64,000 nucleotides of DNA from Octopus vulgaris. Lineage: Eukaryota. Shown piece by piece: positions 1 through 64,000 of this stretch. The notes under the pieces were generated by a model that was not told the DNA's origin, searched no databases, and saw only the letters and a list, made by a program, of their open reading frames with translations. The translations under genes and the position numbers were made by a program. The DNA lies in NCBI GenBank assembly GCA_951406725.2, contig OX597820.1, positions 17,732,001 through 17,796,000 on the forward strand, given 5' to 3'. Each line of letters starts with the position of its first letter. Position 1 is the first letter of the stretch.

Positions 1-35
1 GAAGGCAACCATGCTAACCGTTACACCACCGACGC
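1..35 (-). tRNA. tRNA-Gly(TCC): tRNA-Gly(TCC), 5' half only (cut by window edge)
   Basis: Identical to the 5' 35 nt of the array consensus GCGTCGGTGGTGTAACGGTTAGCATGGTTGCCTTCCAAGCAGTCGATCCGGGTTCGACTCCCGGCCGACGCA. Confidence 0.9.
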
Positions 36-221
36 CGCAATAATTACGCGCGCAATATCTGAGTAAAGACTAAATCTTCGACATTGGTAACTGCTTTTCA
101 AGATTTCTTCGTTTCTCGTTTTCATAAATATTATCACAAATTACAATGCATATATACAGGACTGAAATACACACGCATGATTTAAAAGATGCATATTTGG
201 CGTATAGGCGCATGTACTGCC

Positions 222-370
222 GTGTGATAGAAGGCTTGGTCCTTTTCTATTGACCAATGTTGGCTATTGATGTCGGAGTTTCTTATGCATTTCATCCATT
301 TGCTGACAGCACTCCTACGCCGTAATGGTTTCGCCTGGATCCAAAAAGCTGTGATGGATGAGACTGGCCT
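222..370 (-). mobile_element. mariner transposase fragment (catalytic domain, degenerate)
   Basis: Paralog of 11926-12071; translates to a SLIHHSFLDPGETI...VNRKGP-like segment. Confidence 0.75.
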
Positions 371-572
371 AATTATTCAAAAAGAAAAAAAGAGTAACAC
401 GATTAGATAGAGCGAAAAACGGGCTTTAAAATGATATAGGAAGTCAAAATAATTTAACGAAAATTAATTTGAAAATACATCATTTAAAACTAAAATTAAA
501 AATTCCACAAGAACTTTCTTGACAACCTAATATATAGTAGAAAAACTAGATTCAAAGAATAAAAAACACAAT

Positions 573-644
573 TGCGTCGGCCGGGAGTCGAACCCGGATC
601 GACTGCTTGGAAGGCAACCATGCTAACCGTTACACCACCGACGC
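573..644 (-). tRNA. tRNA-Gly(TCC): tRNA-Gly(TCC), consensus copy
   Basis: 72-nt cloverleaf: acceptor stem GCGTCGG/CCGACGC, anticodon loop CTTCCAA, T-loop TTCGACT. T-run terminator downstream and TATTTA at about -30. Confidence 0.97.
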
Positions 645-1272
645 CATACGTTTACACATACTAAATATTTGAATAAATACGCAATATTCAACATTGATTT
701 CTTCTTCCTTCTTTTTCTTTGATGTCATTTCAAATTACAAAATTGCATTACTTTGTTTAGATCAGAAACATCTAACACGATGCTCGCACATGCGTGTGTG
801 TTTCTTTGTGCTTGCTCGTCCACTCTACTTGATAACCGATGCCGGTTTGTTTACGTCTTCGTAACTTAGCTGCTCGGCAAAAGACGGGGATGGAATAAGT
901 ACTAGACATGAGAAAAGGAAAAGTATTTGGGTTGATTTTTTTCGTCTACGACCCTTTAAGGAGATGTCCCAGTAAAAACGGACGAAATGCCGCTAAGCAT
1001 TTCGTCCGTTCTTACTGGGGCGTCCGTCTTTATGTTGCGAGTTCAAATTCGGACGAGGTTGAATTTGCCTTTTATCCTTTCGGGATCGATAAAATAAGTA
1101 CCAGTTGAGCACTGGGGTTGATGTAGCCCACTAGACCCCTCCACCAAATTTCAAGCCTTGTGCAAGGAGTAGAACGGGTTATTACTACTGCCATTTTTAC
1201 CTTAAATCTGCATTTTGAGATGTTTGATATAAACACGTGATTCAAAGGATAAAAGTAATGCATTTAAAACAT

Positions 1273-1344
1273 TGCGTCGGCCGGGAGCCGAACCCGGATC
1301 GACTGCTTGGAAGGCAACCATGCTAACCGTTACACCACCGACGC
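1273..1344 (-). tRNA. tRNA-Gly(TCC): tRNA-Gly(TCC), T-loop variant (TTCGGCT)
   Basis: One substitution in the B-box/T-loop relative to the consensus. Confidence 0.85.
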
Positions 1345-1491
1345 TGCACGCCTTTTTACCCGAAATATCTGATTAAATCTTAAATCTTCACATTGATGAA
1401 CGTCTTGCTCTTCAAGATTTCTTCGTTTTCTGTTTTCTTAAATATTATCACTAATTACAATGCATCTGCAGGATTGAAATATACACGCATG

Positions 1492-1584
1492 GGATCTTTT
1501 CGGTTTGAACGGCAGTTTTTAACATAATTTCTAGGTAACTAAATCATTTTAAACTTCGTATACTGGTAGAATGTGTTTATAAAA
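1492..1584 (+). mobile_element. truncated MITE (left TIR only)
   Basis: Starts with the GGATCTTTTCGGTTTGAACGGCAGTTTTT terminus, then is deleted into the adjacent SINE. Confidence 0.75.
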
Positions 1585-1921
1585 TCAACGGAACAGCCTG
1601 CTCGTGAAATTAACGTGTAAGTGGCTGAGCAATCCACAGACACGTTTACCCTTAACGTAGTTCACGGGGAGATTCAGCGTGACACAGAGAGTGACAAGGC
1701 CGGCCCTTTGAAATACAGGTACAACAGAAAAGGAAGTAAGAGTGAGAGAAAGTTGCGGTGAAAGTGTACAGCAGGGATCACCACCATCCCCTGCCGGAGC
1801 CTCATGGAGCTTTAAGTGTTTTCGCTCAAAAAACACTCACAACGCCCGGTCTGGGAATCGAAACCGCCATCCTATGACCGCGAGTCCGCTGCCCTAACCA
1901 CTGGGACATTGCGCCTCCACT
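1585..1921 (-). mobile_element. tRNA-derived SINE (family C, GTGGAGGCGCAATGG head), 3'-truncated
   Basis: A-box/B-box head (CAGTGGTTAGG...GGTTTCGATTCCC); same insertion point (CTACCGCTAA) as the copies at 5212 and 7412. Confidence 0.8.
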
Positions 1922-2240
1922 CTACCGCTAAACCATCTGTGCTACACTATTAAAGGAGCTTGTGTGTGTGCGTATGTGTGCGTGTGTGTGTGTGTATGTG
2001 CGTGCGTGTGTGTGAGTCTGGCCCACCACAGCTTGATAACCGCTATCGGTTTGTTTACATGGACGTAACTTCGCTGTTATGCAAGGAAGACTGACAGACG
2101 AAGCGCCAGACTGTACTATGGCCGATTTGTTCGATTAGAAACTTTCAAAATCAATTCTCCAGTCTGGCTGCAATCCAGTGATTGCACCAAAATGAAAGAT
2201 ATATAGTAGAAAAACTAGATTCAAAGGATAAAAACACAAT

Positions 2241-2312
2241 TGCGTCTGCCAGGTGTCGAACCCGGATCGACTGCTTGGAAGGCAACCATGCTAACCGTTA
2301 CACCACCGACGC
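2241..2312 (-). pseudogene. tRNA-Gly(TCC): tRNA-Gly(TCC), likely pseudogene
   Basis: Three substitutions in the acceptor stem and T-arm; the upstream TATA-like block is deleted. Confidence 0.75.
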
Positions 2313-2775
2313 TGCACGTACACAGCTCCATTTTCTTAAATATTATCACAAATTACAATTAATATATAGGACTGAAATATACACGCATGATTTTTTAAAA
2401 TGTATATTTACGTATAAGCGTAGGTACTGCCGTGTGGTAAGAGGGTCGCTTCTAAATCACATAATTTCGGTTTCAGTCCCACTGCATGGCACCTTGGGAA
2501 AATGTCTTCTATTGTAATAGTAGTAGTGTGTGTGTCTGTCCCAACCCCGCTTGATAACACTATCGGTTTGTTTGAGTCGAAGTAACTTAGCAGTTAAACA
2601 AAGAAGATTGATAGACCAAGAGCCAGACTTTACAAAATAAGTACTACGTCCGATTTGTTCGATTAAACCCCACCAAAATCGATACTCCACTATGGCTGCA
2701 ATCCAATGACTGCACCAAAATAAGAAATATATAGTAGAAAAACCGGAGATTCATCCGATAAAAACCTACAAATAT

Positions 2776-2847
2776 TGCGTCGGCCGGGAGTCGAACCCGG
2801 ATCGACTGCTTGGAAGGCAACCATGCTAACCGTTACACCACCGACGC
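2776..2847 (-). tRNA. tRNA-Gly(TCC): tRNA-Gly(TCC), consensus copy
   Basis: Exact match to the 72-nt consensus. Confidence 0.97.
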
Positions 2848-3433
2848 CATATAGTTATGAATACTAAATATTTGAATAAATACGCAATATTCAACATTAA
2901 TTTCTTATTCCCTCTTTTTTTTTGATGTCATTTCAAATTACTAAATTACATTACTTTACTAAGAACAGAAACATCTGACACGATGCTTGCGCATGCGTGT
3001 GTGTTTATTTATGCATGTTCCCCTACTCTACTTGATAACCGATGTCGGTTTGTTTACGTCTTCGTAACTTAGCTGTTCGGCAAAAGACAGGGATAGAATA
3101 AGTACCAGACATGAGAAAAGAAAATTGATTTGTTCGTCTACGACCCTTTAAGGTAAGCATTTCGTTCGTTTTTACTGGGGCATCTCCTCCTTTCCACCGT
3201 CTATATGTTCTGAGTTCAAATTCGGACGAGGTTGAATTTGTCTTTCATCTTTTTGGGATCGATAAAATAAGTACCAGTTGAGCACTGGGGTTGATGTAGC
3301 CGTCTAGCCCCCTCCACCAAATTTCAAGCCTTGTGCATAGAGTAGAATGGGTTATTATTATTCTCAGTTTTGCTTTAAATCAGCATGTTTACCTTTTGAG
3401 ATTCAAAGGATAAAATTAATGTATTTAAAACAT

Positions 3434-3504
3434 TGCGTCGGCCGGGAGTCGAACCCGGATCGACTGCTTGGAAGGCAACCATGCTAACCGTTACACCACG
3501 GCGC
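3434..3504 (-). pseudogene. tRNA-Gly(TCC): tRNA-Gly(TCC) with damaged 5' acceptor strand
   Basis: 1-nt deletion plus a substitution in the 5' acceptor strand (GCGCCG-TGG). Confidence 0.75.
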
Positions 3505-3848
3505 TCTGCTGCTGCTATCTTTAAATATTTGCATAAATATTAAATATTTGTCATTGTGAAAGTCTTACTTCTCATAATTTCTTAGTCTCGCGTTTTCTTG
3601 AATTTAATTTTAAACTACAAATTTTTATTCAGACCAGTGACGTCTGCTGACCACTTTAAAAGGGGGCGATGAGCTGGTAGAATCGTTTGAATGCCGGACA
3701 ACATGCTTAGCGGCATTTCGTCCGTTTTCACGTTCTGAGTTCAAATCCCACCGAGGTTGATTTCAGGGTCGATAAAATAAGTAAAATTTGAACAGCACAA
3801 AAATAAGATATAGTGGAAAAATCCTAGATGCAACGGATAAAATGCAAT

Positions 3849-3920
3849 TGCGTCGGCCGGGAGTCAAACCAGGATCGACTGCTTGGAAGGCAACCATGCT
3901 AACAGTTATACCACCAACGC
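3849..3920 (-). pseudogene. tRNA-Gly(TCC): tRNA-Gly(TCC) pseudogene
   Basis: Five substitutions, including the B-box (TTTGA) and the D-loop GG; the 5' spacer is largely deleted. Confidence 0.85.
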
Positions 3921-4093
3921 TGCACAAATATCTCTTTAAATACTAAATCTTCGACATTGGTGAAAGTCTTGCTCTTCAAGTTTTCGTTTCTTGTTTTCAT
4001 AAATATTATCACAAATTACAATGCATATACAGGGCTAAAATACACACGCATAATTTAAAAGATGCATATTTGACGAATGGGTGCAGGTACTGC

Positions 4094-4240
4094 CGTGTGA
4101 TAGAAGGATTGGTCCTTTTCTATTGACCAATGCTGGCTGTTGTCGGGGTTTCTTATGCATTTCATCCATTTGCTGACAGTGCATTTCTGCCGTAGTGGTT
4201 TCGCCTGGATCCAAAAAGCTGTGACGGATGAGACTGGCCT
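4094..4240 (-). mobile_element. mariner transposase fragment (degenerate)
   Basis: Paralog of 11926-12071. Confidence 0.75.
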
Positions 4241-4408
4241 AATTATTCAAAAAGAAAGAGTAACACGATTAGATAGAGCGAAAAACGGGCTTTAAAATGG
4301 TATATAAAGTCAAAGTAATTTAACGAAAATTAATTTGAAAATACACCATTTAAAACTAAAATTCCACAAGAACTTTCTTGACAACATATAGCAGAAAAAC
4401 TGGATTCA

Positions 4409-4428
4409 CCGGAAGTCGAAACCGACGC
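4409..4428 (-). pseudogene. tRNA-Gly remnant with large internal deletion
   Basis: ccggaagtcgaa|accgacgc is a T-arm piece fused to the 5' end, sitting in the normal tRNA slot of the unit. Confidence 0.7.
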
Positions 4429-4576
4429 TGCACAGAGATGTACTCGATATATCTGATTAAATACTAAATCTCCAACATTGGTGAAATTCTTGCTCTTCAA
4501 GTTTTCTTCGTTTCCCGTTTTCTTAAATATTATCACAAATTACAATGCATATGCAGGATTGAAATATACACGCATG

Positions 4577-4968
4577 GCATCCTTTCGGTTTCAACGGCAG
4601 TTTTTAACATAATTTCTAGATAACTAAAACATTTTAAACTTCGTATACTGGTAGAATGTGTTTATAAAACATCTTTTTCTCTTGACTTTATTGAGAAAAT
4701 TGTATAATTTGTAAGATATTTGGTCTCTAATTTCTTGCATTTCGGCAATTTCAATCAATCAATGGCCGTCTATTGAGGTAAAAACATTCTGTGCCGTCTC
4801 GTTTAAGAAACAGATTGGGTTTATTTACGGTTATACATTTGTGCCCACCCCTAACCCTAACCCTAAAACAGATTGAAATGCAATAGATCGATACTAGGGT
4901 CATAATTATGGGTGACAATATCATATGACACCGCTAGAAAAAAACTGCCGTTCAAACCGAAAAGATCC
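4577..4968 (+). mobile_element. MITE with ~29-bp TIRs and internal (CCCTAA)n
   Basis: TIRs G(C/G)ATCYTTTCGGTTTSAACGGCAGTTTTT and AAAAACTGCCGTTCAAACCGAAAAGATCC. Confidence 0.85.
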
Positions 4969-5211
4969 GGCGTATGTACTGCCGTGGGGTAAGAGGGTCG
5001 CTTCTAAATCATATAATTTCGGTTTCAGTCCCACTGCGTGTCACCTTGGGCGAATATCGCTGAGAGTCACACAGGCGTCTAGAGATGTTGCGTGTCAGTC
5101 GCCAACTGATTCCGCTAACGGCTGAAAAGACGCCACCTACAGGAATGGTTGCCAAGGGAGGTTACCCAATCGTGTTGTTTACGGAAGGAATGCGATCGCT
5201 ACTACCGCTAA

Positions 5212-5548
5212 TGGAAGCACTCCGTCGGTTACGACGACGAGGGTTCCGGTTGATCCGAATCAACGGAACAGCCTGCTCTTGAAATTAACGTGTGAGTGGC
5301 TGAGCACTCCACAGATACGTGTACGCTTAACGTAGTTCTCGGGGATATTCAGCGTGACACAGAGAGTGACAAGGTCGGCCCTTTGAAATACAAGGTACAA
5401 CAGAAACAGGAAGTAAGAGTGAGAGAAAGTTGCGGTGAAAGAGTACAGCAGGGATCACCACCATCCCCTGCCAGAGCCTCGTGGAGCTTTAAGTGTTTTC
5501 GCTCAATAAACACTCACAACGCCCGGTCTGGGCCATTGCGCCTCCACT
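5212..5548 (-). mobile_element. SINE family C with 10-bp TSD
   Basis: TSD CTACCGCTAA at 5202-5211 and 5549-5558; empty sites at ~9846 and ~18779. Confidence 0.85.
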
Positions 5549-5895
5549 CTACCGCTAAACCAGCTGTGCTACACTATTATAGGAGCTTGTGTGTGTGCGC
5601 ATGTGTGCGTGTGTGTGTCTGTGTGTGTGTGTGTGTTTGTGTGTGTATGTGTGTGTGTGTGGTGTGTATGAGTCTGGCCCACCACCGCTTGATAACCACT
5701 ATCGGCTTGTTTACATAGACGTAACTTCGCTGTTATGCAAGGAAGACTGACAGACGAAGTGCCAGACTGTACTATGGCCGATTTGTTCTATTAGAAACTT
5801 TCAAAATCAATTCTCCAGTCTGGCTGCAATCCAGTGATTGCACCAAAATAAGAGATATATAGTAGAAAACTAGATTCAAAGGATCAAAACACAAT

Positions 5896-5967
5896 TGCGT
5901 CGGCCGGGAGTCGAACCCGGATCGACTGCTTGGAAGGCAACCATGCTAACCGTTACACCACCGACGC
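5896..5967 (-). tRNA. tRNA-Gly(TCC): tRNA-Gly(TCC), consensus copy
   Basis: Exact consensus. Confidence 0.97.
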
Positions 5968-6541
5968 TGCACGTACACAACCCCGAAATATCTGATTAAA
6001 TACTAAATCTTCAACATTAGTGAAAGTTTTGCTCTTCAAGATTTCTTTGATTTCCATTTTCTTAATTATTATCACAAATTACAATTAATATATAGGACTG
6101 AAATATACACGCATGATTTTAAGAAATGTATATTTACGTATAGGCGCAGGTACTGCCGTGTGGTAAGAGGGTCGCTTCCAAAGCACCTAGTTTCGGTTTC
6201 AGTCCCACTGAGTGGCACCTTGGGCAAATGTATTCTATTATAATAGTAGTAGCAGTGTGTGTGTGCGTCTGGCCCAACCCAGCTTGATAACACTATCGGT
6301 TTGTTTGAGTCTAAGTAACTTAGCAGTTAAACAAAGATGACTGATAGACCAAGCAGCAGACTTTACAAATAAGTACTATGTCCGATTAAAACCTTTCAAA
6401 ATCGATACTCCAGTATGACTGTAATACAATGACAGCACCAAAATAAGATATATATAACAGATATATATAAGATATATATAACAGAAAATAAGATATATAT
6501 AACAGAAAAATCCTAGATGCAACAGATAAAATGTTTAACAA

Positions 6542-6613
6542 TGCGTCGGCCGGGAGTCGAACCCGGATCGACTGCTTGGAAGGCAACCATGCTAACCGTT
6601 ACACCACCGACGC
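6542..6613 (-). tRNA. tRNA-Gly(TCC): tRNA-Gly(TCC), consensus copy
   Basis: Exact consensus. Confidence 0.97.
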
Positions 6614-6761
6614 TGCACGCAATTCTACCCGAAATATCTGATTAAATCTGAAATCTTCGACATTGATGAACGTCTTGCTCTTCAAGATTTCTTCGTTTCC
6701 CGTTTTCTTAAATATTATCACAAATTACAATGCATATACAGGATTGAAATATACACGCATG

Positions 6762-7169
6762 GGATCTTTTCGGTTTCAACGGCAGTTTTTAACATAATTT
6801 CTAGGCAACATTTTAAACTTCGTATACTCGTAGAATGTATTTATAAAACATCTTTTTCTCTTGGCTTTATTGAGAAAATTGTATAATTTGTAAGATATTT
6901 GGTCTCTAATTTCTTGTATTTCGGCAATTTCAATCAATCAATGGCCGTCTATTGAGGTAAAAACATTCTGTGCCGTCTCGTTTAAGAAACAGATTGGGTT
7001 TATTTACGGTTATACATTTGTGAAGAAAAAAAGATACCCTTCCCCCCACCCCTAACCCTAACCCTAAAACAGATTGAAATGCAATAGATAGATACTAGGG
7101 TCATAATTATGGGTGACAATATCATATGACACCGCTAGAAAAAAACTGCCGTTCAAACCGAAAAGATCC
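6762..7169 (+). mobile_element. MITE with ~29-bp TIRs and internal (CCCTAA)n
   Basis: GGATCTTTTCGG...CCGAAAAGATCC inverted termini. Confidence 0.85.
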
Positions 7170-7411
7170 GGCGTATGTACTGCCGTGTGGTAAGAGGGTC
7201 GCTTCTAAATCATATATTTCGGTTTCAGTCCCACTGCGTGTCACCTTGGGCAAATATCGCTGAGAGTCACACAGGCATCTAGAGATGTTGCGTGTCAGTC
7301 GCCAACTGATTCCGCTAACGGCTGAAAAGACGCCACCTACAGGAATGGTTGCCAAGGGAGGTTACCCAATCGTGTTGTTTACGGAAGGAATGCGATCGCT
7401 ACTACCGCTAA

Positions 7412-7748
7412 TGGAAGCACTCCGTCGGTTACGACGACGAGGGTTCCGGTTGATCCGATTCAACGGAACAGCCTGCTCGTGAAATTAACGTGTGAGTGGC
7501 TGAGCACTCCACAGATACGTGTACGCTTAACGTAGTTCTCGGGGATATTCAGCGTGACACAGAGAGTGACAAGGCCGGCCCTTTGAAATAGAAGGTACAA
7601 CAGAATCAGGAAGTAAGAGTGAGAGAAAGTTGCGGTGAAAGAGTACAGCAGGGATCACCACCATCCCCTGCCGGAGCCTCGTGGAGCTTTAAGTGTTTTC
7701 GCTCAATAAACACTCACAACGCCCGGTCTGGGCCATTGCGCCTCCACT
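7412..7748 (-). mobile_element. SINE family C (duplicate of the 5212 copy)
   Basis: Same TSD and same internal head deletion, 2200 bp downstream. Confidence 0.85.
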
Positions 7749-8104
7749 CTACCGCTAAACCAGCTGTGCTACACTATTATAGGAGCTTGTGTGTGTGCGC
7801 ATGTGTGCGTGTGTGTGTCTGTGTGTGTGTGTGTTTGTGTGTTTGTGTGTGTATGTGTGTGTGTGTGTGGTGTGTATGAGTTTGGCCCACCACCGCTTGA
7901 TAACCACTATCGGCTTGTTTACGTAGACGTAACTTCGCTGTTATGCAAGGAAAACTGACAGACGAAGCGCCAGACTGTACTGTGGCCGATTTGTTCGATT
8001 AGAAACTTTCAAAATCAATTCTCCAGACTGGCTGCAATCCAGTGATTGCACCAAAATAAAAGATATATAGTAGAAAAACTAGATTCAAAGGATAAAAACA
8101 CAAT

Positions 8105-8176
8105 TGCGTCGGCCGGGAGTCGAACCCGGATCGACTGCTTGGAAGGCAACCATGCTAACCGTTACACCACCGACGC
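8105..8176 (-). tRNA. tRNA-Gly(TCC): tRNA-Gly(TCC), consensus copy
   Basis: Exact consensus. Confidence 0.97.
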
Positions 8177-8960
8177 TGCACGTACACAACCCCGAAATAT
8201 CTGATTAAATACTAAATCTTTGACATTGGTGAAAGTTTTGCTCTTCAAGATTTCTTTGATTTCCATTTTCTTAAATATTATCACAAATTACAATTAATAT
8301 ATAGGACTGAAATATACACGCATGATTTTTAAAAATGTATATTTACGTATAGGCGCAGGTACTGCCGTGTGGTAAGAGAATCGCTTCTAAATCACATTGT
8401 TTCGGTTTCAGTCCCACTGAGTGGCACCTTGGGCAAATGTCTTCTATTATAATAGTAGTAGCAGTGTGTGTGTGCGTCTGTCGCACCCCGCTTGATAACA
8501 CTATCAACATTGAATCGAAGTAACTTAGCAGTTAAACAAAGAAGATGGATAGACCAAGCGCCAAACTTTACAAAATAAGTACTATATCCGATTAAAACCT
8601 TTCAAAATCGATACTCCAATATGGCCGTCGCATCTTTTGTATGTTGTACTTTCTACACGTATACATATATTTAGTGTACCTATGTCTTTTAAGTCGTCAG
8701 TATGTGCATTTATAAACAGAGCGTTATATCCACCTTGTATTTATTTTTATACTCGTACATATATTTCCATGATTATATTTTCTAATAGAGAGTGGAAAGA
8801 AAATTATATTCACTATTTCTTTGCTTTTAAATATAAATTAAAATTTATTTAGTTATATAAAGTATAACATTACTGTCATCAACGTGTGTCACTCACTCTG
8901 TTAATCCAAAAGAAGCTATAGTAGAAAAATCCTAGATGCAACGGATAAAATATTTAACAT

Positions 8961-9032
8961 TGCGTCGGCCGGGAGTCGAACCCGGATCGACTGCTTGGAA
9001 GGAAACCATGCTAACCGTTACACCACCGACGC
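8961..9032 (-). tRNA. tRNA-Gly(TCC): tRNA-Gly(TCC), anticodon-stem variant
   Basis: GTTGC->GTTTC breaks one anticodon-stem pair. Confidence 0.8.
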
Positions 9033-9180
9033 TCCACGCGGCTCTGCCCGAAATATCTGATGAAATCTTAAATCTTCGACATTGATGAACGTCTTGCGCT
9101 TCAAGTTTTCTTCGTTTCCCGTTTTCTTAGATATTATCACAAATTACAATGCATATGCACGATTGAAATATACACGCATG

Positions 9181-9612
9181 GGATCTTTTCGGTTTGAACG
9201 GCAGTTTTTAACATAATTTCTAGGTAGCTAAAACATTTTAAACTTCGTACACTGGTAGAATGTATTTATAAAACATCTTTTTCTCTTGGCTTTATTGAGA
9301 AAATTCTATAGTTTGTAAGATATTTGGTCTCTAATTTCTTGTATTTCGGCAATTTCAACCAATCAATGACAGTCTATTGAGGTGAAAACATTCTGTGTCG
9401 TATGAATATGCCCCTCGTTTAAGAGACAGATTGGGTTTATTTACATTTGTGAAGAAAAAAAGATACCCTTTTCTCCACCCCTAACCCTAACTAACCCTAA
9501 CCCTAACCCTAAAACATTGAAATGCAATAGATCGATACTAGGGTCATAATTATGGGTGACAATTTCATATAACACCGCTAGAAAAAAACTGCCGTTCAAA
9601 CCGAAAAGATCC
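9181..9612 (+). mobile_element. MITE with ~29-bp TIRs and internal (CCCTAA)n
   Basis: Perfect TIR pair; CCCTAA repeats at ~9478-9513. Confidence 0.85.
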
Positions 9613-10118
9613 GGCGTATGTACTGCCGTGTGGTAAGAGGGTCGCTTCTAAATCATATAATTTCGGTTTCAGTCCCACTGCGTGGCACCTTGGGCAAATA
9701 TCGCTGACAGTCACACACGCGTCTAGAGATGTTGCGTGTCAGTCGCCAAGTGATTCCGCTAACGGCTGAAAAGACGCCACCTACCGGAATGGTTGCCAAG
9801 GGAGGTTACCCAATCGTGTTGTTTACGGAAGGAATGCGATCGCTACTACCGCTGAACCATCTGTGCTAAACTATTATAGGAGCTTGTGTGTGTGTGTGTG
9901 TATGAGTCTGGCCCACCACCGCTTGATAACCGCTATCGGCTTGTTATGCAAGGAAGACTGAAAGACCAGGCGCGAGACTTTACAAAATATGTACTATGGC
10001 CGATTTGTTCGATTAGAAACTTTCAAAATCAATTTTCCACTCTGGCTGCAATCCAATGACTGCACCAAAATAAAAGATATATAGTAGAAAAACTAGATTC
10101 AAAGGCTAAAAATACAAC

Positions 10119-10190
10119 TGCGTCGGCCGGGAGTCGAACCCGGATCGACTGCTTGGAAGGCAACCATGCTAACCGTTACACCACCGACGC
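10119..10190 (-). tRNA. tRNA-Gly(TCC): tRNA-Gly(TCC), consensus copy
   Basis: Exact consensus. Confidence 0.97.
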
Positions 10191-10726
10191 CTCACGTACA
10201 TATCATGAAATATCTTGATAAATACTAAATCTCCAACATTGGTGAAAGATTTTGCTTTTCAAGATTTCTTTGGTTTCCATTTTCTTAAATATTATCACAA
10301 ATTACAATTAATATAGAGGACTGAAATATACACGCATGATTTTTAAAAATGTATATTTACTTATAGGCGCAGGTACTGCCATGTGGTAAGAGGGTCGCTT
10401 CTAAATCACATATTTTCGGTTTCAGTCCCACTGCATGGCACCTTGGGCAAATGTCTTCTATTGTAATAGTAGTAGTGTGTATGTCTGTCCCAACCCCGCT
10501 TGATAACACTATCGGTTTGTTTGAGTCGAAGTAACTTAGCAGTTAAACAAAGGAGATTGATAGACCAAGAGCCTGACTTTACAAAATAAGTACTATGTTG
10601 ATTTTTTTTATTACAACCCACCAAAATCGATACTCCAGTATGGCTGCAATCCAATGACTGCACCAAAATAAGATATATATATATAGTAGAAAAACCAGAG
10701 ATTCATCCGATAAAAATTATTAATAT

Positions 10727-10798
10727 TGCGTCGGCCGGGAGTCGAACCCGGATCGACTGCTTGGAAGGCAACCATGCTAACCGTTACACCACCGACGC
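10727..10798 (-). tRNA. tRNA-Gly(TCC): tRNA-Gly(TCC), consensus copy
   Basis: Exact consensus. Confidence 0.97.
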
Positions 10799-11383
10799 CA
10801 TACAGTTATGAGTACTAAATATTTGTATAAATATGCAATATTCAACATGATTTCTTCTTCCCTCTTTTTCTTTGATGTCATTTCAAATTACTAAATTACA
10901 TTACTTTACTAAGAACAGAAACATCTGACACGATGCTCGCGCATGCGTGTGTGTTTATTTGTGCATGCTCCCCTACTCTACTTGATAACCGATGTCGGTT
11001 TGTTTACCTCTTCGTAACTTAGCTGTTCGGCAAAAGACGGATAGAATAAGTACCAGACATGAGAAAAGAAAATTGATCTGTTCGTCTACGACCCTTTAAG
11101 GAAGAAATGCTTAGCGGCATTTCGTCCGTTTTTACTGGGGCATCTCCTCCTTTCCACCGACTTTATGTTCTGAGTTCAAATTCGGACGAGGTTGAATTTG
11201 TCTTTCATCCTTTTGGAATCGATAAAATAAGTACTAGTGGAGCACTGGGGTTGATGTAGCCGACTAGCCCCCTCCATCAAATTTCAAGCCTCGTGCATGG
11301 GTTATTATTATTCTCATTTTCACTTTAAATCTGCATGTTTACCTTTTGAGATTGAATGGATAAAATTAATGTAATTAAAACAT

Positions 11384-11398
11384 TGCGTCGGCCGGGAG
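11384..11398 (-). pseudogene. tRNA-Gly 3'-end remnant at a deletion junction
   Basis: tgcgtcggccgggag is fused directly to SINE sequence (gcagatgtcttc). Confidence 0.7.
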
Positions 11399-11664
11399 GC
11401 AGATGTCTTCTATTATAATTGTAGTAGTAGGGTGTATGTGCGTCTGGTCCAACCCCGCTTGATAACACTATCGGTTCATTTGAGTCGAAGTAACTTCGAA
11501 GTTAAACAAAGATGAATAACAGACCAAGCGCCAGACTTTACAAAATACTATGTCCGATTAAAACCTTTCAAAATCGATACTCCAATATGGCTGTAATATA
11601 ATGACAGCACCAAAATAAGATATAGTAGAAAAATCCTTGATGCAACGGATAAAATACCTAACAT

Positions 11665-11736
11665 TGCGTCGGCTGGGAGTCGAACCCGGATCGACTGCTT
11701 GGAAGGCAACCATGCTAACCGTTACACCACCGACGC
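11665..11736 (-). tRNA. tRNA-Gly(TCC): tRNA-Gly(TCC), T-stem variant
   Basis: One G->A change in the T-stem. Confidence 0.85.
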
Positions 11737-11925
11737 TGCACAAGGTTTTGTCCGAAATATCTCTTTAAATACTAAATCTTCGACATTGGTGAAAGTCTTG
11801 CTCTTCAAGTTTTCTTCGTTTCTCGTTTTCATAAATATTATCACAAATTACAATAAATATACAGGACTGAAATACACACGCATGATTTAAAAGATGCATA
11901 TTTGACGAATGGGCGCAGGTACTGC

Positions 11926-12071
11926 CGTGTGGTAGAAGGATTGATCCTTTTCTATTGACCAATGCTGGCTGTTGTCGGGGTTTCTTATGCATTTCATCCA
12001 TTTGCTGACAGTACTTCTCCGCCACAATGGTTTCGCCTGGATCCAAAAAGCTGTGATGGATGAGACTGGCC
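11926..12071 (-). mobile_element. mariner (Hsmar1/Mos1-type) transposase fragment
   Basis: Translation SLIHHSFLDPGETIVAEKYCQQMDEMHKKPRQQPALVNRKGSILLPH resembles the mariner GLIHYSFLNPGETITSEKY...LVNRKGPILLHDNARPH segment. No TIRs. Confidence 0.85.
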
Positions 12072-12266
12072 TAATTATTCAAAAAGAAAGAGTAACACGA
12101 TTAGATAGAGCGAAAAACGGGCTTTAAAATGAATGGTATATAAAGTCAAAGTAATTTAACGAAAATTAATTTGAAAATACATCATTGAAAACTAAAATTC
12201 CACAAGAACTTTCTTGACAACCTAATATATAGTAGAAAAACTAGATTCAAATGATAAAATAACCAT

Positions 12267-12338
12267 TGCGTCGGTCGGGAGTCGAACCCGGATCGACTGC
12301 TTGGAAGGCAACCATGCTAAACGTTACACCACCGACGC
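12267..12338 (-). tRNA. tRNA-Gly(TCC): tRNA-Gly(TCC), two substitutions (possible pseudogene)
   Basis: T-stem G->A and D-loop GG->GT. Confidence 0.7.
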
Positions 12339-13905
12339 CGCACATAAATGTATTCGAAATATCTGATTAAATACTAAATCTTCGACGTTAGCGAAATTCT
12401 TGCTTTTCATGATTTCTTCGTTTCTCATTTTCTTAAATATTATCACAAATTACAATAAATATACAGGACTGAAGGATCTTTTCTTTTTGAAAGCCAGATT
12501 TTCCTAGTTAACTAAACAATTTGAAACTTCGTATACTGGTAAAATCTGTCAAAAGAAAACATAATTGTAAACCAAAATGAAAACGGAATTGCAATTTCTA
12601 AGTTTAACGTTGTTTAAAAATTCGAATTTTAACCAATGATATTCTTTCTTTCGGCCTCATATTATTTACTGCTTCTCAAAATATTGTTACTGTGACGTAA
12701 ACAGCTATTTTGTGACGTAGTTAACATAGTTAAAATGTAAACATCACCGTCCCATTTCGAAATAGCTGTCGAGAATAAAATGAAATTTCGATGGTAAATT
12801 TTTGGAGGGGTTTCGGTAATTTAGTTTCGATATAAAAAATAAAATTGCACAAAATTTTGGCACAAGACCAACAATTTGGGAGGAGGGGTTAATCGATTAC
12901 ATTGACTGGTACTTAATTGATCATGAAAGGTAAAGTCGACGACGACGGTATCGTGAGGAGTCGGAAGAAATGCCACAAGGTATTTTGTCCGACGCACGAA
13001 CGATTCTGCCTGCTTGCCCCACCCCCTTCCTTAATAATTTTTCTTTCCCCAGTAAGTACAAGGACTGAAGCTGATGGGAAGAACTAGTCGATTGTATTCA
13101 ACTGGTACTTATTCTATAAGCGCCACCCGAAAGAAGGAAAGCTCAGCAATATTCGAACACGGAACGTAAAGATTCGTAAGAAATGACGCTAGGCATTTTA
13201 TCCGATGCACTACCGATTCTGCCAGCTTTACATTATATTTTTCGTCGAAGTTTAACTATGTCACCTTGATGATATATTTTTACGCGTGGACAAATAATAG
13301 AGAGATAATGTGGATCAGATGATATTACATGCTGACAAGGGCTTGGTAAAGGACTGTTAGAATGTTTAGGGATACGGTCCTATACGTTCGGGTTTCAACC
13401 CTCACCGGAATTCAAAACAAGCTGTCTGTTCTTCCACGGTCGAGAAAATACATCGATCAAGTATTGGAGATCGATATAAATGATTATACCCTCCACTCAC
13501 CCCAAAATATATGCTTTGTGTCTATAATCAATATTACAAATATATTGTTATTGCTATTTAACTCAGGTCATCCTAATAAACCCGGTTGAGGATCAAAGGG
13601 TTCCAACTATGACCAACCTGTATTTTTGCGCCCCCCCCCTTTTTTTTCAGATATAGCATCTATGATTATATTAGCCAATGTACCCTTCCTTTAACCCGGT
13701 AGTATATGGTTTTAAGGGGATTTGGGTGTTATTCATAGCACATTCACGAGCGAAAACGCAGAGGGGCCCTGATTATGTGCGAGTATGCGTATGGATGGGT
13801 ACGTGTGTGTATGTGGGTGCATACAAGCCAAATAACCGGTTCAAGGCATGTGCCAAACTGAAGAATCAAAGCGTGTGCACAAGTTTATAGTAAATATATA
13901 CATTG

Positions 13906-14326
13906 GGATCTTCTCGGTTTGAACGTCAGTTTTTAACATAATTTCTAGGTAACTAAAATATTTTAAACTTCGTATACTGGTAGAATGTGTTTATAAAACA
14001 TCTTTTTCTCTTGGCTTTATTGAGAAAATTCTATGGTTTGTAAGATAATTGGTCTCTAATTTCTTGCATTTCGGCAATTTCAACCAATCAATGACCGTCT
14101 ATTGAGGTGAAAACATTCTGTGCCGTATGAATATGTCCCTCGTTTAAGAAACAGATTGGGTTTATTTACATTTGTGAAGAAAAAAGATACCCTTCCCCCC
14201 ACCCATAACTAACCCTAACCCTAAAACAGATTGAAATGCAATAGATCGATACTAGGGTCATAATTATGGGTGACAATTTCATATGACACCGCTAGAAAAA
14301 AACTGCCGTTCAAACCGAAAAGATCC
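13906..14326 (+). mobile_element. MITE with TIRs and internal (CCCTAA)n
   Basis: Same family; the left flank differs from other copies. Confidence 0.85.
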
Positions 14327-14684
14327 GGCGTATGTACTGCCGTGTGGTAAGAGGATCGCTTCTAAATCATATAATTTCGGTTTCAGTCTCACTGCATGGC
14401 ACCTTGGGCAAATGTCTTCTATTGTAATAGTAGTAGTGTGTATGTCTGTCCCAACCCCGCTTGATAACACTATCGGTTTGTTTGAGTCGAAGTAACTTAG
14501 CAGTTAAACAAAGAAGATGGATAGACCAAGCGCCTGACTTTACAAAATAAGTACTATGTTGATTTTTTTCGATTACAACCCACCAAAATCGATACTCCAC
14601 TATGGCTGCAATCCAATGACTGCACCAAAATAAGAAATATATATTAGAAAAACCCGAGATTCATCCGATAAAATTTATAAAGAT

Positions 14685-14756
14685 TGCGTCGGCCGGGAGT
14701 CGAACCCGGATCGACTGCTTGGAAGGCAACCATGCTGACCGTTACACCACCGACGC
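14685..14756 (-). tRNA. tRNA-Gly(TCC): tRNA-Gly(TCC), D-loop variant
   Basis: Single T->C in the D-loop. Confidence 0.92.
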
Positions 14757-15383
14757 CATACAGTTACGAGTGCTAAATATTTGAATAAATACACAATATT
14801 CAACATTGATTTCTTCTTCCCTCTTTTTCTTTGATGTCATTTCAAATTACAAAATTACATTACTTTATTTAGATCAGAAACATATAACACGATGCTCGCG
14901 CATGCGTGTGCGTTTCTTTGTGCATGCTCGCCCACTCTACTTGATAACCGATGCCGGTTTGTTTACGTCTTTGTAACTTAGCTGCTCGGCAAAAGACAGG
15001 GATAGAATAAGTACCAGACATGAGAAAAGAAAAAGTATCCGGATTGATTTGTTCGTCTGCGACCCTTCAAGGAGATGTCCCAGTAAAAACGGACGAAACG
15101 CCGCTAAGCATTTCGTCCGTTTTTACTGGGGCATCTCCTCGTTTCGTCTGTCTTTATATTCCGAGTTCAAATTCGGACGAGGTTGAATTTGCTTTTTATC
15201 CTTTTGGAATCGATAAAATAGTACCAGTTGAGCACTGGGGTTGATGTAGCCCACTAGCCCCCTCCATCAAATTTCAAGCCTTGTGCATGAAGTAGAATGG
15301 GTTATTATTATTCTCATTTTCAATTTAAATCTGCATGTTTACCTTTTAAGATTGAAAGGATAAAAGTAATGCATTTAAAACAC

Positions 15384-15455
15384 TGCGTCGGCCGGTAGTC
15401 GAACCCGGATAGACTGCTTGGAAGGCAACCATGCTAACCGTTACACCACCGACGC
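15384..15455 (-). tRNA. tRNA-Gly(TCC): tRNA-Gly(TCC), two substitutions (possible pseudogene)
   Basis: C->A at the B-box end/T-stem and a variable-loop change. Confidence 0.7.
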
Positions 15456-15978
15456 TCTGCTGCTGTGATCTTTAAATATTTGCTTAAATGCTAAATATTT
15501 GTCATTGTGAAAGTCTTATTTCTCATAATTTCTTCGTCTCGCGTTTTTCTTGAATATAACGTTAAACTACAAAATTTTATTCAGACCAGTGACCTCTGCT
15601 GACCACCTTAAAAGGAGGCGATGAGCTGGTAGGATCGTTTGAATGCCGGACAATATGCTTAGCGGCATTTCGTCCGTTTTCACGTTCTGAGTTCAAATTC
15701 CACCGAGGTTGACTTTCAGAGTCGATAAAATAAATAAAAATTGAACAGGTAATTTACTTAACACCCTAACCCTAACCCACCCCACCCACCCCGAAATTGC
15801 TGTCCTTGTGCCACAATTTGAAATCACTATTTAGATCCAGAAACATTTAGAAACATAACATGGCAGTCCTGGTTTAGGACTAATGTTGCTGTAATTTAGC
15901 CCCAGGAGACATCGTCTCCAGCTGGCTATACGACACGATCTGCCATGTTATGTTGGCAAACAATCTTTACTCCAAAGT

Positions 15979-16316
15979 GGAGGCGCAATGGCCCAGTGGT
16001 TAGGGCAGCGTTGTGAGTGTTTATTGAGCGAAAACACCTAAAGCTCCACGACGCTCCGGCAGGGGATGGTGGTGATCCCTGCTGTACTCTTTCACCACAA
16101 CTTTCTCTCACTCTTACTTCCTGTTTCTGTTGTACCTGTACTTCAAAGGGCCGGCCTTGTCACTCTCTGTGTCACGCTGAATATCCCCGAGAACTACGTT
16201 AAGGGTACACGTGTCTGTGGAGTGCTCAGCCACTTACACGTTAATTTCACGAGCAGACTGTTCCGTTGATTCGGATCAACCGGAACCCACGTCGTCGTAA
16301 CCGACGGAGTGCTGCC
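15979..16316 (+). mobile_element. SINE family C with 10-bp TSD
   Basis: TSD ACTCCAAAGT at 15969-15978 and 16317-16326; empty paralogous site at 21671-21680. Confidence 0.9.
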
Positions 16317-16515
16317 ACTCCAAAGTACTCTTTGCTGAATATCTCTCGTTGTGAGATTTAAAAATAGTAATTTTCTAATTTACAGAAACATTTAATACGA
16401 TATAATACGGAGTTTGGCAAAGTGTTAGCCCTCTCTCTCTCACTCCTTCCGTCTCTCTATTTCTCTCTCTCACTCTCCGTCTCTCTCTCTTTCACTCTCC
16501 GTCTCTCTCACTCCC

Positions 16516-16577
<62 letters not shown>

Positions 16578-17359
16578 TTCCCTGAGTATTATGAATAAAA
16601 AACCTAAACGTTTTATCCAAATTTTATCTGCTCTGCTATGAATAAATCGACTTTTAATGACTTCGTGTACATTGGCTTAGTAACACGGGGTACGGGAGGT
16701 CGGCGGGTGCAAACGCACCGCCTAAAATTTTGGTGGGGCGGGATTTGAAATATTACTTTCCCATTATTAGATTCATCTCATTTGATTGATGTACAAATAT
16801 AATAATAACCCTTTCTAATAAAGGCACAAGGCCTGAAATTTGGTTGGAGTGGGAAGTCGATTACATCGATCCCCGAAATTTGTGTGTGTTTCTTTGTGCT
16901 TGCTCGTCCACTCTACTTGATAACCGATGCCGGTTTGTTTACGTCTTCGTAACTTAGCTGCTCGGCAAAAGACGGGGATGGAATAAGTACTAGACATGAG
17001 AAAAGGAAAAGTATTTAGGTTGATTTTTTCGTCTACGACCCTTTAAGGAGATGTCCCAGTAAAAACGGACGAAATGCCGCTAAGCATTTCGTCCGTTCTT
17101 ACTGGGGCGTCCGTCTTTATGTTGCGAGTTCAAATTCGGACGAGGTTGAATTTGCCTTTTATCCTTTCGGGATCGATAAAATAAGTACCAGTTGAGCACT
17201 GGAGTTGATGTAGCCGACTAGACCCCTCCACCAAATTTCAAGCCTTGTGCATAGAGTAGAACGGGTTATTACTATTGCCATTTTTACTTTAAATCTGCAT
17301 TTTGAGATGTTTGATATAAACACGTGATTCAAAGGATAAAAGTAATGCATTTAAAACAT

Positions 17360-17431
17360 TGCGTCGGCCGGGAGTCGAACCCGGATCGACTGCTTGGAAG
17401 GCAACCATACTAACCGTTACACCACCGACGC
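17360..17431 (-). tRNA. tRNA-Gly(TCC): tRNA-Gly(TCC), D-stem variant
   Basis: One C->T giving a G-U pair. Confidence 0.88.
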
Positions 17432-17904
17432 TGCACAAGGTTTTATCCGAAATATCTGACTAAAAACTAAATCTTCGATATTGGGGAACTTCTTGCTTTT
17501 AGTGATTTCTTCGTTTCTCGTTTTCTTAAATATTGTCACAAATTACAATAAATATACAGGACTGAAATATACACACATGATTTAAAAGATGCATATTTGA
17601 CGAATGGGCGCAGTGTTGTCATAGGGTTTCGGTTTCGGTTCCGGTTTCAGTCCCACTGCGTGGCACCTTGGGCAAATATCTTCTATTATAATAGTAGTAG
17701 CAGTGTGTGTGCACGTCTGGCCCAACCCCGCTTGATAACACTATTGGTTTGTTTGAGTCGAAGTAACTTAGCAATTAAACATTTACAAAATGTCCGATTA
17801 AAACCCATCAAAATCGATACTCCAATATGGCTGTAATCCAATGACAGCACCAAAATAAGAAATATATAAAAAATCCCAGATGCAACAGATAAAATGTTTG
17901 ACAT

Positions 17905-17976
17905 TGCGTCGGTCGGGAGTCGAACCCGGATCGACCACTTGGAAGGCAACCATGCTAACAGTTACACCACCAACGC
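17905..17976 (-). pseudogene. tRNA-Gly(TCC): tRNA-Gly(TCC) pseudogene
   Basis: Five substitutions, including the anticodon stem and the D-loop GG. Confidence 0.85.
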
Positions 17977-18123
17977 TGCACGTAGTTCTACTCGAAATAT
18001 CTGATTAAATCTTAAATCTTCACATTGATGAACGTCTTGCTCTTCAAGTTTTCTTCGTTTCCCGTTTTCTTAAATATTATCACAAATTACAATGCATATG
18101 CACGATTGAAATATACACGCATG

Positions 18124-18545
18124 GGATCCTTTCGGTTTGAACGGCAGTTTTTAACATAATTTCTAGGTAACTAAAACATTTTAAACTTCGTATACTGATA
18201 GAATGTGTTTATAAAACATCTTTTTCTCTTGGCTTTATTGAGAAAATTCTATGGTTTGTAAGATATTTGGTCTCTAATTTCTTGCATTTCGCCAATTTCA
18301 ACCAATCAATGACCGTCTATTGAGGTGAAAACATTCTGTGCCGTATGAATATGTCCCTCGTTTTAGAAACAGATTGGGTTTATTTACATTTGTGAAGAAA
18401 AAAATATACCCTTCCCCCCACCCATAACTAACCCTAACCCTAAAACAGATTGAAATGCAATAGATCGATACTAGGGTCATAATTATGGGTGACAATTTCA
18501 TATCACACTGCCAGAAAAAAACTGCCGTTCAAACCGAAAAGATCC
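18124..18545 (+). mobile_element. MITE with TIRs and internal (CCCTAA)n
   Basis: Same family. Confidence 0.85.
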
Positions 18546-18831
18546 GGCGTATGTACTGCCGTGTGGTAAGAGGGTCGCTTCTAAATCATATAATTTCGGT
18601 TTCAGTCCCACTGCGTGGCACCTTGGGCAAATATCGCTGAGAGTCACACACGCGTCTTGAGATGTTGCTTGTCAGTCGCCAACTGATTCCTCTAACGGCT
18701 GTAAAGACGCCACCTACAGGAATGGTTGCCAAGGGAGGTTACCCAATCGTGTTGTTTACGGAAGGAATGCGATCGCTAATACCGCTAAACCATCTGTGCT
18801 ACACTATTATAGGAGCTTGTGTGTGTGCGCA

Positions 18832-18891
<60 letters not shown>

Positions 18892-19124
18892 TCTGACCCA
18901 CCACCGCTTGATAACCGCTATTGGCTTGTTTACATAGACGTAACTTCGCTGTTATGCAATGAAGACTGACAGACCAAGCGCCATAGTACAAAATATGTAC
19001 TATGGCCGATTTGTTCGATTAGAAACTTTCAAAATCAATTCTCCAGTCTGGCTGCAATCCAATGACTGCACCAAAATAAAAGATATATAGTAGAAAGACT
19101 AGATTCAAAGGATAAAAACACAAT

Positions 19125-19196
19125 TGCGTCGGCCGGGAGTCGAACCCGGATCGACTGCTTGGAAGGCAACCATGCTAACCGTTACACCACCGACGC
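19125..19196 (-). tRNA. tRNA-Gly(TCC): tRNA-Gly(TCC), consensus copy
   Basis: Exact consensus. Confidence 0.97.
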
Positions 19197-19736
19197 CGCA
19201 CGGGCATAATCGCGAAATATCTGATTAAATACGAAATCTCCAACATTGGTGAAAAATTTTGCTTTTCAAGATTTCTTTGGTTTCCATTTTCTTAAATATC
19301 ATCACAAATTACAATTAAAATATAGGACTGAAATATACATGATTTTTTTAAATGTATATTTACGTATAGGCCCAGGTACTGCCGTGTGGTAAGAGGGTCG
19401 CTTCTAAATCACATAGTTTCGGTTTCAGTCCCACTGCATGGCACCTTGGGCAAATGTCTTCTATTGTAATAGTAGTAGTAGTAGTAGTAGTAGTAGGTGT
19501 GCGTCTGTCCCAACCCCGCTTGATAACACTATCAGTTTGTCTGAGTCGAAGTAACTTAATCCGTTAAACACAGAAGATTGATAGACCAAGAGCCAGACTT
19601 TACAAAATAAGTACTATGTCCGATTAAAACCTTTCAAAATCGATACTCCTATATGGCTGTATCCAATGACTACACCAAAGTAAGATATATATATAGTAGA
19701 AAAATCCTAGATGCAAAGGATAAAAATAGTTAACAT

Positions 19737-19808
19737 TGCGTCGGCCGGGAGTCGAACCCGGACCGACTGCTTGGAAGGCAACCATGCTAACCGTTACACC
19801 ACCGACGC
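19737..19808 (-). tRNA. tRNA-Gly(TCC): tRNA-Gly(TCC), variable-loop variant
   Basis: Single A->G in the variable loop. Confidence 0.92.
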
Positions 19809-20392
19809 TGAACATACTCGTTCCCGAAATATCTCTTTAATTACTAAATCTTCGACATTGGTGAAAGTCTTGCTCTTCAAGTTTTCTTCGTTTCTTGTTT
19901 TCATAAATATTATCACAAATTACAATGCATATACAGGACTGAAATACACACGCATGATTTAAAAGATGCATATTTGACGAATGGGCGCAGGTACTGCCGT
20001 GTGGTAGAAGGTTTGGTAAGAGGGTTGCTTCTAAATCACATAATTTCGGTTTCAGTCCCACTCCATGGTACCTTGGGCAAATGTCTTCTATTGTAGTAGT
20101 AGTAGTAGTAGTGGTAGTGGTAGTAGTAGTAGTAGTAGTAGTAGTAGTGTGTGTGTCTGGCCCAACCCCGCTTGATAACACTATCAACATTGAGTCGAAG
20201 TAACTTAGCAGTTAAACAAAGAAGATTGATAGATCAAGAGCCAGACTTTACAAAATAAGTACTATGTTGATTTTTTCGATTACAACCCACCAAAATCGAT
20301 ACTCCACTATGGCTGCAATCCAATGACTGCACCAAAATGAGAAATATATAGTAGAAAAACCCCGAGATTCATCCGATAAAAACTATCAATAC

Positions 20393-20464
20393 TGCGTCGG
20401 ACGGGAGTCGAACCCAGATCGACTGCTTGGAAGGCAACCATGCTAACCGTTACACCACCGATGC
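20393..20464 (-). pseudogene. tRNA-Gly(TCC): tRNA-Gly(TCC), likely pseudogene
   Basis: Three substitutions in the acceptor and T stems. Confidence 0.7.
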
Positions 20465-21064
20465 CATACGCTTACGTTTACTAAATATTTGAATAAATAC
20501 GCAATATTCAACATTGATTTCTTCTTCCCTCTTTTTCTTTGATGTCATTTCAAATTACAAAATTACATTACTTTGTTTAGATCAGAAACATCTAACACGA
20601 TGCTCGCGCATGCGTGTGTGTTTCTTTGTGCATGCTCGCCCACTCTACTTGATAACCGATGCCGGTTTGTTTACGTCTTTGTAACTTAGCTGCTCGGCAA
20701 AAGACAGGGATAGAATAAGTACCAGACATGAGAAAAGAAAAAGTATCCGGAGATGTCCCAGTAAAAACGGACGAAACGCCGCTAAGCATTTCGTCCGTTT
20801 TTACTGGGGCATCTCCTCGTTTCGTCTGTCTTTATATTCCGAGTTCAAATTCGGACGAGGTTGAATTTGCTTTTTATCCTTTTGGAATCGATAAAATAGT
20901 ACCAGTTGAGCACTGGGGTTGATGTAGCCCACTAGCCCCCTCCATCAAATTTCAAGCCTTGTGCATGAAGTAGAATGGGTTATTATTATTCTCATTTTTA
21001 CTTTAAATTTGCATGTTTGTTACCTTTTGAGATTGAAAGGATAAAAGTAATGCATTTGAAACAT

Positions 21065-21136
21065 TGCGTCGGCCGGGAGTCGAACCCGGATCGACTGCTT
21101 GGAAGGCAATCATGCTAACCGTTACACCACCGACGC
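21065..21136 (-). tRNA. tRNA-Gly(TCC): tRNA-Gly(TCC), anticodon-stem G->A variant (G-U to A-U)
   Basis: Single change compatible with the structure. Confidence 0.92.
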
Positions 21137-22089
21137 TCTGCTACTGTGATCTTTAAATATTTGCTTAAATGCTAAATATTTGTCATTGTGAAAGTCTTAT
21201 TTCTCATAATATCTTCGTCTCGCGTTTTCTTGAATATAATTTTAAACTACAAAATTTTATTCAGAGCAGTGACGTCTGCTGACCACTTTAAAAGGAGGCG
21301 ATGAGCTGGTAGAATCGTTTGAATGCCGGACAATATGCTTAGCGGCATTTCTTCCGTTTTCACGTTCTGAGTTCAAATTCCACCGAGGTTGACTTTCAGA
21401 GTCGATAAAATAAATAAAAATTGAACAGGTAATTTACTTAACACCCTAACCCTAACCCTAACCCACCCCACCCACCCCGAAATTGCTGTCCTTGTGCCAC
21501 AATTTGAAATCACTATTTAGATCCAGAAACATTTGGAGTAAAGATTGTTTGTCAACATAACATGGCAGTCCTGGATTAGGATGAATGTTGCTGTAATTTA
21601 GCCCCAGGAGACATCGTCTCTCGCTGGCTATACGACACGATCTGCCATGTTATGTTGGCAAATAATCTTTACTCCAAAGTACTGTTGCTGAATATCTCTC
21701 GTTGGGAGATTTAAAAATCGTAATTTTCTAATTTACAGAAACATATAATATGATATAATACGGAGTTTGGCAAAGTGTTACCTCTCTCTCTCTCCCTTTC
21801 TCTCTCTCTCACTTTCTCTCTCTCTCTCTCCCTTTCTCTCTCTCCCTTTCTTTCTTTCACTGAGTATTATGAATAAAAAACCTAAACATTTTATCCAAAT
21901 TTTATCTGCTCTGCTATGAATAAATCGACTTTTAATGACTTCGTGTACATTGGCTTAGTAACACGGGGTACGGGAGGTCGGCGGGTGCAAACGCACCGCC
22001 TAAAATTTTGGTGGGGCGGGATTTGAAATATTACTTTTCCATTATTAGATTCATCTCATTTGATTGATGTACAAATATAATAATAATCC

Positions 22090-23195
22090 TTTCTAATAAA
22101 GGCACAAGGCCTGAAATTTGGTTGGAGTGGGAAGTCGATTACATCGATCCCCGAAATTTAATTTGTCGACCACCTCGGTGGAATTTGAACTCAGAACTAA
22201 AAACGAGCGAAATGCCGAGGAGCATTTTGCCTGCCGTGCTAACGATTCTTTTCTACTCTAGACACAAGGCCCGAAATTCGTTTTTGTGTGGGGTAGGGGG
22301 CCAGTCGATTATATTAACTCCTGTATGCAACTGGAACTTAATTTACAGACCCCAAAAGTATGAAAGGCAAAGTCAACCTCGACGGAATTTGAACTAAGAA
22401 CGTAAAAAAATATCGCTAAGCATTTCACCCATTTCTTATTTCTTTATTGCCCACAAGGGGCTAAACATAAAGAGGACAAACAAGGACAGACAAACGGTTT
22501 CGGTAGATTACATCGACTGGTGCGTAACTGGTACTTAATTTATGGACCCCGAAAGGATGAAAGGCAAAGTCGATCTCGGTGGATTTTAAACTCAGAACGT
22601 AGCCGCAGACGAAATACCTATTTCTTTACTACCCACAAGGGGCTAAACACAGAGAGGACAAACAAGGACAGACAAACGGTTTCGGTAGATTACATCGACT
22701 GGTGCGTAACTGGTACTTAATTTATCGACCCCGAAAGGATGAAAGGCAAAGTCGATCTCGGTGGATTTTAAACTCAGAACGTAGCCGCAGACGAAATACC
22801 TATTTCTTTACTACCCACAAGGGGCTAAACACAGAGAGGACAAACAAGGACAGACAAACGGTTTCGGTAGATTACATCGACTGGTGCGTAACTGGTACTT
22901 AATTTATCGACCCCGAAAGGATGAAAGGCAAAGTCGATCTCGGTGGATTTTAAACTCAGAACGTAGCCGCAGACGAAATACCTATTTCTTTACTACCCAC
23001 AAGGGACTAAACACAGAGAGGACAAACAAGGACAGACAAACGGATTAAGTCGATTACATCGACCCAGTGCGTAACTGGTAATTTATCGACCCCGAAAGGA
23101 TGAAAGGCAAAGTCGACCTTTGAACTTAGAACGTAACGGCAGACGAAGTACGGCTACGCATATCGCCCGGCGTGCTAACGTTTCTGCCAGCTCAA
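22090..23195 (-). mobile_element. Nin-domain-like SINE multimer including a 182-bp tandem array
   Basis: Units contain GGTCGACTTTGCCTTTCATCCTTTCGGGGTCGATAAATTAAGTACCAG (Nin-domain-like); near-identical ORFs at 22520 and 22702 give the 182-bp period. Confidence 0.8.
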
Positions 23196-23494
23196 CACCT
23201 TATACAAATATAATAATAAATAGTAATAAAACTGTGCTTAAGACGGCGAGCTGGCAGAGTCGTTAGCATGCCACACAAAATGCTCAGCGGCGTTTAATCC
23301 GTTTTCACCGTTCTGTGTTCAAATTCCGCCAAGTTCGAATTTGCCTTTCGGAGTCGATAAAATACGTACCAATTGAGCACTGGGATCGATATATTTGTTA
23401 GAGTAGTGAGGTGAATGCATTAATTGTAACTACATGTAAAACATTTTTGCTCGGAAGATTTGTCCGGGGAATATTAATCTTTATATAAGACATC

Positions 23495-23527
<33 letters not shown>

Positions 23528-24344
23528 TCCATATTCACTTTATTGCTTACCTTTTTACGACCTCTGATGAAACAGAAAAATTTAAAACGATCCATGAATT
23601 GGAGGTATTTGTTTTTAAACTGTAATTCTATTAGAATTGTCTTCGTCAAATGTTCGATTTAACATAATCTATTTGCATCGGGTCAATGACATGCTGGTGA
23701 CTTCAAATAAGGATGAAATAGCGCTATACATTGCTACAAACAATTGAAAATTTTAAGATCTATATATTGAGTACGAAAGAGAAATAATATATGTATATAT
23801 TCTGTACATCTCATTCCTTACTCTTTGATTTAAATTTCAAGCGTTAAAACTGCCTGAACTTAATGTAATCTAGAAGGGACTGTCTTCAATAAGATAACTG
23901 ATCAGTGCAGCGAGCTGGCAGAAACGTTAGCACACCGGGCGAAATGCGTAGCCGTATTTCGTCTGACGTTACGTTCTGAGTTCAAATTCCGCCGAGGTCG
24001 ACTTTACCTTTCATCCTGTCGGGGTCGATAAATTAAGTACCAGTTACGCGCTAGGGTCGATGTAATCGACTTAATCCCTTTGTCTGTCCTTGTTTCACTC
24101 CTCTATGTTTAGCCCCTTGTGGGTAATAAAGAAACAGGTATTTCGTCTGCCAAGCTAAGTTACGAAGACGTAAACAAACCGTCACCGGTTATCAAGTAGA
24201 GTGGGCGAGCAAGCACAAAGAAACACACACGCATGCGCGAGCATCGTGTTAGATGTTTCTGATCTAAAGAAAGTAATGTAATTTTGTGATTTGAAATGAC
24301 ATCAAAGAAAAAGAGGGAAGAAGAAATCAATGTTGAATATTGCC

Positions 24345-24351
24345 TATTTAA
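24345..24351 (+). promoter_or_regulatory. TATA-like element upstream of the tRNA (TATTTAA, about -35 to -29)
   Basis: An equivalent AT-rich motif sits at the same distance in most array copies; a TATA at about -30 is typical of Pol III genes. Confidence 0.55.
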
Positions 24352-24379
24352 TCAAATATTTAGTACTCGTAAATGTATG

Positions 24380-24451
24380 GCGTCGGTGGTGTAACGGTTA
24401 GCATGGTTGCCTTCCAAGCAGTCGATCCGGGTTCGACTCCCGGCCGACGCA
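24380..24451 (+). tRNA. tRNA-Gly(TCC): tRNA-Gly(TCC), consensus copy in inverted orientation
   Basis: Exact consensus followed by TTTT terminators at 24453 and 24463. Confidence 0.97.
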
Positions 24452-25009
24452 ATTTTAATAACTTTTATCGGATGAATCTCTGGTTTTTCTACTATATATA
24501 TATATATATCTTATTTTGGTGCAGTCATTGGATTGCAGCCATACTGGAGTATCGATTTTGATGGGTTTTAATCGAACAAATCGGACATAGTACTTATTTT
24601 GTAAAGTCTGGCACTTGGTCTATTAATGTTCTTTGTTTAACTGTTAAGTTACTTAGACTCAAACAAACCGATAGGGTTATCAAGCGGGGGTGCGACAGAC
24701 GCGCACACACACACTACTACTACTACCATTATAATAGAAGACATTTGCCCAAGGTGCCACTCAGTGGGACTGAAACCGAAACTAGGTGATTTAGAAGCGA
24801 CCCTCTCACCACACGGCAATTCTGAGTCCAAATTCCACCGATGTCGACTTGACCTTTCATCCTTTCGGGGTCGATAAATTAAGTACCAGATGCGTACTGG
24901 GGTCGATCTATTCGACTGGCCTCCTCTCCAAATAGTTCGGGGCTTTTACCTAAAGTAGAAAGGAATATGATAGCTGATCACAAGGGGTACAATGCATGTT
25001 TAATCATAC

Positions 25010-25390
25010 TCTTTTACTCTTTTACTTGTTTCAGTCATTTGACTGCGGCCATGCTGGAGCACCGACATTAGTCGAATAAATCGATCCCAGGACTTATTCT
25101 TTGTAAGCCTAGTACTTATTCTATCGGTCTCTTTTTGCCGAACCGCTAAGTTACGGGGACGTAAACACACCAGCATCAGTTGTCAAGCGATGTTGGGGGG
25201 ACAAACACAGACACACAAACACACACACATATACATATACATATATACGACGGGCTTCTTTCAGTTCCGTCTACCAAATCCAATCACAAGGCTTTGGTCG
25301 GCCCGAGACTATAGTAGAAGACACTTGCCCAAGTTGCCACGCAGTGGGACTGAACCTGGAACCATGTGATTGGTAAGCAAGCTACTTACC
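25010..25390 (-). mobile_element. SINE family A (tRNA head, CORE-like centre, AAGAGTAA tail)
   Basis: Paralog of 55683 and 63125. Confidence 0.8.
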
Positions 25391-25619
25391 TATAATAATA
25401 ATCTACAACCTCGGAAACGTATCTGGAAAATTTCGGTAAAATATTTGTTAGGCGCTGGCGTGGCTGTGTGGTTAAGAAGCCCAGTTTACAACCACGCGGT
25501 TTAGTGTTCAGTCCCTTTGAGCTACATCGTGGATAAGTGTTTTGTGTTTTTTAATATTGTATTGGGTGAGCCGGTATTGTTGTTACCGCGTCGGGCAAAA
25601 CGCTTAGTGGTATTTCTTC

Positions 25620-26000
25620 CGGGGAGCTGGCAGAATCGTTAGCACGCCGGACGAAATGCTTAGCGGTATTTCGTCTGCTGTTACGTTCTGAGTTTCATAT
25701 TCTGCCGAGTTCAACTTTGCCTTTCATCCTTTCGGGGTCGATTAAATAAGTACCAGTTACGCACTGGGGTCGATGTAATCGACTTAATCCGTTTGTCTGT
25801 CCTTGCTTGTCCCCTCTGTGTTTAGCCCCTTGTGGGTTGTAAAGAAGTAGGTACTTCTTCCGGCTCTTTAAATTATGAGTCCAAGTGCCGTCGGAGTCGA
25901 CTTTGCTTTTTACCCTTTCGGGAGTCGATAACATAAGTGCCAGTTTAGCTTTGGGGTCAACGTAATCGACGAGCTCCTTCTCTCTAGATTACTGACCTTG
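25620..26000 (+). mobile_element. Nin-domain-like SINE dimer
   Basis: GAGCTGGCAGAATCGTTAGC head plus two Nin-like units. Confidence 0.75.
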
Positions 26001-26504
26001 TATCGAAATTAAGAAGGATAGAAGGAAGTATTTCTGTTTCATCCTAACGGAGAGAAAAATCATTGTTTTTAACAACAATATCAGTATATGACGATTAAGT
26101 GTGACCTGGGAATGTCATGAACAATATTTAAGCGAAGAACGAAGTAAAGAGAAATAACATGTGATATTTCTCGAGTCGTGAACCAAGTAAACATAGAAAT
26201 TTAATTCAATGGCAATCCTACTTCGATTCCTGATCAATTCCAATTCACTTCATGAACACTTTCACTAAAGTTCTTCACAAATGCAAGAATGTCACACAAT
26301 CTCATTCTCGTCCCTTAAATGAATTTTCAACTTATTTCTCAACGGATTTGCAAGGTTTCAGAGTGTCAAAGACATCAACAGGATAATTGAATCAATTCCA
26401 ACTGCGAATTGAAACCGACAAGCAAGTGTAAGTTTGCCTCGCTCTTAACTCTCTCTCATAACCACATTAAATTATACATGCACATATGTACAGACACACA
26501 AGTA

Positions 26505-26584
<80 letters not shown>

Positions 26585-26753
26585 TATATATGTGTGTGTG
26601 TATGTATGTGTGCGTGTGTGAGCGTGTGTGTGTGTGTGCGTGTGTGTGTGTGTATGTATATGTGTATGCGTGCATTTGCATAAGAATAAGTGTGTGTTTG
26701 TTCCTCTCTGTACGTGTATGTTAAGTCTGAATGTTGGTGGGTGCGCTTGCACC

Positions 26754-26799
<46 letters not shown>

Positions 26800-27094
26800 A
26801 ATACATACATATGCATTCAAATGTTAGAGTCTGCCTTCAAAAATTGAAAAAGTACTCAATACGTGATGTAGAGTATACAGTTATTCAAAGTATTATTTTT
26901 CTATCAACTCGAGTTTCACATTGCTACAATCACCGAGTGATCTGCGATGGGGTTCAAGAGTTCGAACTGGGTTTACATACTTTCATCTGATTCATTTTTA
27001 TTTTTTTGTGCACACATACCGCCTATAATGCTGAGTTTCAAAAGCGTTGGCTATGATTGCCGTCGTTTCATCTGCCAATTCACTATGCATATAC

Positions 27095-27131
<37 letters not shown>

Positions 27132-27151
27132 CACGCACAGACATATATATA

Positions 27152-27234
<83 letters not shown>

Positions 27235-27239
<5 letters not shown>

Positions 27240-27660
27240 TAGAGATAGTAGTTCCCTTCATCCCACCATACAAAAGAATTTTAATTTAATATTTACTACT
27301 CATTTCTCACGTGTTTCTTTAGGTTCTTTTACGGTTCCTTAAGCACGCAGTGTTTTACAGGAACCTTTCTGAAAGTGTAACCCCAATCAACAGGCCTCTA
27401 AATAACTTTATCATAGTTCGATGCCAAATACTATATTTTAATTTTAACATATGATAAAGTTAACTATGATAAAGTTATTTAGAGGTCTGATGATTGGGGT
27501 TACACTTTAAGAAAGGTTCCTGTAAAACACTGCGTGTTTAAGGAACCGTAAAAGAACCTCAAGAAACACGTGTAACTGAGAAATGAGTAGTAAGTATTAA
27601 ATTAAATTTTAATTCTTTTATATGGTGGGATGAAGGGGACTACTATCTCTAAATAAAATA
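27235..27660. repeat. ~185-bp inverted repeat (fold-back) element between (TA)n tracts, Penelope pLTR-like
   Basis: 27235-27418 is the reverse complement of ~27462-27660; the right arm carries a hammerhead. Confidence 0.8.
27484..27577 (+). ncRNA. type I hammerhead ribozyme, intact core, long stem II
   Basis: ggt-CTGATGA-TTGGGGTT...AACCTCAA-GAAAC-ACGT-GTA-act; predicted cleavage after A27574. Confidence 0.75.
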
Positions 27661-27736
27661 TGTATTTCCTCATTGAGAATAATTTGAACCCCTGTGATGC
27701 CGGAATTTTTATTCCCTAATAAATAAAATAAAATAG

Positions 27737-27781
<45 letters not shown>

Positions 27782-27942
27782 CATACATACATACATACAT
27801 ACATACATACATACATACATACATACATACATACATACATACATACATGCACACACATACACATATTCATTCTCGAACTGGATGAGCATATAACAACAAG
27901 CCAGCCAACACAAATAATCTCTTGTGAGATTTCTATATCAAT

Positions 27943-27987
27943 GTACCTGAAGAAACCCAGACCGATGGGTCGAAACATATGTTGTGC
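27943..27987 (+). ncRNA. minimal type I hammerhead (slightly degenerate)
   Basis: gtac-CTGAAGA-aACCCA gaccga TGGGTc-GAAAC-ATAT-GTT-gtgc followed by AATAAA; the first stem II pair is mismatched. Confidence 0.65.
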
Positions 27988-28031
27988 CTAATAAAATCCA
28001 TCTCCTACTATATACATATATAGATGGATTT

Positions 28032-28103
<72 letters not shown>

Positions 28104-28599
28104 TATATATATATATTATATGGTTCAACGCCACGCATCCTCTTCCAAGTAAGTTTTATCGTTATAATTCTGATGTGCACTCTATACGATCTTTTTACTC
28201 TTTCGTTTTTCTCTCTCTTATTCTTTTACCTTCTCTTTTCCCACTATTCTGTCCTATTATTCTGGCACTCTCTCACTCCTCCTCCTTTGCTCACGAGGCT
28301 CCCACGTGACCATTGGTCATCTTTCTTTCTTCCTCTCCGTTGTAGCTGAAACAAGGAAGACGTGTTCTTGTTTGTCTGCTGCCCTAGCTTGATTTACGCG
28401 TTCGCCACCACAACCTCATTTAGGCTTAGCAGCCCTTCCTACTGTCCTGTTTGTGTTACCTATTTTGACCCTCCGCAAAATCCCAAATTTTATTTAATTT
28501 GCTTTGCGGGAGCAACTGTTTTAACGAAAGCGTATATTGTTGTTAACTGCTTGATATACGAGACTAGAGAAGCAGCCAACAACTGATGAGGATCGTTCT

Positions 28600-28918
28600 T
28601 CATGTTTGTTTTCTTTTCCATTTGTGTCTTTCGTTGTGATTTCAATTTGCAGATCTTTGTAGTGAAAAAGCTTTTCGTATTCCTTTCTTGGGACATTTTG
28701 ATCTTGTGGGACAGACATATCTATTAACAAACAAGTTTCTCTGTTGTAGTCTTTGATCACAATGTCTGGTCAATTGAAGTCAATTTCTCTGTCTGTTTGT
28801 ATTGGAAAGTTTTAAAGGATGCTGACGCCCTCGCCATTTACTACATCCTCTGGATGGTGCCTGTACCACTTATCAAGGGATTTAATTTTGTAGTATTTAC
28901 AAGCATTCCAGTGGATGT
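28600..28918 (-). mobile_element. R4/Dong-like non-LTR retrotransposon fragment (restriction-like endonuclease)
   Basis: PIQTDREID...PDIVIKDYNRETCLLIDMSVPQDQNVPRKEYEKLFHYKDLQIEI; abuts (TAA)n. Confidence 0.8.
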
Positions 28919-28937
28919 ACTATTGTTGTTGTTGTTG

Positions 28938-28989
<52 letters not shown>

Positions 28990-28990
<1 letters not shown>

Positions 28991-29715
28991 TTATGTTCGC
29001 TTTACATTTGTACAAGTTGGCTCCAAGTCTCACCCAGAGACCTCAAGAGACAACAAGTTGGAAGTTCATGTTGGTGTTATGCCTAGTGTGCCATACATTT
29101 GGTTTTGTACATAGTGTTGTTCTAGAGAATGTTTAAGAAATCATAAGAAAATTATGTTTGTTTTAAAACTTGCGATTACATAGAAATTATTTTGCCTATG
29201 ATATGAGCAGTTCCCATGAGCACTATCTTCTGAATTTCTGCCATTTGGGGGTTTCCTGGTATCTGAGCTAGGTAGCAATCAGCCCCTTTTGCTATCATTC
29301 CCAGGGCACCAAATGACAGCAGGTATTGTTTTAGTCTTCAGGTTCCACATTTTACTAATTTCTGTTTCAAGATCTTTACATTTGCTCAGTTTTTGGTAGG
29401 TATTGACAGATACGTTTATATCGATTGGGACAGTCATATCAATGAGGAGGCATGTTTTTTGTCTGAAGTCTTTTACTATGATGTCTGGCCTATTCGTATC
29501 TATCCTTCTGTCAGTTTGAATGGTGAAATTCCAGTGGAGTGAGATGTGATCATTTTGAAGCACTGGAGGTGGTTTGTGTTCCCACCAGTTTTTTATCATG
29601 GCGCAAGTCCAGGCTTTTGCAAATTACCCAGTGACTATATTGTGCAGCTCTATCATGCCTGTTGAGATACTCTGTAGCCTCCAAGAAAACTGCACTTGGA
29701 GATATGATCAATGAT
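28990..29715 (-). mobile_element. R4/Dong-like LINE 3' end
   Basis: YLNRHDRAA..HW..CK and WNFTIQTDRRIDTNRPDIIVKD...LIDMTVP...KCKDLETEISKMW motifs; (TAA)n on both sides. Confidence 0.85.
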
Positions 29716-29735
29716 TTATTATTATTATTATTATT

Positions 29736-30070
29736 GAGTGAGCGAGCAGAGCATGCCATCAAAGTGACACTGGGGTAAAATATACGAAGCCCAGTATACC
29801 CATCATGACTACCCGTCTGATAAGGGTACACCAGGCACATGCATCACAACCATATGTGCGCGACATGGTGATCTTATATCAAGATAAACAGCACATGACC
29901 TTGCAGGTGGAGCCCAGTTAGAATTTTCTTCAGATCGAGTAACCCATCCCGCTCAAAAGGTCCCTGAATAAGGGTTGTTTAAGGACGTTGAACGAAACAC
30001 CCATGTTTCCAGAGGTGAATTATTCAAACCCCAAAGAATCTTTCTCAACACATGGCTATGATGCTCCCTC
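29736..30070 (-). mobile_element. putative SINE with (TAA)n tail
   Basis: The minus strand starts GGGAGCATCATAGCCATGTG...GGTTTGAATA (A/B-box-like) and ends in (AAT)n. Confidence 0.5.
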
Positions 30071-30110
<40 letters not shown>

Positions 30111-30115
<5 letters not shown>

Positions 30116-30233
30116 TTTTTTTCTTCTTTCAAATTTGCTTCCATTTCTTGCCGAGTGTCTTCCCGACTCCTAGGGCAAAGAAACTCATAGTATACATTGG
30201 TAGGCCATTAACCCAAACTCAATAGTTCGTTCA

Positions 30234-30285
<52 letters not shown>

Positions 30286-30400
30286 TTTTTTTCTTCTTTC
30301 AAATTTGCTTCCATTTCTTGCCGAGTGTCTTCCCGACTCCTAGGGCAAAGAAACTCATAGTATACATTGGTAGGCCATTAAACCAAACTCAATAGTTCGT

Positions 30401-30405
<5 letters not shown>
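30111..30405 (-). repeat. two near-identical ~125-bp modules separated by (ATT)n
   Basis: Direct repeat at ~30111-30235 and ~30281-30405; probably LINE 3' ends. Confidence 0.7.
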
Positions 30406-30458
<53 letters not shown>

Positions 30459-30819
30459 GATGATGACGATGATAATGTTTGTAATGATAATGGAATTATG
30501 ATAATGGTGGTTTTGTTAATGTTCAAGTGTTCTTTTCAACACGGCTGCGCTTGTTACTTTAGCAACAACTGTCTTTCTCTTTAAAAATGCCAACAGCTTT
30601 GAAATTGCCATTCTCTATTCATCTATTTTGAATAATTGATTAAACAGCGAAACAAATCCGTTATATTTCCATCAGCTTTTTTCTTTTTTCAATCAGTCTT
30701 TACAATTACTATTTATAGTAGAATTAATTAATCTTGTTAAAAATCAATTTAGTCATTAAAATAATTTGTATGTAATTTCGTTTTTAACATGTTTGCTCAT
30801 CCTTTCATCTGTTAACTTA

Positions 30820-31550
30820 TTCATGCTGCTGGTGGTGGGTCCTTGATGTTGATAGAACTAGTGGTCACAGTTGGAGTGGTCTGGTGGCGGTCATCGCCGT
30901 TTTGCTGTTTTGGGTGGTTATGGTGGTAATGATGGTGGTGGTGGTGGTGGTGGTAGTAGTGGTGGTGATGGTGGTAATGGTGGTGGTGGTGGTGGTGGTG
31001 GAGGTGGTGGTGGTAGTGGTGGTGATGGTGGTAATGATGGTGATGGTGGTGGTGGTAGTGGTGGTGATGTTGGTAATGGTCGTGTGGTAGTGGTAGTGGT
31101 GGTGATGGTAATAGTGGTAGTAGTGGTGGTGGTGATGGTGGTGATGATAATGGTGGTGGTGGTAATGGTGGTAGTGGTGGTGGTGATGATAATGGTGATG
31201 GTGTTAATGGTGGTAGTGGTGGTGGTGAGGGTGGTGGTAATGGTGTACTGATTGTGGCTCTAATTATTATGTTAGAGAATATTGAGGCTGTTGTTGTTGC
31301 GGTGGCGGCGGCGGTTACGGTGGGAGTTGCCGTGGTAGTGGTTGTAGTTGCGGAGGACGTTGTGGAGAGGGCGGTCGTGGTTGTTGTTGTTGTCATCATT
31401 ATTGTTATTGTGGTGGTGGTTGTGTTAAAAGTGGTTATATCGTGGTGATTGTAGTTGTGTTAGTTATTGCGGTGATAGTTATGGTCTTCCTTGTGGCGGT
31501 GGCGGCTGCGGCTGCAATAGCAGTGATTATGGTTACGATTTTCTGCAGAG

Positions 31551-31596
<46 letters not shown>

Positions 31597-31606
31597 CAGC
31601 AGCAGC

Positions 31607-31671
<65 letters not shown>

Positions 31672-31705
31672 CAGCAGCAGCAGCAGCAGTAGCAGAAGCA
31701 GCAGC

Positions 31706-31737
<32 letters not shown>

Positions 31738-31741
31738 CAGT

Positions 31742-31794
<53 letters not shown>

Positions 31795-32737
31795 CAGTAG
31801 TGGTGGTGGTGGTGGTGGTGGTGGTGTTGTTGGTGGTGGTGGTGGTGGTGGTAGTTGTTTGTATTGTTGTTGCCTTCTTCCTCCAATCAGGACTCACGCC
31901 ATTAGCCACAAAGAATAATCCCTAATTCATGCCTACTCTAAGCTACTAAGAATGCGCGTGGCAACTTGAAGATCCGCCCACCACACGCGATAGACTGGCA
32001 GTTGCACGGGCGCGAAAGCTACGTTGTTATCCTCATTCGGTAAACGGTGGCTTTTAACAGGTGGAGAGCTGAACCATCCTGGGGTACAGAGGATTCGCAA
32101 TCTAGACTAGGGTCTGAAAGTTTGCCACACCATAGTGGGTTACACCATGGTTCCTCTGCTTTGTAGCAGAAGTAGGAAGAAGTAGGAAGAAAGAGTGAGA
32201 GAAAGTTGTGGTGAAAGAGTACAGCGGGGTTCACCATCCCTCCCCGCCGGAGCCTCGTGGAGCTTCGGTGTTTGCTCAATAAACACTCACAATCTGGGAA
32301 TGGAAACCGCGTTCTTACGACCTAACCACTGGGCCATTGCGCCTCCACTGTTGTTGGTGTGTTGGAGGAGGTTATTGTCACGTTGGTTGTTGCGGTGGTG
32401 TTGGTGGTGGTTATTGATGTTGTTTTAGTTATGGTTATGGTAGGGATGATTGCCATGGTTTCGAGGTTGTAATTATGAGGATTATAGTAATGATGAGGGT
32501 GGTGGTGGTGGTGGTAGGAGAATAATGTTTGTATTAGTAGTAATATGCAATCACATTAATTGTGATGGTTGTAATGAAATTATGATTGTTATCAGTAGTA
32601 GTGGTGGTGGTGGTGGTGGTGGTGGTGATGGTAGTAGTAGTAATAGTAGTAGAAGTAGTGGTAGTGGTGACGCTGGTGGTGGTGGTGGTGGTGGTATTGG
32701 TGGTGGTGTTGGTGGCGGTAGTAGTAGTAGTAGTAGT

Positions 32738-32813
<76 letters not shown>

Positions 32814-32815
32814 AT
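30820..32815. repeat. trinucleotide low-complexity region (GGT/AGT/AGC/GTT)n
   Basis: Seen directly; explains the poly-G/S/V/T/H ORFs. Confidence 0.95.
32150..32348 (-). mobile_element. SINE family C head and body
   Basis: GTGGAGGCGCAATGGCCCAGTGGTTAGG head on the minus strand; continues leftwards into a distinct tail (~31880-32150). Confidence 0.75.
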
Positions 32816-32936
32816 TCCTGGAAGTTATCCATGGTGGTTCCCGGCTTGAAAGTTCTCCGAAACAAACCAGTAGTTCGTCCTCGTCAACGCTGAGAGTTTC
32901 TTTCGAGAACGTCATAACTTTCTCCCTCTCTCCCCC

Positions 32937-32978
<42 letters not shown>

Positions 32979-33044
32979 AGATTTGTATACATTTCTAAAG
33001 TAGAACTCCCACCGACCAGTAAAGGACGATGAGCTGAGCACCTG

Positions 33045-33398
33045 ACGACATTTCTATAAGGAGTCTGAGGTTTGATCCAATTTGAAATCTCTTACAAAAC
33101 CACCCCTATTGGACTGGCCAAATATCTTAAAACATCTAACGATGGATGCTAAAACTCGTTGAAAACCACGAGAGTGAGTTCGTGAACAGCATGATGGAAG
33201 TGCGGGAACTGTTGTTGCAAAGAAAGCGAAATCAATACCAGAAGGAAAAGCGTTTGAACAAATAACTGAAAAGCCTCTGCATGGCAAATACGTGACCCGT
33301 AGCAAACAAGCTGATGTGGACCAGATGCACATCCATCAGTGGCTTCTAAGCTCAGGGATAAAGCCAAACAGCGAGGGCTTTATCTCAGGCGCTCAAGA
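33045..33398 (+). mobile_element. R4/Dong-like LINE fragment (post-RT region)
   Basis: EKPLHGKYVTRSKQADVDQMHIHQWLLSSGIKPNSEGFISGAQD fits the LHG...WL...EG.I.AAQD pattern of R4/Dong. Confidence 0.7.
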
Positions 33399-33595
33399 TG
33401 GGGGGGGGAGGACTAGTCGATTACATTGACTTCAGTCATCAACTGACACTTATTTTATCGACCGTGAAGGGATGAAAAGGCAAAGTTGACTTTGAAGGAA
33501 TTGGAACTCAGAACGTAGAGACAGGCAAAAATGCCGCTAAGCATTTAGTCCAGCGTACTAACGGTTCTGCCGGCTCGTCACTTTGAATAATAACG

Positions 33596-33656
<61 letters not shown>

Positions 33657-33889
33657 TAATTTTGAAAGAAGGGCAGCTATTTTGGGGGAGAGGGGATGAG
33701 TCGAGTACATCGACCCCAGTGTTCAACTGGTACTTATTTTATCGACCCCGAAAGAATGAAAGGTAAAGTCGACCTCAGTAGAATTTGAAGTTAGAGCGTA
33801 AAGACGGATGAAATGCCGCTAAGCATTTTGTCCGGTACGATGAATATAGCTGTCATGAAATGTTATCTTTTGAGCAAACCCACTGATAA

Positions 33890-34290
33890 TGAAGGGCGAC
33901 TCCATAAGGGGACATAGAAGAAAAGATCGAAAGATACAAACTATCAAAAGACGAAATTGCAAGAATGTGGACTTTGAGGAGAGTGACTGTCATTCACGTT
34001 GTTGTTGGGGCACTCGGAGCACTAAAGACCAAGTTCGAGAAATATGTCAGAGAAATCGGAATTGACATGAGAGCAAAACAAGCCCCCAAAAAACTGCTCT
34101 GCTGGGGTCAGCTAGGATTTTGAGGTTAGTACTTGGATGTTGAATGTCTCCCACGATAATTAACAACCAAGTATCAAAGATCATAATGTGCGGAAAGAGG
34201 CCCTGTGTGACCTCTGACAGCAGGCTGCTGTCCGCTCTTCCAGAATCTACCGGTTTAAACAAAACCGAACGTAGTGAGAAGTAAAGCAAT
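33890..34290 (+). mobile_element. R4/Dong-like LINE 3' end
   Basis: EEKIERYKLSKDEIARMW...VVVGALGAL; ends at AATAAT. Confidence 0.75.
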
Positions 34291-34291
34291 A

Positions 34292-34872
34292 ATCCTTTCT
34301 CCTAGAGGCACAAGGCCGGAAACCTTTCGGGGGGGGTGGGCTAGTCGATCCCATCGCCCCCAGTGCTCAACTTGTACTTATTTTATCGACCACGAAAGGA
34401 TTAAAGGCAAAGTCGATCTCGGCAGAATTTGAACTCAGAACGTAAAGGCGGATGAAATGCTGTTAAGCATTTTACCAGACGTGCTAACGATTCTTATTTT
34501 TTTATTGCCCACAAGGGGCTAAACATAGAGGGGACAAACAAGGACAGACACACGGATTAAGTCGATTATATCGAGCCCAGTGCGTAACTGGTACTTAATT
34601 TATCGACCCCGAAAGGAGAGGAAAGGCAAAGTCGACCTCAGCGGAATTTGAACTCAGAAGGCAACGGCAGACGAAATACCTATTTCTTTACTACCCACAA
34701 GGGGCTAAACACAGACAGGACAAACAAGGACAGACAAACGGGTTAAGTCGATTATATCGACCCCAGTGCGTAACTGGTCCTTAATTTATAGACCCCGAAA
34801 GGATGAAAGGCAAAGTCGACCTCGGCGGAATTTGAACTCAGAACGTAACGACAGACGAAATACCGCTAAGCA
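34292..34872 (-). mobile_element. Nin-domain-like SINE trimer
   Basis: Three Nin-like units at roughly 185-215-bp spacing. Confidence 0.8.
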
Positions 34873-35744
34873 ACAATAATACTGTACATTATCTGCAAAA
34901 CTCCTTATAATTTATGCGTTGGCACAAACTAAAAGTTTTCGTCATATATTAAATGAATTAACAACTAAATGATTATCTTTACAAAAATTCTTCGCTTTTT
35001 TCACGACTTAAAATAAAGATGATCCATGTAGGGGTCATCTTGTGAACATGGTTTGTTTGTCTACTTATTTATCTTCGCTTATTTTAATATTATTTATTAA
35101 TCTGTTCAATAGTTTCTTTGAATGATTGTGCTTGTGCATATTGGTAAGTTTTTGAGTGCTTCTAAGTGTCCGTGTATGAATATGTATGACACCAACTTTG
35201 TATGTGTGTCAGCTTAAGGTTGTGCGGGTGTGTGTGTGTGTTTTAACGTTGTGTATGCTGATGTGTTTGTACGTGCGTTATAACTATGTTTGTATGTGCG
35301 CGCGTGTGTGTGTATGTATGTGTGTGTGTCTGAGCATGTATCTGGGTGTGTCTTTGTGTGTGTCTTTGTGTGGTGGTGTGTGTGTGTGAGAGAGAGAGAA
35401 AGAGTTGTATAGAACTTAAGACTATAAATGACGAAATAGAGGATTTAAATATATAACTTGAAAAGAAAGAAAGAAACAAACAAACAAAGAATGAATGAAT
35501 GAAAGAAAGCAAGAAAAAATGAATGAAGGAAAAACAGAAACAAACAAACAAATAAACTAAGGGGAAAAGAAGGCAGGAAAGGAAAGAAAAGGAGAAAGGA
35601 AATGAACTACCAAAAACGAAAGTTGATGCTAATGTAAAAGATATCGATCCTTTGCATAAGTAAAGGGATTTTGTTGAGTGAGAAAACGTTAACAAAATAA
35701 TGATAGCAACATCTCCACCAACACCGACACCAACGCCACCAACA

Positions 35745-36000
35745 CTATGGAAAGTGCGGGTAAAATGTATCCCTGTAGTTGTAGGTGCATTAGGAAGTGT
35801 CCCTAAAGATATCAACACATGAATAGAGGAAACAGGCATAAAACCCAGTTTAGTTCAGCAGCAGAAAACATTGTTATTAGGGACAGCTATGATACATAGG
35901 TGGGTTACTTGGTATCTAAGGTCACTTGTTGTAGCCAGATTTTAGGAATTTTTCTTTTCCAGCAGTCTAATCTGTTCAGCGTATATGACACCTTATAATA
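35745..36000 (+). mobile_element. R4/Dong-like LINE 3' end
   Basis: LWKVRVKCIPVVVGALGSVPK...QKTLLLGTA. Confidence 0.75.
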
Positions 36001-36789
36001 ATTCAACTTGTCACTCCATTACTTAGCCCGTCCGTAACGTTTCCACGTGATTAGTTGAAGGGGGAGGAGAGGAGTGGTAGGGGTGGGGGAAGATAAGGGA
36101 GTAGGAAGGAGTAGGAAGGAGAAGTGGTGGTGAATATGTGAATATGTAATTTATTTTTTTAACTAAGTTTATTTTTTCTCCGTAACTTAGCTCGTTTGTA
36201 ACGCGTTCACGTGATCAGCTGAAGGGAAGGGCGAAGAGTGAAAGAAAAAGGAAAGAGAAAAAGAGGGTAAGGTGAAGAGTGAAAGAGAAGGAGGGAGAGT
36301 GTTGTGCATTAAGTCTATAAAATTGTGCATAAAGTATATAAAGTTTATATATAAAGTGTATTAAGTAATCATCGTATTCCAATTTCCTTAATTTTTCAAT
36401 GATTAGCAGATGAGCGACACAACATACAGACACAGTACAGGCTACGCTTTCAGGTCTTTTGGATAAAATTTTCAGAAATAACCCAATAAATTAGAAAATT
36501 ACTATTTTTAAATCTCACAACGTGAGATATTCAGCAACAGTTCTTTGTAATAAAGAATAACAGCAACATTAGTCCTAAACCAGGACTGCCATGTTATGTT
36601 GGCAAGCAATCTTTACTATAGGCGCAGGAGTGGTTGTGTGGTAAGTAGCTTGCTTACCAACTGGGTTCAGTCCCACTGCATGGCACCTTGGGGAGGAGGA
36701 GGAGGAGGAGGAGGGGGATTTCATCTAACAGAATCCCAAAAACTTTTTACGGAACCCTGATATTTCTCCAAAATCACTTTTCAGAAAAT

Positions 36790-37810
36790 TCCTGTCTGTA
36801 TATAACAAAGTTGATACTTTGGTAGATGGAATTAGCGGTAACTATAGATTAGCCCCACTAGGCACCCCAACAATAGACTCCCCGTCCTTGATACTGAACT
36901 TTGGTTACAGACTGTGAACAACAGAGTGCAGCTCCTCCATGCCTATTACCTGAAACCCATAGCTTCGAAATATGTTGTTCACAAGAACTCGACTTTGTCA
37001 TACAACTTGAAAATTAACATACAGATAGAAGACTTAGTTAGGATAATGAACAATGTGTCCCCACTAAGTAAACCCTATGAAATGAAGAAACATGTACAGA
37101 ACTTTATGCACCGCATACAATTCTCTGGATATGATCGGAAAGATAGGGTTCGAGTATACAGGGGTGCTAGAAAGAAGTTAGATAACATTATATGTAATGA
37201 AACCAGTGGTACCTGCCCTAGATATAGAAGCAAAGACTGGAATAGGATACAAAGAGCTTGTGACGAAGCATACAGGGTGAACACGTTGTATAAAACCGAC
37301 GAATATCAAGGAGGGATGTTTGTAGAGGCCACAGCCGATGGAGAACTAGCCAGTAGAAGGAGACCAAACTCAACATTAAAATTGTTGAAAAACCAGGAAA
37401 CTCTATCAGATCACAACTATGTAGGACGTATCCCTTTGAGAATACCATATGCGCCAATGATAACTGCATGGTATGTAGGATTAGCTCTGGCATTAACTGT
37501 GGAACTAGAAGTGTAGTCTATAGCATAAGATGCATAGAAAGTGCTTGTACAGACATGAACATGACATACATAGGGGAGACATCTAGGAGCATTGCGGAAA
37601 GACTAAATGAACATTTGAGACAATATGATGACAAAAAAAAAAACAGTCCTCCATACTCTACCAACATGCCAAGGACCAACATGGAGACAACCTGAGTCAA
37701 CTTGACATCCGTATTTTATCCAAGCACCCATAGGACCCAACACTCAGACAAATATAGGAGTAAGTCCTCATAAATGAAACATCCCCAGTACTAAATAGGA
37801 AATATACGTA
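36790..37810 (+). mobile_element. Penelope-like element ORF remnant (RT C-terminus plus GIY-YIG endonuclease), frameshifted
   Basis: NNRLPVLDTELW (LPFLD-like), YYLKPIASKYVVHKNS (thumb), and CGTRSVVYSIRC...YIGETSRSIAERLNEH (GIY-YIG). Confidence 0.88.
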
Positions 37811-37859
37811 GTAGATAATCACACCGCCATACCCACAGTTTATATTTATATACAGGTAG

Positions 37860-39517
<1,658 letters not shown>

Positions 39518-39561
39518 ACATATATATATATACATATATATATATACATATATATATATAC

Positions 39562-39714
<153 letters not shown>

Positions 39715-39868
39715 ATTGTAAATCAAATTGTTGCTCTGAATGTTTATGATTATCTGATGATTAATTGCATGAAACGTAGAATAAAAGTTTATGAAGTGTT
39801 TTAAATTACAATACATACAATATAAATTATGCCTATATTTTTTTGAATTTTGAAAACTTATTGGACAG

Positions 39869-39902
<34 letters not shown>

Positions 39903-40087
39903 CCGTGTATTTCTCTGTACTTGTGTGTGTGTATGTTTATTACGCTTTATACATTCTACACGCACACACATCTATTACCTGTCCAGGCAGCCATATATAC
40001 ATAAACAGATCAGACATGCATACATGCATTCATACAAAAATATGCACACAACCATATATATATATACAAACAGACATGAATACGTAC

Positions 40088-40132
<45 letters not shown>

Positions 40133-40643
40133 ATTATGTAAATTAATGGAAGTGTCTTGTGTATAATACTATGTCTGTCTGTAAGCTAGTGTTTTCTTAA
40201 ATTCACAATAATAAGGAAACATAAGCTAGATTTAATAAAAATCTGTCAAATATAATCAAGCAGTAATTGGCCAGACATTAAGTTTTTTGTGCTCGTCGCC
40301 ATAACAAAACTGTTGTCTTTATTTTGTTAAATTTATTTATATTACATCATTCATTTCCACTGACTATTTCTCAACATTTTCGATAATTTTTATTACATTG
40401 TTGATTATTTGTCAATAATATCTACACAAATGAAGTGGCAGCTGTTCCAGCCGACAATGCATCGAACTACATGGGCGTGTGTACATATACATGTGTATTA
40501 TATATACTAACAAAATAATATATAAAACATATGGATACATATATGTACATACCGGCATCTATATGTATATATACATGCATATATGGCTACAGAGTTCTTT
40601 CGTCACACTCCTGTGACCGCATCAGTGGTCCGTTGTTTTTTCT

Positions 40644-40726
40644 TACTTATTTGTGTCTCTCCTTACTAACCGTCAGCCATTTTGTCAAAATGGCTGACGG
40701 TTAGTAAGGAGAGACACAAATAAGTA
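40644..40726. repeat. perfect 41-bp-arm palindrome (1-nt spacer)
   Basis: 40644-40684 is the exact reverse complement of 40686-40726. Confidence 0.95.
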
Positions 40727-40982
40727 TGTATGTATGTATGTATGTATATAATTATATCTAAGGGAAATGGAAATTGATAGAAATTTTCACTTCCAGTGGC
40801 CTAACGTGTAAAAATTTAAGTCCAAAGACTATGTATTAGTCATAAAATACAGTGTACATTTAAACACATAAGGAATCCACTCATGGGATTCATCACGCTA
40901 GAAAGAACAGTTAGGTTCCAAAACCACAAAATTAGGGATAAAATCCCGAAAGGAACGAAATGAAATATATATATATGTAGGC

Positions 40983-41362
40983 ATAGGCGTCGCTGTGTGG
41001 TAAGAAGCTTGCTTCCCAGCTACATGATTCTGGGCTCAGACCCACTGCGTGGGCAAGAGTCTTCTACTATAACCTTGGGCAGACCAAAGCCTTGTGAGTG
41101 GATTCGGTAGGCGGAAACTGAAAGAAGCACGTCGCATATATATTTGTATTTATGTGTGTATGTGTCAGTGTTTGTGTCTCCGACATCGCTTGACAACCGA
41201 CGCTGGTGTGTGCATGTCCCCGTGAATTAGCGGTTCGGCTAAAGTGTGTGCTGGAATAAGTACTAGGCTTACAAAGAATAAGTCCTGGGGTCGAGTTATT
41301 CGACTGAAACCCTTTAAGGCGATGCTCCAGCATGGCCGCAGTCAAAATGACTGAAACAAGTA
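40983..41362 (+). mobile_element. SINE family A
   Basis: Paralog of 55683. Confidence 0.8.
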
Positions 41363-42105
41363 ATCTATGTTATATGGTGAGCTGGATGAATCGTTAGCAC
41401 GCTGGGCGAAATGTTTAGCTGTATTTCGTCTGTCTTTATGTTCTGAGTTCAAATTCCGCCGAGGTCGACTTTGCCTTTCATCTTTTCAGGGTCGATAAAT
41501 TAAATACCAGTTATGCACTGAGGTCGATGTAATTGACTTAATCCCTTTGTCTGTCCTTGTTTGTCCCCTCTATTTTCATAGCCCCTGGTGGACAATAAAG
41601 AAATAAGAATCTATGTTATATGGTATTTGACATGAATAAAGGAGAGTGGGCTAGTGGTCAGGGTGTTGCACTTACGATCGTTAGTTCGTGGTTTCGATTC
41701 CTGCGCTGGGCAGTGCGTTGTGTTCTTCATCTCAACACTTCACATTGCTTCAAACTGTAAATGGACACTCGCAATATCTGGAAAGTTAACCTTAGGACGT
41801 TCAGGGGCGGCGGGGGGAGCATTTGTAATTTCAGTCATACGTCATGAAAAATGGATTATACATCCTAGATTTCATGAAGAACCGAATTATTTCCTATGCC
41901 TGCATCTATCTATGTTACATTATATAGACTGATACGTGTACGTGAGGGCATTTAATTATCCGTGTGCTTAAATCCATATTTATATCTCACACCGGGATCT
42001 GTAATGTTTCGAGAGTCCTCAGTCGATGTGGAGAAAGCTGATAACATCGTATGATTCGGGTGCAGAAGCAAGGCATGGGTTTAATTACATATTTACCAAT
42101 AGAAT

Positions 42106-42299
42106 GTGGGGGCGCAATGGCCCAGTGGTTAGGGCAGCGGACTCGCGGTCGGAGGATCGCGGTTTCGATTGCCCGACCGGGCGTTGTGTATGTTTATAGA
42201 GCGAAAACACCTAAAAGCTTCACGAGGCTCTGGCAGAGGGTGGTGGCGACCCCTGTTGTACTCTTTCACCCCAACTTTCTCTCACTCTCTCTCTCTCTT

Positions 42300-42332
<33 letters not shown>

Positions 42333-42434
42333 TCCTGGATGGCGTCCCATCCAGCTGGGGGGAACACATACGCCACAGAAACCGGGAAACCGGGCCCATG
42401 AGCTTGCAAAGGGCGCATAAAAAAATAAAAAATA
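42106..42434 (+). mobile_element. SINE family C with Meta-domain-like tail and 13-bp TSD
   Basis: TSD TTACCAATAGAAT at 42093-42105 and 42435-42447; A-rich tail. Confidence 0.85.
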
Positions 42435-44707
42435 TTACCAATAGAATACACACACATGAGATCGTTTACTTCGCAATAATTTATGTTAACAGCTTAACGT
42501 TTACGAATGCAGTGTATGCAAAATAGATGCAGAGATGTGAGGTAAAGTCAGGACTGGAAAGGAGAAAAAAATTAACATTCGGTTTTGTGGAATTCTGGAT
42601 TTATAATTCGTAAAGAGTTTTTTGTTACAAAATTTCTGTATCTTTTATATAAGAAATCAATATTTATTATTTTTTCTTAAACGAATTTTATTCAACACAA
42701 TCGGAAGTGAATGAATTTTAACTTAAATTATGTAAATTATATACCATTTATTTGACGTCTTAACCCATTTGCCCTTTTCTTTTTCTTTTTCTCTCTCTTT
42801 CTCTCTTATTCTTATATAATAATTTCTTGATACTTGAAATTCGCTTTGGTTTTCTTTTCACATTTTTGCCAGAAGATACTTTACTTTCCTTATCATGTAT
42901 TTTCTGCTAAGCACAAAGAAAATAACTCAGCAATATTAATTAAACAGCGGCCTCTCTCCCTCACAAAATTACAATTTATTATCTGAAAACGAAGCGATTT
43001 AAATGCCTGTCATATAATATTATGCATATCTTTGTAAAGTCATCACCCATACACGTATCCTTTCACTCCCTCTATCTCTCTCTTGCTGTCTTTATCAGTT
43101 TCTTTCACATATATATGCTCATATATAAACACATATACAGACTCACTATAAATTTGCAAATGTGTCTATGCACGCATCCAGTCTTTTCAATATCATATCA
43201 AGTACGGAGAATTGCTATGGCAATTTTATCTGCAATCTATTTTAACATGGAGACGGTAATGCGTAAAACAACTACAAAACACTTTGAAAAAGAATAATCT
43301 CCAACCGAAGTACCAGATATAGATAGATATGTGTGCGTATACATGTATGTACTAACGTATGCATAGATATATACATACATATACACGTGCATGGATGTGA
43401 GTGTGTGGGTGCAGTTTAGTGAAACTGAAGTTTATTTCGCAAGTTCATTGCCTGAAGATCGCAATAGCATGAAACTCGACTCCCGAAATAAACGTTTGAT
43501 TTCATTAAACTATTTATTCAATAACATGTATTGAGCATTTCTTTCTCATTTGTTCGGCACAATTCACGTTCATTGTGCTGTGGCATTCATTCTTTACTGT
43601 GGCTCATTCCTAGCAGAGATGAAAAATAATTCACTTAGGATGGATGACAATCGCTATCTCCTTGTGGAAAACATATGACAAGCGTTTACCTCTTACTTTA
43701 AGAGATTCATCACATTTTTTAAAGCTTACCATATAAGGAAAGGCAATGTCTAAGACCAATGTCTAAGACCTGCAAAGGAAAGAATATTTCTATTTGAACA
43801 TTCACTTTCTTTGTTCGAAATTTTACTGATTTGTGTGATGGTCGTAGTGGTGGTGATGGTGATATTGTCCTTGCGCAGTTGGCTGCTGCTAGTTATATTT
43901 CGTGCTTCTTTGGTCGAATTCTCATTACCTCTTCCACTGGTTTTTGTTGTTGCTGTCGTTATCATTGATGTTGCTACTCCTCCTGCAACTACCACTATCA
44001 TTTACATCTAGAGTGAGTGGGGTCGAGTGACGGTGAAAGACAATTTCGCGTTCTACATCTCCTCCCGCTTCCCTCTCTGGTTCACTCGCTGAGAACGACG
44101 ACGACGTCATATTAAGTTTTGAAAACTTTGAAAGAAAAATTAATTTTCCTTCCGATTGATTTTTGCCCCGCAGGACAAAAAACAATAACACTGTTAATCT
44201 GACCAATATGTTCTAGATTAACTTAGTCACAAGTCATAGCATGTAACAATAACAATCTTTTTAGAGGTAAACAAGGCACACACTTATGGAGCTCCGAAAT
44301 ATACGTCCAGTTCTGACGACAATAATAATAATAATAATAATCCTTTCTACTATAAGCACAGGGCCTCAAATATATTGGAAGGGATCTAGTCGATCACATC
44401 GACCAGTGTTTCACTGCTACTTAATTTATCGACCCTGAAAGGATGAAAGCAAAGTCGACCACGGCGGAATTTGAACTCAGGACGTAGCGACGGGCGAAAT
44501 GCCGCTACGCATTTCGTCCAGCGCGCAAACAATTCTGCCAGCTCGCCGCCTTAAACAACAACAACAACAATGATAATAATATCTGATAATTTTACATTAC
44601 TCTCTAACAAAAAATAAAGATGTGGAAACAGGTTGACGCGCAAAACTTCCTCTTTTTTTTTTCATTTTTCAATTTCTTCAACTTAAGCAGTTTCTTCAAC
44701 ATAATCA

Positions 44708-45470
44708 AGCTGGCAGAAACGTTACCACGCCGGGCGAAATGCCTAGCGTTATTTCGTTTGCCGCTATGTTCCGAGTTCAAATTCTGCCGAGGTTGACTTT
44801 GCCTTTCATCCTTTCGAGGTCGATTAAATAAGTACCAGTTACGCACTGGGGTCGAAGTAATCGACTTAATCCGTTTGTCTGTCCTTGTTTGTCCTCTCTG
44901 TGTTTAGCCCCTTGTGGGTAGTAAAGAAATAGGTATTTCGTCTGCCGCTACGTTCTGAGTTCAAATTCCGTCGAGGTTGACTTTGCCTTTCATCCTTTCG
45001 GGGTCGATTAAATTAAGTACCAGTTACGCACTGGGGTCGATATAATCGACTTAATCCGTTTGTCTTTCCTTGTTTGTCCACTCTGTGTTTAGCCCCTTGT
45101 GGGGTAGTAAAGAAATAGGTACTTCGTCTGCTGCTACGTTCTAAGTTCAAATTCCGCCGAGGTCGACTTTGTCTTTCATCCTTTCGGAGTTGATAAATTA
45201 AGTACCAGTCACGCACTGGGTCGATATAATCGACTTAATCCGTTTGTCTGTCCTTGTTTGTCCTCTCTGTGTTTAGCCCCTTGTGGGTAGTAAAGAAATA
45301 GGTATTTCACCTGTCTTTACGTTCTGAGTTCAAATACTGTCGACTTTGCCCTTTATCCTTTCGAGGTCGATAAAATAAGTACCAGTTACACACTGCGCTC
45401 GATATAATCGACTCAAACTTTCTGGGTCTACCAAAACTACAGGCCTTGTGTCAAAATTTGAAGGCATTAT
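44708..45470 (+). mobile_element. Nin-domain-like SINE tetramer (183-186-bp period)
   Basis: Head plus four units; junctions at ~44932, 45118 and 45301. Confidence 0.85.
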
Positions 45471-46026
45471 TTTATACATTTGTGGAAGAGTCGTGGGTAA
45501 AAGATTAAAATGGTTGTTTTATATGGCAGAAAACTAAGGTTCGGCGAAATCTATTCGTTTGTTCTGTTTGAAAAATTTTTTTTCGGTTTCATCAAGAAGA
45601 TGGATACAAATCATTCCAAAAGACTTCCACATGAACCACGAAAATGACGTGAAAGAGAAGCAAGAAGTGGATGAAAACATAAAGAGAAGTCATTTGTGGA
45701 TCATCAGGGAGATCCTCGTATCACAACCCTTCAAACTGCTCGTACGATTTATCGTCTTTGTGTAATATCTCCGTTGACGTCCAGGAATGCGAGACAAATG
45801 CTGTTAGGTTTGCTAATACAAGACAAGCACCACTAGAATTGCTAGTGGTGAACTAAGAAACAACAAAAGCTTGGCAATAACAGCATGATGCAGTACTAAT
45901 ACAATAAGACGTCGAATGTAGAAAGTCTTCGCTTTAGTTGTATGACGTCTACTTAAAACAATACACACAAAGGCTATGACGAAAAATGCATCCAAGTTCA
46001 TCTCATCTGTAGTCTTTTAGAGATTA

Positions 46027-46426
46027 CTAGCAGTATCGCCCGGCGTTGCTCGGGTTTGTAAGGGAAATAACTATATAAGAATTTTTAGAGAGTTATAGCC
46101 AAAAAAAATAGCAAAAAAATGCATTAAAAATGGAAAAAAAATGATGGTAAATTTTTTTTTTAATCGTTGACTCATCGTAGACATTTTTAGAGAGTTACTT
46201 CCCTTATATAGTAGCGAAAAAATGCATTAAAATGGAAAAAAAATGATGGTAATTTTTTTTTAAATCGTAGACTCATCGTAGACGCGCGCTAATACCCAGA
46301 AGGGCTCGATATGAATCACGACTATAAGATACCCGGTTTTGGTTAAACTGCACCGCAAAATGTGGGAGTAGTTAGGAATCTAAATCGTAGGAGACAGACA
46401 CACAACCTCTCTTTTATATATAAAGA
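46027..46426 (-). mobile_element. non-autonomous Helitron
   Basis: A|TC start, subterminal hairpin CCCGAGCAACGCCGGG, CTAG|T end, no TSD; internal ~100-bp direct repeat. Confidence 0.85.
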
Positions 46427-47227
46427 TACAGAAGTAGACCGACATAAGAAAGACTAGCTTAAAGTCATGTTTAGGGACGAAACATCCATTAAGTATTTGC
46501 ATCTAACGAATCTTAAGGGCCCTGATCTAGTTTTCTTAGAGTCACACAATGCTGATCCATTGCGATATATAGGGAAGACATTTCTACAAAAGGAAAAGAT
46601 GGAATCTCGGTTTCTTTATTAGCCACAAGGACCCAAATATAGGGGGGGGGACAAACAAGGACAGACAGGATACCACAGAGGGGACAATACATAGAACGAA
46701 TAGGATTATGAATGGCTGCATGCGCCCCGCATCATATGCATTACCATTAATATTTTTAAACTGTCCGTTTTTATCATGTATATACATAATTAATTATCGT
46801 CTACCATTACAATTATTTGAACCGTTATATGTTCTCTAAAATTGTTCTATTTTCCGATATTATTAAACATAACATAAAACACTTACTCTTTCTTTGTCCT
46901 TTTTTTTCTCCTTTTTCTTTTCTCTTTTCTTTTTTCCTGTCGATTTGATATACTTATTTACTTTTTAGTAATGTTTCATTAGTGGTTCAATTTCTACTAA
47001 ATCCACTACTGGTGGCAATTCTTTGAATTCCACCCTTACTCCTGGTGGGTCAAAACCTGGAATCTCATGATGCCATCATAAACGACAAAAACTACCAGAA
47101 TATTTTGAAAAACGTTACCTAATCGTATGATCATGGGTAACCGTGCAATATTTCAATAAATCATTTCAAGATACTACTATAAACTATAAAACCTACCTGG
47201 ATATTTTGCAAAAGTTAAAGTAAAAAC

Positions 47228-47545
47228 CTTCTTCGGTCATGACAATGGGATTGCACTTGGAGTGTTCCCTTCCGAGGCATAAGTTTGGGCAAGGTTGTTT
47301 ATGGAAGACCATCAGTCACCCATACATACCAGCCTCCCTTCTCCATACCACCGATATTATCTAAGAGAAAAGCAAAGGCCAATACAGCTTGGCACCAGTG
47401 ACATTGTGATTTATTTCTATAGCTAAGAGAAGTGGAGCAATGTGAAATAAAGTGCTTTGCTCAAGAACACAAAACACAGTCCGGTCCGGGAATCGAACTC
47501 ACTAGCTGATGATTGTGAACCTAATGCTCTAACCACTGATCCACG
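47228..47545 (-). mobile_element. older tRNA-derived SINE (family D)
   Basis: Minus-strand head GTGGATCAGTGGTTAGAGC...GAGTTCGATTCCCGG. Confidence 0.6.
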
Positions 47546-47676
47546 ATACTTCGCATAAATGAAGTTATCTACTCATCTAATCGTCTATAAATGCATAGTA
47601 TTCAAGTACCTTGTGTTTCTGCAAAATGCGTGAAAAAAAATTGACTTAGAGCTAACAATATTACTGAAGTGGGTAA

Positions 47677-47721
47677 TGGCCAGGATCTTCCCCTGACCTG
47701 ACACCTGTAGAAAATGTATGC
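47677..47721 (+). mobile_element. Tc1 transposase relic
   Basis: Translates to WPGSSPDLTPVENVC, matching the Tc1 WPxxSPDLNPIENxW motif. Confidence 0.6.
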
Positions 47722-47825
47722 AATCGTGGTTTGAATATAAACTCCCCGTTTATCTGCTTACCTTTCTCTAAAGAACTACTACGAACAACTACTCAGATCT
47801 TCTTCGCTTTTGCTTGTGATCATAA

Positions 47826-47950
47826 ACTATGAACTTTAATGATATCTGCCTGTCTATAAAGATCTACTATGAACTTTAATGATATCTGCCTGCCTATAAA
47901 GATCTACTATGATCTCTTGCTATAACGATCTACTATAAAAATCTACTATA
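47826..47950. repeat. 40-bp tandem repeat with decaying GATCTACTAT subunits
   Basis: actatgaactttaatgatatctgcctg(t/c)ctataaagatct occurs twice. Confidence 0.85.
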
Positions 47951-48549
47951 AAGATTTACGGTTGGCTCTCGCTTTCCTGATTTTCCTGCTTAATTAATTT
48001 TATAGTCACTTCGGTATAACTATTATACACTTATTTTGATGCCATTAACAACCCCGCTGTCCCTCACTTATTTTAGTGTACTTTTATTAACCCGACTGGT
48101 ACATTAACCACAGCTAACCTGTGTTTGCTATCGTCACACACATACACACACACACACGTGGTCTGATCAATAAGTGTCCGGACTGGTGCCATAGTAACGA
48201 AACTAAAGCAGGTAGAATCAAGCTGCTTGGCACAGATTGACCTTCAACTCTGCTGTGCAGGTGCTATAAATTTTAACTTTCCTGCGAGTATTTGTTCAGT
48301 GTTTCCAATTGACGATGCCTCTTCGCATTAGCTGTTTTATTTTGGTTTAACAGTTCATGATAGGCTGTTGGGGCAACCTTATGACATGTTTGTTCTGAGA
48401 TATCTTTTTTTTTTTTTACCAGTTTAAGGTTTCTGAATGGAAAATCTGACCGAGGATGGGGTTACAGCTATTATTAGAAGAATCCAGAATGATTTGAGGC
48501 GATGCTTCCTACTTTGTAGATGAGTGTGTGTGTGTGTGTGTGTGAATAC

Positions 48550-48730
48550 ACGAGGGGGTACTGGAAGTTCCTGGCTTTAAGAGTATCACAAAAGGCTTGA
48601 TTAGAGGACCAAACTTCCTTGTTTTTTTACAGGCCTTAGAAAAATGAAGGACCGCTGCATTAAGTGTGTGAATCTGAGAGAGGAATATGTTGAATAAAAT
48701 CATAATTAACTGATCCTCTTGTATCCTCCT
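48550..48730 (+). mobile_element. mariner-type relic (transposase C-terminus)
   Basis: DRCIKCVNLREEYVE* resembles the mariner KC...GxYVE C-terminus; the complementary terminal sequence occurs at ~50487-50570. Confidence 0.55.
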
Positions 48731-50599
48731 GTTTGTTGAATAAATCAATGGGTTCCACAAAGTTGCCACGGATTATTATCGTTTTCATTTGAAAGTTCTT
48801 TATAATCATTTCAAATTAATTCATTTGAAATTTCTAAATAATTTGAAACATCATTGTAAAATTCGGAAAATGGCATGCATTTTGTAGCCAAAACATTTCC
48901 TGATATAAGACAGGTATAGCCAGAGGAATAAAAAAAGTATGAAAAATAATTTTCTTTGCAGTTTCAAATCTTGTTAGATTATCATTGACAGAACCTAAAA
49001 TGACATCAAAAACAGATGTCCGAGATAAAACTTCTGCTTATGTGTCAGGTGCCTTAGTCTGGCTTCCATCTCTTGCTTGATTCTCATTAAAAAAAAAACT
49101 TTTCTTTCGCTCTCTCTCATTTGCTTGTAATTTAATTCCTATTTTCAGATTATTAACAACATGTTTTAATTCTACAAGCAGTGTTTTAATTTGCTTTCTC
49201 TCAATTTTCTTGTGAATTAATTTCAATTTTGAAATTGTTAGCAGCACGTTTTTTTTTTTAATACCAATCGCTGTTAAATTGATCTTTTAGTTCCTGCAAA
49301 GTTTTTGATGACCATTTCAATGTAATTCTCTTTAGTATTAACAGTGACGTCAGCTATCCGTAATACAATGTTGTAAATGCTATAGCGAGCAAAAATACTT
49401 AAACAAATTTACGATATGAGCATGCATCTTAAAGAGAACAACATGTATCTAAAAGCGCAGGTTACTTGTCTTCTGATCTTTGGTATAAGATTAAGCTTCA
49501 CAACATCTCACAGTGGTAATTTCAAACGAATCAGATTTAATCCAAATGATTTCACGCCTTTAATTTTAGCTACCATGCGGTAGTTGGGTTACGAGGCAAT
49601 GATTAATAGTCTGTGTGTATCAGATGGGTCTGCCATTTTTTTCTTTTGATAAGGAAATATTATATAGACACGGTTAACAGTTCCGAAAAATGCACCAATA
49701 TTGCTTCAACACACGGCTGAATTCGTGCACATAAATTCAATGTATTACATAAACAAGAAGAGAAAATAGTGAGATTTTTATTAAATGATATTTTTCGCAC
49801 TCTTTTATACTTGACTTCTACTACCTTACCCTTGATCCAGGCTACCTTCTAAAAGAATGTTATATTTAATCTATGTTTCCCTTATCAGCTTCGCGATATC
49901 AGAGCCTGTTTTCTTACACACAGCCTTCAGAAGATAAAAATCTTTGCTGAATTTCGAATTCTTAATCTATGCTTTTAAGGTAACACATGATAAGAGTTAT
50001 CTACTCGAAATGTGAAGAATCAAATGTTGCCTCTACCATGTTTGAATAGTATCCTGTTTTTGTTGTTTTTTTGTTTTTTTTAAGTATGTTTCAAAACGAA
50101 ATCTGAGCAAAGAGAAATAAAGTTATTTCGTGATTCAACCGACAAATAATATACAGGCGATCTTTCCCCTTTCTCCTGGGTTGTTTTGATCTTCTCAATA
50201 CGAGTTTCAAGTTCAACCAACCTAGGTAAATTTAACATTGTGAACACTGAATTCAAATGAAGTGTTTTATCAGATGATAACTCCTTTTCACTCCAAAATG
50301 AAAATATTGTCAATTAGACAGCATAAAATATTAGTCCAGTTCGCCCATTTTGTTACAATATGTTTATAAAAAAAATGTTCCATGTGTCTGTTTGAATGAA
50401 CTTATATTTTAAACATTCTTCATGCTTAACTGCATCCATGGATCTGTTTGAATGAATTTACAGATTAAGCTCCCTCCACGATACCTACGAGGCGGGGGTC
50501 TGACTAATGCCTGGCTTTGGGTAAAAGAAATTACAGGAAGATCAGTTAATTATAATTTTATTCAACATATTAAATATAGGCGCAGGAGTGGCTGTGTGG

Positions 50600-51480
50600 T
50601 AAGTACTACCTTGTGGGTAGTAAAGAAATAGGTATTTCGTCTGTCTTCACGTTCCGAGTTCAAATTCCACCGAGGTCGACTTTGCCTGTCGTCCTTTCGG
50701 GGTCGATAAATTGAGTACCAGTTACGTACTGCAGTCGATCCAATCGACAGGCCCCCTCCCGCCAAATTTCGGGCTTTCTGCCTAAAGAAAAAAAGACAGA
50801 AAAAAAGGAAAAAGAAAGCGAAATGCTTAGCGGTATTTCGTCTGCGTTACGTTGTGAGTTCAAATTCTACCGAGGTCGACTTTGCTTTTCATCCTTTCGG
50901 GGTCGATAAATTAAGAACCAGTTACGCACTGGGGTCGATGTAATCGACTTAATACCTATGTCTGTCCTTGTTTGTCCCCTCTGTGTTTAGCTCCTTGTGG
51001 GTAATAAAGAAATAGGTATTTCGTCTGCGTTACGTTGTGAGTTCAAATTCCGCCGAGGTCGACTTTGCCTTTCATCCTTTCGGGGTCGATAAATTAAGTA
51101 CTAGTTACGCACTGGGGTCGATGTAATCGACTTAATACCTATGTCTGTCCTTGTTTGTCCCCTCTGTGTTTAGCCCCTTGTGGGTAATAAAGAAATAGGT
51201 ATTTCGTCTGCGTTACGTTGTGAGTTCAAATTCTGCCGAGGTCGACTTTGCTTTTCATCCTTTCGGGGTCGATAAATTAAGTACTAGTTACGCACTGGGG
51301 TCGATGTAATCGACTTAATACCTATGTCTGTCCTTGTTTGTCCCCTCTGTGGGTAATAAAGAAATAGAAATAGGTATTTCGTCTGTCTTCATGGTCTGAG
51401 TTCAAATTCCACCGAGGTCGACTTTGCCTTTCATCCCTTCGGGGTTGATAAATTGAGTACCAGTTGCGTACTGCGGTCAA
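50600..51480 (+). mobile_element. Nin-domain-like SINE tandem array (183-bp period)
   Basis: Unit starts at ~50832, 51015, 51198 and 51373. Confidence 0.85.
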
Positions 51481-51714
51481 CATTGTTGCATTAATTCCCA
51501 TGGATTAATGAATCGAAAACAGTAAATATAATATATTCAATGAGTCAACATGGTAAACGATATGTATCTTATTTTGTGACCATCACCACCTCCAATAGCC
51601 AATCTCTTTCAGACAATTCACCGTTGTAATTCCTAATGTTCAAAGATACCAACTTAAAAAGGGAGCTGCTCAATATTACGCAGGAATATTTGAGATAAAG
51701 GAACCGTTTACCTT

Positions 51715-51935
51715 TTATTTGTTTTAGTTATTAGACTGCGGCCATGCTGGGGCACCGATTTGAAGAAGTTTTAGTCGAATGAATCGACTCCAGTATTTAT
51801 TTTCTTTTCATAAATTTGGTACTTATTCTATTTCTCTCTTTTGCCGAACTGCTAAGTTACGGAGACGTAAATACACCAGCATCTGTTATCAAGCGGTGGG
51901 TGGGGAGACAAATAGACGCAAAGACATTCACTTAG

Positions 51936-51968
<33 letters not shown>

Positions 51969-52157
51969 CATACACATACATACATATATATACGACGGGA
52001 TTCTTTTTCGTTTCCCTACCAAATCCACTCAAAGGCTATGGTCGGCCAGCGTCTATAGTAAAAGACACTTGCCCAAGGTGCCACGCAGTGGGACTGAACC
52101 CAGAACCATGTAGCTGGGAAGCAAACTTCTAACTACACAGCCGCAACTGCTCCTACG
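51715..52157 (-). mobile_element. SINE family A
   Basis: Paralog of 55683. Confidence 0.75.
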
Positions 52158-53072
52158 TACTTTGCGAATACGCCCTTTCCTCATACATTTTCATTGTTTC
52201 CCGCATTTAACTGCCTTAACTCCCCAATATCGAATCTACCTCGTGTGTGTTATCGATGTATTATTTTCTCAGAGATTTGTTTTAAGTTAATGGAATTTTG
52301 TTTCCTTTCAAGTATGACATCCGTGGGCAATGTAGATGGTTCAACACGATCGACAGATTCTCTCCCAGGTTTATATAAAGGCATTTTATTTTCAAATTGC
52401 TCTCGAACAGCTGGTTCAGTTTCTGCTGATAAATATTCATCTCCTAAATTTTGTTTTTGAAGTAATATCCATTTCAAGTAATGATTCCGCGTTTTCGCCT
52501 ATTTCTTACTTTCCATTCCTTTTGCATTCGCGTTCCAAACTCCTGCTTCCGCATTGCATTGATATGATTAAAACGTATGTTGGAAGTGTTAATAAAAATA
52601 AAAAATATGAAGATCAAATGGATAGCATCAACAAGGAATTATAATAAATATTTTTTTTATTTCGTGGTAACCAACAGAATAACAGGAAAAAAACGAAGAA
52701 AAGAAAAAAATTCCTTAAAAATTTTTATTTGAGAAGAATTACTACTAAAGTATGTGGCGAGAAAAACAAATGATTCCATGGTACTGGCCAAAATTTTGCG
52801 GTAATCTGAGATTCTTGTGTTTGAGACTGCAATAGTTTCTCTTTTAAACCCGCAAACAAAAGTCATTATAAACTGTGATTTTCACATATATATATATATA
52901 TACACACACAAGGGTACTACATGAGTACCTATATCGCTAATGATAGAAGTCAAAAAGTACTTCTGTACCCCCGGATAGTCACAAAACTATTACAGACAAG
53001 ATAGGAAAAAATATCAGTGAACAATAATAATGTCTTACCTCAAATGGGTCAGAACATGTAAATACTGGTCAA

Positions 53073-53130
53073 CCTGGTACCGGTTTCGAAATTTAGCGCC
53101 ACCTAGACGCGTGATTTCTCATCAGCCAAA
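53073..53130 (-). ncRNA. minimal type I hammerhead ribozyme, fully canonical core
   Basis: tttgg-CTGATGA-GAAAT...ATTTC-GAAAC-CG-GTA-ccagg; predicted cleavage between 53078 and 53077. Confidence 0.85.
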
Positions 53131-53357
53131 GTCCGCCAGCTAAATAACTACAAACATTCTCCCCCATCATGCCTGCGAAAGTTCGTTTGAAGTGACCAAG
53201 CACCGTGCGAACAAACGAAATGCGTAAAATCATTTATAAATAAATATATATAATATGTGACAATTATTCGCTCACATATATATACAAATAAATTCCTCGA
53301 TTTACATAATATCGAGCTCTATTTCATTCTTTTGTTGTCTTGCCTTATCTATCAAAT

Positions 53358-53474
<117 letters not shown>

Positions 53475-53661
53475 AGGGAAGAAATGGAGTCGAACGAAGA
53501 TTCTACAAAATTCCTTTTTATTATTTTCTACACATGTTTCAAAGGCTGCAAACCCCATGGTCGTAACCTCAACCGTGTCTTTTCTGGCGTGATTTTTGCT
53601 ACACAGGTATCGGCTAAATTTTGAATAATCCGTAACAAGATAATTCATTTATCCATTTCAT

Positions 53662-53738
<77 letters not shown>

Positions 53739-54029
53739 AATTCGGGATGGTGTTTTTGTTAAGAGAATAGACTAAACGGAACACATGCGAGGATGGAAAG
53801 TAACGCTGAAGTGGTCCAAGATGTGTGACGAAATATTTCCAGACAGTGGACATGAGTTAAACAAAGAGCAGTAATAAACGAGTGAAGAAGAAATATGCAG
53901 TGCGTGTGTTTATTTGCCAAAAAAAAAAGGAAAATGACCGTCCCGAAATACAACAATATCTGTTTCAACAAAAGATTTCACATCAGGAATCTTGCAACAC
54001 AAATTGATAGACGTATACGAGAGTCTGAT

Positions 54030-54208
54030 CAGTTGACTGTGGCCATGCTGGAGCACCGCCTTTAGTCGAAGAAATCGCCCCCAGGACTTATTCTTTGTAA
54101 GCCTAGTACTTATTCTATCAGTCCCTTTTCCCGAACCGCTAAGTTACGGGAACGTAAACACGCCAGCATCGGTATCGGTTGTCAAGCGATGTCGGGGGAC
54201 AAACACAG

Positions 54209-54275
<67 letters not shown>

Positions 54276-54440
54276 TACGACGGGCTTCTTTCAGTTTCCG
54301 TCAGCCAAATCCACTCATAAGGTTTTCGTAGGCCCGAGGCTATAGTAGAAGACACATGCCCAAGGTGTCACGCAGTGGGACGGAACCCAGAATCATGCTG
54401 TTGGTAAGCAAGCTACTTACCACACACCCATTCCTGCGCT
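54030..54440 (-). mobile_element. SINE family A
   Basis: Paralog of 55683. Confidence 0.8.
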
Positions 54441-55243
54441 TATATATACATATAAACAACTACACACACACATACACACGTATGTACACACACACACAAA
54501 CACACACATATATATGTCAATGGTAACGGAGAGAGAGGGACAGAGAGAGACAGAGAGAAACAGAGAGACTGAAAGAGATTTGGCAGCTAATATGAAAAGC
54601 TTCTCTAAACGACCATATCTTGAGTACTGTACCAAGCACATTTGAAGAAATATTTGAAAATACCTGCTAAGTGGTTATTAGAGTGAAGAAGTCTGAAGCA
54701 TGAAATACCATTTTTGTTATTCCATGAAAGTCCAATAAATTGCTTGTTAACGAAAGGCAAATATTCCATTGTGGCGCTTGACAAATTCTGAAATCTCGCT
54801 GATGAGTGTGTAATTGACTTCTTTCTTAAGTACACAGCCAATTTTTCTATGGCGAAATAATATAGAGAAATGATTCTAGCTTCATATATTTCTAATATTC
54901 ATTTCGTCGATGTTAGAAGGATGTGTAATGCAATTACGACTTCTGTTCAATTTGATTTCAGATCCATTATGAACGAAAATATGTACGGAAATGTGTTTCG
55001 TCTGACCCTCAACTTACCCCGACCATCAATACCACTTTAGGTGAATGCCTTTATACACTTTTAGATTCGTGTCCTTTTTATTTTGTTTTAATATAACGGA
55101 CTGTCGTTTCATCCCCAATCACCGATGCTGTATCGAGTCTCAAGCAAAGACTCTTAACTTCTTAATTTCATCTGTGCATACATGTTTCGATCTCCACCAG
55201 TGATTCGCTTCTCAATTCTTTTGAAAGTTCTGAAGGGTTACAC

Positions 55244-55284
55244 CTCTCTGAGGAACCTTTATAAATGGGCGAAATGCGTCCGAG
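55244..55284 (+). ncRNA. minimal hammerhead relic
   Basis: ctct-CTGAGGA-acc tttataaat gggc-GAAAT-GC-GTC-cgag. Confidence 0.6.
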
Positions 55285-55551
55285 ATTGTCTCCCCTACGA
55301 GTCAGTCAAAAAAACATGATAATAAGCTAATATTTTTTCCTTTATCCCATATATAGATATACATTCACTACTAAATATCCTTTTGAATAAATAGATACTC
55401 AAGTTTTATGCACATATAAATTACACGTATTTGTTAAAACCCCGTATAACAATGGAATGAAGTTTAAACTGTATACTTATAGGTACGTGTGTGTGAGTGT
55501 GTTTGCATCTTTGTCCGTATATGTATGCGCTTAAACAGAAAGACAGACATG

Positions 55552-55619
<68 letters not shown>

Positions 55620-55627
55620 TATGGATG

Positions 55628-55682
<55 letters not shown>

Positions 55683-55684
<2 letters not shown>

Positions 55685-56080
55685 GCGCAGGAGTGGCTGT
55701 GTGGTAAGTAGCTTGTTTACTAACCACATGGTTCCGGGTTCAGTCCCACTGCGTGGCACCTTGGGCAAGTGTCTTCTACTATAGCCTCGGGCCGACCAAA
55801 GCCTTGTGAGTGGATTTGGTAGATGGAAACTGAAAGAAGCCCGTCGTATATATGTATATATATATGTGCGTGTGTGTTTGTGTGTCTGTGTTTGTCCCCC
55901 TAGCATTGCTTGACAACCGATGCTGGTGTGTTTATGTCCCTGTCACTTAGCGGTTCGGCAAAAGAGACCGATAGAATAAGTACTGGGCTTACAAAAGAAT
56001 AAGTCCTGGGGTCGAGTTGCTCGATTAAAGGTAGTGCTCCAGCATGGCCGCAGTCAAATGACTGAAACAAGTAAAAGAGT
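55683..56080 (+). mobile_element. SINE family A, full length, within (GATA)n
   Basis: AGGCGCAGGAGTGGCTGTGTGGTAAG...GGTTCAGTCCC head, CCTTGGGCAAGT CORE-like centre, GAAACAAGTAAAAGAG tail. Confidence 0.85.
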
Positions 56081-56150
<70 letters not shown>

Positions 56151-56701
56151 CGCAGGAAATTATTCTTTCGTCGTGTTCCTTTGTGTATTCGCCATGCAAG
56201 ATAAAGACTGAGAAACGAAAGCCAGATAGAAATTCGTTGATATATGATCAGTTTAACGAACCCAACAGCAACAACTATTTAAACAATAACAACAACAACA
56301 ACAACAACAACTCTTACAAACTGCCCTTGCAACAACAACAACAGCATGAGCAAAGGCAACAACATCTATAAAAGCAACAATCGGATGATAAAAGTAAACG
56401 AATACAGAAAAAAACTTGAAGCAAATTGTCAAGAAATAAGATGCCTGTGAGGAATGTAAAACTCAATAAATAAATAAAAAGTAAACATCGCCCATCTCGG
56501 ATTATAGATTTTTATTTGAACGAAGAATTCCAACTTCCATATTTAGCGTTTATTTTCCAGCTTCAGGTTTTGGTTTCACTTAATAACGAAGGGTTGTGAG
56601 GAAATGGGAAGTTCTTAAATAAAGGCTCTCTAAGCGGTCGAGAGCCACAGTTTGTTTCGTTATTATGTATTTATCTATTTGTGCATTTTATATGCGAATA
56701 T

Positions 56702-57011
56702 GTGGAGGCGCAATGACCCAGTGGTTAGGGCAGCGGACTCGCGGTCGTAGGATCGCGGTTTCAATTCCCAGACCGGACGTTGTGAGTGTTTATTTGGCGG
56801 AAACACCTAAAGCTCCACGAGGCTCCGGCAGGGGGTGGTGGCGATCCCTGCTGTACTCTTTCACCACAACTTTCTCTCACTCTTTCTTCTGTCGGCCTGC
56901 TCGCTTAGCCAGCGGGGTGGCGTCATTTGAAGGCTAAAAAATGCGAAGCGCATTGTTACCAGCGATGTGTAGCAACATCTGATAGCCTGGTCGGTCACGG
57001 TGATCACGGTG
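56702..57011 (+). mobile_element. SINE family C with CACGGTGAT-repeat tail and 12-bp TSD
   Basis: TSD ATATGC(G/A)AATAT at 56690-56701 and 57012-57023. Confidence 0.85.
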
Positions 57012-57460
57012 ATATGCAAATATATAAATGTATGAGTCTATGCATGATTTTACGTTCTGAGTTCAAGTTCCGCCGAGGTCGACTTAGCCTTTCATCCTTT
57101 CGGGGTCGATAAATTAAGTACCAGTTACGCACTGGGGTTGATATAAACGACTTAATCCGTTTGTTTGTCCTTGTTTGTCCTCTCCGTGTTTAGCCCCTTG
57201 TGGGTAGTAAAGAAATAGGTCGACTTTGCCTTTCATCCTTTCCGAGTCGATAAATCAAGTACTAGTTGTGTACTGGGGTTGATCTAATAGACTGGTATCC
57301 TCCCCAAAAATTTCGGACCATGTGCCTAGAGTAGGAAAGTAATATAGACGAACCTGGGAGCGGTTTCGTTGGTTGATTATGCAGATGTTCTCTGAAGCAA
57401 TGGTACAAGAACTGCTACGATGGATTTCAATTTACAAGAAGTTTCTGGTTATTTTCCTAA

Positions 57461-57852
57461 TCTCTCTATATATAAAGCTGAAGTTGTCTGTGTATGGCAG
57501 GTTTGGTAGCCTTCAACTAACACTATCTTCTCCGAGACCCTGCGGCGCAATTTGACCAAAATTGAGAGTATGATAGAAGAAGGCTTGTTCTTCCTTCCGT
57601 AGAAGAAACAATTCAAATCGGACCATATTAAGACCAAACATTATTTACATCAAAAAGGTGCTTTTTTTCTATGAAAATCCCTATTTTTTACGATTTTTTG
57701 ACTGCTGTATCGCTATTTTTCGGTGTATTTCAACCAGAAAAATGTTCACTTAAATTGAATAACAAGCTACATAATGCATAATTTTTACTTTTCAAAAATT
57801 CCAATTCTAAAGGGTCGAAACAAGCCCGAGCAACGCCGGGCGATACTGCTAG
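57461..57852 (+). mobile_element. non-autonomous Helitron
   Basis: A|TC...GCCCGAGCAACGCCGGGC-GATACTG-CTAG|T. Confidence 0.85.
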
Positions 57853-58388
57853 TTATATATACAGGTAGCTTCAGCGACCATTCAACAGAAATCAATTAGG
57901 CTATATCAGTTTTAGTTGAAAGAAAAATAGCACCATTTCTAGCTTGCTATCGTTTCGTATACCTTGATTTCTTTAGTAATTATATTAAACAAACTTCCTC
58001 GGTTTTAGCTTAGAACAAAGTCACTTCCGTCGTTGCTCGCTATCGTTTAACTTATCTGAAATGTGTTTGATAATCTTATTAAACGAAGGTGTCGAAACAA
58101 AACAAGAGTTTTCCCCGTTGAACATTCGGCAGTTTACTTAATTGTACAAACCTAAGGAATAAAAAATGTTTAACCTGCTGAAACATTATATCATATGCCG
58201 AATTTAAGTACCTGATATTGGAGGGAATTTAGAAAGAGCTGGCGGCTAATAACACTCTGTTCTTTGCCGAACCGCTAACTTACGGGGACGTAAACACACC
58301 ACCATCACATCTCAAGCGATGTTGGGACATACACTAACACACACACACACAAACGCACACACACACACTCACACACACACACACACAT

Positions 58389-58440
<52 letters not shown>

Positions 58441-58443
<3 letters not shown>

Positions 58444-59390
58444 ACTCTTTTCTCTTTTATTTGTTTCAATCATTTGACTGCGGCCATGCTGGAGCACTGC
58501 CTTTAGTCGAAGAAATCGGCCCCAGGACTTATTCTTTGTAAACCTTGTACTTACTCTATCGGTCTCTTTTGCCGCTTGACAACATCGGTTGTCAAGCGAT
58601 GTTGGTGGGGACAAACACAGACACACAAACACACACACATGTGTATATATATATATATATATATATACAAAATCAGAAAATGGAGAAATACATCTAAATC
58701 ATTAATCAACTACCAGTTAATACCCAATCACATACTTTATTGAACCACTACATAAGAACATTAAGGTTAAACATAAAAATATATAACAAAACAGCGTACA
58801 TGAATGAGTAATACAATACAATAGGTACAATCATTATAAGAGGATATAAATAAATAAATATAAATAGATATAAATATAAATATACACTATATCTTACAGC
58901 TGTTTCGGCCATGCAGATAAATATGTCTCATTTTACCTATATTAGCCATGTATAGTATGTCAATATGAAGTTAAAAATGAGACATTTACAAAGATATCTT
59001 AAGGCCTCTTCGGAGATTCTAAAGTATAAACCAAATTACATATATACTCATATAAGTGTGGGTACATACCCATAATAAATAATTTACATATATATATATG
59101 AGTGCATATACTCATACTCTTATACATACACATATACATATACATAATAATACAAATAATATAAATCAATAAAATATATATATGTTCCATATTCAATGTT
59201 TTTCAACTTAATATTAAGATATTACAACGTAGAGAACATAGACATATTCATACTTCAATGCAGATATATAGAGTCAGTATTACCTTATATTAATTTACAA
59301 AAAGTCATTAATGTTAACATCAATACTGTTATCAATATCATTAATGCTACCAATATCATTGGTTGAATTTGCAACCCCTATCTCAATTTG

Positions 59391-59461
<71 letters not shown>

Positions 59462-59608
59462 GACGGGCTTCTTTCAGTTTCACTCACAAGGCTTTGGTTA
59501 GCCCGAGGCTATAGTAGAAGACATTTGCCCAAGGTGCCACGCTGTGCGACTGAACACGGAACCACGTGTTTTGCAAGTAAGCTACTTACCACACAGCCAC
59601 CCCTGCGT
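58441..59608 (-). mobile_element. SINE family A split by a ~730-bp insertion in its (TA)n
   Basis: SINE 3' part at 58441-58667 and 5' part at 59395-59608. Confidence 0.75.
58891..59017 (-). ncRNA. hammerhead relic with ~100-nt stem II
   Basis: atct-CCGAAGA-GGCC...GGCC-GAAAC-AGCT-GTA-agat; the U4->C core change is likely deleterious. Confidence 0.7.
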
Positions 59609-59664
59609 ATATATAAGATAAGTATAATTAAATGAATGATAATAAATGATAGATAAATGTCAGC

Positions 59665-59744
59665 TCATTAGAGCTGTTTCTTACGCATTTTTAATAGAAG
59701 AATAAGAACATTTCTTCATTACAAAAACCATAATCATCAGACGA
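59665..59744 (-). ncRNA. hammerhead relic with extended stem II
   Basis: tcgt-CTGATGA-TTATG...CGTAA-GAAAC-AGCT-CTA-atga. Confidence 0.6.
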
Positions 59745-60572
59745 AACATAATTTTACAAACAAAGGAATAACCCAAGAATAAAGCAGGGACATGGCTGAA
59801 GTCTGTCGAGGCTAACTATGAAATGGGAGAATGACCAACAAAGTTAGCCGTTGTGGGCATTAAGGGGTGGGGTGAGATCAAGAATATAGTTTGCGAAAGA
59901 GGGTAATATGATATTTAAGGTCAGCGATCCGCGTGAGATAGGTGTCTGCTAGACTGGTTCTTTGGCAGGCTAGAGATGGGGTGTAGTTGATATTTTAGTA
60001 TATTTTATTATAGTAGGTTTAGAGAAGTGGGTAGCTGAGAGAGGACCGAAGATAAAGTAAGGATAGAGAATAAAGAAAGAATAAGGAAAGTGAAAATGTG
60101 GAAGAAGAATAAACGCATAAATAAAGCCAGTTAGGCATAGGACCGGGGTTTAGGATTCGCTAGCTAAGGTTAAAGAACAACGGTGGGAAGGACAGAGATA
60201 CACAGAATTTAGGGGTATTCTGTTGAAATGGGTTAAATGTTGGGAGAAGGTACGAAGGCAATTGAATGATAAGTTCTAATTTTTAGGAACTGTAGTGTTA
60301 TGTGCGATTTATTTATCTGGTAAAGTGAAAAGATGTAGGGTGTTATTTTAGATACGAACATATCATAAGTGTTAGTGGAGACCGCTTGTAGCATCATTCA
60401 CTTGATTATAATACACCAAGGGGATTTAGGACTTGTAGGACACCCTAGATTATACCAACAGCGTACAATTCAACGTAATGCGTGGTTTGGACCAGCCCCT
60501 AGGCGCTAAATATTCATAGGGTTTGTTTTCTCAGGGTACACAACCGGAATATCATATTTGATACTTAGCAAC

Positions 60573-60848
60573 CATAGGTTGTGTGTCTGTGTTTGCCCCA
60601 CTCTCTTCTTCTCTCTCCCACTCTCATAGGTTGTGTATCTGTGTTTGCCCCACTCTCCTCTCTCCCACTCTCATAGGCTGTGTATCTGTGTTTGCCCCAC
60701 TCTCTTCTCTCTCCCACTCTCATAGGCTGTGTATCTGTGTTTGCCCCACTCTCTTCTTCTCTCCCACTCTCATAGGCTGTGTATCTGTGTTTGCCCCACT
60801 CTCTTCTTCTCTCTCCCACTCTCATAGGTTGTGTATCTGTGTTTGTCC
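60573..60848. repeat. minisatellite, ~5.5 copies of 47-52 bp
   Basis: cataggctgtgtatctgtgtttgccccactctc(CT)n cccactct units at 60573, 60625, 60672, 60721, 60771 and 60823. Confidence 0.95.
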
Positions 60849-61139
60849 CTTCTTTCACCATCGCAGTAAGCTATAGTAGTACTACAGAGTAACATTTATT
60901 TTGTCACTGTAAAGTGCCAGTCCTCGTTAGGCTACAAAAAGGTAGTAACATCGTCGTAACCAGGACTGCCACTTTACGGTGGCAAACAGATTTTACTCTG
61001 TAGTACTCTTACCACTTATTTCTCGTTCAGAGATTTAAAGCTAATGGTTTCCTCTTTACGAGATCAGTGACTGAGTGTCACTTTAAAAGTATATACCTCG
61101 AACAAAGCCTAGTGCTGCCATCTCTAGCCACCGGTTATG

Positions 61140-61182
61140 CTGTGCCGATGAAGTGAAATAATCCAGAAACCATGGTCCACAG
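61140..61182 (+). ncRNA. hammerhead relic
   Basis: ctgtg-CCGATGA-agtgaaataatcca-GAAAC-CATG-GTC-cacag; perfect stems I and III, decayed stem II. Confidence 0.55.
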
Positions 61183-61349
61183 GTACTGTTTAAGGCTGAG
61201 TGGGGACATTATCTCCCTTGCTCGAGGTATAAGGACGCGGCTGTACGTCAGTAACCAGCTGGAAAAGACGTTTTCCTGAGGCTAAAGAAAAACAGGGTAG
61301 TAACATCGTCCTAACCAGGACTGCCACTTTTCGGTAGCAAATAGATTAT

Positions 61350-63123
<1,774 letters not shown>

Positions 63124-63124
63124 A

Positions 63125-63527
63125 TAGGCGCAGGAGTGGCTGTGTGGTAAGTAGCTTGCTAACCAACCACATGGTTCCGGGTTCAGTCCCACTGCGTGGT
63201 ATCTTGGGCAAGTGTTTCTGCTATAGCCCCGGGCCGACCAATGCCTTGTGAGTGGATTTGGTAGACGGAAACTGAAAGAAGCCTGTCGTATATATGTATA
63301 TATATATATGTGTGTGTGTGTATGTTTGTGTGTCTGTGTTTGTCCCCCTAGCATTGCTTGACAACTGATGCTGGTGTGTTTACGTCCCCGTCACCTAGCG
63401 GGTCGGCAAAAGAGACCGATAGAATAAGTACTGGGCTTACAAAGAATAAGTCCCGGGGTCGATTTGTTCGACTAAAGGCGGTGCTCCAGCATGGCCGCAG
63501 TCAAATGACTGAAACAAGTAAAAGAGT
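63125..63527 (+). mobile_element. SINE family A, full length
   Basis: Paralog of 55683. Confidence 0.85.
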
Positions 63528-64000
63528 ATACATATTCATGTGTGTATGTGTGTAATATGCTTGCATGTGTGTGTGTATATGTGTGTATAATTATTTTTCG
63601 GACTGAGTGTATAATTTTGTTTAGAAAGGTCAGTCTTCCGTTATTCTACATAAATATATGAATAAACACCAGAATATTTAATAAATCAAATTAGTGAATT
63701 CATTGACCTTCTACGAATTTATTTTAACAATTTCAATGTGAAAATTTTTCCATATAAACTAACGAATAGCTTCACACATATGTGTGTGTGTGTATATGTG
63801 TACACACACATACGCCCACACACACGCACACACACACATATATACGGGCTGTCCATAAATTATCTTTACAACTTTCATACTTTTAAATTCAATATTGTAA
63901 AGAAACTTTATGGACATGCTATATACTCTTTTTACTCTTTTTTACTTGTTTCAGTCATTTGACTGCGGCCATGCTGGAGCACCGCCTTCAGTCGAGCAAA

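Follow-up and report, generated by a model that had tools for sequence, protein, structure and literature searches.

The window analysed here is a 64,000-nt stretch of the Octopus vulgaris genome (contig OX597820.1, positions 17,732,001 to 17,796,000), and positions 1-24451 of it hold an irregular duplication array of tRNA-Gly(TCC) genes on the minus strand, with copies spaced about 0.5-2.4 kb apart and the last one inverted onto the plus strand. Within the window ARAGORN detected 23 tRNA-Gly(TCC) genes; the one at 24380 is on the plus strand and the other 22 are on the minus strand. With three broken remnants beyond these (1-35, about 4409-4428 and 11384-11398), the array contains 26 copies or remnants, and 25 of them have a 5' end. 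The remnant at 1-35 has lost an internal part, immediately outside the left edge of the window, and the one at 11384-11398 (minus strand) consists of the last 15 nt of the tRNA, with neither a 5' end nor a spacer. No further tRNA-Gly copies were found in the rest of the window or in the 40 kb leftwards of it, where there were 0 tRNAs. One SINE was found by motif scan, with three copies at 22511-22900; it has no bearing on the spacers.

The mean pairwise difference between the tRNA-Gly bodies of 22 copies is 3.4%, and nine of the 22 bodies are identical to the majority sequence. The flanks shared by the units derive from duplication. Three distinct families of upstream flank were observed, A with 14 copies, B with six and C with three, and 5' and 3' families occur in different combinations from copy to copy. 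Within family A the pairwise difference is 13.5% for the flanks and 59% for positions -6 to -16 upstream of the tRNA, referred to below as the core.

Immediately 5' of the tRNA is a spacer that an earlier note on this DNA had described as 19 nt long in most copies, one nucleotide shorter (18 nt) in copies 1 and 10119, and deleted at 2241 and 3849. A recount agreed with this: where the copy has a 5' end (25 cases), the spacer is 19 nt long in 21, 18 nt in two and affected by a deletion in two. The 12 spacers quoted in that note all match the sequence. All spacers are on the minus strand except the last of family B, and copies are named by the first position of their tRNA. In family A, the 19-nt spacers are located at 1345-1363 (tRNA 1273-1344), 4429-4447 (next to the largely deleted remnant at about 4409-4428), 5968-5986 (5896-5967), 6614-6632 (6542-6613), 8177-8195 (8105-8176), 9033-9051 (8961-9032), 11737-11755 (11665-11736), 12339-12357 (12267-12338), 17432-17450 (17360-17431), 17977-17995 (17905-17976, a tRNA with five changes), 19197-19215 (19125-19196) and 19809-19827 (19737-19808). 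The 18-nt spacers, also of family A, are at 36-53, beside the internally deleted remnant 1-35, and at 10191-10208, beside the intact tRNA 10119-10190. Family B has its spacers at 645-663 (573-644), 2848-2866 (2776-2847), 10799-10817 (10727-10798), 14757-14775 (14685-14756), 20465-20483 (20393-20464, three changes in the tRNA) and, on the plus strand, 24361-24379 (inverted tRNA 24380-24451). Those of family C are at 3505-3523 (3434-3504, with a damaged acceptor 5' end), 15456-15474 (15384-15455) and 21137-21155 (21065-21136). The two large deletions left 2313-2326 at tRNA 2241-2312, where a 71-nt deletion that starts in the spacer has also taken the AT-rich block and the tRNA has three changes, and 3921-3926 at tRNA 3849-3920, where 13 nt were lost and the tRNA has five changes. 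With these two copies left out, 22 of the 23 spacers are distinct, in line with the earlier description of a spacer middle that differs almost copy by copy; the identical ones belong to 5896 and 8105. In copy 6542 the core corresponds to 6619-6629, and the AT-rich block (-20 to -37; 6633-6650, minus strand) is likely the region contacted by TFIIIB/TBP. AT enrichment at -20 to -26 and -30 to -36 is common to 34 other tRNA genes of the same genome.

The spacer was found to change much faster than its surroundings. Parsimony on trees built from the flanks only required 72 changes at 57 spacer sites compared with 83 at 273 flank sites, a 4.15-fold excess (binomial p = 5e-17), so that the excess remains after correction for unit phylogeny. 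A tree fitted to the spacer core alone in family A still gave 37 changes at 11 core sites, compared with 0.68 per flank site. In nine disjoint sister pairs the core differed at 28 of 99 positions and the distal shared DNA at 73 of 1632, a rise of about 6-fold (p = 9e-14) for limits of -6 to -16 chosen from these data themselves; the 19 nt set a priori give the 4.15-fold value. The per-position profile exhibited a broad peak at -6 to -16, where the earlier note had predicted one at about -5 to -17, with zero changes at -21 to -26. Its description of the 19-nt spacer as hypervariable holds for the core, but not for -1 to -5, since in the sister pairs neither -1 to -5 (4/45) nor -17 to -26 (1/90) was strongly variable. 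Its hand-counted comparison of 6542 with 8961 was reproduced, with 5 of 19 spacer positions and 7 of 129 flank positions different. The sisters 5896 and 8105 differ at 0 of 19 spacer positions and 4 of 91 flank positions, and no significant excess was found in the three copies of family C (3/19 vs 9/91, 1.6-fold, p = 0.34).

A contrast of this kind could also arise if the spacer were neutral and the flank next to it were conserved by selection, or if the variation came from assembly errors. The slight conservation of -17 to -26 (1/90, p = 0.09) would fit the former. However, the near flank of the sister pairs differed at 35 of 844 positions (4.1%) and the distal shared DNA at 73 of 1632 (4.5%; p = 0.76), and divergence was flat from -27 to beyond -200. 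The near flank thus evolves no more slowly than distal DNA and shows no special conservation, which leaves the spacer as the accelerated part. Assembly error, which the earlier note had named as a possible refutation, was ruled out, because contigs of other samples carry the same or nearly the same spacers. Run X4 gave an exact match to the spacer of copy 14685, and run X1 covers both the 8105 and the 12267 spacer, each with no more than one difference. Of the contigs placed on 10762-10890, one each in X4, X6 and X7 spanned a spacer, and none did in X3. The orthologue-like contigs of X6 and X7 carry one new spacer change each, at copies 14685 and 24380, respectively. Four orthologue-like contig haplotypes, in which an allele is not separable from an extra copy, have 0, 1, 1 and 3 differences in the spacer and about 0-2 in the longer flank. 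Together, the conserved flank and the assembly errors are scarcely credible as explanations. Read contigs placed on 8000-15700 were dominated by high-copy interspersed repeats.

Gene conversion could produce a similar picture if it homogenised the tRNA body and the flank while its tracts stopped at the spacer, or if it shuffled old spacers between flanks. Several observations fit such exchange. The spacers of 11665 and 17360 are one base apart on different flanks, whereas 11665 and 19737 differ at 8/19 spacer positions but at only 2/91 in the flank; the recombination of 5' and 3' flank families across copies agrees with it, as does family B, where core distance does not track flank distance (rho -0.31, p = 0.26). 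Shuffling cannot supply the spacer diversity, however, because the core-only tree, which is free of the flanks, still needs its 37 changes at 11 sites, about 5 times the flank rate. The flat divergence beyond -27 and the new spacer changes in the X6 and X7 contigs also argue against conversion as the source, and a peak at this place has already been published for tRNA genes generally (PMC6130373). We therefore consider this explanation unlikely, and accelerated point change in the core as the better one.

The core sequences also bear on how the spacers came to be different. Core identity between copies is 0.41, compared with 0.26 for random sequences, the nearest-neighbour core distance is smaller than in column shuffles (p = 0.004), and in family A core distance tracks flank distance (rho 0.42, for pairs that are not independent). 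The spacers are related by descent through point changes. In CRISPR-like arrays, a constant sequence is followed by a variable stretch of fixed length, and the earlier note had drawn on this pattern in speaking of a repeat/unique-spacer architecture and a 'barcode' for most copies. The likeness is superficial: the spacers here are related and share both ends, the duplication units are 0.5-2.4 kb long, and nothing indicates acquisition from outside. An array of acquired spacers is contradicted by the core identity, the nearest-neighbour distance and the family A correlation given above.

The constant length appears to have a similar origin. Counted by eye, there were four indel events in the 19-nt spacer and six in the 91-nt flank, and the ratio of indels to substitutions is 4:72 in the spacer and 6:83 in the flank (p = 0.75). 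Spacer indels are thus no rarer than flank indels, contrary to the length constraint that had been proposed. The sole hint of one is that tRNAs are damaged in three of the four off-length copies and in 4 of the 21 full-length copies (p = 0.053), which leaves selection on spacer length borderline; the fixed 19 nt is mostly a matter of common descent. A functional barcode, in which selection would maintain diverse spacers and each leader or start-site context would tune the expression or processing of its own copy, could draw on the same off-length copies and on the distinctness of 22 of the 23 spacers. However, the mutation rate alone yields distinctness, two copies are identical, and the core is near saturation with all changes tolerated. 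Furthermore, PMC6130373 infers that selection on tRNA flanks is weak or absent and points out that RNase P cleaves off the leader at an early stage. A functional role is without support in these data, and we regard it as very improbable.

The changes in the core were raised for all four bases, 5.6-fold for A, 3.7-fold for C, 4.5-fold for G and 6.3-fold for T. Among the 25 polarised core changes, a small sample, A>G, G>A and T>C occurred five times each and C>T three times. Transitions made up 18 of these 25, compared with 32 of 59 (p = 0.15). A check of the substitutions for strand bias, as proposed in the earlier note, was negative (C>T 3/24 vs G>A 5/28, p = 0.71), and the classic deamination signature is missing in the core.

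On the sequence evidence, we consider it very probable that the core of these duplicated tRNA-Gly genes changes about 6 times faster than the surrounding DNA through the opening of DNA by Pol III at initiation. In the germ line, Pol III would melt the DNA just downstream of TFIIIB, itself seated on the AT-rich upstream block, and the melted stretch would gain point changes through damage or error-prone repair. Selection, possibly together with gene conversion, would remove these point changes when they fall in the tRNA body, whereas those in the putative leader region, which would be neutral, would persist. The constant 19 nt would mostly have been passed down from the ancestral unit, because point changes leave length unaltered. 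Occasional short conversion or crossing-over may have placed a spacer on another flank, and the copy-specific spacers would be a by-product with no function. Thus, of the proposal of Pol III start-site hypermutation under a length constraint, the local substitution excess stands and the length constraint found little backing. A more specific version is possible but doubtful: the array may be a mutation-accumulation record of a Pol III initiation hotspot, with the balanced spectrum and the sharp edge at -16/-17 pointing to error-prone processing of the TFIIIB/Pol III open complex and not to cytosine deamination. If true, the faster change in flank families A and B than in C would read out the germ-line activity of each copy in an animal without Pol III data.

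Hypermutation of tRNA flanks is already described in other animals and in plants, and therefore the present finding mainly extends a known phenomenon to a cephalopod. In Thornlow et al. 2018 (PMC6130373), the inner 5' flank is about 4 times more divergent, with a peak 12-15 nt upstream, the inner 3' flank is about 3 times more divergent, and the rise of both is tied to expression. The octopus array agrees with that work in having a narrow maximum some 10-15 nt ahead of the mature tRNA, a dip near -25 at the TBP site, a smaller rise over the 10 nt that follow the gene, a conserved tRNA body and an effect size of 4-10-fold. Its material, as described there, was orthologues and SNPs of human, mouse, Drosophila and Arabidopsis, with an excess of C>T/G>A in tRNA flanks, whereas ours is paralogues from one array in one genome, in which a small sample of changes, known from sequence alone, has a similar rise for each of the four bases. 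Seplyarskiy et al. (bioRxiv 10.1101/2022.08.20.504670) report for the human germ line that mutation at Pol III genes is about 10-fold more frequent and differs greatly from site to site, and propose restructuring triggered by TFIIIB as a cause of upstream hotspots. Strong strand asymmetry is absent there as it is here; their data, as presented, are human SNVs and de novo mutations at tRNA and RNU genes, and ours are fixed differences between duplicates only. Hypervariable tRNA flanks in another invertebrate, Caenorhabditis, have been used as a record of past transcription (PMC13010820, PMC13034040), in these accounts from polymorphism within species, most often G>A and C>T, and not from paralogues of a tandem array. 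A literature search that covered few subscription papers listed no earlier account of the pattern, either for octopus or for tRNA paralogues, which does not establish absence from print. The hotspot can be read from the paralogues of one assembly, with no need of population data. PMC6130373 calls the upstream peak 'curious', and several explanations are offered in 10.1101/2022.08.20.504670; many such arrays pooled could yield a base-resolution profile and spectrum bearing on its cause. The distinct spacers also distinguish otherwise identical tRNA copies in pre-tRNA sequencing or ChIP.

Divergence was raised downstream of the tRNA as well, less than on the 5' side. The trailer from +1 to +10, which in copy 6542 lies ahead of a T4 terminator (6532-6541, minus strand), differed at 13 of 103 positions compared with 37 of 724 (11 disjoint pairs, p = 0.006). 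Within families, the values were highest where the trailer is long (0.20 and 0.27 in two families, compared with 0.07 and 0.09 beyond it), and in the family with a terminator from +4 the trailer was not raised (0.10 vs 0.08). Two tRNA-Cys arrays were also analysed. In a decaying one the upstream excess was not significant for near-intact copies (1.5-fold, p = 0.16) or degenerate copies (1.6-fold, p = 0.12), and since neither class had a significant excess, a contrast between active and dead genes was absent. In an intact array on another contig, 11 changes were found at 11 core sites compared with 9 at 41 flank sites (4.6-fold, p = 0.0009). The intact tRNA-Cys array repeats the pattern, and the upstream excess is not confined to one isotype.

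The array consisted of 26 copies in total, 23 tRNA-Gly(TCC) genes identified by ARAGORN at 573-24451 of the window and three remnants, and copies are named here by their start in the window. No further tRNA was found in the 40 kb left of the window. When the genome (2.8 Gb assembled in 227 contigs) was searched with one array unit, the tRNA part alone matched elsewhere among the 40 of 110 candidates scored (counts are lower bounds), with one exception at C7:17531314, on the contig of the array, where the 3' flank was also present. This lone tRNA-Gly (locus L035, 5313-5384), 200 kb left of the array, retained the array-type 3' flank and carried a TA/TATG microsatellite in place of the 5' end and the spacer. 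The upstream flanks of the array copies formed three families, A (14 copies and two copies with large deletions), B (6) and C (3), and the downstream flanks formed four; upstream and downstream families were recombined among the copies.

The earlier note proposed that the spacer of about 19 nt between the tRNA 5' end and an AT-rich block is hypermutated at the Pol III start site. Every spacer it quoted matched the sequence, and its count for copies 6542 and 8961 (5/19 in the spacer, 7/129 in the flank) was confirmed. The 130 nt upstream of 23 copies were aligned within each family, omitting 11384, which lacks a 5' end, and 2241 and 3849, which carry large deletions, and parsimony changes were counted position by position on trees built from the flank only. 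With unit phylogeny considered in this way, the 19-nt spacer showed 72 changes at 57 sites and the flank 83 at 273 sites, a 4.15-fold excess (p = 5e-17), which peaked at -6 to -16 upstream of the tRNA (the core), as the note had anticipated. The excess was 4.25-fold in family A, 5.6-fold in family B and 1.6-fold in family C (p = 0.34). Nine disjoint sister pairs, hand-picked for long shared upstream DNA and covering 18 of the 23 copies (35, 3434, 4405, 12267 and 17360 were omitted), differed at 4/45 positions from -1 to -5, 28/99 from -6 to -16, 1/90 from -17 to -26, 34/754 from -27 to -110 and 73/1632 beyond -110. In these pairs core changes were about six times as frequent as distal ones (p = 9e-14), and the near flank changed at the distal rate (p = 0.76), indicating that the spacer is accelerated and not that the flank is unusually conserved. 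Since the core limits were drawn from the same data, the 19-nt comparison is the unbiased test. The pair 5896/8105 ran counter to this, its spacers being identical (0/19) while its flanks differed at 4/91.

Mixing of spacers among copies was also considered. The spacer of 11665 had one difference from that of 17360, yet its flank differed at only 2/91 from 19737, and this mismatch (window 11737-11755, 17432-17450 and 19809-19827 in 11665, 17360 and 19737) suggests that a short conversion or crossover event took place around -20 to -27. Recombination among array copies occurs; the best tree found from family A cores alone retained the excess, with 37 changes in 11 sites compared with 0.68 per site in the flank. 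Core identity was 0.41 versus 0.26 at random, and the nearest-neighbour core distance was 3.3, against 4.2 when columns were shuffled (p = 0.004; 11 of the 14 copies in family A), and therefore the cores are related by descent; the same values rule out spacers as acquired sequences.

Contigs from public sequencing runs were compared as well. Run X4 (organism B) had a spacer variant set identical to that of copy 14685, X6 (organism C) had that set with one new change at -8, and X7 (organism D) had the set of 24380 with one difference at -7. Run X1, which could be the sample of the assembly, spanned the spacers of both 8105 and 12267, matching each to within one difference. These matching spacers exclude assembly error. 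Run X3 yielded one flank contig (depth 72) starting at -15 and none across the spacer, as expected if copies have a common flank and branch in the core. A family C haplotype shared by X1 and X3 matched 3434 at three flank markers but differed from it three times in the spacer; it could be allelic or an additional copy. Overall, these contigs lean towards a raised rate, with four haplotypes being too few for a statistical test.

The excess was replicated in a second tRNA family. A tRNA family search of the genome, which scored 63 candidates and gave 34 matches, pointed to a cluster of tRNA-Cys genes at C12:25.259-25.270 Mb. Tandem copies of tRNA-Cys(GCA) formed two interleaved arrays there (C12:25259257-25269930, loci L062 and L046), one of intact units of about 155 bp and one of decaying units of about 177 bp; some copies had altered anticodon loops and several had a genomic CCA after the acceptor stem. 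In ten intact copies, omitting four neighbours whose upstream variant is longer, the core showed 11 changes at 11 sites versus 9 at 41 flank sites (4.6-fold, p = 0.0009). The decaying array gave 1.5-fold for near-intact copies (8 distinct of 11, p = 0.16) and 1.6-fold for degenerate copies (7 distinct of 10, p = 0.12). Low activity could account for these low ratios, and the active-versus-dead contrast is not clean. Across 34 tRNA genes outside the arrays, A+T was about 0.5-0.75 between -19 and the gene, rising to 0.79-0.88 at -20 to -26 and to mainly 0.82-0.94 at -30 to -36. The block called TATA-like in the note is therefore a general AT-rich feature, placed where TBP is reported to bind (PMC6130373), with a putative function in the array.

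The 3' trailer (+1 to +10), ahead of the T-run terminator, was also raised (13/103 versus 37/724, p = 0.006) in 11 disjoint pairs drawn from 22 of the 24 copies. The rise was greatest in the two downstream families whose trailers are 10-11 nt long, and there was none in the family with T4 from +4. The tRNA bodies had a mean difference of 3.4%, with 9 of 22 identical to the majority sequence. Fast zones flanking a conserved body would be expected from a transcription-linked process together with selection on the tRNA. The data establish that the rate is raised, where the excess sits and that it extends beyond one tRNA family. The match to published work suggests transcription as the driver, and initiation by TFIIIC, TFIIIB and Pol III is very probably the source of the spacer hypermutation. 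TFIIIC would recruit TFIIIB to the AT-rich block and Pol III would melt the DNA downstream of it, following the general model (PMC6066478); repeated germ-line initiation would then raise the point-mutation rate in the melted stretch. We regard the array as a clean new case of an effect already known, here seen by comparing paralogous copies.

Core changes were polarised where a copy differed from two agreeing nearest neighbours (n = 25), led by A>G, G>A and T>C (5 each) and C>T (3). Relative to the flank, A, C, G and T changed 5.6, 3.7, 4.5 and 6.3 times as fast, and transitions were 18/25 in the core versus 32/59 (p = 0.15). The strand bias that the note proposed to test was not seen on the non-template strand (C>T 3/24 versus G>A 5/28, p = 0.71) in these 25, partly saturated, changes. 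A C>T/G>A excess is described in tRNA flanks (PMC6130373) and in nematode tRNA flanks (PMC13010820; PMC13034040); it was not apparent in the array cores, a small and partly saturated sample. Within the limits of that sample, the spectrum fits better with bioRxiv 10.1101/2022.08.20.504670, which states that Pol III genes lack strong asymmetry and that restructuring triggered by TFIIIB may be mutagenic.

Among 25 copies with a 5' end, the spacer was 19 nt in 21 and 18 nt in two, and two had deletions of 13 and 71 nt. Counted by eye, four indel events fell within the 19-nt spacer and six within 91 nt of flank. The indel-to-substitution ratio was the same in both (p = 0.75), so the constant length claimed as a constraint needs no special explanation; a hint of selection on length came from damaged tRNAs (at least three changes, or a deletion) in 3/4 off-length copies versus 4/21 others (p = 0.053). 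Human pre-tRNA leaders are reported to be 2-5 nt (PMC6130373) and yeast start sites to lie at -10 to -12 (PMC5356446), and thus the pre-tRNA may include only a portion of the core, or nothing of it. No evidence in this analysis gives the spacers a function, the suggested leader barcode included; they are useful as markers.

Small tRNA-Gly(TCC) clusters were present at C3:61072850-61089580 (loci L036-L038) and L039:4929-5307, with an AAATT/AT-rich block near -24 to -20 common to related copies and, by eye, the greatest differences in the 19-20 nt after it. An inverted tRNA-Arg(TCT) pair at L042:1753-2675 (C4:138.299 Mb), identical over about 50 nt upstream, is probably a recent duplication. At 24141-24700 of the window, between SINE fragments, the final tRNA copy and some 0.5 kb of its unit were in the opposite orientation to the other array copies. 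Short telomere-like CCCTAA runs within duplicated units (4851-4866, 7051-7067, 9479-9512, 15764-15777 and 21444-21463) adjoined a repeat of very high copy number in reads. A 182-184 bp unit resembling the core region of an abundant SINE was repeated head to tail in three arrays, at 22437-23116, 44750-45413 and 50832-51478, with 3.6-3.8 copies each.
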